Part shown: piece after piece, positions 1 to 64,000 of the stretch
Numbering within the stretch: position 1 is the stretch's first letter
Layout: the number at the start of each line of letters is the position of its first letter
Assembly (NCBI GenBank): GCA_963703385.1
Contig: OY969816.1
Location: forward strand, 1,357,483 to 1,421,482
Direction: 5' to 3'
DNA length: 64,000 nucleotides
DNA from: an uncultured Pseudomonadota bacterium
Lineage (GTDB): Bacteria; Pseudomonadota; Alphaproteobacteria; Rhizobiales; Beijerinckiaceae
Notes under the pieces: model-generated
What the model saw: only the letters and a program-made list of their open reading frames with translations
What the model was told of the DNA's origin: nothing
Database searches by the model: none
Translations under genes and position numbers: made by a program

Positions 1-1517
1 TCCTCGCCAAGACCGTCAAGGGCTATGGCATGGGCTCGGCGGGCGAGGCGCAGATGATGGCCCATCAGGCCAAGAAAATGAGCCTCGACGCCCTCAAACA
101 GTTCCGCGACCGCTTCAACATTCCGGTTTCCGACGACGAAATCGAGCATCTGCCCTTCATCAAATTCCCCGAAGGGTCGCCGGAGATGAATTATCTGCGA
201 GCGCGGCGGGAAGCGCTCGGCGGCTATCTGCCGGCGCGCCGGCGCCAGAGCGAGCCGCTGGTCATTCCGCCGCTCTCGGCCTTCGAGGCGCAGCTCAAAT
301 CGACCGACGGCCGCGAAATCTCCACCACCATGACTTTCGTGCGCGTGCTGAACACGCTTTTGCGCGACAAAAACATCGGCAGGCGCATCGTGCCGATCGT
401 GCCGGACGAGAGCCGCACTTTCGGCATGGAGGGCATGTTCCGCCAATATGGCATTTTCTCGCAGGTCGGCCAGCTTTACCGGCCGCAGGACGCCGACCAG
501 CTCTCCTATTACAAGGAGGACCGCTCCGGCCAGATGCTCCAGGAAGGCATCAACGAGGCCGGCGCCATGGCGTCGTGGATCGCGGCGGCGACGTCCTATT
601 CCCATTCCAACACGCCGATGATCCCGTTCTACATCTATTATTCGATGTTCGGGTTCCAGCGCGTCCACGACCTCGCCTGGGCCGCCGGCGATCTCCGCGC
701 CCGAGGTTTTCTGCTCGGCGGGACTTCAGGGCGCACCACGCTCAATGGCGAGGGTCTGCAGCACGAAGACGGCCACAGCCATATCCTGTCGGCGACCATC
801 CCCAATTGCGTCTCCTATGACGCGACCTTCTCCTATGAAGTCGCGGTCATCGTCCAGCACGGGCTGGAGCGCATGTATGGCAAGGGCGAGGATGTCTACT
901 TCTACCTGACGCTGCTCAACGAGAATTACGAACATCCCGCCATGCCGCAAGGCGCGGAGGAAGGCATCGTCAAGGGCATGTACCTCCTCAAGGCGGCGCC
1001 GGATGGCGTGGCGAAGGAGAAGAAAGTGACCCTGCTCGGCTCCGGCGCGATTCTGCGCGAGGCGATCGCCGGCGCGGTGCTGCTGGAGCGCGATTTTGGC
1101 GTCCACGCCGATATTTTCGCGGTGACGAGTTTCACCGAACTCAAGCGCGAGGCCGATTCCTGCGAGCGCTGGAACATGCTGCATCCGATGGAGGAGCCGC
1201 GCGTTCCCTACGTCACGAGGATGTTGCAGGAGCGCGGCGACAGCCCGGTGGTGGCGACCACCGACTATATCCGCGCCTTCGCCGAACAGATCAGGGGCCA
1301 CGTCCCGACCCGCTACAAGGCGCTGGGAACGGATGGGTTCGGGCGCTCGGATTATCGCCGCAAGCTGCGCGCCTTTTTCGAGGTGGACCGCCATTATGTC
1401 GCTGTTGCTGCGCTGAAGGCGATGGCGGAATCCCAGCTCATCCCGAACCGGAAAGTCGCCGAGGCCATCGACCTCTATCGCCTCGACCCGGAAAAACCCG
1501 ATCCGATGCGCTCCTGA
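1..1517 (+). CDS. aceE: Pyruvate dehydrogenase E1, homodimeric AceE type (5' part outside window)
   Basis: Motifs PIVPDESRTFGMEG, QEGINEAG, GEGLQHEDGHS, LGTDGFGRSD; upstream frame reads LAKTVKGYG from base 3. Confidence 0.97.
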   Translation, partial: LAKTVKGYGMGSAGEAQMMAHQAKKMSLDALKQFRDRFNIPVSDDEIEHLPFIKFPEGSPEMNYLRARREALGGYLPARRRQSEPLVIPPLSAFEAQLKSTDGREISTTMTFVRVLNTLLRDKNIGRRIVPIVPDESRTFGMEGMFRQYGIFSQVGQLYRPQDADQLSYYKEDRSGQMLQEGINEAGAMASWIAAATSYSHSNTPMIPFYIYYSMFGFQRVHDLAWAAGDLRARGFLLGGTSGRTTLNGEGLQHEDGHSHILSATIPNCVSYDATFSYEVAVIVQHGLERMYGKGEDVYFYLTLLNENYEHPAMPQGAEEGIVKGMYLLKAAPDGVAKEKKVTLLGSGAILREAIAGAVLLERDFGVHADIFAVTSFTELKREADSCERWNMLHPMEEPRVPYVTRMLQERGDSPVVATTDYIRAFAEQIRGHVPTRYKALGTDGFGRSDYRRKLRAFFEVDRHYVAVAALKAMAESQLIPNRKVAEAIDLYRLDPEKPDPMRS

Positions 1518-1555
1518 CATCCGCCCCGAGACTTTTTCGTTCAAGGTTCCACGAC

Positions 1556-2932
1556 ATGTCCAAATTTGAAGTGAAAGTGCCGGACATCGGCGATTTCAAG
1601 GGTGTCCCGGTGATCGAAATCCTGGTCAAGCCAGGCGATTCGATCAAGGCGGAAGACCCGTTGATCGTGCTCGAATCCGACAAGGCGACGATGGAAGTTC
1701 CCGCGCCCGAAGGCGGCGTGGTGTCGGACCTGCTGGTCAAGGTCGGCGACAAGGTTTCGGAAGGCGCGACGATTCTTTTGCTCGACCTCGCTGGCGCGGG
1801 GTCGAGCGAGGCGGCTCGCTTTGGCCTACGCCAACCGCTCGCCGGTGAAGGTGACTCAAGCGGGGCGGCTCGCTCTGGCCTACGCCAACCGCTCGCCGCC
1901 GCTCCCGCTCCGGCCTCGACGCCGGCTCCGGAGCCCGCGCCTGCGCCAGTCCCCGCGCCCGCCGCGGAAGCCAGGAAACTTTTCAGCGCCGTGCCGATCC
2001 TCGGGCTGGGCGCGCCACTGGCGGATTTCGGCGACGTCCTGGCCTCGCCCGCGGTGCGCCGTCTCGCCCGCGAATTCGACATCGACCTGACCGGGGTGCC
2101 GGCGACCGGCGACAAGGGCCGGATCACCAAGGAAGACGTGAAGACGTTTCTCGCCGGCGGCAAGGCTGCGCCCGTCGCGCCCGCCGGCGCCGGCATTCCG
2201 GAAATCCCCGCCATCGACTTTTCCAAATTCGGACCGGTGGAGGAAAAGCCGCTGTCGCGCATCCGAAAACTGTCGGGCCCCTTCCTGCATCGCTCATGGC
2301 TCAATGTCCCGGCGGTCACCCACAATGACGAGGCCGACATCAGCGATCTGGAAGATTTCCGCAAAAGGCTCGACGACGAAGGGAAAAAGGCCAAAGAACC
2401 CTATCGCGTTTCGCTGCTGCCCTTCCTGATCCGCGCCAGCGTCGCGGTGCTGAAGCAATATCCCGACGTCAATTCCTCGCTCAGCCCGAGCAAGGATTCC
2501 CTGATCCACAAGAAATACTGGCATATCGGCTTCGCCTGCGACACGCCGGAAGGCCTGGTGGTGCCGGTGATCAGGGACGCCGACACGAAGGGCGTGCTGG
2601 AACTGGCAAAGGAGCTGGGCGAATTGTCGGCCAAGGCCCGCGCCGGCAAACTGACGCCCGCCGAAATGTCGGGCGCGAGTTTCACCATTTCCTCGCTCGG
2701 CGGCATTGGCGGGACCAGTTTCTCACCCATCGTCAACGCGCCGGAAGTGGCGATCCTCGGCGTCGTGCGCGCGAAAATGGCGCCGGTGTGGACCGGCAAG
2801 GAATTTTTGCCGCGCCTGATGCTGCCGCTGTCGCTTTCCTACGATCACCGCGTGATCGACGGCGCGGCGGCCGCGCGCTTCGCCCGCGCGCTCTGCGCCG
2901 TGCTCGAAGACATCCGCCGTCTGTCGCTTTGA
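1556..2932 (+). CDS. aceF: Dihydrolipoamide acetyltransferase (PDH E2)
   Basis: Lipoyl domain ([11 protein letters not shown]), Ala/Pro linker, E3-binding domain ASPAVRRLARE, catalytic SYDHRVIDGA. Confidence 0.97.
   Translation: MSKFEVKVPDIGDFKGVPVIEILVKPGDSIKAEDPLIVLESDKATMEVPAPEGGVVSDLLVKVGDKVSEGATILLLDLAGAGSSEAARFGLRQPLAGEGDSSGAARSGLRQPLAAAPAPASTPAPEPAPAPVPAPAAEARKLFSAVPILGLGAPLADFGDVLASPAVRRLAREFDIDLTGVPATGDKGRITKEDVKTFLAGGKAAPVAPAGAGIPEIPAIDFSKFGPVEEKPLSRIRKLSGPFLHRSWLNVPAVTHNDEADISDLEDFRKRLDDEGKKAKEPYRVSLLPFLIRASVAVLKQYPDVNSSLSPSKDSLIHKKYWHIGFACDTPEGLVVPVIRDADTKGVLELAKELGELSAKARAGKLTPAEMSGASFTISSLGGIGGTSFSPIVNAPEVAILGVVRAKMAPVWTGKEFLPRLMLPLSLSYDHRVIDGAAAARFARALCAVLEDIRRLSL
1802..1898 (+). 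repeat. Two in-frame 54-bp-period direct repeats in the E2 linker
   Basis: tcgagcgaggcggctcgctttggcctacgccaaccgctcgccg (1802-1844) and tcaagcggggcggctcgctctggcctacgccaaccgctcgccg (1856-1898); encodes SSEAARFGLRQPLA / SSGAARSGLRQPLA. Confidence 0.9.
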
Positions 2933-2991
2933 ACTTTTTTTGACGCATAGTCTGATCTGAAAAGTCTGCAACTTTTCGGGAATATGCTTTG
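2927..2991. repeat. Palindromic intergenic element (REP/RIME-like), GAAAAGT..ACTTTTC core
   Basis: Hairpin gcatag..gaaaagtctgcaacttttc..tatgc fills the aceF-lpdA spacer; left end contains the aceF TGA. Confidence 0.7.
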
Positions 2992-3000
2992 GGGTCCATC

Positions 3001-4734
3001 ATGACTATCGAAATCAAGGTTCCCGACATCGGCGATTTCAAGGACGTGCCGATCATCGAAATCCTGGTCAAGGCCGGCGATGTCATCAAGCCGGAAGACC
3101 CTTTGATCGTGCTCGAATCCGACAAGGCGACGATGGAAGTGCCCTCGCCCGCCGCCGGCCTGGTCAAGGAATTGAAGGTCAAGGTCGGCGACAGGGTCGG
3201 CGAAGGCGCGGTGATCCTGCTGCTGGAAAGCGCGGCGGCCGAAACCGCGGTCGCTCCGCCGCCCGCGGCCGCTGCCCCGGCCACCGTTGCGGCGCCCGCC
3301 ACGACTGCGCCAACGGCCGACCTCCATGCCGAAGTTCTGGTCCTTGGCGCGGGGCCCGGCGGCTATACCGCCGCCTTCCGCGCCGCCGATCTCGGCGCCA
3401 AGGTGGTTGTGGTCGAACGCTGGCCGATGCTCGGCGGCGTCTGCCTCAATGTCGGCTGCATCCCGTCCAAGGCCTTGCTCCATGCCGCCAAAGTGATCGA
3501 GGAAGCCCATGAAATGGGCGAGAACGGCATTTCCTTCGCCGCGCCGACGGTCGATCTCGACAGGCTGCGGGCATGGAAGGACAGCGTGGTCAAGCGCCTG
3601 ACCGGGGGCCTCGGCGCCATGGCGAAACAGCGTAAGGTCACCATCGTCACCGGCGTCGGAAAATTCGCCTCGACCAATGCGGTCGAGGTGATTGCCGAGG
3701 ACGGCTCGAAAAAGCTCGTCAGCTTCGACAAGGCGATCATCGCGGCGGGCTCGGAGCCGGTCACTCTGCCCTTCATCCCGCATGACGACCCGCGCGTCAT
3801 CGACTCCACCGGCGCGCTGGATCTGGAAGATGCGCCGAAGCGCCTGCTGGTGCTGGGCGGCGGCATCATCGGGCTGGAAATGGCGACGGTCTATCACGCA
3901 TTGGGGTCACATGTGACCATTGTCGAACTGATGGACCAGATCATCCCCGGCGCCGACAAGGACATTGTCGCGCCTTTGGCCAAGCGCATCGGCAAGAAAT
4001 ACGAAAAGATCCTGCTCAAGACCAAGGTGGTCGCGGTCAAGGCGGAGGCCGCCGGCCTGCGCGCGACTTTCGAGACCGCCGACGGCGCAAAAAGCGAGGA
4101 TGTGTTCGACAAACTGCTGGTGGCGGTCGGCCGCAAGCCCAACGGCAAGCTGATCAACGCGGAAGCCGCGGGCGTCGCGCCGGACGAGCGCGGCTTCATC
4201 GCTGTGGACCGGCAGATGCGGACCAATGTCCCGCATATTTTCGCCGTCGGCGACATTGTCGGCCAGCCGATGCTCGCCCACAAGGCGACCCATGAAGCCA
4301 AGGTCGCGGCGGAAGTCGCCTGCGGCCACAAATCGGCCTTCGACGCCAAGGCGATCCCCTCCGTCGCCTATACCGACCCCGAAGTGGCCTGGGTCGGGGT
4401 GACCGAGACCGAAGCGAAAGCCAAGGGCCTCAAATTCGGCAAGGCCACCTTTCCCTGGGCGGCGTCGGGGCGAGCCTTGTCGCTCGGCCGCGACGAGGGC
4501 GCGACCAAGGTTCTGTTCGATGAGGAGAGCAAGCGCCTGATCGGCTGCGGCATCGTCGGCGTCAACGCCGGCGACCTGATCGCCGAAGCCGCGCTGGCGA
4601 TCGAAATGGGCGCCGACGCCGAAGACATCGGCCTCACCATCCATCCCCACCCGACGCTGTCCGAAACCATCGGCATGGCGGCGGAGCTTTTTGAGGGCAC
4701 GATCACCGACCTGATCCCGCCGAAAAAACGATAA
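3001..4734 (+). CDS. lpdA: Dihydrolipoamide dehydrogenase (E3) with N-terminal lipoyl domain
   Basis: Lipoyl domain, [29 protein letters not shown]. Confidence 0.97.
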
Positions 4735-4740
4735 AAAAAT

Positions 4741-4835
4741 CCCTCCCCTTCATGGGGAGGGTGGCCGCGCCAGCGGCCGGGTGGGTATCCCTCCCCTTTA
4801 TGGGGAGGGTGGCGAGTGAAACGAGCCGGGTGGGG
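4741..4835 (+). repeat. Tandem doublet of CCCTCCCC..GGGGAGGG palindromic REP-like unit
   Basis: ccctccccttcatggggagggtgg..ccgggtggg (4741-4785) and ccctcccctttatggggagggtgg..ccgggtgggg (4789-4835) between convergent lpdA and rfbD. Confidence 0.85.
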
Positions 4836-4842
4836 CCAAACG

Positions 4843-5731
4843 TCAGCCGGTTTGCGCCGCCAGCAGCCGCGCCACGCAAGGCGCCAGCGACTCGCGCCAA
4901 GGCGGCAGCTCGACGCCAAAAGTCCGTTGCAGCTTTCCGCAATCCAGCCGCGAATTGGCGGGGCGCGGCGCGGGCGTGGGATAATCCGCCGTGCCGATCC
5001 TTTTGACCCGCACCGGCGCGCGGCCAAACTTTTCAGCCTCGGCGAAAATCGTTTCGGCGAATTCGGCCCAGGACGCCTCTCCCGCCCCCGTCATATGAAA
5101 CAGGCCGCGCAGCGACGGCGAGGAATTCTGCGACCATCCGCCGGGCGATGGTCAAAATGGCGTCGGCGATGTCGAGCGCCGACGTCGGATTGCCGAGCTG
5201 ATCGGCGACCACCCCGACCTCCTCGCGGCTTTGCCCGAGCCGCAGCATGGTGCGGACGAAATTGGCCCCCGACGGGCTGTAAACCCAGGCGGTGCGCAGA
5301 ATGGCGTGATTGTCGTGGATCTGGGCGATTCTTTGCTCGCCGACCAGTTTCGAGCGGCCATAGGCGCTGGTCGGGCCGGTGGAATCGTCCTCGCGATAGG
5401 GCCGGTCGAGCCTGCCGTCGAAGACGTAATCGGTCGAGAGATGCAGCAGGGGTTTGTTCAGTTCGGCGGCGATCTCCGCGACATAGCCGGCGCCGTCGGC
5501 GTTGACCCGCAGCGCGACATCGGGCTCGCTTTCGGCCTTGTCCACCGCGGTATAGGCGGCGGCGTTGACGATGGCGTCGCAATGGGTGGCGCGCAAAGCC
5601 GCCAGAACCGCCTCGCGCACCGAAAGGTCGAGGCGCGGACGGCCCAAAGCGATCAGTTCGACATCGGGCGGCGCCCGCTCGATCAGCGCGCTGACCACCT
5701 GGCCCGTCAATCCTGTGACAACGATTCGCAT
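4843..5731 (-). CDS. rfbD: dTDP-4-dehydrorhamnose reductase, apparent +1 frameshift at 5123-5128 (probable sequencing error)
   Basis: MRIVVTGLTGQV, NAAAYTAVDKAESE, STDYVFDG, YGRSKL, LRTAWVYS, DQLGNPTS; C-terminus HMTGAGEASWAEFA..TPAPRPANSRL is in another frame. Confidence 0.9.
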
Positions 5732-5775
5732 GTGGCTCACGGCGAAAATCTCCCCCAAATGCAGCGACCGTTTCG

Positions 5776-5811
5776 CCATCGGGCGACACTGTCCCATCGG
5801 GCGACACTATC
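5776..5811. repeat. 18-bp tandem duplication upstream of rfbD
   Basis: ccatcgggcgacactgtc ccatcgggcgacactatc. Confidence 0.85.
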
Positions 5812-5879
5812 CCAACGGATCCTTGGCGGGCGCGGGCCGATGATGATAATTTTCGCCTCCCTTGTGAAGGGAGCGGAAT

Positions 5880-6251
5880 GTGAAAGCAATCCCAGGCGTC
5901 GCAGCCGCGGCCTTTTTCGTCTCAAACCTCGCGGCGCCGGCTGTCGCGGCCCCGGTCAACGATCTGCGCGCGCTGCACGGCTATATCGACGCCTGCATGA
6001 AGGGCGTCGCTGTGGAACCCGGCGCGGAGCTGACCATCGCTTTCAGCCTCAAGCGCGACGGCTCTCTGTTCGGCAAACATGTGACTTATTCGAGGCTCCC
6101 CTCCGACGTGGGCGCGCGGGCGCGCATTCTCGACGACGTCGCCGGAAAATTCACCACCTGCTTTCCGGCGCCGATCACTGACGGCCTTGGCGGCGCCATC
6201 GCCGGGCGGCGGCTGATAATGCGCTTCGTCCCGCCTCGCCGCGAAATTTAG
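5880..6251 (+). CDS. Small secreted hypothetical protein, TonB/TolA C-terminal-like
   Basis: Signal-peptide-like N-terminus, Cys pair, LTIAFSLKRDGSL pattern. Confidence 0.6.
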   Translation: MKAIPGVAAAAFFVSNLAAPAVAAPVNDLRALHGYIDACMKGVAVEPGAELTIAFSLKRDGSLFGKHVTYSRLPSDVGARARILDDVAGKFTTCFPAPITDGLGGAIAGRRLIMRFVPPRREI

Positions 6252-8359
6252 GGCGACGCGTCGGGCGTCCAGTCCTTCTCGACCAGATGGCGCAAGTTGC
6301 GCGCCTCGCGCAAAACTTCGTCGCAGCGCTGGAGCAAGGCCCAAAAAACCGGCGCCGCGTCGTCCGGCGCCTGCGGCAGGCGGCGCTCGGCGCGCGGCCC
6401 GGCGCTATCCAGTTCGGCCAGCGCCCCACGGCGCGTGTCGTCGAGCAGCGCGCGGCTCGCTTTGCCGTCGAGCTCATTGCGGCGCTGGCGGATCATCAGG
6501 CGCACGGTGACGATCTGGGCGGCGGCGACATAGGCCGCAGCGATCAAGGCGCTGTAATGCGGCCAGATGTCGCGCTGGCTTTGGGGGTCGGCGCGCATCC
6601 GCGCCGCCGATTCGCCGAGCGCCGAAAAACCTTCCATCAGCTCCTTGCGCGCCAGACGGTAGTCCTGCTCCGAAGCGTCCCAGCGCAGGGCGCGGTCGGC
6701 ATAGACGGCGAGAGCGCGCAGAAAACCCTTGGCGAGACCCGGCGCGCTGTGGCGCTCCCAATGCGGCAGCACGAATGCGAACAGGAAGGCGACGCCCGCG
6801 CCAACGACGGTGTCGACAAGACGCGCCGCGACCAGGGGCGCTTGCGTTGGCGCCAGCAGATGCAGGCCGAGCAGCGCCATGATCGAGGCGGCGAAGGAGG
6901 TCAGGCGGTAGTCGATCTTGACATAGGCGTGGGCGACGGCGACCGCCAGAAGCTGCGCCGCGAGCAGCAGGCCCGGCGAGCCGATCCATAAAAGCGCGCC
7001 GGCCGCGCCGCAGCCCAGTAACGTGCCAACCAGCCTCTGGTCGCGGCGCTGCCGGGTCGCGGCGTAGCTCGCGCGCATGATCACCGCGATGGTCAGCAGA
7101 ATCCAGTTGCCGTGCTCCAGCGCCGGAACCGTCTCGGTCAGGGCGTAGCCGCAGCCAAGCGCCAGCGACAGCCGCACCGCGTGGCGGAACACCGGCGAGG
7201 ACAGGCGCAACGCCCGCCGGATCGGGGCGAGAGAGACCCGCAGCGGCGGCGCGAAGGCGCGCATGTCCACGCCGGCCAGGGCTTTGGCGGCGGTCTCCTC
7301 GCTCGCCAGCAGCGCCGGAAGGCCGGCGAGCTTGGACAAGGCCAAACCGACGCGCGCCCGGGTGAGCCGCGCGGCGCGCAAAATTTCCGGATCGGCGCCT
7401 TGCGCCTCCAAGGTCGCGATGGTTGCGGAAAATCGGTCCAGCTCCGCCATACGATCGGGGAAGGACAGGCTTTCGCCGCTCACAACCAGATCGAGCGCCA
7501 AAGCATCGAGGTCGTGCGCCGTTTCGCGCAGCAGAAGTTTCATTTGCGCCGCCGGAGAGACGCCAGCGCCAAAGCCATGCGCCAGCCGCAACGGCGAATG
7601 GTCGGCCAGAGTCGAAACCACGCCGTCGAAGGCGTCGAGCACGGCGGCGAGCGCGGCGATCAGGCGCATCGCCTCGGCGCGGTCGGAAGCGGAAACGATC
7701 AGGCTGCGGGCGGTCTGGAGATGGTCGGCGAAGGACGCCTGCTGTTCGACCACTTTCAGGCAGACCTCGCCCTCGTCGGCGTCGCTGCGGTAAAAGCCGG
7801 CGATGCGGCGCAAGAACGAGGCGAATTCGCGCAGAACTTCGGCAAGAGTGATGCGCCGGCCCGAGGCGTCGGAGATTCGGGTCAGCGCCAGCGCCACGGG
7901 AATGTAAAGCCCGCCGCCGAAGGTCGCCATGGCCGCGTAATTCACCCGGCCGGCGAGCGTGATGGCGGGCGCGCCGAGGGTGAAAACCATCGAAATCAGG
8001 GTGAGTACGGAAAGCGGGATCGCCCAGCGCCCGAGCGCGATCAGGAGGCCCGCGCCAAAGCCCGTCACCATAACGACTGCGCCCTCCGCGAGCGGCGTCC
8101 CGCCGGCGAAAGCCGTGGCGAAAGCCGCGACCGAGGCGGAGGCCCAGGCCAAAGGCAGGATGCGCAATTTGGCGGAAAAGGGCATGGAAATGTCGGCGAT
8201 CGAAACGCACAGGGCGCCGAGCGCCGCCGCCATGCCCGGCGCAAAGCCGAACAGGGCGATCGAGGCGAGCGCGACGGCCAATACCGAAAGCGCGACCGCG
8301 ACGCCATTGAGGATGTGATGGCCGAAAAAATACTTCAGAAATTTCGGTTTTACGCGCAT
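6248..8359 (-). CDS. FUSC family (YccS/YhfK-like) membrane protein
   Basis: Multiple TM segments; FRHAVRLSLA, HGNWILLT, RDQRLVGTLLG, ARLVDTVVG. Confidence 0.88.
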   Translation of the reverse strand: MRVKPKFLKYFFGHHILNGVAVALSVLAVALASIALFGFAPGMAAALGALCVSIADISMPFSAKLRILPLAWASASVAAFATAFAGGTPLAEGAVVMVTGFGAGLLIALGRWAIPLSVLTLISMVFTLGAPAITLAGRVNYAAMATFGGGLYIPVALALTRISDASGRRITLAEVLREFASFLRRIAGFYRSDADEGEVCLKVVEQQASFADHLQTARSLIVSASDRAEAMRLIAALAAVLDAFDGVVSTLADHSPLRLAHGFGAGVSPAAQMKLLLRETAHDLDALALDLVVSGESLSFPDRMAELDRFSATIATLEAQGADPEILRAARLTRARVGLALSKLAGLPALLASEETAAKALAGVDMRAFAPPLRVSLAPIRRALRLSSPVFRHAVRLSLALGCGYALTETVPALEHGNWILLTIAVIMRASYAATRQRRDQRLVGTLLGCGAAGALLWIGSPGLLLAAQLLAVAVAHAYVKIDYRLTSFAASIMALLGLHLLAPTQAPLVAARLVDTVVGAGVAFLFAFVLPHWERHSAPGLAKGFLRALAVYADRALRWDASEQDYRLARKELMEGFSALGESAARMRADPQSQRDIWPHYSALIAAAYVAAAQIVTVRLMIRQRRNELDGKASRALLDDTRRGALAELDSAGPRAERRLPQAPDDAAPVFWALLQRCDEVLREARNLRHLVEKDWTPDASP

Positions 8360-8372
8360 CGGCGCAAAAGCC

Positions 8373-8819
8373 TCACCCCTTGGCGTCGATCAGGCGGGCC
8401 AAGCGCAGCAGCGCGAGTTCATAGCCCTGAACGCCGCAGCCGGCGATGACGCCCTCGGCGCGGCGCGAAACGAAGGAATGATGGCGGAATTCCTCGCGCT
8501 GGTGGATGTTGGAAATATGGACCTCGATCACCGGCCCGTCAAAGGCGTTGAGGGCGTCGAGCAAAGCGATCGACGTATGGGTGAAGGCGCCGGGATTGAT
8601 GACAATGCCGCCTGCCCGGCCCCGCGCCTCGTGAATCCAGTCGATCAGCTCATATTCGCGATTGCTCTGATGGAAATGGACTTCCAGTTTCAATTCCAGC
8701 GCCAGCGCGTGGCAGGCGCGCTCGACGTCGGCGAGCGTCTCGGCGCCGTAAATCTGCGGCTCGCGCTGGCCGAGCAGGTTGAGATTGGGGCCGTTCAAAA
8801 TTGTGACGAGGCGGCTCAT
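8373..8819 (-). CDS. aroQ: Type II 3-dehydroquinate dehydratase
   Basis: [43 protein letters not shown]. Confidence 0.97.
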
Positions 8820-9019
8820 CCGGGCGTCCCTTTCGCGCGCAAGATTTCGCGGCGAATCCCAGCCGCCGCCGCGCCGAATTTAGGCGTTTTTGCGGAAAAA
8901 AGCCAAAGGCGGGTTCGGCGGCGCGATTTGGACGCCCTCTGGACGCGCCTTGGATTTGCGTGCGATCTGGCGACGACGCAAAAAGCGCGTCAAAGCCAAA
9001 ATTTCGGGACGCTCCCGCC

Positions 9020-10234
9020 ATGAGTGACAAAAAGCCGATGCTGTCCGTCGACGACGCCCTCGCCGCCATCCTCGCCGGCGTGGCGCCGCTGGAGAGCGAA
9101 GATGTTCCGCTTGCCGCCTGCTTTGGACGGACCCTGGCGCGCGACATCGTCGCGCGCCGCACCCAGCCGCCCAGTGCGCTTTCGGCCATGGACGGCTACG
9201 CGCTGCGCGCGGCCGACGCCGCCGGACCGTTGAGGATCGTCGGCGAATCCGCGGCGGGAAGCGGCTTTGACGGCGTCTGCGGCGCCGGCGACACGGTGCG
9301 GATTTTCACCGGCGCGCCTGTTCCCCAAGGCGCCGACGCCGTGCTGATCCAGGAAGAGGCCGAGCGCGACGGCGACCGGCTTTTGGTCAAGGGGCCGGTC
9401 AAGGCGGGCGACAATATCCGCGACGCCGGAGTCGATTTCACCGCAGGCGCGATCGTGCTGCGCGCCGGGCGGCGTCTCAGCCCCGCCGATGTCGCGCTCG
9501 CCGCCTCGGCGGACCACCCGACCTTGCCGCTGGCGCGAAAGCCGCGCGTCGCGGTGCTCTCCACCGGCGATGAACTGGTTCCGCCCGGCGCCCCGCGCGG
9601 GCCGGATCAGATTGTGGCGTCCAATTCCTACGCCGTTCTGGGGCTGATCGCGGCCTGCGGCGGCGAACCGCTCGACCTCGGCGTCGTCAGTGACCGCCTC
9701 GACCGGATCGAAGCGGCGATCCAGCGCGCGCGAGCCGAAAAAGCCGATATTCTCGTCACCATTGGCGGCGCCTCCGTGGGCGACCGCGACCTGGTGCGCG
9801 GCGCTCTGGCCCGCGAGGGCATGGAACTGAGTTTTTGGAAGGTCAGGATGAAGCCGGGCAAGCCCCTGATCCACGGCCATATCGGCCCCATGCGCGTACT
9901 CGGTCTGCCGGGCAATCCGACCTCGGCCTCGGTGTGCGGCCATCTGTTCCTCAAGCCGTTGATCCGGCGCTTGAGCGGCGACCCGCTGGCGGGGGCCGAA
10001 AAATCGGAGCCCGCGCTGGCCGGCGCCGCCCTGCCGCCGGGCGGTTCGCGTCGCGAATTTTTGCGCGCCCGCCTGACCCAGGACGCGGAGGGCCGCCTGG
10101 TGGCGACCGCGCATAAAAATCAGGATTCCTCGCTTAGCTCGGTGCTGGCTTATTCGCAGGCCCTGATCGTGCGCGCCGAAAACGCCCCGCCCGCCCCCGC
10201 CGGAACGCCCGTCCGCGTCATCCGTCTCGATTGA
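9020..10234 (+). CDS. moeA: Molybdopterin molybdotransferase
   Basis: SAMDGYA, RIFTGAPVPQGADAV, STGDEL, MKPGKP, LGLPGNP. Confidence 0.95.
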   Translation: MSDKKPMLSVDDALAAILAGVAPLESEDVPLAACFGRTLARDIVARRTQPPSALSAMDGYALRAADAAGPLRIVGESAAGSGFDGVCGAGDTVRIFTGAPVPQGADAVLIQEEAERDGDRLLVKGPVKAGDNIRDAGVDFTAGAIVLRAGRRLSPADVALAASADHPTLPLARKPRVAVLSTGDELVPPGAPRGPDQIVASNSYAVLGLIAACGGEPLDLGVVSDRLDRIEAAIQRARAEKADILVTIGGASVGDRDLVRGALAREGMELSFWKVRMKPGKPLIHGHIGPMRVLGLPGNPTSASVCGHLFLKPLIRRLSGDPLAGAEKSEPALAGAALPPGGSRREFLRARLTQDAEGRLVATAHKNQDSSLSSVLAYSQALIVRAENAPPAPAGTPVRVIRLD

Positions 10235-10250
10235 TGTGGGAAACCAATGG

Positions 10251-10290
10251 AAAGGGGCGACGCGGGCCTGTCCTTGGACCCCGTCGCCCC
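10251..10290. terminator. GC-rich hairpin after moeA (possible terminator)
   Basis: ggggcgacg ... cgtcgcccc inverted repeat; no U-tract. Confidence 0.4.
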
Positions 10291-10331
10291 CGCGCCCTCT
10301 CCGCCGTGTCTCGCGGTTCAGAGAAGGAATT

Positions 10332-10457
10332 CTAGTCCATTTTCAAGTTTCATGGAAACATGAAAATGGTCTAACTTCTTGTTTTAACGCGTATTCGCTA
10401 ACGCGGCCCTTCGGGTCTTAACGCGAACCGGGTTCCACTTCGCTTGAAAACGCTCTA
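10332..10457 (-). repeat. Modular palindromic intergenic element, copy overlapping the nlpD stop
   Basis: Near-identical reverse complement of 19300-19405 plus a 21-nt insert; terminal TAG is the nlpD stop codon. Confidence 0.92.
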
Positions 10458-11909
10458 AAGCCCCGCCAGATATTTGGAGGGATCGACCGGCTTCGAGCCC
10501 TTGCGCAGTTCGAAATGGAGCTGGGGCGAGGAGACGTCGCCGCTCTGGCCGGACAAAGCGATGGTCTGGCCGCGCCGGACGGTCTGGCCGCGCTTGACGT
10601 CCAGCGAGCCGTTATTGGCGTAAGCCGAGACGAAGCCGTTGGGATGGCGGATCAGCACGAGATTGCCATAGCCCTTGAGCTCGCTGCCGGCATAGACGAC
10701 GGTGCCGTTTTCCGCCGCCTTGACCTGCGTGCCCTCCGGCACCGCGATATTGATGCCGTCGTTGCCGCCCGAGCCAAAACCCTGGATCACGCGACCGCGC
10801 GCCGGCCAGCGGAATTCCGGACTGGCCGAATCGGAAGACGCCGACATGGCCGGAGGCGGCAGGCTCGCCGTGGCGCTCGCGTCGTTCTTGACGATCGGCA
10901 TGTTGTCGACCGGGGCGGTCGCAGCGCTATGGACGAGTTTGGCGGGAGCGGCGGGCGGTGCGGCTTGTCCGGCCGCGGCGACGTGGCTTTTTTCCTTTTT
11001 CGCCTTGAGCTGGGCGAGACGAACCGCCTTGTCCTGCGCGGCTTTCTCATGGATGGCCTTCTGCTCGGCGACCCGAGCGGCCTGCCTGGCCTTGCGGGCG
11101 TCGGCGGGGGACAGGGCCTCGGCGCGGGCGGGCTGTTGGCCTTCACTCCAGCGCAGATGTTCGCCTTTCTTGGCCTGGGCGAGCTCCTCGCCGACCAGCG
11201 AACGCGAGGCCATGCGCTGATTTTCGGCCGGCGTGGCCCGCTCGCGCGCTTGACGCGCCACCGGCGCGGGCGCCGCCGCCGCGACCCGCCCGCCCTTGGC
11301 CCGATAGACGGGAATGGTCAGCCGGGAGCCGGGCGCCAGACGGGCATGGGGCGGATAGCCGTTGAGCGTGAGCAGGGTCGCGACCGGCACGCCATAGCGC
11401 TGGGCGATGAGATCGGCGTTTTCGCCCTGGGCGACGACGATCGGCGTGCCGCCGTCGGCGGTCCAGCCGCCGAGGGAATTCGGGTTGCCGCGCAGCGCGT
11501 AGGTTGGATGCGGCGCCGGCGCCGACAATGGAGCGGGCGCTGAAAAAGTCGCGACCGGAGCCGCCGGCGCGAGGGGCGCGCTGGCGATCGGCTCGGGCGG
11601 AACGGGATGATTATATTGCGGCGCGCGATAGGCCGCGGCGTCCCTGGACTGAGGCCGGGCCGGCGCCGGCTGGGAATCGAACGGCCGGAACGTGTCCGAA
11701 AAAAAGTTCGAGACCTTCGTCATGGGCGACGGCGCGGAATTGATCGAGCCTGTCGGCGTTCGATCGACGCGGGGATTGGAACTGGCGTATGGCGTTCCCA
11801 ACGAATTGCCGAACTGGCCGGTCTCGGAACATCCGCCCAAAAGGATTGTGGCCACGCCGATCAGGGCCACCCGGAACGCGCCTCCGGAAATCTTATCCCC
11901 AGCACTCAT
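10455..11909 (-). CDS. nlpD: LysM/M23 peptidoglycan endopeptidase (NlpD-like lipoprotein)
   Basis: Lipobox LLGGC, LysM-like IAQRYGV, M23 GINIAVPEGT..GYGNLVLIRH..SPQLHFELR; position after surE-pcm. Confidence 0.9.
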   Translation of the reverse strand: MSAGDKISGGAFRVALIGVATILLGGCSETGQFGNSLGTPYASSNPRVDRTPTGSINSAPSPMTKVSNFFSDTFRPFDSQPAPARPQSRDAAAYRAPQYNHPVPPEPIASAPLAPAAPVATFSAPAPLSAPAPHPTYALRGNPNSLGGWTADGGTPIVVAQGENADLIAQRYGVPVATLLTLNGYPPHARLAPGSRLTIPVYRAKGGRVAAAAPAPVARQARERATPAENQRMASRSLVGEELAQAKKGEHLRWSEGQQPARAEALSPADARKARQAARVAEQKAIHEKAAQDKAVRLAQLKAKKEKSHVAAAGQAAPPAAPAKLVHSAATAPVDNMPIVKNDASATASLPPPAMSASSDSASPEFRWPARGRVIQGFGSGGNDGINIAVPEGTQVKAAENGTVVYAGSELKGYGNLVLIRHPNGFVSAYANNGSLDVKRGQTVRRGQTIALSGQSGDVSSPQLHFELRKGSKPVDPSKYLAGL

Positions 11910-12025
11910 CACGCATCCCACCCACGCTTTAACCAATAGACGCAATCTAAGCGCAGGGCGGTTAAAGGAGCGTTTAAGATGAATCCTTATTCAGCAAATC
12001 CGCGGTCGAATGCAATTCGTTACAC

Positions 12026-12712
12026 TTAACGATCGCTGAACACGCCGCGCAGCAGGCGTTGCGCCCGCCAGGCGCCAAGAACGCGCTCGTCGACGGCGCC
12101 GGAGGCTAAGCGGTCGAAGCGGACCAGTTCGCAAGGCCCCTCCCCGGCGCGGCGGCGCGGGCCGACCAGAACCCCGCCTTCCGCGAGGGCGCCCGCGATC
12201 GCGGCGGGAATCTCCTCCAAGGCGCCGTGGACGAGGATGCGGTCGAACAGGCCGTAGGACGGGGAAATCTCGAAACCGTCGGCCCAGATCACCGCGACAT
12301 TGGCGACTCCCAGCCGCTCCAGCCGCGCGCGCGCGTCCAGCGCGAGACGCTCGAAACAATCGACGCTGACCACCTCGCGGCCAAGCATCGCCAGGACCTT
12401 GGCCGAAAAGCCGGAGCCAGCGCCGATTTCGAGAATCCGGCTGCCGGGCCGGGGGTCGAGCGCCGCAATCATCCGCGCCAGCGCGGACGGCGATTCCATG
12501 GTCTGGCCAAAGGGCAAGGGAACGGCGACATCGCGCAAGGCGAGATCGGCGAAGGCCGGGCCGACGAAATTTTCGCGCGGCGCCGCCTCGATCGCCCGCA
12601 GCAGCGCCAGATCCACGTCGCCCCGCGCGCGCAGCCGCATCAAAAGCTGGGCCTTGGCCTCCGCCCGCGCCGAAGCCGTGATCGATGGCAAGGTTTTGGC
12701 CGCCGGCGCCAT
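12026..12712 (-). CDS. pcm: Protein-L-isoaspartate O-methyltransferase
   Basis: PRENFV, GQTMESP, ILEIGAGSGF, FDRILV; synteny with surE and nlpD. Confidence 0.88.
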   Translation of the reverse strand: MAPAAKTLPSITASARAEAKAQLLMRLRARGDVDLALLRAIEAAPRENFVGPAFADLALRDVAVPLPFGQTMESPSALARMIAALDPRPGSRILEIGAGSGFSAKVLAMLGREVVSVDCFERLALDARARLERLGVANVAVIWADGFEISPSYGLFDRILVHGALEEIPAAIAGALAEGGVLVGPRRRAGEGPCELVRFDRLASGAVDERVLGAWRAQRLLRGVFSDR

Positions 12713-12719
12713 CGCGATT

Positions 12720-13472
12720 TCAGCCGAAAGCGCCGGCGAAATGGGCGAGCGCCGGATCGTCGGTCAGGTCGAGCCGCAGCGGCGTCACCGAAATGCGATT
12801 CTGCGCCACGGCCTCCAGATCGGTGCCTTCGCCCGCCTTGAATCGCGGCCGCTCGAAGGCGATCCAGTAATAGGGATTGCCGCGCCCGTCGAACCGCGCC
12901 TCGATCTTCATCAGCTCCTGCTCGCGCCGTCCCTGCCGCGTCAGGGTCACGCCCTGCACAGCCGAAGGCTCGCAAGCCGGAAAATTGACATTCATCAGCA
13001 CGCCGGGCGGAAAACCGCGCGCCACGATTTTCCGGATCAGCTCCGGCGCGAGCGTCTCGGCGCATTCCCAGGGCGTGCCCACCGGCGAATAGCATTGCGA
13101 CAGAGCGATCGAGGCCACGCCGAGCAATGTCCCTTCCATCGCCCCGGCGATGGTGCCGGAATAGGTCACGTCCTCGGCGACGTTCTGGCCCTTGTTGACG
13201 CCGGAAAGGATCAGGTCCGGCGGCGAATTGATCATCAGCTTGCGCACGCCCATGATGACGCAGTCGGTCGGGGTGCCCTTCACCGCATAATGACGGTCGG
13301 TGATCTTGCGCAGGCGCAACGGATCGGACAGCGAAAGCGAATGGGCGACGCCCGACTGGTCGCTCTCCGGCGCCACCACCGTCACATCGTCGGAAAGACT
13401 CTTCGCAATCCGCTCCAGCGCTCTGAGCCCAGGCGCGTGAACGCCGTCATCGTTGGTGATGAGAATGCGCAT
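12720..13472 (-). CDS. surE: 5'/3'-nucleotidase SurE
   Basis: [33 protein letters not shown]. Confidence 0.97.
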
Positions 13473-13562
13473 TTTCTTTGCCCGATTCGAAATCAGGACG
13501 CCTTATAGCGCGCGCCTCGCCGGGAAACAGCTTTTTTGGCGCGAGGGCTTTTGCCGCGCCGC

Positions 13563-15086
13563 TCAGGGCTGCGTGATTTTTTCCACGCCACCCATATAGG
13601 GCCGCAAGGCCTCCGGCACGCTCACCGAGCCGTCCGGGTTCTGGTAATTCTCCAGCACCGCGACCAAAGCGCGGCCGACCGCGACGCCCGAACCGTTGAG
13701 GGTGTGGACGAAGCGCGGCCCCTTGCCCTCGGCCGGTCGATAGCGCGCGCCCATGCGCCGGGCCTGGAAATCGCCGCAGACCGAGCAGGACGAGATTTCG
13801 CGATAGCGGTTTTGCCCCGGCAGCCAGACTTCGATGTCGTAGGTTTTTTGCGAAGCAAAACCCATGTCGCCGGTGCAGAGCGTTACCACACGATAAGGCA
13901 ACTTAAGGCGCTTCAGCACTTCCTCAGCGCACTTCGTTAGGTAATCGTGCTCGGCGAGCGACTGTTCGGGCGTCGTAATCGAGACCAGTTCGACCTTGGT
14001 AAACTGGTGCTGGCGAATGATACCACGGGTGTCGCGCCCCGCCGCGCCGGCCTCGGCGCGGAAGCAGGCGGTGCCGGCGGTCATGCGTAGCGGCAGCGTG
14101 GATTCGTCCAGAATCTGCTCGCGGACGAGATTGGTCAGCGGCACCTCGGCGGTCGGGATGAGCCATGAACTTTGTGACATACTCCGGACCTCCGCAAAGC
14201 CCAGAAATTTCCTCAAGATTAGGCTGCCGTTCTCGTTCAAGTTCGAATACGCTTCTTCTTCAGCTTCGCTTATGGCAGCAATTTCGCTTGATATTGCCTT
14301 TAGCTCTTTCGGTGTCAGTGGCCGTGTCAACCACGGTGCGCCAGGAACAGAATCCAAAATGCTGTCTAAGCTGTTGAAGTTGATTTCAGTCGAGGCAAAA
14401 TATTGATCTTCTCGGAATTTGGGCAATTGCGCCGTACCGAACATGGCGTGGTCGCGCACGAGCAGCGGCGGAGCGACTTCCTGAAACCCATGCTCCTCGG
14501 TGTGCAGGTCGAGCATGAACTGGGCGAGCGCGCGCTCCAGCCGCGCCAGCTTGCCCTTGAGCACCACGAAACGCGCGCCGGACATGCGTGCCGCCGCCTC
14601 GAAATCCATCATTCCAAGGCTTTCGCCGATCTCGAAATGCTCTCGAGGCTTTAAGCCTTCGGGGAAGACCGGCTTGTCGCCAACGCGACGTTCTTCGCGG
14701 TTAAAATTCTCGTTGGGACCATCAGGAACGATCGGAGCCGGCAGAGGTCGATTGGGGATAGTGGCGAGAAAGTCGTTCAATTTACGATTGGCGTCACGCT
14801 CCCTTTTTTCGTGAGAGCCGATATCCGTTTTAATAATAAGGACGTTGTCTTTGAGGCTCTGCGCGCGAACGGTATCTTTCGTCTTCATTGCCTCGCCAAT
14901 TGCGCGCGCGTAGGTGTTCGCCTGCTCACGAAGACTCTGGGCTTCCTTTGTCGCCTTGATACGACCGTCATCTAGTTCGATGAGACTCGCAATTTTCCCA
15001 TCAGCCTCTATTTCGTCTGGATTGCGCCGCAAGAGGTCGGCGCGAAAGCCGTCGAGGTCGTCGCGGATCGATTTGATGTCGTGCAT
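13563..15086 (-). CDS. serS: Seryl-tRNA synthetase with an in-frame insertion
   Basis: MHDIKSIR start, GQLPKF-like [54 protein letters not shown]. Confidence 0.96.
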
Positions 15087-15114
15087 GAGAGGCTCGTCAG
15101 TCCGGGCGCGATTT

Positions 15115-15885
15115 TTAGGTTGCGGACGCGGCGCGATTCTTTTCGATGAGGCCGACCGCGAATACGGCGCCTTCGTAAAGAAGCACCATGGGAAGGACAA
15201 GGGAGATCATCGAAATCAGGTCGGGCGGCGTCAGAATCGCCGCGACCACCGTGATCAGGACGATCGCATAGCGCCGCTTCGCTTTCAGGAAAGCCTGGTC
15301 GATGATCCCGGCCTGGCCGAGCAGGGTGAGGATCACCGGAAGCTGGAAGGCGGCGCCGAAGGCGAAGATCAAGGTCATGATCAGCGACAGATATTCGCTG
15401 ACCTTGGGCAGAAGCTCGATCGTCGCCTCGCCCTTGACGTTCAGTTGCTGGAAGCTCACGGAAAAGCGGATGAGGAAGGGCATGACCGCGTAATAGACCA
15501 GCAGCGCGCCGAGGAAGAACAGGGTCGGCGTCGCGACGAGATAGGGCGCGAAAGCCCGCCGCTCGTGGCCGTAGAGGCCCGGCGCGACGAATTTGTAAAT
15601 CTGCAGCGCGATGATCGGAAAAGCGATGAAGGCGGCGCCAAACATCGACAATTTCAGCTGGGTAAGGAATTGCTCCAGGAAATGGGTGGCGATCAGCTTG
15701 GCGTTCTCGGCGCCGACCACCCGGACATAGGGCTGGAGCAGGATGTTGTAGATCTCGTGCGAGAAATAGAAACAGGCCACGAAGGCGATGAGAAAGGCGA
15801 CCAAGGCCTTGATCAGCCGGGCGCGCAGTTCGATCAGGTGATCGATCAGGGGCGCCTTGGTGGCGTCGATATCGGCTTGGGTCAT
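15115..15885 (-). CDS. tatC: Twin-arginine translocase TatC
   Basis: [36 protein letters not shown]. Confidence 0.96.
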
Positions 15886-16298
15886 GCGGACTTTCCGGCC
15901 GGCGGCGCCGATTCGGGCGCGGGCGCGACAGGCTCCGGCGCGGGCGCGGGCTGATCCTCGACAATGATGAGCCCCGAGGGGGCCGGCGGCGGTTCGGGGA
16001 TCGCGGCCGGCGTCTCGGTTTTGGGCGCCGCGGGCGCCTCCAGCATGTCGGCGACGCGGTTGAACGCGCCTTCCATCGAGGTTTTCTGCTTCAGGTCGTT
16101 GAGGCCGTCGCGAACCTGCGTCAGTTCGGCCTCGCGCAGGGCTTCATGGAACTGGCCCTGGAATTCCGTCGCCATCCGCCGCGCCTGTCCGACCAGGCGG
16201 CCGACCATGCGCAAGGCCTCGGGCAAATCCTTGGGTGGAATGAAGATCAGGGCCACGACGCCGATCAGCAGCAGCTTGCCCACATCGAAATCGAACAT
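15882..16298 (-). CDS. tatB: Twin-arginine translocase TatB
   Basis: MFDFDVGKLLLIGVVALIFIPPKDLP; between tatA and tatC. Confidence 0.93.
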   Translation of the reverse strand: MFDFDVGKLLLIGVVALIFIPPKDLPEALRMVGRLVGQARRMATEFQGQFHEALREAELTQVRDGLNDLKQKTSMEGAFNRVADMLEAPAAPKTETPAAIPEPPPAPSGLIIVEDQPAPAPEPVAPAPESAPPAGKSA

Positions 16299-16429
16299 CG
16301 AAGCCTCGCCGGCAATCGCGTCCCGCGCCGATCGCCCAAGAGCAGACAAACAAGAGCCGACAACTGGATGAAGGCGCGTCAAATGTCGAGGTTTGACGGA
16401 ACGTCCGGAAGAAACGACCGAAAAAGGGT

Positions 16430-16666
16430 TCAGCCGACCTTGTTGACGTCGCGGGAAGCGTCCACCGGCGTCGTCGCCTGATGTTCGATCGTGCGCGACG
16501 TCTCGGCGGGCGGGGCGGGCGTCTCTTCGTCGGCGAGACCCTTCTTGAAGGCTTTGACGCCCTTGGCGACATCGCCCATGATGTCCGAAATCTTGCCCTT
16601 GCCGCCGAACAGCACAAGGACGACCGCGCCGACAAGCAGCCAATGGAACAACGACATACCGCCCAT
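16430..16666 (-). CDS. tatA: Twin-arginine translocase TatA
   Basis: [43 protein letters not shown]. Confidence 0.96.
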
Positions 16667-16943
16667 GACGGCGAACCTCCAAAATAGCCTGCGCCCTTGC
16701 CGCGGAACGCAGTTTCTTCCCGCCAAACTAGTGCGCGCAACCCGCAAAAACAAGCGTCGCTTCAACTGGGGATAAGTTCCGCGCGGCGCGATGCGCGATT
16801 ATGACCCTTCAAAAGCCGTGCTAAACAGATTAAGAGCAGACGCCGAGAAACCCTTTGGGGCGAAAAAAACGCGCAAATCCGTCGCTTTTTTGCGCCTCGC
16901 GGGACGCGCCAAAGGCCCGTCAAATTTCACCAAGGCCCACAGA

Positions 16944-17456
16944 ATGAGCAGAACAAGCGCCTCCGCCGCCAAAACCGCCCGAGCCGGACAAGCCGGCCAG
17001 AAAATCGACGCCAAGCTGGTGCGCGAGATCGCAACTCTGTTGAGCGAGACCGACCTGACCAAGATCGAGGTGGAAAAGGGCGACCTGCGGATCAGGGTGG
17101 CGCGTCAGGCGAATTATGTCGGGCCGGCCGTCGTCCATCCGCCGGCTCATGTTCCGGTCTACGCGCCCGCCGCGCACCCTCTTTCGCCCGCCGCCGAGCC
17201 CGCCGCGCCGGTCTTGGACCACGCCGACGCGTTGAAATCGCCGATGGTCGGCACCGTCTATCTGCGTCCGAGCCCCGACGCCAAGGCCTTCGTCGAGATC
17301 GGCTCGCATGTTTCCGCCGGCCAGAAAGTGTTGCTGATCGAGGCGATGAAGACCTTCAACGACATTGTCGCGCACAAGACCGGCACGGTGACCGCCATTC
17401 TGGTCGAGGACGCCCAGCCGGTCGAATATGACCAGCCCCTGCTGGTCATTTCCTGA
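16944..17456 (+). CDS. accB: Acetyl-CoA carboxylase biotin carboxyl carrier protein
   Basis: KSPMVGT, biotinylation motif IEAMKTFN. Confidence 0.95.
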
Positions 17457-18809
17457 TGTTCGAAAAGATTTTGATCGCCAACCGCGGCGAAATCGCCCTC
17501 CGCATCCTGCGCGCGGCGAAGGAGCTGGGGATCGCCACCGTCGCCGTCCATTCGACCGCGGACGCCGACGCCATGCATGTGAAGCTGGCCGACGAATCGG
17601 TCTGCATCGGCCCGCCGGCGGCGCGCGAACTCTTATCTCAACATCCCGGCCTTGCTCGCGGCCTGCGAGATCACCGGCGCGGACGCCGTCCATCCCGGCT
17701 ACGGCTTCCTGTCGGAAAACGCCAAATTCGCGGAAATTCTCGCCGACCACAACATCGGTTTCATCGGCCCCAAGGCCGAGCATATCCGCATCATGGGCGA
17801 CAAGATCGAGGCCAAGCGCACCGCGCGGGCGCTCGGCATTCCCTGCGTGCCGGGCTCCGAAGGCGGGGTGACCGACGACGACGAGGCCATGCGCATCGCC
17901 GAGGACATCGGCTTTCCGGTGCTGGTGAAGGCGGCCGCCGGCGGCGGCGGGCGCGGCATGAAGGTCGCGCGGACCGCGGTCGATCTGTCGGAGGCTTTGG
18001 CCGTTGCGCGCGCCGAGGCCAGGGCGGCCTTCGGCGACGACGCGGTTTATTTGGAAAAATATCTCGAAAAGCCGCGCCATATCGAAATCCAGATCCTCGG
18101 CGACGGGCTGGGCAACGCCGTCCATGTCGGCGAGCGCGACTGTTCACTGCAGCGCCGCCACCAGAAGGTGCTCGAGGAGACGCCCTCGCCGGCGCTGAAC
18201 CAGGACCAGCGCAACCGCATCGGCGAAATCTGCGCCGACGCCATGCGCAAGCTGCAATATTCGGGCGCTGGAACCATCGAGTTCCTGTACGAGAACGGCG
18301 AGTTCTTCTTCATCGAGATGAACACCCGCATTCAGGTCGAGCATCCGATCACCGAAATGATTTCCGGGCTCGACCTGCTGGTTGAGCAGATCAAGATCGC
18401 CAGCGGCGCGCCGCTGAGCTTCGCCCAGGCCGATCTCGAACTGCGCGGCCACGCCATCGAATGCCGCATCAACGCCGAAAACCCGGCGACCTTCCGCCCC
18501 TCGCCCGGCAAGATTCTCTATTACCACCCGCCGGGCGGCGTCGGCGTGCGCGTCGATTCGGCGGTCTATCAGGGCTATACGATCCCGCCCTATTACGATT
18601 CTCTCGTCGGCAAGCTGATCGTTCAGGGGCGCACCCGCATCGAGACGCTGATGCGCCTGCGCCGCGCGCTCGATGAATTCATCGTGGACGGGATCGACAC
18701 CACTTTGCCCTTGTTCCGCGCCCTGGTGCGCAACGCCGACATCCAGGACGGCGTCTATGACATCCACTGGCTGGAAAATTTTCTCGCCAAGGGCGGCATG
18801 GAGGGCTGA
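17456..18809 (+). CDS. accC: Acetyl-CoA carboxylase biotin carboxylase, apparent +1 frameshift at 17627-17632 (probable sequencing error)
   Basis: [14 protein letters not shown] in one frame; [51 protein letters not shown] in the next; deleting one A restores ARDSYLN. Confidence 0.95.
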
Positions 18810-19238
18810 GTGAGGCTCGCTGTCGTCCTTCTGACCTTGTTCGCGCTCGTCGGCGCGGCATTCTGGCTGTCGGGCGGCCGAGCGCCGGCTCCGGCGCTGA
18901 TCGCGGACCTTTCCGACGACGGGATGCGCGGCGCGCCCTGCCCGGCGGGCACGCTCCAGGAACAAAGGGCGCGGCTGAGACAGGGCGTCCCGCCGCCCGC
19001 CGCGCTCGGGCGAAAATTGCGCCAGAACTTTCCGCTCGGCTCGGACGCGGGCGCGCTTGCAGCGCTGCTGACCGCGCAAGGTTTCCAGAGATTCCCGCCC
19101 TGCCCCGATGACGAGAGCGTCTTCGGCGCCCGCTGGATCAGCCGGCGCTGGGGCGAGCCCGACGCCTATGTCTATTGGCGCGCCGACGACGCCGGGAAGC
19201 TGATTTTTCTCGACGGGCAGGTCAGCCGAACGCCGTGA
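18810..19238 (+). CDS. Hypothetical membrane-anchored protein
   Basis: Hydrophobic N-terminal segment, host-like codon usage, abuts the accC stop. Confidence 0.7.
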   Translation: MRLAVVLLTLFALVGAAFWLSGGRAPAPALIADLSDDGMRGAPCPAGTLQEQRARLRQGVPPPAALGRKLRQNFPLGSDAGALAALLTAQGFQRFPPCPDDESVFGARWISRRWGEPDAYVYWRADDAGKLIFLDGQVSRTP

Positions 19239-19299
19239 GGGTCGGGCAAGAGCGTCTTGATTGCAGGTCCGCCGGCGCATGAATGCGCTTGAGGCGGCG

Positions 19300-19405
19300 C
19301 TAGAGCGTTTTCAAGCGAAGTGGAACCCGGTTCGCGTTAAGAAAACGCGTTAAAACAAGAATCTAGACCATTTTCATGTTTCCATGAAACTTGAAAATGG
19401 TCTAG
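19300..19405 (+). repeat. Modular palindromic intergenic element
   Basis: ctagagcgttttcaagcgaagtggaacccggttcgcg..aaaacaagaat plus palindrome ctagaccattttcatgtttccatgaaacttgaaaatggtctag. Confidence 0.92.
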
Positions 19406-19449
19406 CAACGGCTTAGAGCAAGGCGTCCGCAATTTTCCCCCTGGCCGCC

Positions 19450-20328
19450 TTGACCGCTCCCGATTCGACCGAAAACCTGCTGGCCCGCATCGCCGAAGCC
19501 TTGGAGCGGTTGAGCCCGCCGCCCCCGCCCCGGCCCGATTTCGCCGCCGCCGACGCCTTCGTCTGGCGCGCCGAGGCGGAAGCGCTCGCCCCGGTGAAAA
19601 AGGTCAGTCGCGTGGACCTGGGCCTGCTGCGCGGGGTCGATTATCTGCGCGACCAGCTCTCAAGCAACACCGAGCGTTTCGCCCGCGGCCTGCCGGCCAA
19701 TAATGTGCTGCTGTGGGGCGCGCGCGGCATGGGCAAATCGTCGCTGGTCAAGGCCGTTCACGCCGACGTCGACGCGCGCCTGGCCGGAACGCCGGATTTC
19801 TCCGGCCTCTTGCTGATCGAAATCCACCGCGAGGACATCGAATCGCTGCCCGCCTTGATGGCCCTGCTGCGCGACGCCGACCGGCGCTTCATCGTCTTCT
19901 GCGACGACCTGTCCTTCGACGGCGGCGACGCCTCCTACAAGTCGCTCAAGGCGGCGCTCGAAGGCGGGGTCGAAGGGCGGCCCGCCAATGTCCTGTTCTA
20001 CGCGACCTCCAACCGCCGCCACCTCCTGCCGCGCGACATGGTCGACAACGAACGCTCCACCGCGATCAATCCGGGCGAGGCGGTCGAGGAGAAAGTTTCG
20101 CTGTCGGATCGCTTCGGGCTGTGGCTCGGCTTCCACAAATGCAGCCAGGACGATTATCTCGCCATGGTGTTCGGCTATGTCGACCATTACCGGCTCGAGG
20201 CGCCCGAGGAGCAAATTCGCGCCGAGGCGCTGGAATGGGCGATCACTCGCGGGTCGCGGTCGGGCCGCGTGGCGTTCCAATTTATCCAGGATCTCGCCGG
20301 AAGGCTCGGCCGCAAGCTCGAAGGCTAA
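19450..20328 (+). CDS. DUF815-like AAA+ ATP-binding protein
   Basis: NNVLLWGARGMGKSS, FCDDLSF, YATSNRRHL, SLSDRFGL, RSGRVA. Confidence 0.9.
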   Translation: MTAPDSTENLLARIAEALERLSPPPPPRPDFAAADAFVWRAEAEALAPVKKVSRVDLGLLRGVDYLRDQLSSNTERFARGLPANNVLLWGARGMGKSSLVKAVHADVDARLAGTPDFSGLLLIEIHREDIESLPALMALLRDADRRFIVFCDDLSFDGGDASYKSLKAALEGGVEGRPANVLFYATSNRRHLLPRDMVDNERSTAINPGEAVEEKVSLSDRFGLWLGFHKCSQDDYLAMVFGYVDHYRLEAPEEQIRAEALEWAITRGSRSGRVAFQFIQDLAGRLGRKLEG

Positions 20329-20672
20329 CTCGCCTTCTTCTCATGGCTCCGGACAACGCCGCGCGTTGCGCTCTTGCGCGCCGTCGCCCTTGCCCGTTCG
20401 AGATCGTTGCGGGCGCGCGCCTCCAGCGCCACGCGCATTTCGCTTTAAATCGCCGGACGCTCGGCGTTCAGAAGGTCGCGTTCCTCCATGGTCGCGCCGA
20501 GATCCGCCAAAATATTGTCGTAAAAGGCTGCCAGCCCAGCACAAAACTCGCTGGTTCCAACGCCAAGCAGCGCCTTGAGGCGCTCGGCTTCGGCGAGGCG
20601 GGCTTTTACGCGTTCACGGTGGCGGCGCTGCTTTTCAGCGCCGGTCAGCGGTCGGGAGCCAATTTGACGCAT
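20325..20672 (-). CDS. Hypothetical ~115-aa basic protein interrupted by in-frame TAA at 20445-20447
   Basis: LTGAEKQRRHRER N-terminus; the frame continues 40 codons past TAA (SEMRVALEARARNDLERARA..) to TAG at 20325; CAA at that site would restore GAATC. Confidence 0.65.
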
Positions 20673-21001
20673 CTGGCAATCTTCACGTGAGGTTCGCCCC
20701 CATAAAGCCGCAATCAGAGTTGCGCGTCAATCATGTGACGTCAGCCATGCCATCAAGGCCCGCGGCCACGGTCGGCGCCTTCGGCGCTAAATTTCGTTCA
20801 TTGTCAGAGGGTTGAAGGGATGTGCCCCCCGGCGCGCGGGTTTTCGCAAATTTCTCGCAGCCATCACATTTTCTTGTGCGGGCTCTGCGGGCTTCTTCGG
20901 GGGCTTCTCCGGGGCTTGGCGGGCGCCGGTCGCGAATTTTCCTTTTTTAAGTCTTTTCAATCGGATTCTTCACTGCTATACGGCGCCCATCGCAAGCGCG
21001 A

Positions 21002-21078
21002 TCCCTGATAGCTCAGCCGGTAGAGCAAGCGACTGTTAATCGCTGGGTCGCAGGTTCGAAGTCCTGCTCAGGGAGCCA
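21002..21078 (+). tRNA. tRNA-Asn (GTT), one extra base in the T-loop
   Basis: Acceptor stem tccctga/tcaggga, D-arm gctcagccggtagagc, anticodon loop ctGTTaa, T-arm gcagg-ttcgaagt-cctgc, encoded CCA. Confidence 0.95.
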
Positions 21079-21157
21079 CTTTTCCCCTCGATCGCGCGGT
21101 CTTTCCCGTGTCCCTAAATCGGCCAGAACGCGCTTATCCCGATCGTCCGGGGAGAGC

Positions 21158-22060
21158 ATGATCTACGACAATGTTTTTGGCGCGCCGCCGCCGGACCTCG
21201 CCCAGATTGCGCCCGGCGCGCGCCAGTTCTCGCCCCTCGTTCCGGGGGCCGAAGACTTCGCGCTGGTCCCGCCCGGCGCGCTGGCCAATCTGGTCCTGCT
21301 CGCCCCGCCCGGCGCCGTCGAGCGCCGCACCGCGCTCGCGCTTGCCCTGCGGGCGCTGGCCCCCGGCGCGCCCTTCCTCGTCATGGCGCCCAAGGACAAG
21401 GGCGGCGGCCGGATCGCAAAGGAACTGGCCGAGTTCGGCTGCCCGAGCGTAGAGCATTCGAAGCGCCATCATCGGCTCTGCGCCGCGGGCGCCCGGGGCG
21501 CCCCCGCCGAGATACAAGCCGCGATCGAAGCCGGGGCGCCGCGCTTTTCGCAATCCCTCGGCCTGTGGACCCAGCCCGGGGTGTTTTCCTGGGACAGGAT
21601 CGACCCCGGCTCGGCTCTGCTGATCCGCAACTTGCCGGATTTTTCCGGCCATGGCGCCGATTTCGGTTGCGGCCTCGGGGTCGTCGCCCACGGGATTCTG
21701 GCCTCGCCAAAAGTGAAATCGCTTGTTCTGGTCGATATCGACCGGCGCGCGACCGAGCTTTGCGCCCGCAATGTCGCCGATCCGCGCGTGACAATTCTCT
21801 GGGCCGATGTGCGGGCTTTTAAAAACCGGCCGTTCGATTTCATCGCCATGAACCCGCCCTTCCATGAATCGGGCAAGGAAGCCAAAGAGCTTGGCCGCGG
21901 CTTCATCGCCAGCGCCGCGGCCAATCTGCGCCCCGGCGGGCGGTGCCGGCTGGTGGCCAACCGCCATCTCCCCTATGAGGCCGCGCTGGCGAAAAACTTC
22001 CGCTCGGTGTCGCTGATCGCCGAGGAAGGCGGTTTCAAGGTGATCGAGGCGATCAGATGA
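21158..22060 (+). CDS. Class I SAM-dependent methyltransferase, RsmC-like
   Basis: PGVFSWDRID, ADFGCGLG, MNPPFH, LVANRHLPYE. Confidence 0.88.
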   Translation: MIYDNVFGAPPPDLAQIAPGARQFSPLVPGAEDFALVPPGALANLVLLAPPGAVERRTALALALRALAPGAPFLVMAPKDKGGGRIAKELAEFGCPSVEHSKRHHRLCAAGARGAPAEIQAAIEAGAPRFSQSLGLWTQPGVFSWDRIDPGSALLIRNLPDFSGHGADFGCGLGVVAHGILASPKVKSLVLVDIDRRATELCARNVADPRVTILWADVRAFKNRPFDFIAMNPPFHESGKEAKELGRGFIASAAANLRPGGRCRLVANRHLPYEAALAKNFRSVSLIAEEGGFKVIEAIR

Positions 22061-22809
22061 GCGGGAAGACCATCCGACTCGACCGCCTGCTCGCCAATCT
22101 CGGCTATGGCTCGCGGCGCGAAATTTTGGTGCTCGCCCGCGCCGGGCGCATCCGTCTCGATGGCGAAATTTTGCGCGACGTCGAGCGAAGGATCGCCCTC
22201 GACCCGACGCTTCCTGCGCGGCTCAGCGTGAAGGGCGAAGAACTCGATCCCCTGCCCGGCGTCGTGCTGATGATGAACAAGCCGCTCGGCGTCACCTGTT
22301 CGCGCAAGGAATCGGGCCCGCTGGTCTATTCGCTCCTGCCCGGACGCTGGCGCCGGCGCAATCCGGCGATTTCGACGGTGGGGCGGCTCGACAAGGACAG
22401 CTCCGGCCTGCTGCTGCTGACCGACGACGGCGCCCTGCTGCACAAGATCATCTCGCCGCGGCTTTCCACGCCCAAAACCTATCGCGCCTCGCTCGACCGG
22501 TCTTTGCGCGGCGATGAAGCGCAAATTTTCGCCGCAGGAACGCTGATTCTGGAAGGCGAGGACAAACCGCTGCTGCCGGCGCAGTTGGAAATCCTGGACG
22601 AACGCGCGGCCCTGCTGACCTTGCATGAAGGCCGCTATCACCAGGTCCGGCGCATGTTCGCGGCGCTCGGCAATCATGTCACGGCGCTGCATCGGGTTTC
22701 GATCGGCGCCCTGACGCTGCCGGACGATCTGGCGCCGGGCGAATTGGTCGTGCTCGACACCGAAGGGATCGGGCAAATCTTTCTGTCGGGAAAACAGCCG
22801 GACTTTTGA
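22057..22809 (+). CDS. RsuA-family pseudouridine synthase
   Basis: S4-like RLDRLLANLGYGSR, VGRLDKDSSGLLL, EGRYHQVRRMF. Confidence 0.93.
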   Translation: MSGKTIRLDRLLANLGYGSRREILVLARAGRIRLDGEILRDVERRIALDPTLPARLSVKGEELDPLPGVVLMMNKPLGVTCSRKESGPLVYSLLPGRWRRRNPAISTVGRLDKDSSGLLLLTDDGALLHKIISPRLSTPKTYRASLDRSLRGDEAQIFAAGTLILEGEDKPLLPAQLEILDERAALLTLHEGRYHQVRRMFAALGNHVTALHRVSIGALTLPDDLAPGELVVLDTEGIGQIFLSGKQPDF

Positions 22810-22867
22810 TTATAATGGGCGAAGCAAGACCGATCGATCCTGATCGATTCCGGCGTGGGAGAGCCTC

Positions 22868-24319
22868 TTGCGCACGACCTGCGCGCCGGACCAAGGCAAA
22901 GTCATCGAGACCGACATTCCGGCGCGGCTGGAGCGTCTGCCCTGGGGCGGTTTTCATCGGCTGGTGATCGTCGCGCTTGGCGTCACCTGGATTCTCGACG
23001 GGCTCGAAGTCACGCTGGCCGGCTCGGTCGCCGGCGCCCTGAGAGCCAGTCCGTCGCTCGCCATGACCGACGCCGACATCGGCCTTGCGGGAAGCGCCTA
23101 TCTCGCCGGCGCGGTCGTGGGCGCCATATTCTTCGGCTGGCTCACCGACCAACTCGGCCGCAAAAAGCTGTTTTTCACCACCATCGCGCTTTATCTCTCC
23201 GCCACCGCCTTGACCGGGCTCGCCTGGAGCAAGGCGAGCTTTCTTGCCTTCCGGCTGCTGACCGGGGCAGGGATCGGCGGCGAATATTCGGCGATCAATT
23301 CGACGATCCAGGAGCTGGTGCCGGCGCGCTATCGCGGCTTCACCGATCTGGTCGTCAACGGCAGTTTCTGGCTGGGCGCGGCCCTGGGCGCGATCGTCGC
23401 GGTCGTGTTGCTCAATCCGGCGCTGCTCTCGCCGGAAATCGGCTGGCGGCTCGCCTTCCTGACCGGCGCGGGTCTCGGCGTCGTCGTCTTTCTCCTGCGC
23501 CGGCACGTTCCGGAAAGCCCGCGTTGGCTGGCCCTGCACGGTCGCGAGGCGGAGGCGCAAAATACCGTGGCGGCGATCGAGCAGCGCTTCCGGGACAAGG
23601 GATTCGCTCTCGCGCCGCCCGACGAAGGGCCGATCCGCCTGCGCGCGCGCCACCGTACAAAGGTCCGCGAGGTTCTCGACGTCCTGTTCCGGCGCTACCG
23701 CCGGCGCACCATGGTCGGCGTGACGCTGATGGCCGCGCAGGCCTTTTTGTTCAACGCGATCTTTTTCACTTACGCCTTGGTGCTGACGAAATTCTACCAT
23801 GTGCGGCCGGACCATGTCGGTTGGCATGTCCTGACCTTCGCGATCAGCAATTTCCTCGGCCCCCTCGTTCTGGGAAGACTGTTCGACGTCTGGGGCCGCA
23901 GGCTGATGCTGGCCCTGACCTATGGCCTGTCCGGCGCGTTGCTCATCGCCTGCGCCCTGATGTTCCAGGCCGATCTCCTCGGCGCGGTCACGCAAACCCT
24001 TGGCTGGATGGCGGTTTTCTTCTTCGGTTCGGCGGCGGCGAGCGCCGCCTACCTGACCGTCAGCGAGACCTTTCCGATCGAAATTCGCGCTTTGGCGATC
24101 GGATTGTTTTATGCTTTCGCCACCGCGATCGGCGGCGTCGCCGCGCCTTTCCTCTTCGGCCGTTTGATCGCCAGCGGCGAGCGCGCGAGCCTGTCCGCCG
24201 GCTATTTGTTCGCCGCGCTCCTGATGCTGGCGGCGGCCGTGGTCGCGGGGGCCTTCGCCGTCGCCGCGGAGCGCAAGCCGCTGGAGCAGGTCGCGGCGCC
24301 TTTGTCCGCGGAAGACTAG
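22868..24319 (+). CDS. MFS transporter (sugar-porter-like)
   Basis: About 12 TM segments, GWLTDQLGRKK, GIGGEY, SETFPIEIRA. Confidence 0.9.
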   Translation: MRTTCAPDQGKVIETDIPARLERLPWGGFHRLVIVALGVTWILDGLEVTLAGSVAGALRASPSLAMTDADIGLAGSAYLAGAVVGAIFFGWLTDQLGRKKLFFTTIALYLSATALTGLAWSKASFLAFRLLTGAGIGGEYSAINSTIQELVPARYRGFTDLVVNGSFWLGAALGAIVAVVLLNPALLSPEIGWRLAFLTGAGLGVVVFLLRRHVPESPRWLALHGREAEAQNTVAAIEQRFRDKGFALAPPDEGPIRLRARHRTKVREVLDVLFRRYRRRTMVGVTLMAAQAFLFNAIFFTYALVLTKFYHVRPDHVGWHVLTFAISNFLGPLVLGRLFDVWGRRLMLALTYGLSGALLIACALMFQADLLGAVTQTLGWMAVFFFGSAAASAAYLTVSETFPIEIRALAIGLFYAFATAIGGVAAPFLFGRLIASGERASLSAGYLFAALLMLAAAVVAGAFAVAAERKPLEQVAAPLSAED

Positions 24320-24425
24320 AGCCGATTGCGATTCGGTCGAAATCGCAATCGGCTCTAAATTCCTTTGTTTCCGCAGCGTTTTTTTTGCGAAAAACCGGCA
24401 TCCACTTTTTCGCACGCTGTTCCAG
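24316..24425 (-). repeat. Modular palindromic intergenic element with a different palindrome module
   Basis: Palindrome tagagccgattgcgatt..aatcgcaatcggctcta (24317-24357) plus core aaagtggatgccggtttttcgc..aaacaaaggaat on the minus strand; contains the MFS TAG stop. Confidence 0.85.
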
Positions 24426-24578
24426 GCGATCAAGCCGGCTCAGGCGCGCTCCGGGCGGACTTTCGCGCGATCCCCCTATATCCTCGATGAAGAAGGCCAC
24501 GGCATCACGCCCCTCGACGCCGCGCTTGCCGCCGGCGACCCGCGCCGTTAGCTTGGCCTAAAATTCATCGGGTAGGTC

Positions 24579-25580
24579 ATGAAAGTCACGTCATCGGTTC
24601 TCGACGCCATCGGCGGCACGCCGCTCATCAAATTGCGCGCCGCTTCGCTCGCCACCGGCTGCGACATCTACGGCAAGGCGGAATTCATGAATCCCGGCGG
24701 CTCGATCAAGGACCGCGCGGCGCTGGCCATCGTCCACGACGCCATTGAGCGCGGCGCGCTCAAACCGGGCGGGACCATCGTCGAGGGCACAGCGGGCAAT
24801 ACCGGCATCGGCCTGACTTTGGTCGCCCATGCGCTCGGCTTTCGCACCCTCATCGTCATTCCCGACACCCAGTCGGAAGAGAAGAAAAGTTTTTTGCGCC
24901 TGCAAGGCGCCGAGCTGATCGAGGTCCCCGCCGTCCCTTATGCCAACCCCGACAATTACGTGAAATATTCCGGCCGGCTGGCGGAAGAGCTGGCGCGGAA
25001 AAACCCCGGCGGCGCGGTCTGGGCCAACCAGTTCGACAATGTCGCCAACCGGCAGGGGCACGAGGAAAGCACCGGCCCGGAAATTTACGACCAGCTCGGC
25101 GGCAAGCTCGACGGTTTTATTTGCGCGGTTGGCACCGGCGGCACGCTGGCCGGCGTGGGCCGGGCGCTCAAGGCGCGCAATCCGGAGATAAAAATCGGCC
25201 TCGCCGACCCGATGGGCGCCGCGCTTTATGCCTATTACACCACCGGGGAGCTGAAATCCTCCGGCTCCTCGATCACGGAAGGGATAGGCCAGGGCCGGAT
25301 CACCGCCAATCTGGTGGACGCGCCGATCGACATCGCCTTCCAAATTCCCGATGACGAGGCCCTGCCGATCCTGTTCGACCTCGCCAAAAATGAGGGCCTG
25401 CTGCTCGGCGGCTCCTCCGCGATCAATGTCGCCGGCGCGATCCGCCTCGCCCGCGACCTCGGCCCCGGCAAGACCATCGTGACGATTTTGGGCAATTCCG
25501 GCGCGCGCTATGCGTCGAAGCTCTTCAATCCGGATTTTTTGCGCGGGAAGGGTTTGCCGGTTCCGGGCTGGCTGGCGTGA
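24579..25580 (+). CDS. cysK: Cysteine synthase A (O-acetylserine sulfhydrylase)
   Basis: IGGTPL, NPGGSIKDR (PLP Lys), EGTAGNTGIGL, VGTGGT, EGIGQG. Confidence 0.92.
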   Translation: MKVTSSVLDAIGGTPLIKLRAASLATGCDIYGKAEFMNPGGSIKDRAALAIVHDAIERGALKPGGTIVEGTAGNTGIGLTLVAHALGFRTLIVIPDTQSEEKKSFLRLQGAELIEVPAVPYANPDNYVKYSGRLAEELARKNPGGAVWANQFDNVANRQGHEESTGPEIYDQLGGKLDGFICAVGTGGTLAGVGRALKARNPEIKIGLADPMGAALYAYYTTGELKSSGSSITEGIGQGRITANLVDAPIDIAFQIPDDEALPILFDLAKNEGLLLGGSSAINVAGAIRLARDLGPGKTIVTILGNSGARYASKLFNPDFLRGKGLPVPGWLA

Positions 25581-25614
25581 TGAGGCCGAGGCCATTTGAG
25601 CCTGGAATCCGTTT

Positions 25615-26352
25615 CTATCGCGATGCTTCCGCAGCAATATGGCCCGCAAGGCTGGTGACGAACGTTTTGAGGCTCGTCATTTCCGAAAGATCGGTAAATT
25701 CACCTGTCTCAGCCGCCGAACGCGGCGACGCCATGACCGCAGCCACCGTGTAAAGGCTTTCCTGTGTCAGCTTGCGGCAAAGGATATTGTATCGCTCAAG
25801 GTACGATGCGCCGCGAAATTCTGGAAACACAGGAAAATGCGCCGACCCGTCGCGCACCGGCGACCGCGACTTCGACCCGTCTTCAACCAGCATCAACCAA
25901 CCCACAAACGGACGAGGCGCATCGCCAAAAGCCCCTTCCCTGAAGGCCGTCCAAAAATCGATTGCCGCGCCAATCGCTTCCTCGGTTCGGTTATTGAAAT
26001 TATTGCCGAACGACGGTCCCACCTGTGATTTCAGCTCAAGCGCGGCAACGAGGCGGCCCTCGTTGATAATCAGCAAATCCCACAGTTTCGTCGGACGAAA
26101 AAATCCCGGCAGCATCAATACGCGGCGATCCATCATCATATGAGCGTCTGTAAGTCCGTTGGCGCGGATCACGTCTTAAATCAGGGTGATAAAACCATCC
26201 ATGTTCTTGCCCGCCGTGACGCCCGCTCGCTCGCCTTGGTCGGCGCGGCCAAGTTCGTTTTGCTTCGCCACTGCCGCTGCACGGTTGCCCCAGAAGGCCT
26301 TTATAGCTTCCCTGGCTTTCCTCCTCCGGTAATCGGCAAGATCAAGCGGCAC
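25615..26352 (-). CDS. PaeR7I/XhoI-like type II restriction endonuclease with in-frame TAA at 26176-26178
   Basis: [72 protein letters not shown]; GTG start overlaps the MTase stop. Confidence 0.85.
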
Positions 26353-28075
26353 ACGCGGCCCCAATCTGGCTCCCGAGGGCTTGCCGCTCGCTAACGCTCA
26401 AACCGTATAACATTCCCGCTGCATCGTTGCATGCGGCCAAATCACGCGTTTTCCCTGCGCTGATCAGCTGTTTGCGTATCTTGGGCGGCACATCCCGCCA
26501 CAGCGGAAGCCGCAGGCGGCGCAAATATTGCGCTTGAAAGCGCAAATACCCCCCACGCATCTTTGTCGAATAGGAAGCGATAAAAAGCCGCGTCACGTCC
26601 GACAGCAGCACCGCTTGCAGCGCATGCAAATGCCAATCGTTTGACGTAATGAAATAAAGGTTGTGGTGCGGGTAGAGCTTCCCCGGTTCGAAAACGATGT
26701 GCGCTTCCCCCTTGATATCGGGAATCAGCAGTTTCGGGACGTTGACGAGCTCGGGGTAAATCCGGTCGATTGTCCGATACCAGTTCGCAGGGTTCTTTTT
26801 CGCGACGTGTCGCGCGCGAATGGAGGCGCCATGGCGATCGAGATAGGCCTTGAGCTTTGGATAATTCTTTAAAGGTACGAGCTTTCCATCAGGCCCGAAA
26901 GGGTTAATAACTCCCAGTCCGCGCCACTTGATTGAACCGGTGAGAATGTCCCGCGTCATTACGAGCGGAAGTTTGCATTCCGCTTCAACGTCGAGCGCCT
27001 CGAAAAGCCCGACGAAAACCTGGTCGGCCCCCGTCGCCACGCCAATTCCGACCTTGCAACCGGCTTCCTCGAGTGCGGGAAATTGACGTTCGAGGCGGCG
27101 CAAAAGTTCAAGTGAGCCGGGGTCGCCGAGCATCCAGGGTCGTGAACCGACCGGAACGCGCGCGACTTCCTGAACGCCGGTGCCACGGTCAAGCTTGTTT
27201 GCCGTTATCGCATGGGCGAGTTCGCCGAGCGTTTCAACATTGACCCGCGGCTGAGCGGCAATGCGTGTTGGACCGGATTTTTCACGGCTGATAACAACGA
27301 TCGCAGGATAGGTGATTACATCGGACAGGAATGCATCGGCTCCCACCATGTCGACGAAATATTTCAGGTGGAAATGATCGGCGACCAGTTCTCGCAATGG
27401 GCCGCCATAGCGGTTTTTCGTCCATCGATCCGAGCAGATGAAGCCAAGGTGGCCATCCGGCGTAAGCAGCGACAGAGACTGTTCGAAAAATGGCACATAA
27501 ATGTCCGCGCGATCGAAAATCGTCCTGTATCGCCGCCGATACTCAGCCATCAGCGCGTCCGGGATCAGTTCCTGTCGCACATAGGGCGGATTGCCGATCA
27601 CATGCGTATATTCTCGATCGTGCGGCAGCAGGAGAAAATCGCCTAGCCGGAGCCAGCAACCGCATAGCGCCTGTGCTTCCGCTGGCGATACGCCCTTCGC
27701 TGTCAAAGTTGACACGACAAGACCGCGCGTTTGTTCATAGCTGGCACGATGAACTTCTACCGCCACGATGCAGTCGGCCAGGTCTTTGACGATATCGCCT
27801 TTCTCGGCGCTTTCTCGGAAATAGGCCTCGAGCAACCGCTCGATCGCCGGCGTCAGGAAGTCTCCCCGCCCCATTGACGGCTCGAGTAACCTCGCCCGAT
27901 GCAGAGGCTTATCTGCCGTGTAGCCTGTCAGATCAAGGATGAATTCCACGACTTCACGCCGTGTGAAGACCGCCCCCCGCGCTTCCACGCCAGCGTCAGA
28001 TAAGGACGCGACGGCCGCCGCGACTTCAGGGCGCTCAAAAAAATCCAGCTGTCGGTCGTCGCCGCGAAAAACCAT
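26342..28075 (-). CDS. N6-adenine DNA methyltransferase, PaeR7I/Eco57I/TaqI-like
   Basis: [27 protein letters not shown] (motif I), [10 protein letters not shown] (motif IV), [25 protein letters not shown]. Confidence 0.93.
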
Positions 28076-28087
28076 GATGCCGAACGT

Positions 28088-28123
28088 CACGATTATCCAG
28101 GATTATAGGGCTCAGGATTATAG
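28088..28123 (-). promoter_or_regulatory. Tandem TATAATCCTG repeats (candidate -10 boxes) upstream of the MTase
   Basis: Minus strand ctataatcctg agcc ctataatcctg gataatcgtg. Confidence 0.5.
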
Positions 28124-28378
28124 TGGTATTGTGGTGTTTCTTCGGTCGTGTCTGATGGTAGCCTTTTGATCGAAGACCGGCGAGCGCTTTCGCCATGAGA
28201 TTGACGCTATCCACACCAATTCCGCGCATTGCCGCCCAAAAATCGGCGCGGGCGACCATTTCCGCTTCCAACTTATGGAAATCCCCCCGGCAGCCGCGCC
28301 GACTCCCACGGCCCCCCTCTCCAAGTACTTCTATCTTTCGGCCAAAGCCTTTAATCTGATCGCAAAAAGGAGGGGCTC

Positions 28379-29254
28379 TTGACCGAGACTCATCTTGTTT
28401 CCACCGACTGGCTCAGCGAGCATCTTGGCGCGCCGGGGATCGCCGTCGTGGACGCCTCCTGGCACATGCCCGACGCCAACCGCAACGCGGCGCAAGAATT
28501 CTGCGCGCGGCACATTCCTGGCGCGGTTTTCTTTGACATCGACGCCATCGCCGACAAATCGACCGACCTGCCGCATATGCTGCCCGATCCGGTCGCCTTC
28601 TCCAGCGCCATGCGCAAGCTCGGGATCGGCGACGGCTTCTCGATCGTCGTCTATGACAGCCACGGCCTGTATTCGGCGCCGCGCGTGTGGTGGACTTTTC
28701 GCGCCTTCGGCAAGCACGACGTTTCCGTCCTCGACGGCGGCCTGCCGAAATGGATCGCGGAAGGGCGCGCGATCGCCGAGGGCGAGGCCTGTCCACAAGC
28801 CCGCCATTTCACCTGCCGGCTCGATCATGCCCTGGTCGCCACGCGCGACGACGTCAAGGCGGCGAGCGGACGGGCCGGCGAAGCCAACGCCCCGCAGATC
28901 GTCGACGCGCGTTCGGCCGGGCGCTTTCGCGGCGAGGAAATCGAGCCCCGCCCCGGGGTGCGCCGCGGCCGGATTCCCGGCTCGTTCAACCTCCACTGGG
29001 AGGCGCTGCTGACCGACGGCCGGCTGAAGCCGCCGCACGAGCTGGCGACCGCTTTCGCCGATGCGGGAGTCGATATTTCCCGGCCGATTCTCACGACCTG
29101 CGGGTCGGGCGTCACCGCCGCGATCCTGTCGCTGGCGCTCGCCGCGCTGGGCCGCGAAACGGCGCCGGTCTATGACGGCTCCTGGGCCGATTGGGGCGGC
29201 TGCGCCGACCTGCCGCTCGCCACCGGCCCGGCGCAAGGCGCATCAGGGGCCTGA
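28379..29254 (+). CDS. sseA: 3-mercaptopyruvate sulfurtransferase
   Basis: LVSTDWL, HIPGAVFFDID, VLDGGLPKW, DARSAGRF, TCGSGVTA, YDGSWADW. Confidence 0.95.
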   Translation: MTETHLVSTDWLSEHLGAPGIAVVDASWHMPDANRNAAQEFCARHIPGAVFFDIDAIADKSTDLPHMLPDPVAFSSAMRKLGIGDGFSIVVYDSHGLYSAPRVWWTFRAFGKHDVSVLDGGLPKWIAEGRAIAEGEACPQARHFTCRLDHALVATRDDVKAASGRAGEANAPQIVDARSAGRFRGEEIEPRPGVRRGRIPGSFNLHWEALLTDGRLKPPHELATAFADAGVDISRPILTTCGSGVTAAILSLALAALGRETAPVYDGSWADWGGCADLPLATGPAQGASGA

Positions 29255-29371
29255 AATGAGCGATTTTCGGGTATTTTTTATCAACCAATGGTCAATTTGC
29301 CGCCGATTCGATCAAAATGACGCCAAAATGTCCGCGCCGACGCTTTCTTGTCGCGCGGCGCGGTGCTATGA

Positions 29372-29773
<402 letters not shown>

Positions 29774-29830
29774 CCCCGCCCACCCCGAACTTATCTCCTT
29801 CAACGTCATCTCAAAAGAAGAGGCGCATCA

Positions 29831-31240
29831 ATGACGACTGCCAAGGAACTACTGAAAAAGATCAAGGACGAAGACATTAAATATGTCGACCTCCGCTTCA
29901 CGGACCCACGCGGCAAGTGGCAGCATGTCACCTTCGACATTACTCTCGTCGATGAGGAGTTCTTCTCGGAAGGCATGATGTTCGACGGCTCGTCGATCGC
30001 CGGCTGGAAGGCGATCAACGAATCCGACATGAAGCTGATGCCCGATCCCTCCACCGCGACGATCGATCCCTTCTTCTCGGCTTCGACCCTGTCCATCATC
30101 TGCGACGTGCTCGAACCGCTGACCGGCGAGCCCTATCACCGCGACCCGCGCGGCATCGCCAAGAAGGCCGAAGCCTATCTCAAGAACAGCGGCATCGGCG
30201 ACACCGCCTTCTTCGGCCCGGAAGCCGAATTCTTCGTCTTCGACGACGTGCGCTTCAGCGCCGAACCCTACAACACCGGCTTCGTTCTCGATTCGACCGA
30301 ACTGCCGACCAATTCCGACACCCCCTATGAGGGCGGCAACCTCGGCCACCGCGTCCGCACCAAGGGCGGCTATTTCCCGGTCCCGCCGGTCGATTCCGCC
30401 CAGGACATGCGCGGCGAAATGCTCGCGGCCATGGCGGCCATGGGCGCCAAGGTCGAGAAGCACCATCACGAAGTCGCCTCGGCCCAGCACGAACTCGGTC
30501 TCAAGTTCGGCACGCTGACCACCATGGCCGACCACATGCAGATCTACAAATACGCCATCCACCAGGTCGCCCATTCCTATGGCAAGACCGCGACCTTCAT
30601 GCCCAAGCCGGTCTATGGCGACAACGGCTCGGGCATGCATGTCCACCAGTCGATCTGGAAGGGCGGCAAGCCGGTGATGGCGGGCAACAAATACGCCGAC
30701 CTCAGCCAGGAATGCCTGTGGTACATCGGCGGCATCATCAAGCACGCCAAGGCCCTGAACGGCTTCACCAATCCCTCGACCAACTCCTACAAGCGTCTGG
30801 TCCCGGGCTTCGAGGCCCCGGTTCTGCTGGCCTATTCGGCGCGCAACCGCTCGGCCTCCTGCCGCATTCCGTGGACCAACAACCCGAAGGCCAAGCGCGT
30901 CGAGGTTCGCTTCCCCGATCCGGCCGCCAATCCCTATCTCGCCTTCGCGGCCATGCTGATGGCCGGCCTCGACGGCGTCAAGAACAAGATCGATCCCGGC
31001 CCGGCGATGGACAAGGACCTCTACGACCTGCCGCCGCGCGAGCTGAAGAAGATCCCGACGGTTTGCGGATCCTTGCGCGACGCGCTCGCCAATCTCGACA
31101 AGGACCGCGCCTTCCTCAAGGCCGGAGACGTCTTCAACGACGACTTCATCGACAGCTATATCGAGCTGAAGATGCAGGAGGTCTATCGCATGGAAATGAC
31201 GCCGCACCCGGTCGAGTTCGACATGTATTATTCCTGCTGA
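29831..31240 (+). CDS. glnA: Glutamine synthetase I
   Basis: [46 protein letters not shown]. Confidence 0.98.
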
Positions 31241-31260
31241 GTTTTTGCTCAGAAAATGCG

Positions 31261-31289
31261 AAAGGGCGACCTGACAGGTCGCCCTTTTT
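31261..31289. terminator. Bidirectional rho-independent terminator after glnA
   Basis: aaagggcgacctg-ac-aggtcgccctttttg. Confidence 0.85.
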
Positions 31290-31303
31290 GTTTGATCTTC
31301 AGG

Positions 31304-31543
31304 TCATTGCGCCGGCGCGCCCTGCTGCCGCCGCATCTGCTGCTCCTGCTGTTCCTTGTGCTTGTAATAATGCCGCGCGGCGAGACAGCCGGCGACCGCG
31401 CCGGTGACCCCATGGCCGACCGCATGGCCGGCGATGCCGCCGGCGACCGCGCCGCGAATGCAGCCCTTCGCCTCGGCGTTGGGCGCCGCGAGCGCGGCGA
31501 CGCCGCAGATGGAGAGAACCACGCCAATCCTGGTCAGTTTCAT
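31304..31543 (-). CDS. Small secreted glycine-zipper-like protein
   Basis: Signal peptide ending AEA, then KGCIRGAVAGGIAGHAVGHGVTGAVAGC. Confidence 0.8.
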   Translation of the reverse strand: MKLTRIGVVLSICGVAALAAPNAEAKGCIRGAVAGGIAGHAVGHGVTGAVAGCLAARHYYKHKEQQEQQMRRQQGAPAQ

Positions 31544-31676
31544 CAGCTCGCCCCCAGTTTGCAAATGACTGCCCAAAGGCCGCGCGAAATTGCGCGCCTG
31601 CGGAATATAGGGAAGGCTTTGGCCGATCCGCCAGAGGCCGCGCGGCAAAATCGGCAACCGGAACGGCGCGGCGCCG

Positions 31677-32882
31677 TCAGGCCTTTTCGATTCCCGCCTG
31701 GACCTCCGCCGTCCTGTTCCGCCGCTGCGCCGGGCGGCGCATGCCAGCCGCGACCGCCAGCCAGATCAGCGTCAGCGCGACGGTCAGGCCGAGCACGCCG
31801 AAAACGCCCTTCGCCGCGAACATCATCCCCCCGGCGGCGCCGCCGACGAAAATCCCGAGGAACTGCGAGCTCGAATAGACGCCGGTGGCGGCGCCCTTGG
31901 CGGTGGCGGGCGCGACTTTGGTCACCAGCGACGGCAACATCGCCTCCATGGCGTTGAAGGCGGTGAAAAAGGCCGTCATCGCCGCGACGACGGCGACGGC
32001 GCTCGACGGCGCGGCGGCAAGCGCCGCCAGACTCGCGGCGATCACGGCGATCGAGGCGACGAAAACCTCTTTCATGCGTCCGCGGGTCTCGGCGACGATG
32101 ATCGCGGGAACCATCAGCGTCATGGCCACGGCCATGACCGGAAGATAGAATTTCCACTCGTCCCCGGCCTGCAAATGCAACGCATTCTTCAAAACCGACG
32201 GAATGGCCAAAAAACTCGCCGTCAGGACGGCGTGGAGGATGAAGATGGCGAAATCGAGCCGCAGCAATTCGCCGTCCTGCAACACCCGCTTGAAGGTCGG
32301 CCAGTTGACGCCGCGGGAAACGGTGTGATCGGGCGTCGGCGTCAGCAGCAGCGTGATCGCGACGCCGGCGAGGGCGAATCCGGCGGTGATCCAGAACATC
32401 CCGGACAACCCATAGGCCGCGGCGAGCGGCGGGCCGACGAGAACGGCGAAGGCGAAGGAAAAGCCGATGGTGATCCCGACCACCGCCATGGCGCGGGTTC
32501 GCACCTCTTCGCGGGTGAGATCCGCCACCATGGCCAGGATCGATGAGCCGACGGCGCCGCCTCCCTGCAGAATGCGGCCGAGCATGACGCCCTCGATCGA
32601 GGTGGCGAGCGCGGCCACGACGCTGCCGAAGCCAAACAGCAACAGGCCGCCGACGATCACCTTCTTGCGGCCGATATGGTCGGAGAGCAGCCCGAGCGGG
32701 ATCTGGAGCAGGCCCTGCGTCAGCCCGTAGGCGCCGAGCGCGAGCCCGATCATTCGCGGGTTCGCGCCGGACAGGCCGCGGGCGTATTGCATGAAGATCG
32801 GATAGATCATGAACAGGCCAAGCAACCGCGTCGCGAATACGGCGGCAAGGGAAATCGTGGCGCGAAGTTCGGTTTTGTTCAT
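31677..32882 (-). CDS. MFS transporter, YajR-like
   Basis: RLLGLFMIYP, GAYGLTQGLLQIPLGLLSDHIGRK, GRILQG, GVYSSSQFLG. Confidence 0.88.
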   Translation of the reverse strand: MNKTELRATISLAAVFATRLLGLFMIYPIFMQYARGLSGANPRMIGLALGAYGLTQGLLQIPLGLLSDHIGRKKVIVGGLLLFGFGSVVAALATSIEGVMLGRILQGGGAVGSSILAMVADLTREEVRTRAMAVVGITIGFSFAFAVLVGPPLAAAYGLSGMFWITAGFALAGVAITLLLTPTPDHTVSRGVNWPTFKRVLQDGELLRLDFAIFILHAVLTASFLAIPSVLKNALHLQAGDEWKFYLPVMAVAMTLMVPAIIVAETRGRMKEVFVASIAVIAASLAALAAAPSSAVAVVAAMTAFFTAFNAMEAMLPSLVTKVAPATAKGAATGVYSSSQFLGIFVGGAAGGMMFAAKGVFGVLGLTVALTLIWLAVAAGMRRPAQRRNRTAEVQAGIEKA

Positions 32883-33424
32883 CGGGTCGTCCCTGTGCGC
32901 GCTTCAGCGACTCCGCCCCGGCCGGTCGGGCGTTGCGCGCCGTTTTCTTCCTGGGCGGGAACTCGTTGGCGCGCCGACGATTTCCCGCCAAAATCTGTTG
33001 GCTCGGTATTGGCTCCGGCAGGATCGTCGTCCGAAGACTCCGTCCGCCTTCCGCCAAACCAGGCTGGCCGCCGTTGCTCTAGCGCGCGGGCGCAGGGTCA
33101 GGCAAATAAATTTCCTTTCACATTTGCCGCCCGCGAACCTTCAGCCGGGCGCCGCCCGCAAGGGAACGGTGCGAAGACCCGTTCCTTGCCGGACAGATCC
33201 GCTCGGCGCCAGGCCGGCAGGCGGCGCCCAATTGGGATTTGCGCCCATATGGTGTAGAAAGAGCCCTTCCCGGACGACGGGCCGTTGCTTAATGCTCGTT
33301 TTTTCGGTCGCGCGATTTTTTGTCGAGCCATTTGGGCAGGTGCAGCGTGCGGCATGAGGGGCAATCTGAATTCGCCGCCGGGGATCACGGCGATCCCGAC
33401 AGGGACGCAGGCGACTGGCTGTCC

Positions 33425-36100
33425 ATGACACGGGCGCCGCTGGCCAGAATCGCCGCTCTGCGCCGCCGGGCGCCGCTCGCCTTTCCCCTCGGCGTCGGAC
33501 TGCTCGCCGCCGCGGCCGGCGTCGGCGGCCAGGCCGGCCTGATCGCGGCGCGCGCCGCTTCGTCGCCGTTCCTGGCGCTCTATCCGGCCATGATCGCCGC
33601 GGCTGTGGCTGGCGGCTTTCGCGCCGGCTTCACGGCGCTGATCCTCGGCGGCGCCGGCGCCGAGGCTTTGGCCTTCACGTTGGACGCGCCCTTCGACGGC
33701 CCGGCGCTGCTGATCTTCGTTCTGTGCGGCCTCGCCGTCGCCTTGGCGGCCGAGGCGCTCCACCGCATTTTCGGCGAGCTTCGCGCCGCCGAGGGGCGGC
33801 TGGAGCTTCAGGCGCGGATTTCCGCGCTCGACGAGCACGCGATCGTCGAAGTGACCGACCAGAATGGCGCGATTACCTACGCCAACGACAAATTCTGCGC
33901 GATTTCCCAATTTTCGCGCGATGAACTGCTCGGCCGGAACCACCGGATCATGCATTCCGGCGTCCAATCCAGGGATTTTTACAGCCGGATGTGGCGCACG
34001 ATCTCGGCCGGCGATGTCTGGCGCGGGGAGGTCTGCAACGCCGCCAAGGACGGCTCCCATTATTGGGTGGACACGACCATCGTGCCCTTTCTCGACGCAA
34101 GGCGCCGCCCTCGGCAATTCGTCGCCATTCGCACCGACATCACCGAACGCAAGCGCGCCGAATTCGCCCTTCGCGAGAGCGAGGCCGCCCTGCGCCAGAG
34201 CCAGACCCGCCTGCGCCACGCCGCCGACGCCGGCGGCCTCACCTACGCCGAATTCGACATGATTGAGGCCCGCGTCCATGTCGCCGATAATTTCGCGCAT
34301 GTCCTTGGCTATTCGCCCAGGACGCCGGCGGAGGGCCGCGAAATGGTGGAGGTCGTCAACGGGCTGCTCGATCATGTGCCTCCGGAAGACCGCCGCCGGC
34401 TGACCCTGGCCATCCAGCAGTGCCTCAACGGCGCCGCGAGCGGCCGGATCGAATATCGCGTGATCGGCGACGACAGCCAGGAGCGCTGGATCGAAAGCGT
34501 CTGGAGCAGCGAGATCGACGCGAGCGGCAAGCCGGAGCGCATTTTCGTCACCGATCTCGACATCACCCGGCTTCGCGCGGCCGAAAACGCCCTGCGCGAG
34601 AGCGAGAAGAATTTCCGATCGCTCGCCAACGCGATTCCGCAACTGGTCTGGATCGCCTCGCCCGAAGGCGAAATCACCTGGCTCAACGAACGCTGGTACG
34701 ACTATACCGGCGCCCCGCCCGGCCAGCCCGCCCCTCTGAGCTGGATCTCCTGTGTCGATCCCGACAGCCTGTCCGCCATTTTCGAGCGCTGGTCGGACTC
34801 GATCGCCACCGGACGCCCGCTGGGCATGATCATCCCCCTGCGCGGCGCCGACGGCAGGTTCAGGCCATTCCTGACTCGCGTCATGCCGCATCGCGACGCC
34901 GACGGCCGCATCGTGCAATGGTTCGGCGCCGCCACCGAGATCACCGAGCAGAAGGAGCTTGAGGAAGCCCTGCGGGCGGCGACGCTCGAAGCCGAGCGCG
35001 CCAACAGGGCCAAGTCCAAATTCCTCGCCTCGGCCAGCCACGACTTGCGCCAGCCGGTGCAGTCGCTGGTGCTGCTGCTCGCCCTGATCGAACGCCAGGT
35101 CTCCGCCATTCCCAAGGCGCTGGAGACGGTGGGAATGATGAAACAGGCGCTCGGCGGGCTGAACGGGCTGCTGACCGCCATCCTCGACATTTCCCGGCTC
35201 GACGCCGGCGTGGTCGCGCCGGCGATCGACTCGGTCGATCTCGGCGCCCTGCTCGGCCGCCTGTCGTCGGAATATGAGCCCAAGGCCGCCGACAAGGGCC
35301 TGGAGCTGCGGTTGATCAAGCGCCCGCTCCACGCCCTCGCCGACCCCTCGCTTCTGGAGCGCGCCCTGCGCAACCTGATCGAGAACGCCTTCCGCTACAC
35401 CCCGAACGGCGGCGTGCTGATCGGCCTGCGCCGGCGCGGCGACCGCGTGCGGATCGATGTGGTGGACACCGGCGTCGGCGTGCCGAAGGAAAAACAGCAG
35501 GAAATTTTCGAGGAGTTCATCCAGCTCAACAACCCCGGCCGCGATCTCGGCAAAGGCCTCGGCCTTGGGCTGGCGATCGTCGCCCGCCTCGCCCATCTGC
35601 TCGACGCCCAGATCGAGGTCAGCTCAAGGGTCGGGCGCGGCTCGCGCTTCTCGCTGTCCCTGCCCGCCGCGGAAGGCGCCCAGACGTCCGAGGCCCAGCC
35701 GGCGCATTATGAAGATCCCCGCGGCCGCATCCTGATCATCGAGGACAATCTGATCCTGCGCCACGGGCTGGAAAATATCGTGCGCAAATGGGGCTGCGAG
35801 ACTTTTGCCGCGTCGAGCGGCGAAGAGGCCCTGGAGATCGCCGCCTCGCGCCTTTGGCGTCTCGACGCCCTGTTGAGCGATTATCGCCTCGGCGCGGGCC
35901 TGAACGGCGTTGAGGCGGCCAAGGAGATCGCGCGGCGCGCCGGCCATGATTTTCCGACCCTGATCCTCACCGGCGACACCGCGACCGAGCATATCGCCGA
36001 AATCGCATCGAGCGGCTTCGAACTGCTGCACAAGCCGGTGAGCGCGGAACAATTGCGACGCAAACTCTCGCGGCTTCTGAGGAGCGAAGCGGCGCATTAG
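33425..36100 (+). CDS. Hybrid sensor histidine kinase (membrane domain, three PAS, HisKA, HATPase, REC)
   Basis: TM N-terminus, PAS/PAC motifs, ASHDLRQP H-box, NLIENAFRYT, DTGVG, GLGLGLAI, C-terminal receiver. Confidence 0.93.
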   Translation: MTRAPLARIAALRRRAPLAFPLGVGLLAAAAGVGGQAGLIAARAASSPFLALYPAMIAAAVAGGFRAGFTALILGGAGAEALAFTLDAPFDGPALLIFVLCGLAVALAAEALHRIFGELRAAEGRLELQARISALDEHAIVEVTDQNGAITYANDKFCAISQFSRDELLGRNHRIMHSGVQSRDFYSRMWRTISAGDVWRGEVCNAAKDGSHYWVDTTIVPFLDARRRPRQFVAIRTDITERKRAEFALRESEAALRQSQTRLRHAADAGGLTYAEFDMIEARVHVADNFAHVLGYSPRTPAEGREMVEVVNGLLDHVPPEDRRRLTLAIQQCLNGAASGRIEYRVIGDDSQERWIESVWSSEIDASGKPERIFVTDLDITRLRAAENALRESEKNFRSLANAIPQLVWIASPEGEITWLNERWYDYTGAPPGQPAPLSWISCVDPDSLSAIFERWSDSIATGRPLGMIIPLRGADGRFRPFLTRVMPHRDADGRIVQWFGAATEITEQKELEEALRAATLEAERANRAKSKFLASASHDLRQPVQSLVLLLALIERQVSAIPKALETVGMMKQALGGLNGLLTAILDISRLDAGVVAPAIDSVDLGALLGRLSSEYEPKAADKGLELRLIKRPLHALADPSLLERALRNLIENAFRYTPNGGVLIGLRRRGDRVRIDVVDTGVGVPKEKQQEIFEEFIQLNNPGRDLGKGLGLGLAIVARLAHLLDAQIEVSSRVGRGSRFSLSLPAAEGAQTSEAQPAHYEDPRGRILIIEDNLILRHGLENIVRKWGCETFAASSGEEALEIAASRLWRLDALLSDYRLGAGLNGVEAAKEIARRAGHDFPTLILTGDTATEHIAEIASSGFELLHKPVSAEQLRRKLSRLLRSEAAH

Positions 36101-36148
36101 TTTCCGCGGGACGGCCGCGCATTCCGCATCGATCATGGGGAATACCCA

Positions 36149-36520
36149 TCATTTGCCGCCGCGCATGGCGACAAGGCGATCGATCATGCGCTGCAAATCC
36201 TCGAACTGGAACGGTTTGGTCAGGATCGGGGCGTCGCGATAGCCGGGGGCGACGCCGCCCAGGCCATGGCCGGTGACGAAGGCGTAAGGCACGCCGTTCA
36301 GCGCCAGGGCGTCGGCGACCGGATAGGACTCTCCTCGGCCGAGCGCGACATCGAGCAAAGCGCCGTCGAGCGCATCGCCTTCCTTCTCGACCAGTTCCAG
36401 CGCCGCCTCGAGCGTCCGCGCCGGCCCGACCACCTCGCAGCCGGATTCCGACAGCCACTCGGAGACCAGGATCGCCAGGATCGGATCGTCGTCAACCAGC
36501 AGCAGACGCGGCGCCATCAT
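36149..36520 (-). CDS. Single-domain response regulator
   Basis: LLVDDD, LLDV, FVTG, LTKPF. Confidence 0.9.
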   Translation of the reverse strand: MMAPRLLLVDDDPILAILVSEWLSESGCEVVGPARTLEAALELVEKEGDALDGALLDVALGRGESYPVADALALNGVPYAFVTGHGLGGVAPGYRDAPILTKPFQFEDLQRMIDRLVAMRGGK

Positions 36521-36775
36521 ACCTCCCGCGCGGGATCGGCCCGGAAAAGCTTAGCAGTTCTTTGGCGGCGCGGCCAAGTTAATTAGCTATCGACAGCGCG
36601 CGCTTCGTTTTTCGGAAAAATGAAAATTGTTTTCGTTCTGTTCGCAGCCGGCGCGGTTTTGTGCTAATCACGCCGGCGACAAGCGGCGTCCGGCCGCGCC
36701 TTTCCCGATTCGCGCGAATGGGGGAAAATGTGTGGTTGCGGGACGATTTGCCCCCGATGAGATTTTCGCTGGATC

Positions 36776-38812
36776 ATGGCCGAACAGGATCTTTTTGGCG
36801 CGCCCAAGCCGGCGCCGACGAAAAAAGTCGAAGTGAAAAAGGCGTCCGCCACCGTTTCACTGGGCGAGGCCGGCTATACGGCCGCCTCGATCGAGGTGCT
36901 GGAAGGGCTTGAGCCGGTGCGGCGGCGCCCCGGCATGTATATTGGCGGGACCGACGAGACCGGCCTCCACCATCTCTTCGCCGAAGTGCTCGACAATGCG
37001 ATGGACGAGGCCGTCGCCGGCTATGCGACCCGGATCGACGTCGTGATGGATGACGAAGGTTTTCTGTCCGTGACCGACAACGGGCGCGGCGTCCCGATCG
37101 ACCCGCATCCGAAATTCCCGAAGAAATCGGCGCTCGAGGTCATCATGACGACCTTGCACGCCGGCGGCAAATTCGATTCCGGCGCCTATCAGACCTCCGG
37201 CGGCCTCCATGGCGTCGGCGTTTCCGTGGTCAACGCCCTGGCGGAGCGGCTCGAAGTGGAAGTGGCGCGCGGGCAGACCCTCTACCGCCAGATTTTTTCA
37301 CGCGGCGCGCCGCTCGGCGGGCTGGAAACCATCGGTCGCGCGCCCAACCGGCGCGGGACCAAGGTGCGTTTCAAGGCGGACCCCGAAATTTTCCGCGAGA
37401 AATCCACCTTTTCGCCCGCGCGCGTTTTCAAGATGGCGCGGGCCAAGGCCTATCTGTTCGGCGGCGTCGAAATCCGCTGGAAATGCGCGGAATCCCTGCT
37501 CGACGCCACCGGCAAGACGCCGCCCGAGGCCGTGTTCCATTTCCCCGGCGGCCTCAAGGACTATCTCGCCGCCGACATCGAGGGAAAGCCGCTGGTCGCC
37601 GAGCAGTTCTTCACCGGCCGGGTGGAAAAGCCCGAGCGGCACGGCTCGCTCGAATGGGCGGTGACCTGGCTGGCCGAGGACGACGGCTCCATCCATTCCT
37701 ATTGCAACACCATTCCGACCCCGGACGGCGGATCCCACGAATCCGGCCTGAGGCTCGCCCTGCTGCGCGGCCTCAAGGACCATGCCGAGCGCATCGGCCA
37801 GGGCAAGCGCGCCTCCGCCGTGACCGCCGAGGACCTGATGGCCGGCTGCGCCGCCATGGTCTCGGTCTTCATCCGCGAGCCGGAGTTCCAGGGCCAGAAC
37901 AAGAGCCGGCTGATGAGCGCCGAGGCTTCGCGCATCGTCGAGAACGCCATGCGCGACGCTTTCGACCATTGGCTCGCGGGTTCTCCCGCCCAGGCCAAGG
38001 CCCTGGTCGACTGGGCGATCGAGCGCACCGAGGAGCGTCTGCGCCGCCGCGCCGAAAAGGACGTCGCGCGCAAGAGCCCGACCCGCAAGCTGCGCCTGCC
38101 CGGAAAACTCGCGGATTGCAGCAACAATTCGGCGCAGGGCTCCGAACTTTTCATCGTCGAAGGCGATTCGGCGGGCGGCTCGGCCAAACAGGCGCGCGAC
38201 CGCGCCAATCAGGCGGTTTTGCCTTTGCGCGGAAAGATTTTGAACGTCGCCAGTTCATCGCGCGAGAAAATGGCGGCCAACCAGCAGCTTGGCGACCTGA
38301 TCCAGGCGCTCGGCGTCGCGACCGGCTCGCATTACCGCGCCGAGGAGCTGCGTTACGACAAGGTCATCATCATGACCGACGCCGACGTCGACGGCGCCCA
38401 TATCGCCTCGCTGCTGATCACCTTTTTCTACCGGCAGATGCCCAAGCTGATCGACCAGGGCCATCTCTATCTCGCCGTGCCGCCGCTCTACAAGCTCAGC
38501 CAGGGCGCCAAGGTCGCCTACGCCCGCGACGATTTTCACCGCGACGAACTGTTGAAAAAGGAATTTTCCGGGCGCGGAAAAGTGGAGATCAGCCGGTTCA
38601 AGGGGCTGGGCGAAATGATGCCGGCCCAGCTCAAGGAAACCACCATGTCGCGCGCTTCGCGCACCCTGCTGCGCGTCGGCATCGTCGAGGAGGACCGCGA
38701 GGAGACGGCGGAATTGGTCGAGCGCCTGATGGGAGCCAAGCCGGAGGCGCGTTTCGCTTTCCTCCAGGAGCGCGCGGCCTTCGCGGCGGCGGCGGACCTC
38801 GTGGATCTCTGA
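36776..38812 (+). CDS. parE: DNA topoisomerase IV subunit B
   Basis: LEGLEPVRRRPGMYIG, GGLHGVGVSVVN, IVEGDSAGGSAKQ, MTDADVDG, RFKGLGEM; lacks the GyrB insertion. Confidence 0.95.
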   Translation: MAEQDLFGAPKPAPTKKVEVKKASATVSLGEAGYTAASIEVLEGLEPVRRRPGMYIGGTDETGLHHLFAEVLDNAMDEAVAGYATRIDVVMDDEGFLSVTDNGRGVPIDPHPKFPKKSALEVIMTTLHAGGKFDSGAYQTSGGLHGVGVSVVNALAERLEVEVARGQTLYRQIFSRGAPLGGLETIGRAPNRRGTKVRFKADPEIFREKSTFSPARVFKMARAKAYLFGGVEIRWKCAESLLDATGKTPPEAVFHFPGGLKDYLAADIEGKPLVAEQFFTGRVEKPERHGSLEWAVTWLAEDDGSIHSYCNTIPTPDGGSHESGLRLALLRGLKDHAERIGQGKRASAVTAEDLMAGCAAMVSVFIREPEFQGQNKSRLMSAEASRIVENAMRDAFDHWLAGSPAQAKALVDWAIERTEERLRRRAEKDVARKSPTRKLRLPGKLADCSNNSAQGSELFIVEGDSAGGSAKQARDRANQAVLPLRGKILNVASSSREKMAANQQLGDLIQALGVATGSHYRAEELRYDKVIIMTDADVDGAHIASLLITFFYRQMPKLIDQGHLYLAVPPLYKLSQGAKVAYARDDFHRDELLKKEFSGRGKVEISRFKGLGEMMPAQLKETTMSRASRTLLRVGIVEEDREETAELVERLMGAKPEARFAFLQERAAFAAAADLVDL

Positions 38813-38858
38813 CCGCGAGGGTCGTCCGCCTGGAATTCGGGCGTGGAAAAATTCGCGC

Positions 38859-39420
38859 ATGACATCAAATTCCGGAGCCAATCATGCGACAAACGACGGA
38901 AAACAAGAAATTTGCGCCTTCGGTCATCCTGCTGCATTGGCTGATGGCCCTGATGATCTTCGGCCTCTACGCCGTGGGATTGAGCGTCGATTCTTTCGCC
39001 AAGCCGGTGCGCCCCATGGTGGTCAACATCCATGCCGTCGTCGGGCTGGCGCTGCTCGTCCTGCTCGCCCTCCGCATCGTGGCCCGCAAGGCCACACCCA
39101 CGCCGGACTATCCCGGCAGCATGGGTCCGATCTTCCGCGTCGCCGCCGCCGCCGGCCACGGCCTGCTCTATCTGCTGATGCTGGTCGTCCCGCTGGTCGG
39201 CCTCGCCACTTTTCTGCGCGCGGGTCGGACGCTCGACCTCGGGCTGATGCAGATTCCCTCGCCGTTCGCCGCCAATCGCGACCTCGCCCATCAGCTCCAG
39301 GAAATCCATCAGCTGCTTGCGCATCTGCTGATCGCGACCGTCGTCGGCCATGCGCTCATCGCGCTCTATCATCAGTTCATCCTGGGCGACGGGATCCTGG
39401 AGCGGATCAAGCTGCGGTAA
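38859..39420 (+). CDS. Cytochrome b561 (YceJ/CybB-like)
   Basis: Four TM segments with His ligands: LHWLMA, NIHAVVG, GHGLLY, IHQLLAH, GHALIALYH. Confidence 0.88.
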
Positions 39421-39494
39421 TTCGCCGGCTGCCGCTAACCTGCCGTTTACCTTGAAGACCGATAAGGATTCTCGGGTCAGGTCGGGAGCGCAGC

Positions 39495-39758
39495 ATGTCC
39501 GTCATGAAATCGTTCAGAGAGGACAATCGAGGATCAACCATCGACAAGATCGCGCTGTTTTGCGCCGTCGTCGCGATCATCAGCGTGCTGGGCGCCCATG
39601 GTCTGGACATGCTGGCGCAGAACGGCGCCCTGCCGGTCATCGCCTTCCACCATGCCGGCGGCCATCCCGACGTCGATTACAGCGCGACCGGCTCGATCCC
39701 CGACCGCGCCGAGCGGACCCAGCTCAATCCCTGCCGCGACAATGGCGGCGACCGCTGA
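39495..39758 (+). CDS. Small protein with Flp-pilin-like N-terminus
   Basis: SFREDNRGSTIDKIAL followed by one TM helix; C-terminal DYSATGSI. Confidence 0.6.
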   Translation: MSVMKSFREDNRGSTIDKIALFCAVVAIISVLGAHGLDMLAQNGALPVIAFHHAGGHPDVDYSATGSIPDRAERTQLNPCRDNGGDR

Positions 39759-40005
39759 AATTTCAGAAATTCATTGACTTTGGCGTTGCGTGGCCTAATG
39801 GTCCGCGTGGCGCTTTGGATTCGCGCGCGCCCGTCGTTTCAGAACTATTCGCCATTCAGCGGGGACAAGCTCCCGCGCGGGGCAAACGGCGTTACGATCC
39901 CATGCCGGCTTTGGGCCGTTATTCGCTCCAAGGACATGATCGTCAGGGTCGGCGTCCAGGAGCTGCAACAAAGACGCGATCCGCTCAACCCGATTTGGAC
40001 CCCTA

Positions 40006-41502
40006 ATGCAATTTACCAACCTCGGCCTCAGCGAAAAGGTGCTGCGCGCCGTTGAAAAATCCGGTTACACCACGCCGACGCCGATCCAGGCGCAGGCCAT
40101 CCCTCTTGCCCTCGCCGGCCGCGACGTGCTCGGCATCGCCCAGACCGGCACCGGCAAGACCGCCGCCTTCACCCTGCCCATGCTGTCCCGGCTGGAGCAG
40201 GGCCGCGCCCGCGCCCGCGTGCCGCGCACCCTCATTCTGGAGCCGACCCGCGAGCTCGCCGCCCAGGTCGAGGAAAGTTTCAATAAATATGGCGCCGAAC
40301 ACAAGCTGAACGTCGCCTTGCTGATCGGTGGCGTCTCCTTCGGCGACCAGGAAACCAAGATCATGCGCGGCGCCGACGTGCTGATCGCCACGCCCGGCCG
40401 GCTGCTGGACTTTTTCGAACGCGGCAAGCTGCTTTTGACCGGCATAGAAATCCTGGTCATCGACGAAGCCGACCGCATGCTCGACATGGGCTTCATCCCG
40501 GACATCGAGAAGATCTGCAAGCTGGTGCCCTTCACCCGCCAGACCCTGTTCTTCTCGGCGACCATGCCGCCGGAGATCACCCGCCTGACCGAGCAATTCC
40601 TGCATAATCCGGCCCGCGTCGAAGTGGCGCGCGCCGCTAGCACCCTCTCGACCATCACCCAGGCTTTGGTCGCCTCCCATGGCGGCGGCGACAAGCGCGA
40701 GACCCTGCGCCGCCTGCTGCGCTCGGCCGAGGGCCTGAAAAACGCGATCGTGTTCTGCAATCGCAAGCGCGATGTCGCTATCGTCCACAAGAGCCTGGAA
40801 AAACACGGCTTTCCGGTCGGGGCGCTGCATGGCGACATGGATCAGGGGGCGCGCATGGCCTCGCTCGACGCCTTCAAGAATGGCGCGGTGGACATTCTGG
40901 TCTGTTCCGACGTCGCCGCGCGCGGGCTGGACATTCCCGATGTCAGCCATGTCTTCAATTTCGACGCGCCGACCCATCCGGAAGACTATGTCCATCGCAT
41001 CGGCCGCACCGGGCGCGCCGGGCGCTCCGGCCACGCCGTCACCCTCGTGACCGACCACGATCTCAAATATATCGCCCAGATCGAGGCGTTGATTCAAAGG
41101 CAGATCGACTGGGAGGGGCCGCGCCTCGAAGAGTTGCCGCCGGCCGAACATGTCGAGCGCGACCGCGAGCGCGCGGCGCGCGCCGGCGAAAGGCCGCGGC
41201 GCGGCGGACGCGGCGGGCGCCAGGAAAACGAAAGAACTGGACACGGAAAAACCGGGCGCGAACGGACCGGAAGCCGCACCCGCGGCGACGGCGAGCAGCC
41301 GAGCCCGGCGCCGCGCGAGGCGGCCGAGCGCGAGGAGGCGCCGCGTTCGCGCCGCGCCAGCCGTCCGCCGGAAAACGAGCCCCGCCGCAAGGCCCCGCGC
41401 CAGCGCGAGGAGGATGACGCCCCGGTCGTCGGCATGGGCGATCACGTCCCGAGTTTTCTGCTCCGCTCGACGCGCACCAAAACCGTCAAGACGGCGGAGT
41501 GA
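40006..41502 (+). CDS. DEAD-box RNA helicase
   Basis: Q motif TPIQ, AQTGTGKT, PTRELA, DEAD, SAT, HRIGRTGR. Confidence 0.97.
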   Translation: MQFTNLGLSEKVLRAVEKSGYTTPTPIQAQAIPLALAGRDVLGIAQTGTGKTAAFTLPMLSRLEQGRARARVPRTLILEPTRELAAQVEESFNKYGAEHKLNVALLIGGVSFGDQETKIMRGADVLIATPGRLLDFFERGKLLLTGIEILVIDEADRMLDMGFIPDIEKICKLVPFTRQTLFFSATMPPEITRLTEQFLHNPARVEVARAASTLSTITQALVASHGGGDKRETLRRLLRSAEGLKNAIVFCNRKRDVAIVHKSLEKHGFPVGALHGDMDQGARMASLDAFKNGAVDILVCSDVAARGLDIPDVSHVFNFDAPTHPEDYVHRIGRTGRAGRSGHAVTLVTDHDLKYIAQIEALIQRQIDWEGPRLEELPPAEHVERDRERAARAGERPRRGGRGGRQENERTGHGKTGRERTGSRTRGDGEQPSPAPREAAEREEAPRSRRASRPPENEPRRKAPRQREEDDAPVVGMGDHVPSFLLRSTRTKTVKTAE

Positions 41503-42205
41503 TCCTTTCCAGCAGATCGAGGCTCAGCTCCTCGCAGCTGGGCAGTTCGATCGCCGCCCCGGTCAAGTCGTCGTCGCTCGAAAAAGTCGAGCGCACGGCG
41601 ATCACGGGCAGTCCCGCGCCGCGCGCCGCCAGCACGCCATTGCGCGAATCCTCGATCGCCACGCACTGTTGCGGCGGCTTGCCCAGTTCGCGCAGGGCCA
41701 GTTCATAGACATCCGGCGCGGGCTTCTTCTTCTTCACCATGTCCCCGGCCCCGACGACGGGAAAGACGTCCCGCCACTGCGCGCCGAGCGCGCTGGTGAG
41801 CAGAGCGTCGATATTGGGCATGGAGGTGGTGGTGGCGATGGCGAGGGTCAGGCCGCGCGCGCGCGCCGCCGCGATGAATTCCTTGATCCCCGGCCGCAGC
41901 GGCACGGCGCCCCCATCGACCATGGCGGTATAGATGTCGGTCTTGGCCTTGTGGAGCTCGGCGACAAATTCGGGATCGGCTGCGCCGCCTTCGAGCGTGA
42001 CGAAATGGGTGATCCTCTCCTTGCCGCCCGTCACTTTCAGCAACTGGCGATAAAGCGGAACGTCCCAGTTCCAGCCGAGGCCAAGATCGGCGAAGGCGCG
42101 GTTGAACGCCTGGCGATGAACTTCCTCCGTCTCCGCCAAAGTGCCGTCCATGTCGAAAATCACCGTGTCGATCGTCACCTTGTCGATCATCACCTTGTCG
42201 ATCAC
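41486..42205 (-). CDS. CbbY-like HAD-IA phosphatase
   Basis: IFDMDGTLAETEEVHRQAFN, VTGGKERI, KKPAPDVY, IEDSRNG. Confidence 0.88.
   Translation of the reverse strand: MIDKVMIDKVTIDTVIFDMDGTLAETEEVHRQAFNRAFADLGLGWNWDVPLYRQLLKVTGGKERITHFVTLEGGAADPEFVAELHKAKTDIYTAMVDGGAVPLRPGIKEFIAAARARGLTLAIATTTSMPNIDALLTSALGAQWRDVFPVVGAGDMVKKKKPAPDVYELALRELGKPPQQCVAIEDSRNGVLAARGAGLPVIAVRSTFSSDDDLTGAAIELPSCEELSLDLLERITPPS
42161..42205 (-). repeat. Three 15-bp tandem units at the start of the HAD gene
   Basis: caccgtgtcgatcgt caccttgtcgatcat caccttgtcgatcac; encodes (M/V)IDKV MIDKV TIDTV. Confidence 0.9.
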
Positions 42206-42305
42206 TTGCGCCTCCCCAAGAAAACCCGGCGAAATTGCAGGTTTCCGCGCGAAAAGGAAATTTAAAAAATCAACAGCCGGCGTTAGATTGATTTTCTTCC
42301 CCCCC

Positions 42306-45300
42306 TCACTTCGGCAGGATGCCGAAGATTTTCCTCAAGAATCCGGGCGCGATCGCGGAAAGCGGATTGATCGAGAGGGTCGGCGCGCTGGCCGAGCCGG
42401 AGACGCGGAAATTCACGCCGATCAGCCCCTCCTGCTGACCGCCGCCGAGCACCAGGCCGAGGACGGGAAGCTTGCCGAAAAGATTGTTGACCCCATAGGC
42501 CGGCACGAACGTGCCGGAGAGATCGAGCGTGTCGCCGTCGAAATCGAACCAGCCCTCGAGCGTTGAGCCGATGTCCGAATTGGCGATGACGCCGTCGCTG
42601 ACGGAGAGCCGGCCATCCGATTTCTTGAGTTCGGCGTGCAGGCGGACGAAGGCCACCGAATTAGGGTCGAGCTTGACCTTGTTGACGATTTTCCCGGCAT
42701 CGGCCGAATTGGCGAAGCTTTTCAAGGCGGGTTCGCCCTGCAGGACGAAATTGCTGATATCGACCACGCCGGCGAAGGAGTTGTCGGCGAGTCGCAACGC
42801 GGCGCGCAGGTCGCCGCCTTGCATGTGGCTGTAGAAGTCGAAAAAGGCGAGCAGCGCGCCGCCGTCCGTCGTGGTCAGCGTGAAGAGCGGCGCTCCGTCG
42901 TCCGGACGGCTGAGCGCGCCCTTCACGGCGTCGGCGCCGATCTTTCCTGACAGGCTCAGGTCCTGGAACTGTCCGCTCCCCTTGCGCGCCAGATGAAATT
43001 CGGCGTCGGAGATGATCTGGCGGTTCGCGCCCGTCAGAAGCGTGGATTTGAGGTCGAGATCGAAATCGGTCGATCGGCCGCTCCGCGGCCCGCTGCTGGT
43101 GAGGTCACGCAGGAAGGGCCGCGCGTCCAGCGATTCGCCGCGCGCCGTGATCTTCATCACGTCGCCCGTTTTCTGGATATCGAGACGCAGATTGTCGCCG
43201 GGCGAGAATTTCACGCCGGAAAGCCTGGCGCCCGCCAGACTGCCGTCCGGCGCCAGTTGCACAACGCCTTTGGCGCTCTGACCCGAGCCGTCGTAGACGA
43301 AATTGTCCAGGGTCGACGCGCCGCGCGCGTCCTCGGCATAGGAAAAGGACGCCTTCGCCGCGCGCCCCGCCGGTTTGAGCAGGCCGGGAACCGGATCGTT
43401 CAGACCCGTCTTGACGAAATCGAGATCGACCTGGGCCCTGGGAGGCGCCGCGCCGACGTCGCCGGCGATTTTCACGGCGACCGGCCCGGCGACGGTCGTG
43501 CCGAAATTCAGCCCCGCCTTGGCGCGCGCCGCTTCGTCCATGGGGAAGGAGATGACGCCCCGCGCCGGCAGCTTGTGGTCGCGGGTGACTTCGAGCGTCG
43601 CCGGCGCGCCGAAAATTTTTCCGGTCCCGGCCACGTGGATGATTCCGTCCGCCAGCGTCACCGCGAGCGCGCCCTGCTCGAGGCCGGCCTTGCCGACCAG
43701 ATGGTCGGCTGCGAAATTGGCGACCGTGGCGTTGACCTCGATGCTGGCGAGGCTCGGGTCGTAAACCGGCGGGAGCTTGGTGCGGAAGGTAAAATCGCCC
43801 GAGACCTGGCCCCTGGTGGTCCTGGGGTCGAGCGGCAGGCTCGCCACCGCAGCAAAGCCGGGCGTCGAGAGCACGTCGCCCAATGTGTCGACCCCGCCCT
43901 GGGCGTGGGCGCTGATCATCAAGGCGATCGGCCTGGCTTCGAAATCAGGCGTGGCGTAGACGCCGTCCGACAGGTCGATCCTGTGGCCATCGCGGGCTTC
44001 GATATAGCCAGTCGTCGCCTCGATGCGCGCGGAGCGCCCGCTCGAATGGCCTCTGGCGCTGACCCCCTGCGCCGGCGGCGCGCCGTCGAGGAAGGTGAAG
44101 GCCGCGTCGCGGAACGCGTAATCCATCGAAATGCGGTCATCCATCGGCGCGTGTTGGGCGCGCATCATCCGCAGGTCAAGGTCGTCGAGATCGACCGCCA
44201 TGCGGAAGCTTTCCAGGGTTCCGCGGATGAAACGGTCGCCCATCCAGCCGCGCAAGGGCGCGCCGAAGGCGTTGGGCCAGACGGCGAGCGCGCCGGCCGC
44301 CGTCATGTTGCCGGCGGAAAGGCCCATCCGGACACGGGGACCGTTGATCCAGTCGACCGTTCCCTGCGCCGCAGCCGCCACTTCCGGCCCGACGATCTCG
44401 ACCCGGTTGACGGTCAGCGTCCGGTTTGGCGGGTCGAGCGCGATATCACCCTTGATCGAGGCGATGGTGACGGATTTCTCGCCCTTGCGGTCCGGCCCGA
44501 TGACGCAGGGCTCGGCCTGTTTGAACAGAAGGCTCCATGGCGCGGTGTCATGGTTCGGCGGGGTGATGACGCCGGTCAGGAAGCAGCGCGAATCGCCGGA
44601 AAAGATCTGCGCCTGATCCACCAATGCGCGATGGCCGGCTGCGTCCCAGTGGGCGGCGGCGAAGAATTCATCCACGAAAACCGGCGCGAAATCCGGATCG
44701 TCGAAGCGCCAGAAGCCCTGGCCGAGCGCGAGGCGCGCGTCGGCGTCGAGCACATGGCCGTCCCCCTCGAACGAGGCGGCGGCCTTGAAGGAAATGGGAA
44801 TGTCGGAATCGATCGGCAGGCTCGTCTTGCCGGCCAACAGCGCAATCTCGTCGATCGAGAAGCCGTCGCCCTGGATGGCCAGTTCATGCGCCGCGTCGCG
44901 CGCGCCGCGCGCGACGCCCGCGAGCGACCAGCGCCCGCTCGGGCCCTCGGCCGACATTTCGATCTGGGCGACGCCGCGCGCGTCTTCGATCTTGCGGTCC
45001 AGCGAAAATTCAAACCCCTCGAAACCGCGTTTCTGCCCGGCCGCGCGGTCATCGACGGTCAGCCGCCCATTCGCGATTCCGAAATGATCGAGCGTGGCGA
45101 TCGGACTGTCGCGGCCCTGGGCGATGTCGAAAATCCGGTTGATCGCATTTGCCGCCTGCCGCATCACTTTCGCGCGGCTCCCGGGCGCCGGCGCGCTGGT
45201 CGGGGGCGCCACGCTCGGTCCGTTCGCCAAAGGCGCGGACTGCTGGGCGGGTTGCGGCGCGGGCTCTGGCGTGGCGGGAGCGGGTTCGCCGGCGGCGGTG

Positions 45301-45761
45301 AGGTCGAGCGAGCCATCCGGCAACACGCGCAAGGTGACGTCCAGCCCGTCGATATCGACCCGCGACGGCTTGATCCGCCCGGCGAGCAGCGACAGGGGAT
45401 CGAAGATCAGATCGGCCTTGGGTGTGGAAACCACGCGCCGGCCGTCGGCGCGGCTGATTGCAACGCCCTCCACCGCCAAAGCCAGGCCGCGCGTCTCGCG
45501 CTCGATCCCCAATGCGCCGATGGACAGAACGTAATTGGGGCCGAGCCGGTCCTGAAGCGCCGACACCACGATCGGCTTGAAGACGTCGAGGTTGACCCGG
45601 CCCAGACCCAGCGCGACAACGCCGGCCGCCAGCATGACCAGCACCGCCATCAAGCCGAAGGAAAGCCCCGCGCTCGCAGCCCGATGCGTCCGGCGAAAGC
45701 GCCGGGACGGCCGGGAAGGCGGCGGCTCCGCGAAAATGTCCGGCTCTCTCGACTCGACCAA
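42306..45761 (-). CDS. AsmA-like/YhdP (DUF3971) envelope protein
   Basis: 1151 aa, N-terminal TM anchor, beta-rich body, C-terminal LSGTFVPAYGVNNLFGKLPVLG..SINPLSAIAPGFLR. Confidence 0.85.
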   Translation of the reverse strand: MVESREPDIFAEPPPSRPSRRFRRTHRAASAGLSFGLMAVLVMLAAGVVALGLGRVNLDVFKPIVVSALQDRLGPNYVLSIGALGIERETRGLALAVEGVAISRADGRRVVSTPKADLIFDPLSLLAGRIKPSRVDIDGLDVTLRVLPDGSLDLTAAGEPAPATPEPAPQPAQQSAPLANGPSVAPPTSAPAPGSRAKVMRQAANAINRIFDIAQGRDSPIATLDHFGIANGRLTVDDRAAGQKRGFEGFEFSLDRKIEDARGVAQIEMSAEGPSGRWSLAGVARGARDAAHELAIQGDGFSIDEIALLAGKTSLPIDSDIPISFKAAASFEGDGHVLDADARLALGQGFWRFDDPDFAPVFVDEFFAAAHWDAAGHRALVDQAQIFSGDSRCFLTGVITPPNHDTAPWSLLFKQAEPCVIGPDRKGEKSVTIASIKGDIALDPPNRTLTVNRVEIVGPEVAAAAQGTVDWINGPRVRMGLSAGNMTAAGALAVWPNAFGAPLRGWMGDRFIRGTLESFRMAVDLDDLDLRMMRAQHAPMDDRISMDYAFRDAAFTFLDGAPPAQGVSARGHSSGRSARIEATTGYIEARDGHRIDLSDGVYATPDFEARPIALMISAHAQGGVDTLGDVLSTPGFAAVASLPLDPRTTRGQVSGDFTFRTKLPPVYDPSLASIEVNATVANFAADHLVGKAGLEQGALAVTLADGIIHVAGTGKIFGAPATLEVTRDHKLPARGVISFPMDEAARAKAGLNFGTTVAGPVAVKIAGDVGAAPPRAQVDLDFVKTGLNDPVPGLLKPAGRAAKASFSYAEDARGASTLDNFVYDGSGQSAKGVVQLAPDGSLAGARLSGVKFSPGDNLRLDIQKTGDVMKITARGESLDARPFLRDLTSSGPRSGRSTDFDLDLKSTLLTGANRQIISDAEFHLARKGSGQFQDLSLSGKIGADAVKGALSRPDDGAPLFTLTTTDGGALLAFFDFYSHMQGGDLRAALRLADNSFAGVVDISNFVLQGEPALKSFANSADAGKIVNKVKLDPNSVAFVRLHAELKKSDGRLSVSDGVIANSDIGSTLEGWFDFDGDTLDLSGTFVPAYGVNNLFGKLPVLGLVLGGGQQEGLIGVNFRVSGSASAPTLSINPLSAIAPGFLRKIFGILPK

Positions 45762-46041
45762 TACGACCGCTTTCCTTGCCGATTCTTCTTGTCGCCGATC
45801 CGCGCCCGGCGCTCAACCGCCCCAGATCCGAAGTTCTTTGGTTTGCGCCTCTACGCCCGCGACCGCCGCCGGCCGCCGAATCGGCATTTTACAGCAGAAT
45901 CGCGACGCCTCCGCCCGAAGGTAAGGCCCTTTGGTCCTCGGAGCCAGATCGAAAAAAGGCAGACATTTGCGACCGAATTAAGCAGAATTGGCGCCATGGC
46001 GGAGTCGTTTCACGGCGGACCATCCAGCGACAGGAGGCATC

Positions 46042-46512
46042 ATGACGAAACTTGTGCAGGCGGGCGACGCCGCCCCGGATTTCACCCTGCCCCGCGACGG
46101 CGGCGGCCGGATGTCGCTCGCCGATTTCAAGGGCAAAAAACTCGTCCTCTACTTCTATCCCAAGGACGACACCTCCGGCTGCACAATGGAGGCTCAGGAC
46201 TTCAACCGGCTGGCTGGCGACTTCGCCACGGCCGGCGTCGCCGTCGTCGGCGCCTCGCCCGACCCGGTCAAGCAGCACGACAAGTTCCGCGACAAATATG
46301 AACTGACCTTTCCGCTGCTCGCCGACGAAGCGAAGCAGGCCCTCCAGGCCTATGGCGTCTGGGTCGAGAAGAGCATGTATGGCCGAAAATATATGGGCGT
46401 CGAGCGCTCGACCTTCCTGATCGGCCCCGATGGCGGAATCGCCAGGGCCTGGCGCAAGGTGAAAGTTCCCGGCCATGCAGAAGAGGTCCTCGCGGCGGCC
46501 AAGTCCCTGTAA
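46042..46512 (+). CDS. bcp: Thioredoxin-dependent peroxiredoxin (BCP/PrxQ)
   Basis: LYFYPKDDTSGCTMEA, GVERSTFLI; RBS aggagg. Confidence 0.95.
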   Translation: MTKLVQAGDAAPDFTLPRDGGGRMSLADFKGKKLVLYFYPKDDTSGCTMEAQDFNRLAGDFATAGVAVVGASPDPVKQHDKFRDKYELTFPLLADEAKQALQAYGVWVEKSMYGRKYMGVERSTFLIGPDGGIARAWRKVKVPGHAEEVLAAAKSL

Positions 46513-46528
46513 CACAAGTCCCTGTAAC
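46501..46528 (+). repeat. Tandem duplication of the bcp 3' end including the stop
   Basis: aagtccctgtaacac aagtccctgtaac. Confidence 0.85.
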
Positions 46529-46704
46529 GTTAACCCGCATTTCAGTCGGGATGCGAGCCCGGCGCCCCGACGGCGCGCGGCAGATTAGCTTTTCACGTCA
46601 ACAGGATTACGCAGATGACTCGACGAAAAAGCTGAAACCTTGGGACGGCGAATTTTCCAAACATTAACCACGCCCGTTTACCTTGATCCGAAATCGGCCG
46701 CGCC

Positions 46705-48045
46705 TTGCCGGCGGGCCCTTTCGGATGGTGGGATATGCGCGCTGCTTTTTCCGCGAAGCCGCCCAAACCGGGCCTGACGCTTCATCTGGCGTCCCACAGG
46801 TTCAAGCGTCAGTTCCACCTTTCTCCCGTGCTCGCCGCCGGCCTGTTCGGCGCGGGGCCGCTTCTGCTGCTGGGCTGCCTCGCCCTCGGCGGCTATTTCA
46901 TGTTCCGCGACGACATGCTGGCTTCGCTGATGCGGCGGCAGGCCAATATGGAGTTCGCCTATGAGGACCGCATCGCGGCCCTGCGCGCCCAGATCGATAC
47001 GCTGGCCTCGCGGCAAATGCTCAACCAGGACACGTTCGAGGGCAAGGTGGCCCAACTCGCGGTGCGCCAGGCCGAGCTCGAATCGCGCTCCGCTTTGCTG
47101 GCTTCGCTCGCCGCCAAGGTCGATCCCGACATGACCTCGGTCGCGGCGACGCGCCCCGCGGCGCCTGAGGCCGCGGCCGCCGCGCCCGCCCCATCGCTCG
47201 ATCCCAAGCCCGCCGTCGCCAATGAGGGCTTCAAGCCCGTTCCCGAGGGATTCGAACTGCGCCCGACCGACGGCGGCGGCGCCCCGCCCCCGGCCTGTCC
47301 GAAAACGATGACCCGGCCTCGCCGGACCAGCGCCTGAATAAGCTCGCCTCGAGTTTCGACCGGATCGAACGGCGCCAGATCGGCGTGCTGAACGCCCTCA
47401 AGGAGTTCGGCCGCCGAAAAAACCGAGCGCCTGCGCGAAGCCTTCGCCGAAGCGGGCCTTCCCGTCGATCGCATGGTCCGCCACGCCAACTCCCGCGCCG
47501 CGGGCGGCGTGGGCGGCCCCTTCGTTCCGGCCGATTTTCCCGGCGCACGCAGCGATTTCGCGCGCGCCTATGCCGGCCTCAGCCGCACGATCGACCTGAT
47601 GAACGACCTGCGCGGCGCGCTGCCTTTTGCGCCGCTGCGCCAGCCGCTGCCCGGCCAGATCGAAGTCACCTCGCCCTTCGGCTATCGCATCGATCCCTTT
47701 TTCGGCCGGCCCTCCCTTCACACCGGCATGGATCTCCACGGCGAATATGGCGAGGCGGTTCACGCCACCGCCGCCGGGCGGGTTACAGTCGCCGGCCCGT
47801 CCGGGGGCTACGGCAATCTGGTCGAGATCGACCATGGCGCGGGTCTCAGCACCCGCTACGGCCATTTGTCGCGGATCGACGTCGCGCCGGGGCAATGGGT
47901 GACCGCGGGGCAGGACATCGGCGCGATCGGCTCGACCGGGCGCTCGACCGGGCCGCATCTGCATTACGAGGTCCGTGTCGACGGCGCGCCGGTCGACCCG
48001 AGCCGCTACCTCAAGGCGGGACGGCTGCTCAGCGCAAGCCAGTGA
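46705..48045 (+). CDS. M23 family peptidase with N-terminal coiled coil; compensating -1 (~47290) and +1 (47403-47408) frameshifts
   Basis: TM plus YEDRIAALRAQID; middle frame reads PGLSENDDPASPDQRLNKLA; C-terminal TSPFGYRIDPF, HTGMD, GYGN, STGPHLHYEV. Confidence 0.85.
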
Positions 48046-48160
48046 GGGTTTCGCGCGCCGCCTTTGCGTCAAACGCATCGACGCGCCTAGCTTTCCGGAA
48101 GCGCGGGAGCCGCGGCCCAATGGTCGCGCGCTTCGGTTCGCCGATCAACTCAAGCGATCG

Positions 48161-48820
48161 TCACCCGATCGAGCCCATGGGGCCGGGATAGCTGACTTCT
48201 TCCAGTCTGCCGGCGTCGACGTCGTAGATGAAGCCGCGCACGGTGATGGCGTCCGACCCGCTGGTGGGCGTCCAGGGGTGGTTGAGAATCGCCGAGACGC
48301 CGCGGCGCACGTCCCATTGCAGGCGCTCCGTGCTTTGCCCGCTGCGCGGCGCGTCCAGCGGTTCGAGGGCGCCGCGGAAGGCGCGGAAATGAGCAGGGCT
48401 GTCCGAGCATTTGCAAGGGCTGACGAAATCGCGGCCGGTCGCCTGGCAAAGCAGCTTGCTCGCCGCCGGATCGCCCTCGAGGCCCGCCTTGAGCAGGTCG
48501 TCGGTGAAACCGAGCATGCCGCAGCGGGTGTGGTGGATGAGGATGAACTCCCTGGTGTTGAGGAGATGATGTGAAATCAGAAGGCAGCGAATGGCGTCTT
48601 CGGTCACGACGCCGCCGGCGTTGCGGATGATGTGCGCCTCGCCGGTTTGCAGGCCGAGCAGGTCCTCCACGTCGAGGCGCGCGTCCATGCAGGCCAGCAC
48701 CGCCACCCGGCGCGAGGGCTGGATCGGCTGCTTGCCGGGATAGGCGGCATTGTGGGTCGCCGCGCCGCTGGCGTAGTTCTGATTATTGGCGAGAAGTTCG
48801 TCCGTGACTGAGCTGGCCAT
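48161..48820 (-). CDS. Beta-class carbonic anhydrase
   Basis: CMDARL, IRNAGG, HHTRCGM zinc ligands; RGFIYDV. Confidence 0.9.
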
Positions 48821-49100
48821 AGTGACCCTCCTTGACGATGGATCGATCGGAAATTCCCACTCCAGATCACACGCGCATTGCCGCGTTTCGGCCGGTCATG
48901 GCCAGGAGGCGTTGCGACAATCCACGCCATCACAACCGTGAAATCCGCTAAAGGTTGCGCTCGGCGCATCCTGCTCGGGGCGATTTCTCGGGTTTTTTGC
49001 GCGCAGGCCCAAAAATCCCCGAGTCAAGCCGGCGGACGGGCGTGAAGGGTCCTGTTGACCCGGCTTCGGAGCCCTTGGGCTTAATGGCGGAACGATGGCG

Positions 49101-49325
49101 TTATTTTCGCCCCTGGCGAAGAATATCCTGAAGCCAGCTCAAATCCATCGTCGCCGGCTGAAGCCACATTTTCAGGAGCGCCTCGGGCGAATAGCGCTCC
49201 AGCAATTCCATCATGCGCTTTTCCATCTCCTCCATCGCCCGCTTCTGCATCGGCTCGAAATCCGGCAGGCCCATGAAGGCCCGCGCCTCGGCGGGCGTGC
49301 AGTCGATATCAACGGTGATCTTCAT
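49101..49325 (-). CDS. DUF6489-like small protein
   Basis: MKITVDIDCTPAEARAFMGLPDFEPMQ. Confidence 0.8.
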   Translation of the reverse strand: MKITVDIDCTPAEARAFMGLPDFEPMQKRAMEEMEKRMMELLERYSPEALLKMWLQPATMDLSWLQDILRQGRK

Positions 49326-49436
49326 GAACGAGAACTCCGCGCCGCCGCGCCGTTTGATAAACGCCTTAATGATCATAGCGGCGCCCCGCAGAAACGCCAT
49401 GCCCTCGTCCCATGATGATTAAACGCGGGTTCGGCC

Positions 49437-51074
49437 TCAGCCGATCGCGTCCGCCGAGCGCGCCTTTTCGCGCAGGAGGAATTTCTGGATCTTGCCAGTC
49501 GAGGTCTTGGGCAGCGGCCCGAAGATGAAGATTTTCGGAACCTTGAAGCGGGCCAGATGGGCGCGGCAATGTTCCAGCAATGCTTCCTGGGTCGGATTGG
49601 CGCCCTCGCGCAATTCGATGAAGGCGCAGGGAACCTCGCCCCATTTGTCGTCGGGCGTCGCGACCACCGCCGCCGCCAGCACGTCCTTGTGCTTGTAGAG
49701 CACGTCCTCGACCTCGAGCGAGGAAATGTTCTCGCCGCCGGAAATGATGATGTCCTTGGAGCGGTCCTTGATCTTGATATAGCCGTCGGGCTGGATCACC
49801 GCGAGGTCGCCGCTGCGGTACCAGCCGCCGGCGAAGGCTTCCTGCGTCGCCCGTTCGTTCTTGAGATAGCCCTTCATCACGATATTGCCCTGGAACACGA
49901 TCTCGCCCATGGTCTGGCCGTCGTGCGGAACGGGCTCGTAATGTTGCATGTCGAAAACGTCGAGCCCGTCCAGCAGCAGCGAGCGCACGCCCTGGCGGCC
50001 GTTGAGTTCGGCGCGACGCTCCAGCGGCTCGCTTTCCCATTCCGACTGCTTGGAGCACACCGTAGCCGGGCCATAGGTCTCGGTCAGGCCATAGACATGG
50101 GTGATGGAAACGCCGAGCCTTTCCATGCCCTCGATGATCGCGACCGGCGGCGCCGCGCCCGCGATGAGGGCGTCCACCCTGTGGTCGAGCGTGGCCTGAT
50201 CCGCCGGATCGGCGTTGATCAGCAGGGAATGGACGATCGGCGCGCCGCAATAATGGGTGACCCGATGCTCGCGGATCAGGGCGAAGATCGCCTTGGCCTC
50301 GACGCGGCGCAGGCAGACATTGACGCCGGCGTTGGCCGCCATGGTCCACGGGAAGCACCAGCCGTTGCAATGGAACATCGGCAGGGTCCAGAGATAGACC
50401 GAATGCGGCGGCATGCCCCAGCTCAGGATATTGTTGATGGCGTTCAGATGGGTGCCGCGATGGTGATAGACCACGCCCTTGGGATTGCCGGTCGTGCCCG
50501 AAGTATAGTTGAGCGAAATGGCGTCCCATTCGTCTTCGAGCGGCGCGGGCTCGAAGCCGGCGTCGCCCTCGGCCAGCAAAGCCTCATATTCGATCTCGCC
50601 GAGAAAGCTCCCGCCGACATAGCTCGGATCGTCCACGTCGATCACCAGCGGCTTCGCGCCCTTCATCAGTTCGAGCGCTCTGGCGATGACCTTGGAATAT
50701 TCGCGGTCGATGAGCAGGACTTTGGCCTCGCCGTGATCGAGCATGAAGGCGATGGCCTCGGGGTCGAGCCTGGTGTTGAGCGTGTTCAGCACCGCGCCGG
50801 CCATGGGGACGCCGAAATGGACATCGAACATGGCCGGGACATTCGGCAGCATCACCGCCACGGTGTCGTTCTTGCCGACGCCGCGCTTTTGCAGGGCGGA
50901 GGCCAGCCGCCGGCAGCGCTCCGCCGTCTGCGCCCAGGTGTAGCGCAGATCGTTGTAAATGACCGAGAGCTTGTCGGGATAGACGTCGGCCGAGCGGAAG
51001 AGAAAGACCACGGGGGTCAGCGGCGCGTAATTGGCGCGGTTGCTGTCAAGGCCGGTGAGATATGCGTTCCCCAT
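49437..51074 (-). CDS. Acyl-CoA synthetase (AMP-binding)
   Basis: YTSGTTGNPKG, YGLTETYGP, SGDLAV, IISGGENISS, PKTSTGKIQK. Confidence 0.94.
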   Translation of the reverse strand: MGNAYLTGLDSNRANYAPLTPVVFLFRSADVYPDKLSVIYNDLRYTWAQTAERCRRLASALQKRGVGKNDTVAVMLPNVPAMFDVHFGVPMAGAVLNTLNTRLDPEAIAFMLDHGEAKVLLIDREYSKVIARALELMKGAKPLVIDVDDPSYVGGSFLGEIEYEALLAEGDAGFEPAPLEDEWDAISLNYTSGTTGNPKGVVYHHRGTHLNAINNILSWGMPPHSVYLWTLPMFHCNGWCFPWTMAANAGVNVCLRRVEAKAIFALIREHRVTHYCGAPIVHSLLINADPADQATLDHRVDALIAGAAPPVAIIEGMERLGVSITHVYGLTETYGPATVCSKQSEWESEPLERRAELNGRQGVRSLLLDGLDVFDMQHYEPVPHDGQTMGEIVFQGNIVMKGYLKNERATQEAFAGGWYRSGDLAVIQPDGYIKIKDRSKDIIISGGENISSLEVEDVLYKHKDVLAAAVVATPDDKWGEVPCAFIELREGANPTQEALLEHCRAHLARFKVPKIFIFGPLPKTSTGKIQKFLLREKARSADAIG

Positions 51075-51180
51075 TTTCTCCTCCCACGGACAGGCAAATC
51101 GTCGCCGCGACTTTAGCGCATCACGCGCCAAGGTCACCCTAGCCCTAAGCAGCAATTCGTCGGCGCGCCAACGAATTGCG

Positions 51181-51250
51181 GCTCAGGCTCTTTTGATTTA
51201 GCGGGATTTTTGTCCGAAAATCGGCGACCACTTTGCAGAAATCCTGCTTG
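51181..51250 (-). repeat. Palindromic intergenic element, core module only
   Basis: Minus strand agcaggatttctgcaaagtggtcgccgattttcggacaaaaatcccgctaaatcaaaagag shares the AAAGTGG..CCG.TTTTC..AAA.CAAA layout. Confidence 0.7.
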
Positions 51251-51281
51251 GGGCAAAGAACTTGGGGCGAAGAAAAAGAAT

Positions 51282-52187
51282 TTACGCCCGCGCCATTTTC
51301 GCCGCGCGAAGCGTGTTGGCCATCAGCATGGCGATGGTCATCGGCCCGACCCCGCCCGGAACGGGGGTGACGGCGCCAGCGACATCGAGCGCCTCGTCCA
51401 GCGCCACGTCGCCGACCAGCCGCGTCTTGCCGGGCTCGGCCCCCGGAACGCGGTTGATGCCGACATCGATCACCAGCGCCCCCGGCTTGATCCAGTCGCC
51501 CCGGATCATCTCCGGCCGTCCGACCGCCGCGACCAGAATGTCGGCCCGCCGCGCGACCGCGGGCAGATCGCGGGTGCGCGAATGGGCGATGGTGACGGTG
51601 GCGTTTTTCGCCAGCAGCAATTGCGCCATCGGCTTGCCGACGATGTTGGAGCGCCCGACGATCACCGCCTCGGCGCCCGAGATGTCGCGGCCAAGCGCCC
51701 TGGCCGCCTCCTCGATCAGCAGCATGGCGCCGGCCGGGGTGCAGGGAACCAGCGCCCGCGCGGTCAGTCCGGTCGCCAGCAGGCCGACATTGACCGGATG
51801 AAAGCCGTCCACGTCCTTTTCCGGCGCGATCGTCTCCAGCACTTTGGTCGAATCGATCCCGGCAGGGAGCGGCAATTGCACCAGAATGCCGTGAATGGCC
51901 GGATCGGCGTTGAGCGTCCGCACCAGACGGATCAGCTCGGCTTCGGAGGTTGTGGCCGGCAGATCGTGCTGCACCGAATGAAAGCCGCAGGAATGGGCCG
52001 CCCTGCCTTTGGATTTGACATAGACCTCGCTCGCCGGGTCCTCGCCCACCAGCACGACGGCAAGGCCCGGCTTGACTTTTAAGCCCGCCGCCTCGCGCGC
52101 CACGCGGTCCAGCACCGTCGCCGAGGCGGCCTTGCCGTCGATCAGCAGCGCCTTTTTGGCCGAGGGTTTTATGATTGATTGGGTCAT
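51282..52187 (-). CDS. folD: Methylenetetrahydrofolate dehydrogenase/cyclohydrolase
   Basis: [52 protein letters not shown]. Confidence 0.97.
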
Positions 52188-52348
52188 TGCGCGGTCCCGT
52201 GGGCTTCGTTCTGCTTTTGGCAGAGCTTGGGCCGCTTGTTAACCCCCGATCGAACGACGCCTCGATTTGATTGCGCGTTTCGACGTGGGGGCGTCTCACG
52301 GCCACGACGACGGCCGTCGCGCTCTTTCGTTTTCCGGGCTGCGGCGGA

Positions 52349-52880
52349 TCACGCTGTGGGGCGGGCGTCTCGGCGCCGCGCTTTATTTCCGGCGCCAAGG
52401 CGCGTTCCAGGACGCGTTCCGTGCCCGAACGCGGGCGCCGTGGCCGCCTGCCCGGCGTTGTCTTCGTCGCGCGACAACAATTCGATCAATGGGCAGACCG
52501 GGCGCGCGCCGTCGCCGCAACGCGCGACGGCCTCCGCGAGCGCGGCTTCCATGCGTCGCAAGTCAGCGATCTTCGCCTGAACGTCGGCGAGATGAATGGA
52601 AGCGAGGCGGCTCGCTTCCGCGCAGGGCTGGTCGCGTTCGCCGACGAGCCGGAGCAGCGTGCGGACCTCGTCGAGCGAAAAGCCGAGTTCGCGCGCCCGC
52701 ATCACGAAGCGCAGCCGGCGCTCGTGCCCGGAACTCATAGCTCCGGTAGCCCTTTTCGGTTCGCGGCGGTTCCGGCAGAAGGCCGACCTTCTCGTAATAG
52801 CGCACGGTTTCGAGATTGCAGCCCGTGCGCCGCGCCAGTTCGGCGCGCTGCAGTCGCTCGGGAGAAATCCGCTCGCCCAT
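52349..52880 (-). CDS. merR: Hg(II)-responsive MerR regulator, apparent +1 frameshift at 52731-52736
   Basis: [25 protein letters not shown]; other frame [18 protein letters not shown] with three Cys (QPCAE, ARCGD, PVCPL); divergent from merT. Confidence 0.9.
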
Positions 52881-52893
52881 CGAAAATTACCCC

Positions 52894-52924
52894 TTGACCC
52901 TGTAGTCCCTACAGACCTTAACGT
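52894..52924 (+). promoter_or_regulatory. MerR-type promoter/operator of merTPA
   Basis: -35 TTGACC, 19-bp spacer with dyad CTGTAG-tcc-CTACAG, -10 TAACGT. Confidence 0.9.
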
Positions 52925-52947
52925 AGAGAGAAATCGGGCTTCGGGCA

Positions 52948-53361
52948 ATGGGAGAAATGGTCGGCATGAACACGACTTCATCGCAAATCGGCGCCGGCGC
53001 GGACCACGCGCCGGCGCAGGACGCGGCGCCGCGGTTGCTCGCCATGGGCGGGATCCTGGCCGCGCTGGGCGCCGCGTCCTGCTGCGTCATTCCCTTCGCG
53101 CTGTTCCTCGCGGGCGTCAGCGGCGCCTGGATCGGCAATCTGACCGCCCTTGAGCCCTACCAGCCGATCTTCGCCGGCGTCTCCCTCGCTCTCGTCGGCT
53201 ACGGCGCCTGGCGGCTGCGGCAACAACGCAAGATGGCCTGCGCGAGCGGCTATTGCGCCACGCCGCAATCCGACCGTCTCGCCAGGATCGGCCTGTGGAC
53301 GGCGGCCGTGCTCGTCGCCATCGCCGTCGTCTTCCCCCATGCGGCGCGCTACTTCCTGTGA
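52948..53361 (+). CDS. merT: Mercuric transport protein
   Basis: AASCCVIP, GAWIGNLTALEPYQP, cytoplasmic CASGYC; three TM segments. Confidence 0.93.
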   Translation: MGEMVGMNTTSSQIGAGADHAPAQDAAPRLLAMGGILAALGAASCCVIPFALFLAGVSGAWIGNLTALEPYQPIFAGVSLALVGYGAWRLRQQRKMACASGYCATPQSDRLARIGLWTAAVLVAIAVVFPHAARYFL

Positions 53362-53407
53362 TGACGCGCCACACCCCTTGCCCCTCGAATGTGAGGACGG
53401 AAAAGTC

Positions 53408-53716
53408 ATGAACACGCGCGCTGCAATTTGGATCGCCGCCGGCCTGCTGCTTTTGCCCTCTGGCGTTTGCGCTGCCGAAACGACCGTGGTTCTCACCGTT
53501 CATCACGCCGGCTGCGTGCTGTGCGGACCGATCGTCAAGCGCACTTTGGCTCAGGTGAAGGGCGTGAAAAGCGTCTCCGTCAGTCAGGCGAACGGCGACG
53601 CCGACGTCTCCGCCACTGTCGATTATGATAGTGTGGAAACCTCGCCGGCGGCGATGATCAAGGCGACGACCGATCGCGGCTATCCGGCCGAAGTCGCCAA
53701 GAGTCCGCGAGGCTGA
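53408..53716 (+). CDS. merP: Periplasmic mercury-binding protein (HMA domain)
   Basis: Signal peptide, HHAGCVLC loop, AMIKATTDRGYP; between merT and merA. Confidence 0.85.
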   Translation: MNTRAAIWIAAGLLLLPSGVCAAETTVVLTVHHAGCVLCGPIVKRTLAQVKGVKSVSVSQANGDADVSATVDYDSVETSPAAMIKATTDRGYPAEVAKSPRG

Positions 53717-53734
53717 AAGAGTCCGCGAGGCTGA
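53699..53734 (+). repeat. Exact 18-bp tandem duplication including the merP stop
   Basis: aagagtccgcgaggctga twice. Confidence 0.92.
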
Positions 53735-53764
53735 CGGCTTGCGACCAGCCCGGAGAACGAAATC

Positions 53765-55189
53765 ATGAGCGATTGCTGTGAAAATAAATTCGGCGCGGCC
53801 TATGACCTTGCCGTCGTCGGCGCCGGATCGGCCGGCTTTTCGGCGGCCATTGCCGCCACCGAACAGGGCGCCCGCGTGGCGCTGATCGGCAGCGGCACGA
53901 TCGGCGGAACCTGCGTCAATATCGGCTGCGTGCCTTCGAAAACGCTGATCCGCGCCGTCGAGACCCTGCACGGCGCGCGAACGGCGGCCCGCTTCGCCGG
54001 CGTCGCCGCGCATGCCGAACTGGCCGACTGGCAGGCGACCGTTCGCCAGAAGGACGCGCTCGTGGCCCAGTTGCGGCAGTCCAAATATGCCGATCTGCTC
54101 TCCGCCTACCCCAATATCACTTACCATGACGGGCCGGCGCGTCTGGTCGAAGGCGGCGTCGTCGCCGGCGACAAAAGCATCGCCGCCGAAAAAATCATCG
54201 TCGCGACCGGCGCGCGGCCGGCGATCCCCGCCATTTCCGGGATCGAGGCCATCCCCTATCTGACCAGCACATCCGCGCTCGATCTCGCCGAACTGCCGCG
54301 CTCCCTTCTGGTGATCGGGGCGGGCTATATCGGCGCGGAGCTTGCCCAGATGTTTTCGCGCGCCGGGGTGGCGGTGACTCTCGTCTGCCGTTCCCGCCTG
54401 CTGCCCCAGGCGGAACCGGAAATCGGCGCGGCCTTGGCCGGCTATCTGCGCGAGGAAGGGATCGACATCGTCTCCGGCGCCATTTACCAGGCGATCCACA
54501 ACACGGAACGCGGCGTGGCGCTCGTCATTGAACGCGACGGCGAGACGTTCGAGATCGAGTCGGAGAAAGTCCTCGTCGCCACGGGCCGGCGCCCCAACAC
54601 CGAGAACCTCGGGCTCGAAGAACTTGGCGTTGCGCTCTCGCCAAAGGGCGCGATCGACGTCGATGAAAGAATGCGGACGACCCGGCCCGGCCTCTATGCC
54701 GCGGGCGACGTCACCGGTCGCGACCAGTTCGTCTATATGGCCGCCCATGGCGCGAAGATCGCGGCGAAGAACGCGCTCAACGGCGACGCCTTGCATTACG
54801 ACAACAAGGCCATGCCGGAGATCGTGTTCACCGACCCGCAAGTTGCGAGCGCCGGCCTGACCGAAGCGGCGGCGCGGGAAGTTGGGCTCGACAGCCGCGT
54901 CTCGACGATCGGACTCGATCAGGTTCCGCGCGCGCTTGCCGCGCGGGACACACGCGGTTTGATCAAGCTCGTCGCCGAGAAGCAGAGCGGCAGATTGCTC
55001 GGCGCGCATATTCTCGCGCCGGAGGGCGCCGACAGCATCCAGACGGCGGTCATGGCGATCCGCTGCGGCCTGACGGTCAAGGAGCTGGCCGACACGATCT
55101 TCCCCTATCTCACCACGGTCGAAGGCCTGAAACTCGCCGCGCTCGCCTTCGACAAGGAGGTCGCCAAACTCTCCTGTTGCGCGGGCTGA
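53765..55189 (+). CDS. merA: Mercuric reductase without NmerA domain
   Basis: GAGSAGF, GGTCVNIGCVPSK, FPYLTTVEGLKLAA, C-terminal LSCCAG. Confidence 0.96.
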   Translation: MSDCCENKFGAAYDLAVVGAGSAGFSAAIAATEQGARVALIGSGTIGGTCVNIGCVPSKTLIRAVETLHGARTAARFAGVAAHAELADWQATVRQKDALVAQLRQSKYADLLSAYPNITYHDGPARLVEGGVVAGDKSIAAEKIIVATGARPAIPAISGIEAIPYLTSTSALDLAELPRSLLVIGAGYIGAELAQMFSRAGVAVTLVCRSRLLPQAEPEIGAALAGYLREEGIDIVSGAIYQAIHNTERGVALVIERDGETFEIESEKVLVATGRRPNTENLGLEELGVALSPKGAIDVDERMRTTRPGLYAAGDVTGRDQFVYMAAHGAKIAAKNALNGDALHYDNKAMPEIVFTDPQVASAGLTEAAAREVGLDSRVSTIGLDQVPRALAARDTRGLIKLVAEKQSGRLLGAHILAPEGADSIQTAVMAIRCGLTVKELADTIFPYLTTVEGLKLAALAFDKEVAKLSCCAG

Positions 55190-55342
55190 GCGCCGCCACC
55201 CTGGAAGCCGCCGTCGCGCAGGCAGATGACCGGAAACCCCTATCCCGTTCGGCTCGCCGCGAAGGCAGCGAAGGCCCCAAAGCCGCGAGTCGCCGGAAAC
55301 GGGAGGATATTGCGGCGCGTTCCGCCGGCTCGCGTCAGGATC

Positions 55343-55372
55343 GAGCGGTCATTCATGGAGCGGTCATTCATA
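55343..55372. repeat. 15-bp tandem duplication
   Basis: gagcggtcattcatg gagcggtcattcata. Confidence 0.85.
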
Positions 55373-55407
55373 GAGAGTCATGGCGCAATCCGAAGAAAAT
55401 TGTCATT

Positions 55408-56268
55408 TCACCGGCGCCAGACGAATCGCGCGCCGCTGCGGGCGCTCTCGCCCGGCGCCAGAACCCGCATCGACGGCTTGGCGAACAGGTCGCCGTCAAA
55501 TCCTTCCGGGTCGCCGTGGCCGGTCCAGGCTTCGAGACAGAGGAAGGGCGCATGAGGACGCGACCACAGCGCGATATGGGGAAAATTCTCCAGCTCCATG
55601 CGCAGGCTCGGGCCTTCTTGCGCCGCAAATTCCAGCCCGGCGCTGCGCGCGTCGAGAAAACACAGCGCCTCTTCGAACAGTTCTGGGGTCAGGGCAAGCT
55701 CCCGCCCGCGCAGCGGAACGGACCGGCGCCGCGGCGAAAACAGCCCGCCCGGCGCGATCACCGGAACCTCGGCGCGCTCCTCGGCGTCGAAACGCACGAC
55801 ATGCCCGCCGCTCGCCCCAGGCAGCGGCCAGTTGAAGCCGGGATGAAAGCCGCAGGCGAAGGGCATGGCCACGGCGCCCTCATTCATGACATAAAGAAAT
55901 AACGACAGTTTATTGTTATCGATTATATATTCTACATCCAGGCGGAAATCGAAGGGATAGAGCGCCTGCGTTCGCTCATTGGCGCGCAGCCGCAAGAGGA
56001 CGCGATTTTCCGCCTGTTCGACCAGCGCAAATTCCTCGCCGCGCGCAAAGCCGTGCAGGCCGAGCGGGTAACGTCTGCCGCCCGTGAGGACGCCATTGCG
56101 CGTCCAGCCGACCACGGGAAAGAGGATCGGGGCCGATTCAGCCCAGAATTTCGCGTCGCCGGGCCAGATCAATTCCTTGCCGCCGACCCGCCAGCTCTTC
56201 AGCTCCGCGCCACGCAAAGCGATGCGGGCGGAACACGGGCCGGACGAGATTTCCAAATGCGCGCTCAT
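55408..56268 (-). CDS. Aldose 1-epimerase family protein
   Basis: GAELKSW, SAPILFPVVG, LHGFAR, GFHPGF, FLCLEAWTG. Confidence 0.9.
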   Translation of the reverse strand: MSAHLEISSGPCSARIALRGAELKSWRVGGKELIWPGDAKFWAESAPILFPVVGWTRNGVLTGGRRYPLGLHGFARGEEFALVEQAENRVLLRLRANERTQALYPFDFRLDVEYIIDNNKLSLFLYVMNEGAVAMPFACGFHPGFNWPLPGASGGHVVRFDAEERAEVPVIAPGGLFSPRRRSVPLRGRELALTPELFEEALCFLDARSAGLEFAAQEGPSLRMELENFPHIALWSRPHAPFLCLEAWTGHGDPEGFDGDLFAKPSMRVLAPGESARSGARFVWRR

Positions 56269-56269
56269 T

Positions 56270-56311
56270 GTCTAATCATTCCGGTCTAATCATTCCGGTC
56301 TAATCATTCCG
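56270..56311. repeat. Three exact 14-bp tandem repeats next to the epimerase start codon
   Basis: gtctaatcattccg three times. Confidence 0.95.
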
Positions 56312-56344
56312 CCTTCCGAAAACTTTCTCAAACCGGGCCTCCAT

Positions 56345-57082
<738 letters not shown>

Positions 57083-57496
57083 TGGTTGAAATCTGACGCG
57101 TGGTTCCGGTTCCTGAATGACGCAATACGGCGGAAATCGCAAATCTGCAGAAAGGCGGAAGCGACGGCGTAAAGCGGAAATCGGCTGAAGGGCCGCTGTG
57201 GGCTGGACAGCGGTCGAAGGCGCCGCGGGGCGGAAGCGACGGCGCTGAATTTCGGCCGCCGCGACCAATGTCCAGCCTCTTTCGCCCTCCGTCTCGCCGC
57301 GATCCTGAAGGCCGAAGGCGAATTTCTGGTGAAATGAATGGCGCCGTTCTTGAATTGGTCTCGGCATCCGCATTTGCCCGTATCAAAGTGAGACAGGACA
57401 TGTCAGAGCTCGCAAAAGCGCGCTTGGTTGAAATCGATCGTCAGAGTTTCGGGACCGTCTGAACGGGACGCAGTCGTAAAATTGATTGGTGGCGCC

Positions 57497-57937
57497 ATGG
57501 CTGATCATTCCAAGGGGGAAAAACCCGAGCGGCGGAAGATGGCGTTGATCAGCGCCAGCGATCTCATGCGGGATAGCCTGCTGACGGATTTTCGTGAGGG
57601 CGTGGATGCCGACATTGCCGGCTTTCGCTCTGTGGAGGACTGGATGCGGCAAGATGGCGCCGCAGCTTGCTCCCTGATCGTTTTCCATGCTCACGGCGAC
57701 CACGGCGGCCACAAAATTGCTCGTCTCGGTCGCCTTCGGGATTCCGTGGGCGGGCGCCCGGATTTCGTCGTACTGGGTGATTCTGAACGGCCAGCCGACG
57801 TCGCACGGTCAATCGAATGCGGCGCGCGGGGCTATATTCCGACGAGTTCTTCGCCCGACCTTATGATCGAGGCGATCAGGTTCGTCCTGCTCGGGGGCGT
57901 TTACTGCCCACCCTGCCATCGTCAGGGTTCACGATAA
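57497..57937 (+). CDS. Degenerate NarL/LuxR-type receiver domain lacking the HTH
   Basis: GARGYIPTSSSPDLMIEAIRFVLLGGVYCP matches the end of NarL receivers; no downstream HTH in any frame I read. Confidence 0.6.
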   Translation: MADHSKGEKPERRKMALISASDLMRDSLLTDFREGVDADIAGFRSVEDWMRQDGAAACSLIVFHAHGDHGGHKIARLGRLRDSVGGRPDFVVLGDSERPADVARSIECGARGYIPTSSSPDLMIEAIRFVLLGGVYCPPCHRQGSR

Positions 57938-58429
57938 AGACGCAAGATTGGAACAGCGCTGTGTCGATTTGGGACAGCCGGAAACCGACATAAAGGCCCG
58001 CTTCGAGCCGAACGCGTCCATCTCGCGAGGGCGCCAGCCGCCGGATTTTGACGACTGGGCGGCCCGCGGAAAAGCGGACGCCGGTTTTTTGCTGGAACGA
58101 TCCGAAAGCAAGCGATTTTGCAATCGATTGCCATTCGACCGAACCGCAACCGCCTCTGGCGCCAGTTGAAAACGCTGCCGCGCGCGCGGGGCCGAAGTCC
58201 TCGCGTCATGGCCTGCGACAGGATTGTCGACACGCCCCGATCCGCCCGCCCCGGACAGCCCTTTCGCCCCAGCCGCCCATTGCGCACAAAATTTTGATTG
58301 CAAAATTACATTAACAAACCTTGATGACCTGCGCAGCCTTACGTAATTGTAATTACAAGCCTTTCCTGACAACGTTTAACAGTATACAAACGAATAAATA
58401 TTGGATGGATCACTATTTTATACATGTTT

Positions 58430-58445
58430 TTAACATTTTATTTAC
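58430..58445 (+). promoter_or_regulatory. Candidate CtrA box in an AT-rich spacer
   Basis: TTAA-catttta-TTTAC, one mismatch to TTAA-N7-TTAAC. Confidence 0.35.
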
Positions 58446-58594
58446 CTACAGCTTGCTATCGTTAACGAAATGATGTTGCGGAATTCAAAATGTTTACCTT
58501 AAGCGCGACATCCATATTGGCGCCCTGGAAACCATTCGGGGACGCTTGAAACCTTGCCTCTCGGAGGGTCAGTTTTGGTTGACAGGAGGCGGCC

Positions 58595-59164
58595 ATGAAA
58601 CATCGTCTCACGATGGCGCTGTACCAATATTGGCTGGGCATACGCTCATCGGCGACGATTCCCAACGTCAGGAACATGGAGCACGCGGCAATACGCGACA
58701 TATTGCCGAATGTCTTCATTCTCGAGGGCGCGACGCTGGAAACGGTCACGATCAATTTTTCCGGCGCCATGATGAACCGCTTTTATGCGCTGGACGAGTT
58801 CGGGACGAGTTTTTTCGACCTCTGGAACGAGTGGGACCGCGATGACATCAGGAACACGATCCAGACCGTTTCAGCGCTCAAGCTTCCGATGCTGATCGGC
58901 GCCGCCGCCATTCCAGACCATGAAAGGGCAAGCTATTTCGAGGTCTTGCTGCTGCCGTTCCGCAAGAACATCAACATTCTCGGATCCATCGTTCAGGTTG
59001 ACGAGGCGCGCTGGATCAAGGCGCCGCTTGGCCCATTGCATGTGATTTCCACGCGCATCCTGCACGCGGAACTCGAAACGCCGAACCGTCGCTTCGGAAA
59101 GAAACCGGCGCCGCAAGCCGCAAGACCGACGCTCATCGTTTACGACGGGCTCAAACGCAAGTAA
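58595..59164 (+). CDS. PAS-domain protein (PAS_5/DUF1457-like)
   Basis: LYQYWLGIR, IRDILPNVFILE, FEVLLLPF. Confidence 0.82.
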   Translation: MKHRLTMALYQYWLGIRSSATIPNVRNMEHAAIRDILPNVFILEGATLETVTINFSGAMMNRFYALDEFGTSFFDLWNEWDRDDIRNTIQTVSALKLPMLIGAAAIPDHERASYFEVLLLPFRKNINILGSIVQVDEARWIKAPLGPLHVISTRILHAELETPNRRFGKKPAPQAARPTLIVYDGLKRK

Positions 59165-59244
59165 TTCGACCAGTGCTTTGCGCTATCGACAATCCGGTCG
59201 TCAAAGAGCCGCCGCCGGCGCCCCGGACTTTTCAAAGACGAGCT

Positions 59245-59977
59245 TCACCCCAGGCGCCGGAGCATGGCGCGGGTCTGTTCCGCCGCCGCCGCCACAACGC
59301 CCGCGTCGCGGCCGCGCAAGATGATCTGATTGTAAAATCTTCCGTCCCGCAGGGATGGATAGGAGCCGATCGACAGTTGCGGAAACGCCTTGGCGATTTC
59401 GGCAAGGCCCGCGGCGTAAGCGCCTTCCTGCAGGCCAAGGGCCTCGACCGTTTCCGACAGGATGGTCGCGCCGCGGACGAGTTTCGGCGCCACGTCGTCG
59501 AGCATGGCCTGCATCACCGCCGGCACCCCGGCCATGACGATCACATTGCCGATCCAGAACCCGGGCGCCTTCGAGAGCGGATTGGCCACCAGTTCGGCGC
59601 CCTGCGGGATGCGCGCCATGCGCCGGCGCGCCTCGTTGAGATCCTCGGGCCTGATCCGCTCCAGCAGCAAGGCGATCGCGCGCGGATCCTCGGAAAGCCC
59701 GACCCCAAAGGCCCTGGCGACCGCGTCGGCGGTGATGTCGTCATGAGTTCGGGCCGATGCCGCCGGTGGTGAAGACATAATCGTAACGCGCGCGCAAGGC
59801 GTTGAGCGCGGCGACGATTTCCTCCTCGACATCCGGCACGACCCTTATTTCGCGGGCCTCGACGCCGATCTGAAGCAGGTAGTGGACGATATATGGGCTG
59901 TTGGTGTCGCGCGTGCGCCCCGAAAGGATTTCATCGCCGATCACCAGGACGGCGGCGGTGACGCGCCGGTCATTCAT
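59245..59977 (-). CDS. cinA: CinA-like competence/damage-inducible molybdopterin-binding protein, apparent +1 frameshift at 59745-59750
   Basis: AAVLVIGDEILSGRTRD, VFTTGGIGP; next frame HDDITADAVA, MARIPQGA, VMAGVP, IGSYP; deleting one base restores GPTHDD. Confidence 0.88.
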
Positions 59978-60848
59978 CGGCGGCGGTCTCCCGTTTTGAT
60001 TTGCTGCGCTCATACATGACATAGACCCTGGTCCGCGCGACCGGGACATATCCCCGGCTTTCCAGCAGGCCGAGCAGATCGACCTCCCATTTCGCCGGCG
60101 AATAGGCCAGCACCAGCGCGCGCGGCCACAGGGAGTCCGGCTCGCCGGTCAGAAAAGGCTCGAGAACCAGGTCCTCGGCGCCCTCGACATCGAGCTTCAT
60201 CATGTCGATCCGGCGCAGGCCCTCGTCGCGGACGAGGGTGGCCAGCGATTTGGCCTCCACGCGGAAGGACGACCCGCCCGTCTCGGCGTCGACGATGCGC
60301 ATCGAGGTCTGGGCGAGGTCGCGCGGATTGTCGAACAGGGTCGCGCGGCCGTCGACATCGGCCACGGCGCAGGCCAACGCCTTGACGGTCGCCGCCGGAT
60401 TCTGGCCGAGATTGTAAACCAGCCGCTCGAACAGCGTCGGCTGCGGCTCGACCGCGAGAATCTTGGCGCGCGGGCCGGCGCGCAAGGCGACGAACAGGCT
60501 GCCGGCGCCGCATCCCGCGCCGATGTCGAGAAAGATCATGCCCGGCGCGATTCGCTCGGCCAAAAAGTGGCGCTCCTCGCGATCGGAGTGCTGCGGAGTG
60601 AACAACAGGCGCTTTTCGCAAGCGTTGTTGAAGGGATAGAGCCGCATGCGGGCTTTCAGCGTGTCCACGGTCACGTCGACCGGACGGGCGTGCAGGCGGC
60701 GCAGCCCGATTCGCCGCACCAGCAGCGCCATGCGCCGGCCAAGCCAATGCCCGCCGGCGTTCCGGGTGAAATGCAGCAGCGAACGCAAGGCCCCGTGCGG
60801 CCGGTATTGGCCGAAGGGAGACAGATCATTGGCGGGAAACGCGCGCAT
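59970..60848 (-). CDS. FkbM family methyltransferase
   Basis: FLDIGAGCG, AVEPQP, MKLDVEGAE. Confidence 0.88.
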   Translation of the reverse strand: MRAFPANDLSPFGQYRPHGALRSLLHFTRNAGGHWLGRRMALLVRRIGLRRLHARPVDVTVDTLKARMRLYPFNNACEKRLLFTPQHSDREERHFLAERIAPGMIFLDIGAGCGAGSLFVALRAGPRAKILAVEPQPTLFERLVYNLGQNPAATVKALACAVADVDGRATLFDNPRDLAQTSMRIVDAETGGSSFRVEAKSLATLVRDEGLRRIDMMKLDVEGAEDLVLEPFLTGEPDSLWPRALVLAYSPAKWEVDLLGLLESRGYVPVARTRVYVMYERSKSKRETAADE

Positions 60849-61030
60849 GAAAGGCTACATAACAGGCCGCGCCCAACGGGCCAAGTTTGGCGCAAAAAGT
60901 TGCCGCCTCCGCGAATGTCCGGCGCCGGAGGCGCCGGCGACTACCCGAGCCTTGCCTGCGTATCCAGCCGATCAACCCCTAAAGATTTTCCGGGTTGAAT
61001 GTTCATTCCGAGTTGGGCGCCGGCCAAAAA

Positions 61031-62608
<1,578 letters not shown>

Positions 62609-62718
62609 TCAAACCGCGACAGTGCGATAATAAAATTTTATCGGGCGTGGCGTTCGACATCCGACGAAGGTCGGCAGACTGAGCGGCAAGTGAATTGGCC
62701 GCCCGCCTGCGGAAAACT

Positions 62719-63309
62719 TTAATCGTCCATTCCAAGGCCAGCGAGAATTTTCGCAATATTCTTTTCGATGCGCGATTCGCGGGTCTTCGCCTGCTTGGGC
62801 GCGGAAAAATGCAGCAGATAGGCGCGTTGCCGTCCCGGCGTCAAAAGGTCGAACGCGGCCTTCAAAGCTGGCGTCTCTGCCAATTTGCGCCTGAATTCTT
62901 GGCAAACCGCGAAATCGGCGGTCTGCCTGACGCTGACCCGGACGCCGGATTTTTCCACTTCAACCGCTTCAAGAATATAGGATTTCAGGATCGCCTCCCG
63001 CTCGACGACCTGCTCGACATTGGCGAACCGGACCTGCCGGCCGGCTTGAACGTTCTCGGTTTGCCGGATGAGAAGGCGGTTCGCGTCCTTCATCAAAGCG
63101 CCCTTGAAGAACAGCAGCGCGCAATAGTCCTTGAAGCCATGGATCAGGACGATGTTCCTGTCCTGAAAGCTGTAACAGGGCTGGCCCCATTTCAGCTCTT
63201 CGGTCAATCCGCAGTCAAGCGCGATTGTTCGCAGCTTTTCAAACTCTTCTCGCCACTTTTTGGCGTGCCGCAAAAAGGCGTCGACCTTGGGGTTCGCCGT
63301 CATGTTCGT
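62719..63309 (-). CDS. YdeI/OmpD-associated family protein (DUF1801 plus OmdA-like)
   Basis: EELKWGQPCY, ALLFFKGAL, LTPGRQRAY, KQAKTRESRI. Confidence 0.88.
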   Translation of the reverse strand, partial: TNMTANPKVDAFLRHAKKWREEFEKLRTIALDCGLTEELKWGQPCYSFQDRNIVLIHGFKDYCALLFFKGALMKDANRLLIRQTENVQAGRQVRFANVEQVVEREAILKSYILEAVEVEKSGVRVSVRQTADFAVCQEFRRKLAETPALKAAFDLLTPGRQRAYLLHFSAPKQAKTRESRIEKNIAKILAGLGMDD

Positions 63310-63470
63310 CATGACTTCCTCCGCTGATCGCTCCAGCTCCACGCGGGCGGGACCGGACTGTTTACGATTAAAGCTAACCAGATTTTAAGGCTTCCGCCGA
63401 ATCGACGCCGATTTGAGGCATGATCGTCGCCATGACCTTTCCGTTTCCGGAAAGTCGAGAAGCCAGTTGG

Positions 63471-64000
63471 ATGATGCTCATGACCGCCGGATTGCTCGAT
63501 TGGCGCGCGGAGGATTCCGCGCATTTCGGCCGCCGCCCATTGGCCATGCGTCACCGGGCGCATCTGAGCCCGCTGTTTTCCGACGCCGCCCTGATCCGGC
63601 TGATCGACGCGACGCCGCGCGAAAAAATCCATGTCAACACCATGCCGCGCGCCGTCCGCGACCCGCGCCTTTGGCGCGAGGGCGATCTTGGCGGCCTGTC
63701 CGGCGCAAGAGTCATGGAGGCGGTCGCCGGAGGCAATCTCTGGCTCCACCTGCGCCGCGTCCAGGAGACCGATCCGGCCTATGGCGAGCTTCTCGACGCC
63801 CTGTTCGGCGAAATCGCCGATCACGTTCCGGGGTTCCGGTCCTATCGCCGCTCGATGAGCGTGCTGGTCTCCTCGCCGAAAATGTCGGTCGCCTATCACA
63901 GCGACGTGCCCGGCCAGAGCCTGTGGCAGGCGCGCGGCCGCAAGCGCGCCTATATCTATCCCGCCGCCGCGCCCTTCCTGCCGCAGCGGGCGCTGGAAAA
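63471..64000 (+). CDS. Cupin/JmjC-like domain protein (runs off window end; absent from ORF track)
   Basis: Open frame from 63420: LSPLFSDAALIRLID, GNLWLHLRRV, LVSSP, YHSDVPGQSLWQARGRKRAYIYP. Confidence 0.75.
   Translation, partial: MMLMTAGLLDWRAEDSAHFGRRPLAMRHRAHLSPLFSDAALIRLIDATPREKIHVNTMPRAVRDPRLWREGDLGGLSGARVMEAVAGGNLWLHLRRVQETDPAYGELLDALFGEIADHVPGFRSYRRSMSVLVSSPKMSVAYHSDVPGQSLWQARGRKRAYIYPAAAPFLPQRALE

Follow-up and report, generated by a model that had tools for sequence, protein, structure and literature searches.

CcrM methylates the adenine of GANTC, and CcrM methylation is expected for members of the Alphaproteobacteria. In agrobacteria, nanopore assembly errors cluster at GANTC (PMC12710330), and errors at the same motif have been described in nanopore assemblies of Brucella, which carries CcrM (PMC12392509). 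For R10.4.1 Kit 14 data, the minimal pattern of methylation-induced ambiguous positions was found to be RA/TY (Lohde et al. 2024, PMC11610573), and methylation amplifies a G>A / A>G bias at motifs (bioRxiv 10.64898/2026.01.14.699587). Such errors are linked to methylation and drop when methylation-aware models or PCR are used (PMC12392509, PMC12710330, PMC11610573). DNA modification is moreover detectable from the strand-specific mismatches of nanopore data (PMC11610603). Prior work covers both the RA/TY signature and nanopore errors at this motif.

Here we examined a window of 64 kb, the whole stretch of DNA analysed (genome positions 1357483-1421482 of OY969816.1), in which several genes appear to be broken at or next to this motif. 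The genome consists of one contig of 3,999,070 bp with a G+C content of 63.6%. Its AccC protein places it in the Hyphomicrobiales, the nearest named relative being an uncultured alphaproteobacterial MAG with long contigs (90% amino-acid identity). The single contig and the long contigs of that MAG hint, indirectly, at an assembly from native long reads. By cumulative GC skew, the window adjoins the terminus of the genome (~1.29 Mb), with the origin at ~3.40 Mb. We conclude, with a probability of about 0.92, that the lesions are long-read consensus errors at CcrM-methylated GANTC, most likely from Oxford Nanopore data without short-read polishing; we infer both the platform and GANTC methylation in this organism. 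We regard the phenomenon as a technical artefact, of a sort seen before, and not as a feature of biology.

Lesion sites in the 64-kb window

The initial annotation had listed six +1 insertion hexamers and two in-frame stops in a GATT-TAA context, and all eight were found where it had placed them, each of the eight being one change from GANTC (Table 1). Coding-phase jumps were called with a codon-usage model trained on 834 long ORFs of the same genome, and a same-strand +1 jump was observed at 5/5 coding insertion sites (5123, 17627, 47403, 52731 and 59745). The sites were compared with the closest congeneric genomes (G018, G010 and G016), and accC was compared across seven congeners.

Table 1. 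Lesions and candidate miscalls, with positions counted from the first base of the window.
Feature	Position	Motif	Strand	Remark
rmlD/rfbD (dTDP-4-dehydrorhamnose reductase)	5123..5128	GAATTC	-	one surplus base, +1 frameshift
accC (biotin carboxylase)	17627..17632	GAACTC	+	one surplus base, +1 frameshift
tRNA-Asn gene (21002-21078), T loop	21058..21063	GAAGTC	+	8-nt T loop
M23 peptidase gene	47403..47408	GAGTTC	+	one surplus base, +1 frameshift
MerR-family regulator	52731..52736	GAACTC (+ strand letters)	gene -	one surplus base, +1 frameshift
CinA-like MoCF_biosynth gene	59745..59750	GAGTTC (+ strand letters)	gene -	one surplus base, +1 frameshift
Small conserved ORF	20445..20451	TTAAATC (coding strand GATTTAA)	-	in-frame TAA
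XhoI-family restriction endonuclease gene	26176..26182	TTAAATC (coding strand GATTTAA)	-	in-frame TAA
M23 peptidase gene, C-rich run	47276..47296	GCGCCCCGCCCCCGG	+	-1 frame change near 47290; sole non-GANTC lesion
Candidate silent or missense miscall	17467..17471	GATTT		GATTC in both closest congeners
Further candidate miscall of the same sort	20214-20218	AATTC
Further candidate miscall of the same sort	21793-21797	AATTC
Further candidate miscall of the same sort	25494-25498	AATTC

The reading of the extra bases as surplus was borne out by the relatives, which are without them at all six insertion sites. Pfam profiles were interrupted at the same positions: RmlD_sub_bind was cut at the rmlD site (1-201 upstream, 205-285 downstream), Biotin_carb_N at the accC site (1-56 upstream, 68-110 downstream) and MoCF_biosynth at the cinA-like site (1-67 upstream, 70-142 downstream). 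The Peptidase_M23 domain was found downstream of the 47403 site in the new frame, and the two merR fragments carried the MerR HTH (upstream) and MerR-DNA-bind (downstream) domains, respectively. The rmlD site was one base shorter in G018, G010 and G016, reading GAATC in G018 and G016, and the merR site was one base shorter in G010, where it reads GAGTC. The extra base of accC was missing in 7/7 congeners, which read GACTC, GAATC or GATTC. The M23 site and the cinA-like site were each one base shorter in three congeners, and for the latter these encode GPTHD.

The tRNA-Asn gene is the sole one of the genome, and its T loop carries the inserted base in the Rfam tRNA alignment. Three congeners have an otherwise identical tRNA-Asn with GAGTC at the site, and ~30 other tRNAs of the genome have a 7-nt T loop with an intact GANTC, so that 1 of ~31 T-loop GANTC sites was miscalled. 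A tRNA-Thr at genome position 503355 was considered as a second damaged tRNA and rejected, as it has a normal 5-bp stem, a 7-nt loop and the same length as in relatives.

The small ORF, which is conserved in relatives, is open on either side of the stop at 20445, and the codon at this position is CAG (Gln) in G018 and G010; its GATTTAA is probably a miscalled GATTCAA. In the endonuclease gene, positions 1-190 of the XhoI profile (PF04555) aligned unbroken across the stop (312 bits), and in 5/5 XhoI homologues of other alphaproteobacterial origin the codon there is a sense codon, namely Gln in two, one of them reading LIQD. For this gene, the stop could instead reflect genuine inactivation by mutation.

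One lesion is of a different kind. In agreement with the -1 shift given in the initial annotation, a codon-usage phase jump of -1 was seen near 47290 in the C-run of the M23 gene; congeners differ in length there by -2 or +1 and keep the frame. This shift is an ordinary homopolymer-type error, unconnected to GANTC. The remaining phase jumps in the window were interpreted, from the ORF list, as borders between neighbouring ORFs, and four checked ORF pairs (surE/pcm, aroQ/FUSC, tatC and rhodanese) contain complete, separate Pfam domains. Thus, the inventory of lesions is complete and the claim that all but one lie on GANTC was correct.

The GATTT and AATTC entries in Table 1 are no more than candidates and could be real divergence. 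At 38 GANTC sites common to G018 and G010, the window has AANTC or GANTT in four cases and an insertion in two, compared with 3.4% substitution (p=0.045) and 0.3% insertion (p=0.014) at control motifs.

Motif enrichment across the genome and among repeat copies

The genome-wide enrichment for which the initial annotation had proposed a test was very strong. Each genome position was classed from the coding phases of its two 120-nt flanks, and all 4096 hexamers were tested for +1 jumps. GAGTTC (26/406, p=2e-17) and GAACTC (24/391, p=8e-16) ranked first and second against a base rate of 0.67%, well outside what chance would give. Similarly, a likelihood-ratio scan flagged a jump at 73/1860 GAACTC/GAGTTC sites compared with 0.5% in the background (p=4e-40). 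These two scans superseded an earlier motif-centred phase test, which under strict thresholds had given a weak signal (1.5% vs ~0.8%). The enrichment did not extend equally to every one-base expansion of GANTC: it was strong for GAACTC/GAGTTC, weak for GAAGTC/GACTTC (17/1920, p=0.02) and not significant genome-wide for GAATTC (12/1740), and no enrichment was found for GAAATC/GATTTC in the genome-wide likelihood-ratio scan. Hexamers without G1 (CAACTC/GAGTTG) or without C5 (GAACTG/CAGTTC) showed +1 jumps at background level throughout the genome; therefore, the entire GACTC word is required.

In-frame stops followed the same motif. Among stops within coding sequence, GANT precedes 6/121 compared with 1.3% expected (p=0.005), and three more GATT-TAA stops occur elsewhere in the genome, beyond the window. 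Homopolymer runs showed, genome-wide, no more than a weak enrichment of frame shifts, and since they are almost clean, the general quality of the assembly is good and the defect is a single, motif-specific one. The assembly retains 8983 intact GANTC sites.

A gradient of insertion errors from origin to terminus, as hemimethylation would predict, was not significant (Mann-Whitney p=0.10-0.14); flagged insertion sites amounted to 2.7-4.8% up to 1.25 Mb from the terminus and to 1.2-2.9% at greater distances.

Several families of IS elements are present in the genome, each in numerous near-identical copies. When repeat pairs of at least 99% identity were compared, 259 of the 426 pairwise differences abolished GANTC in one copy; only 1.3% of aligned columns touch this motif. 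These GANTC differences comprised G1>A (115), C5>T (69), insertion of A or T (52) and deletions (14), C5>T being the G1>A event on the other strand. G1>A/C5>T was thus the commonest class, and together with the enrichment of stops after GANT it upheld the C>T origin that the initial annotation had assigned to the two TAA codons. All four N are represented in the substitution class, whose context is exactly the CcrM word, and the insertion class is chiefly GACTC>GAACTC, being nearly restricted to N = C/G on one strand. In families with at least six copies, GANTC holds 16/17 A/G variant columns, and in families with at least three copies, 37 of 250 GANTC instances (15%) depart from the majority, a rate that less effective polishing of repeats may have raised. 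Because copies of one element differ mainly at one methylation motif, the differences are not real mutations.

Explanations for the lesions

A full-length CcrM orthologue, for which the initial annotation had suggested a search, is encoded at genome positions 476426-477625, with the C-terminal domain included and 509 bits to Caulobacter CcrM (6PBD). Congeners, motif enrichment, repeat copies and CcrM all agree with systematic long-read miscalls at methylated GANTC, as had been proposed, and active CcrM methylation in this organism is implied by the pattern.

In the mechanism that we propose, N6-methyladenine deposited by CcrM at GANTC would distort the signal of the surrounding k-mer. The G ahead of the methylated A would then be called as A, turning GANTC into AANTC (GANTT on the other strand) for any N, and GACTC would acquire an additional A, turning it into GAACTC (GAGTTC on the other strand); the corresponding insertion GAGTC -> GAAGTC is rarer. 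If the false call prevails in the consensus, it would appear as a frameshift or as an additional tRNA loop base, and at a CAA, CAG or CGA codon after GANT it would appear as a stop.

The alternative that comes closest is an artefact of basecaller or polisher that depends on the sequence context of the k-mer GACTC/GANTC and is independent of methylation. The near-restriction of the insertion class to N = C/G on one strand would fit such an artefact. We consider it improbable, given that the substitution class spans all four N in the exact CcrM word, that G1 and C5 are both needed, that the genome encodes CcrM, and that the literature ties such errors to methylation and finds fewer of them with methylation-aware models or PCR. 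Methylases of GANTC are, moreover, not limited to the Alphaproteobacteria.

It is still less probable, to the point of being hard to credit, that the DNA truly carries these extra bases and stops, as the outcome of a GANTC-directed mutational process or of ordinary gene decay. Restriction-modification genes decay and are often inactivated in nature, a point in favour of real lesions for genes such as the XhoI-like endonuclease. If this held generally, the broken genes would number ~70 or more and would include accC and the sole tRNA-Asn; such genes cannot truly be broken. Gene decay is also at odds with lesions that are bound to one motif and do not spare essential single-copy genes. In addition, relatives are intact throughout, near-identical IS copies disagree mostly at GANTC, and we know of no mechanism that duplicates a methylated A. 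The initial annotation had ranked a true GANTC-directed mutational or recoding process below an artefact, and the tRNA lesion, the intact relatives and the disagreement among IS copies bear out that ranking. We give very little credence to the corresponding bold claim, in which the DNA itself contains the additional bases and the TAA codons and a mutational or recoding process directed at GANTC (and linked to m6A) operates in this member of the Hyphomicrobiales. In a milder variant of that claim, the local error rate would report the in-situ methylation state along the chromosome.

Read-through of GAANTC by programmed +1 frameshifting or other recoding, for which the recurrence of one hexamer at many frameshift sites might be cited, has a negligible probability, as an untranslated tRNA gene bears the same lesion, the extra base is not conserved and is missing in the orthologues of relatives, 96% of GAACTC hexamers are read in frame, and the stops and repeat-copy substitutions at GANTC would be left unexplained.

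Consequences and comparison with described systems

Since the lesions are almost certainly consensus errors at methylated GANTC, the affected genes are to be treated as intact. By rough extrapolation, annotation of this genome would yield around a hundred false pseudogenes, including accC and the sole tRNA-Asn. Several hundred to around a thousand GANTC sites may bear a false G>A or C>T, a rough figure that is based on the repeats and possibly inflated, and these false substitutions would pass as missense changes or stops. Work on such assemblies that deals with gene decay, dN/dS or strain SNPs would be led astray. In single-contig alphaproteobacterial assemblies, any lesion that differs from GANTC by one change should be masked before it is read biologically; the importance of these results lies in practice rather than in biology.

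With the reports on agrobacteria and Brucella (PMC12710330, PMC12392509), this genome has the motif, the CcrM family and the bacterial class in common, and in all of them a subset of motif occurrences is affected, mostly in coding sequence. Those papers give a few, mainly SNP-type, errors per isolate genome, whereas ~15% of repeat GANTC sites are miscalled here. The one-base insertion class GACTC>GAACTC, prominent here, likewise sets this genome apart from those papers, and no description of it was found in the consulted papers on nanopore errors at methylation motifs.

The dominant error here, G>A directly 5' of the adenine (C>T on the opposite strand), matches the minimal RA/TY pattern exactly (PMC11610573, bioRxiv 10.64898/2026.01.14.699587). 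Those studies concern strain-specific restriction-modification motifs in pathogens and read-level errors with strand bias, whereas the errors in this genome are known from the consensus alone. The notion, put forward in the initial annotation, that the methylome is recorded in base-calling errors is shared with the detection of DNA modification from mismatches (PMC11610603); that work uses strand asymmetry at the level of reads, whereas here the motif was recovered from consensus frameshifts and from the disagreement between repeat copies.

Probable restriction-modification locus of the window

The XhoI-family endonuclease gene adjoins that of a 582-aa N6-adenine methylase, and this stretch of the window looks like a strain-specific restriction-modification island, because comparison with the three closest congeners gave no match in any of them. 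Two further genomes of Alphaproteobacteria, G389 and G063, match the endonuclease in two distinct parts, one covering residues 15-104 and the other residues 96-259, and the gene appears to be frameshifted in them as well.

Locations of the features discussed (G000:C1, single contig of the genome studied)
Feature	Location	Genome or contig
XhoI-family restriction endonuclease (PF04555) + Eco57I/TaqI_C-type N6-adenine methylase	25615-28090 (- strand)	window
XhoI-family endonuclease, split match	L134/L136	G389
XhoI-family endonuclease, split match	L135/L137	G063
ccrM orthologue	476426-477625	G000:C1
IS-like element copy, ~2.54 kb	3123-5661	G000:C1
IS-like element copy, ~2.54 kb	246864-249404	G000:C1
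IS-like element copy, ~2.54 kb	327141-329679	G000:C1
IS-like element copy, ~2.54 kb	770878-773418	G000:C1
IS-like element copy, ~2.54 kb	899164-901704	G000:C1
IS-like element copy, ~2.54 kb	1626929-1629469	G000:C1
IS-like element copy, ~2.54 kb	2261635-2264172	G000:C1
IS-like element copy, ~2.54 kb	2889112-2891649	G000:C1
IS-like element copy, ~2.54 kb	3099000-3101538	G000:C1
IS-like element copy, ~2.54 kb	3260904-3263441	G000:C1

Differences between repeat copies

G000:C1 contains an IS-like element in at least 10 nearly identical copies, along with several families of smaller repeats, all of which served solely as an internal control for errors. In one pair, CTCGAG in one repeat copy stood against CTCAAG in the other; since this is a G>A change before A, the error type seen at the CcrM motif GANTC, CTCGAG may be a second methylated, error-prone motif. 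A nine-copy repeat had one A/G variant column outside GANTC, within CCGAGAAC (context CACC[G/A]AGAAC), which could mark another methylation motif or be a real polymorphism.

Start codon of ccrM

Read from its first ATG, the ccrM orthologue is longer at the N terminus than the Caulobacter protein by ~40 residues, and its true start may lie further downstream.

Follow-up and report, generated by a model that had tools for sequence, protein, structure and literature searches.

A predicted helical subdomain in a mosaic Rhodoblastus serS, probably imported by recombination, points to a replaceable cassette in a catalytic-domain loop of seryl-tRNA synthetase

The window analysed here, a stretch of 64,000 nucleotides taken at its full length, contains on its minus strand the gene for seryl-tRNA synthetase (SerRS), serS, with tatABC upstream and surE-pcm downstream. 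The open reading frame that contains the gene spans 13563..15200 on this strand and the start is most likely the one that reads MHDIKS at window position 15086, giving a protein (P0001) of 507 amino acids. By its sequence, P0001 is a bacterial-type class IIa SerRS: residues 1-114 match the Pfam family Seryl_tRNA_N (PF02403; 62 bits, cutoff 28), residues 306-481 match the class II core (PF00587; 138 bits), and the comparison with solved bacterial SerRS gives E = 1e-120. The SerRS core residues, including those of the TxE strand, are invariant in an alignment of 22 sequences, and in a model of the whole protein the N-terminal arm is formed by helices 25-68 and 72-109. The 4.0-Mb genome holds a single serS match and four tRNA-Ser genes. 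This source genome (G000) is a Rhodoblastus, going by the names on its close relatives; Rhodoblastus names are borne, for example, by the 90% cluster of its SurE. The genes and motifs on which the following description depends are:

15115..15885, minus strand: tatC, the upstream neighbour and a relatedness control (93.6-95% amino acid identity to the congeners G018, G010 and G022)
13563..15086, minus strand: serS, encoding seryl-tRNA synthetase P0001 (507 amino acids plus stop; from the open reading frame, its translation, Pfam and SerRS structures)
14415..14429, minus strand: QLPKF motif, putative 5' anchor of the cassette (L221, P222, K223 and F224 invariant in the alignment)
14166..14399, minus strand: T1-type insert, residues 230-307, a predicted helical subdomain (without counterpart in solved SerRS; from homologous inserts and AF2 modelling)
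14142..14162, minus strand: LIPTAEV motif (TxE strand), putative 3' anchor of the cassette (I310 to V315 invariant in the alignment)
12720..13472, minus strand: surE, the downstream neighbour and a relatedness control (92-94% amino acid identity to G018, G022 and G010)

Between LPKF and LIPTAEV sit 77-78 additional serS codons. Solved SerRS structures cover the protein as two separate blocks, residues 2-231 and 306-499 (residues 306-504 alone score 271-281 bits), the Aquifex SerRS has 3 residues opposite about 74 of the query, and Pfam gives no match across residues 230-305. The reading frame is open throughout the insert, which has a GC content of 0.474 and a third-position GC (GC3) of 0.526, against 0.601 and 0.725 in the remainder of serS; the genome mean is 0.636, and 0.9% of the 234-nt windows of the genome are equally GC-poor. 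A frameshift as the origin of the low GC is excluded by the GC of the three codon positions of the insert (0.45, 0.45 and 0.53), none of which is GC-rich. The same serS allele is also present in fragments of other assemblies (P0178 and P0180), which rules out an artefact of assembly. The insert is not the only GC-poor part of the gene: the N-terminal arm has a GC of 0.528 and a GC3 of 0.58-0.61.

The insert belongs to a family, defined in the present analysis and here called T1. Searched alone against 5.8 billion proteins, it finds one SerRS, P0002 (60% identity, gap-free), and a profile of four inserts retrieves 94 proteins at E up to 0.001, nearly all of which are SerRS of 495-517 amino acids. 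About 90 further SerRS clusters of alphaproteobacteria have T1 inserts, with 28-60% identity to the G000 insert, and all homologues occupy the identical site of SerRS. Their length is mostly 77 ± 1 amino acids (71-78 in most of 85 full-length SerRS), and conserved positions include A-S-x-E-I-D-W (with a W/F variant), P, G-S-L-x-L-x-x-F and a closing W. The window insert extends over 77 amino acids from LPKF+6 to W-LIPTAE, has these conserved positions and is significantly similar to the family, with E = 8.5e-37 when the T1 profile is run against its own genome. Named carriers include Methylocapsa acidiphila, a 'Bradyrhizobiaceae' MAG and, as a cluster member, a Roseiarcus MAG.

Structure prediction indicates that T1 is a compact, folded helical subdomain, in which a short strand and a short helix are followed by three helices and a return strand. 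AF2 modelling of the insert with 51 sequences gave a pLDDT of 87-96 over the central 50 residues, and the model of the whole protein (insert pLDDT 86-93) agrees with that of the insert alone. A Foldseek search of the T1 model against the PDB produced no hit at E up to 0.001, the matches beyond this limit being weak three-helix resemblances, and comparison with Pfam and the protein atlas yielded no usable fold or name. T1 also has no profile similarity to T3, the commonest insert type of the genus (hhalign probability 2%).

An in-frame insertion of atypical composition in an essential gene might be a mobile element, that is, an intein remnant, an RPE- or MITE-like repeat or a retroelement variable region; we find this scarcely credible, as the insert shows neither intein ends nor a second copy, terminal repeats or a plasmid or phage match, and its homologues are confined to the same SerRS site. 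An intein is rejected on the grounds that the insert ends in SQSS before W, without HN, and gives no Hint or intein Pfam match at E up to 10. A repeat of the RPE or MITE kind is rejected since the sequence is found at a single locus, has no direct repeats and is accompanied by one weak 14-nt inverted pair only, which lies outside the insert. Neither the insert nor the arm DNA recurs elsewhere in the 4.0-Mb genome (blastn, word size 7), and no protein-level copy of the insert was found in it; the absence of a second segment copy, together with tatABC, surE and pcm as neighbours, also speaks against a diversity-generating retroelement with this segment as its variable region. An earlier note on this DNA, made from the sequence alone, had described a low-GC in-frame insertion of about 78 codons in SerRS with a helical-looking peptide that lacks intein motifs. 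The open frame, the missing counterpart in solved SerRS, the confidently predicted helical subdomain and the lack of a Cys or Ser start, an HN end and a Hint domain all bear this out, and the coordinates and the GC count of 47.5% given there were right to within 1-2 bases.

Within Rhodoblastus, all 25 further species genomes lack T1, and T1 carriers amount to three of 401 genomes in a sample of the family and two of 401 in a sample of the order. The congeners instead hold at least five insert types that are unalignable to T1, including T3 (41-50 amino acids), T4 (57), T5 (22), T2 (50, also seen in other families) and singletons, and the three closest genomes, G018, G010 and G022, carry inserts other than T1. 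Between sister species the flanks are about 86-94% identical, whereas the inserts between the shared conserved motifs are unalignable. Unrelated alternative inserts between conserved flanks are thus present in the alignment of serS over relatives that the earlier note had proposed, and vertical conservation across the genus, which it had named as the outcome that would speak against an exchangeable insert, is clearly not what is seen. In two MAGs of the genus, at loci L003 (G023) and L013 (G008), an interruption of the serS frame lies within a related insert, and the two sequences are set apart by several 1-nt indels; these breaks are likely long-read assembly errors, and a split gene is possible.

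The difference between G000 and its relatives is not limited to the insert. A sliding profile of nucleotide identity between G000 and the close relatives L004, L006 and L005 divides serS into the following pieces:

14652..15059, minus strand: putative recombinant patch 1, codons ~10-145, the coiled-coil tRNA-binding arm (identity ~0.50 over codons 10-130)
14442..14639, minus strand: native-like segment, codons 150-215 (identity 0.88-0.96 to L004, L006 and L005, with 0.92-0.96 over codons 160-200; GC3 0.77-0.96)
14145..14432, minus strand: putative recombinant patch 2, codons ~219-314, the insert and adjoining motif codons (identity falling from ~0.9 to 0.3-0.45, the latter over codons 220-295)
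13902..14027, minus strand: possible third, weaker patch, codons 354-395 (identity 0.69-0.79 against 0.83-0.91 among the relatives; GC3 0.62-0.73)

The arms of the relatives have 0.80-0.94 nucleotide identity among themselves against about 0.50 to G000, and at the amino acid level 0.82-0.93 among themselves against 0.45-0.63 to G000; the G000 arm is unlike the arm of any of the 14 congeners compared, whose arms are similar among themselves, and BLASTN cannot align window positions 14685-15011 to G022. Patch 2 has its left border within the QLPKFREDQ codons and its right border within IPTAE, and G000-specific synonymous differences start already in the codons of both motifs. Downstream of the insert the identity of G000 to its relatives is mostly at least 0.86, although a third, small stretch, codons 354-395, may likewise have been imported. 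For comparison, the nucleotide identity of tatC between G000 and its relatives is mostly 0.88-0.98, with two windows at 0.81-0.82. Synteny with G022 extends over 37 kb at 82-92% nucleotide identity, and the only unalignable stretches inside genes are the two serS patches, all remaining unalignable gaps being at gene boundaries. The proportion of synonymous differences (pS) is 0.72-0.78 in the arm patch and 0.84-0.94 in the insert patch, saturated in both, next to a dS of 0.43-0.57 in the C-terminal domain. Saturated synonymous sites in both patches argue for replacement and are more than positive selection alone can account for; the collapse of identity and this saturation in two patches together identify G000 serS, on the strength of these alignments, as a recombinant mosaic.

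We consider it probable that a folded T1 subdomain was imported by recombination into this mosaic serS and that the loop which carries it is a replaceable cassette. In the proposed model, T1 sits in the catalytic domain, on a loop that tolerates insertions and links the LPKF turn to the TAE strand; it represents an old, length-conserved insert family and did not come to G000 by descent along with the remainder of serS. A divergent serS allele would have supplied codons ~219-314 and ~10-145 by homologous recombination, while the core segments between both patches stayed native. The near-invariant flanking motifs would serve as recombination anchors, and the same would apply generally in the Hyphomicrobiales sampled.

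Alternatively, T1 could be ancestral to the genus and have been retained vertically in G000 alone, with the arm diverging in place. The flank tree does nest the genus among T1-bearing clades, so that its ancestor probably had T1, and the G000 insert is nearest to that of the sister clade, as expected of an ancestral allele: in the insert tree it groups with P0002, P0015 and P0051 (SH-aLRT 95), and in the flank tree the clade of these three proteins, which contains a Roseiarcus-named cluster, is sister to Rhodoblastus. However, tatC, surE and the serS core all place G000 among G018, G010 and G022 and not at the base of the genus, the patches are saturated and sharply bordered beside a C-terminal domain that is not, and the arm departs from that of all 14 congeners, which are mutually alike. 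Retention would also presuppose that inserts were replaced many times independently or that a polymorphism was kept for long, in its own right a form of cassette behaviour, and we regard retention as very unlikely. The patchy spread of T1 could in part reflect repeated loss of an ancestral T1, but G000, nested deep in a T1-free genus, calls for either import or a long-kept polymorphism.

With import by recombination as the preferred reading, the source of the replaced pieces has to be considered. Among 5.8 billion proteins no donor allele is present, the best insert being 60% and the best arm 55-57% identical. A search of cluster representatives with the insert gave, apart from a spurious repeat protein, two fragments of SerRS, a pattern scan of genome contigs with a two-sequence insert alignment gave no match, and none was found among plasmids or phages; DNA of the P0002 clade comes from G450 (L236) only. 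As no donor was found, we infer the direction and source of the transfer, the source presumably being an unsampled relative. By affinity, the insert points to the SerRS clade sister to Rhodoblastus, to which Roseiarcus-like MAGs belong. The arms of congeners resemble that of G000 more than those of the Roseiarcus-like clade do, so that insert and arm may come from different sources.

Variation at the same loop is found across the Hyphomicrobiales sampled. In 184 serS genes from reference genomes and metagenomes the loop measures 5-94 amino acids, with a 5-residue loop in many relatives; inserts of at least 20 amino acids are present in 112-114 of the genes and most of them are mutually unalignable, and when the first 196 sequences were clustered 36 inserts were singletons. 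Twelve further close pairs have an identity of 0.75-0.96 in the core elsewhere and of 0.32-0.53, the random level, in the insert. In these pairs the left border is at QLPKF and identity is back, at 0.86-0.96, within a few codons, from LIPTAEV on; the arm identity is 0.82-0.90 in 11 of the 12. The distribution of T1 across genera and families conflicts with the tree of the catalytic core, on whose well-supported branches at least eight changes are counted for T1, at least six for T2 and at least three for T4 (these are quick SH-aLRT trees of 286-424 columns, in which many forks are unresolved). The two other T1 hosts of the family sample likewise have congeners that carry different inserts. Three further comparisons concern the same loop: of two Methyloceanibacter MAGs, L119 has no insert and L127 one of 68 amino acids, their arms being divergent (0.64 nucleotide identity); in genus g159, L064 and L067 have inserts of 31-32 amino acids and L068 one of 81; and in genus g157, L055 and L056 carry two unrelated inserts of 57-59 amino acids.

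The low GC of the insert, too, has to be seen against the background of the whole site. Insert GC3 is lower than that of the C-terminal domain in 107 of 112 genes (mean difference -0.23), while GC1 and GC2 are unchanged and the GC3 of the arms differs by -0.02 only. The deficit persists, at -0.20, when amino acid composition is controlled for by the codon preferences of each gene itself (negative in 105 of 114), which excludes amino acid composition as its cause. Inserts have a GC3 of about 0.6 regardless of the GC3 of the host (r = 0.19), and the four T1 inserts for which DNA is available, from four genera, have 0.52-0.62 against 0.79-0.90. Types that are common to many congeners have a host-like GC3 (T3, 0.75-0.84; T6, 0.84-0.87), and a deficit in the arm, as seen in G000, is unusual, being shared by nine of 184 arms. 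As low GC3 is general to inserts at this site, it does not prove recent transfer. The earlier note had taken the composition as foreign and from this had suggested an exchangeable cassette in an essential gene; the composition turns out to be typical of the site and to carry no mark of recent transfer, so that this part of its argument is weak, but the cassette itself finds support in the unalignable inserts of sister species and in the conflict between T1 and the core tree.

It is possible, though we hold this view only tentatively, that the low GC reflects a local regime, for example one in which non-homologous alleles form no heteroduplex, are thereby spared GC-biased gene conversion (or some other force that favours GC) and drift towards the mutational equilibrium with its AT bias. 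A deficit that is independent of the host, survives the composition control and recurs in T1 of four genera, with widely shared types such as T3 and T6 being host-like, is what such a regime would produce. The mechanism, however, is read from the pattern, the low GC3 of the G000 arm is left out by it, given that arms generally are not GC3-poor, and rapid exchange of inserts from a moderate-GC pool predicts the same; both explanations fit.

Once present, the inserts appear to evolve under ordinary constraint. Within a type, their dN/dS is 0.07-0.42, compared with 0.06-0.18 for the C-terminal domain and 0.05-0.35 for the arm, ratios which show purifying selection and mark the inserts as constrained polypeptides. 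Low dN/dS within types means that the variation arises via replacement rather than through gradual divergence. Each of the four tRNA-Ser genes has a counterpart of 98-100% identity in G018, G010 and G022, from which it follows that exchanged arm and insert serve the same substrates; co-evolution with tRNA is thereby excluded as the cause of the arm replacement.

From the 5-residue loops of relatives, the shared tRNA-Ser and the negligible effect reported for human Insertion II on aminoacylation, we infer that T1 is an accessory subdomain and dispensable for aminoacylation; it may provide an additional contact to tRNA or a partner, or none. Insertion II of human SerRS (G254-N261) is reported to be located near the active site and to have a negligible role in aminoacylation (PMC10817482). 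In the cytosolic SerRS of higher eukaryotes, Insertion II appears to lie in approximately the same catalytic-domain loop, upstream of the TxE strand (query residue 306 corresponds to about chain residue 264). It comprises 8 residues, whereas T1 is predicted to fold over 77, and it is fixed in a large clade and not swapped between sister species. A further difference is that a non-canonical DNA-binding role has been described for Insertion II.

What drives the exchange is a question separate from its mechanism. Turnover could be driven by selection, with arm and insert acting as docking surfaces for an antagonist (a toxin, a phage factor or an inhibitor carrier, for instance) and rare imported cassettes sweeping repeatedly, a view that is compatible with recombination as the mechanism. 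It takes up the suggestion of the earlier note that inhibitors, toxins or phage might exert diversifying selection. The turnover far outpaces that of the surrounding genome: one genus holds at least 5-6 insert types, 12 close pairs are swapped, and patches inside genes are found in serS alone over 37 kb; both swapped parts are surface modules. On the other hand, the dN/dS within types is that of ordinary purifying selection, and neutral exchange via ultra-conserved, GC-rich anchors predicts an equal pattern; we know of no SerRS-binding antagonist besides active-site inhibitors. On balance we think such a driver unlikely. The same doubt attaches to a wider proposal, that the LPKF/TAE loop of the Hyphomicrobiales, and sometimes the arm, is a polymorphic cassette locus in which many ancient, folded inserts circulate through recombination between lineages, rare surface variants escape an agent that docks on SerRS (a toxin, a phage factor or a route of inhibitor delivery), and the GC3 deficit marks escape from GC-biased gene conversion.

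Aminoacyl-tRNA synthetases are textbook examples of slowly evolving, vertically inherited core genes and serve as markers in phylogeny. Their surface loops are known to carry conserved signature indels and idiosyncratic insertions, which leave catalysis intact; signature indels are stable clade markers, whereas the SerRS loop varies among congeners and is occupied by dozens of unrelated sequences. Mosaic genes for penicillin-binding proteins in Streptococcus and Neisseria arise by interspecies homologous recombination, with a known driver (antibiotics) and known donors. As in serS, divergent blocks alternate with native ones in a single essential gene and the junctions lie in conserved stretches; in contrast to serS, where one block is a non-homologous insert and the donor is unsampled, the blocks of the pbp genes are homologous throughout. 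Rickettsia palindromic elements are multi-copy, palindromic in-frame repeats found at many loci in surface-exposed positions, also in essential proteins. T1 resembles them as an in-frame addition in alphaproteobacteria but differs in being single-copy and limited to a single site in a single protein. Both mosaic genes and lineage-specific insertions in synthetases are thus known kinds, and the searchable literature contained no account of variability at this SerRS loop in bacteria or of such behaviour.

The case is one of an essential synthetase with a loop that would act as a variable locus, in which many inserts are predicted to fold. If the pattern holds, serS trees of the order would be partly recombinant, the loop would provide a natural permissive site for inserting domains into SerRS, and the GC3 deficit of the inserts would offer a within-gene test of how GC is maintained in GC-rich bacteria. 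If a selective agent does drive the turnover, this would amount to a new type of conflict with a translation enzyme at its centre.

Two minor observations were made among the serS matches. A contig titled Leptospira interrogans (L080) carries an alphaproteobacterial-type serS that is 79% identical to the C-terminal domain encoded in the window, and probably reflects contamination of the Leptospira interrogans assembly. In G485 (genus g24), C-terminal serS matches of 82% identity each lie on two contigs, C5 and C6, which could be explained by an additional copy of the gene, by splitting in the assembly or by heterogeneity among strains.
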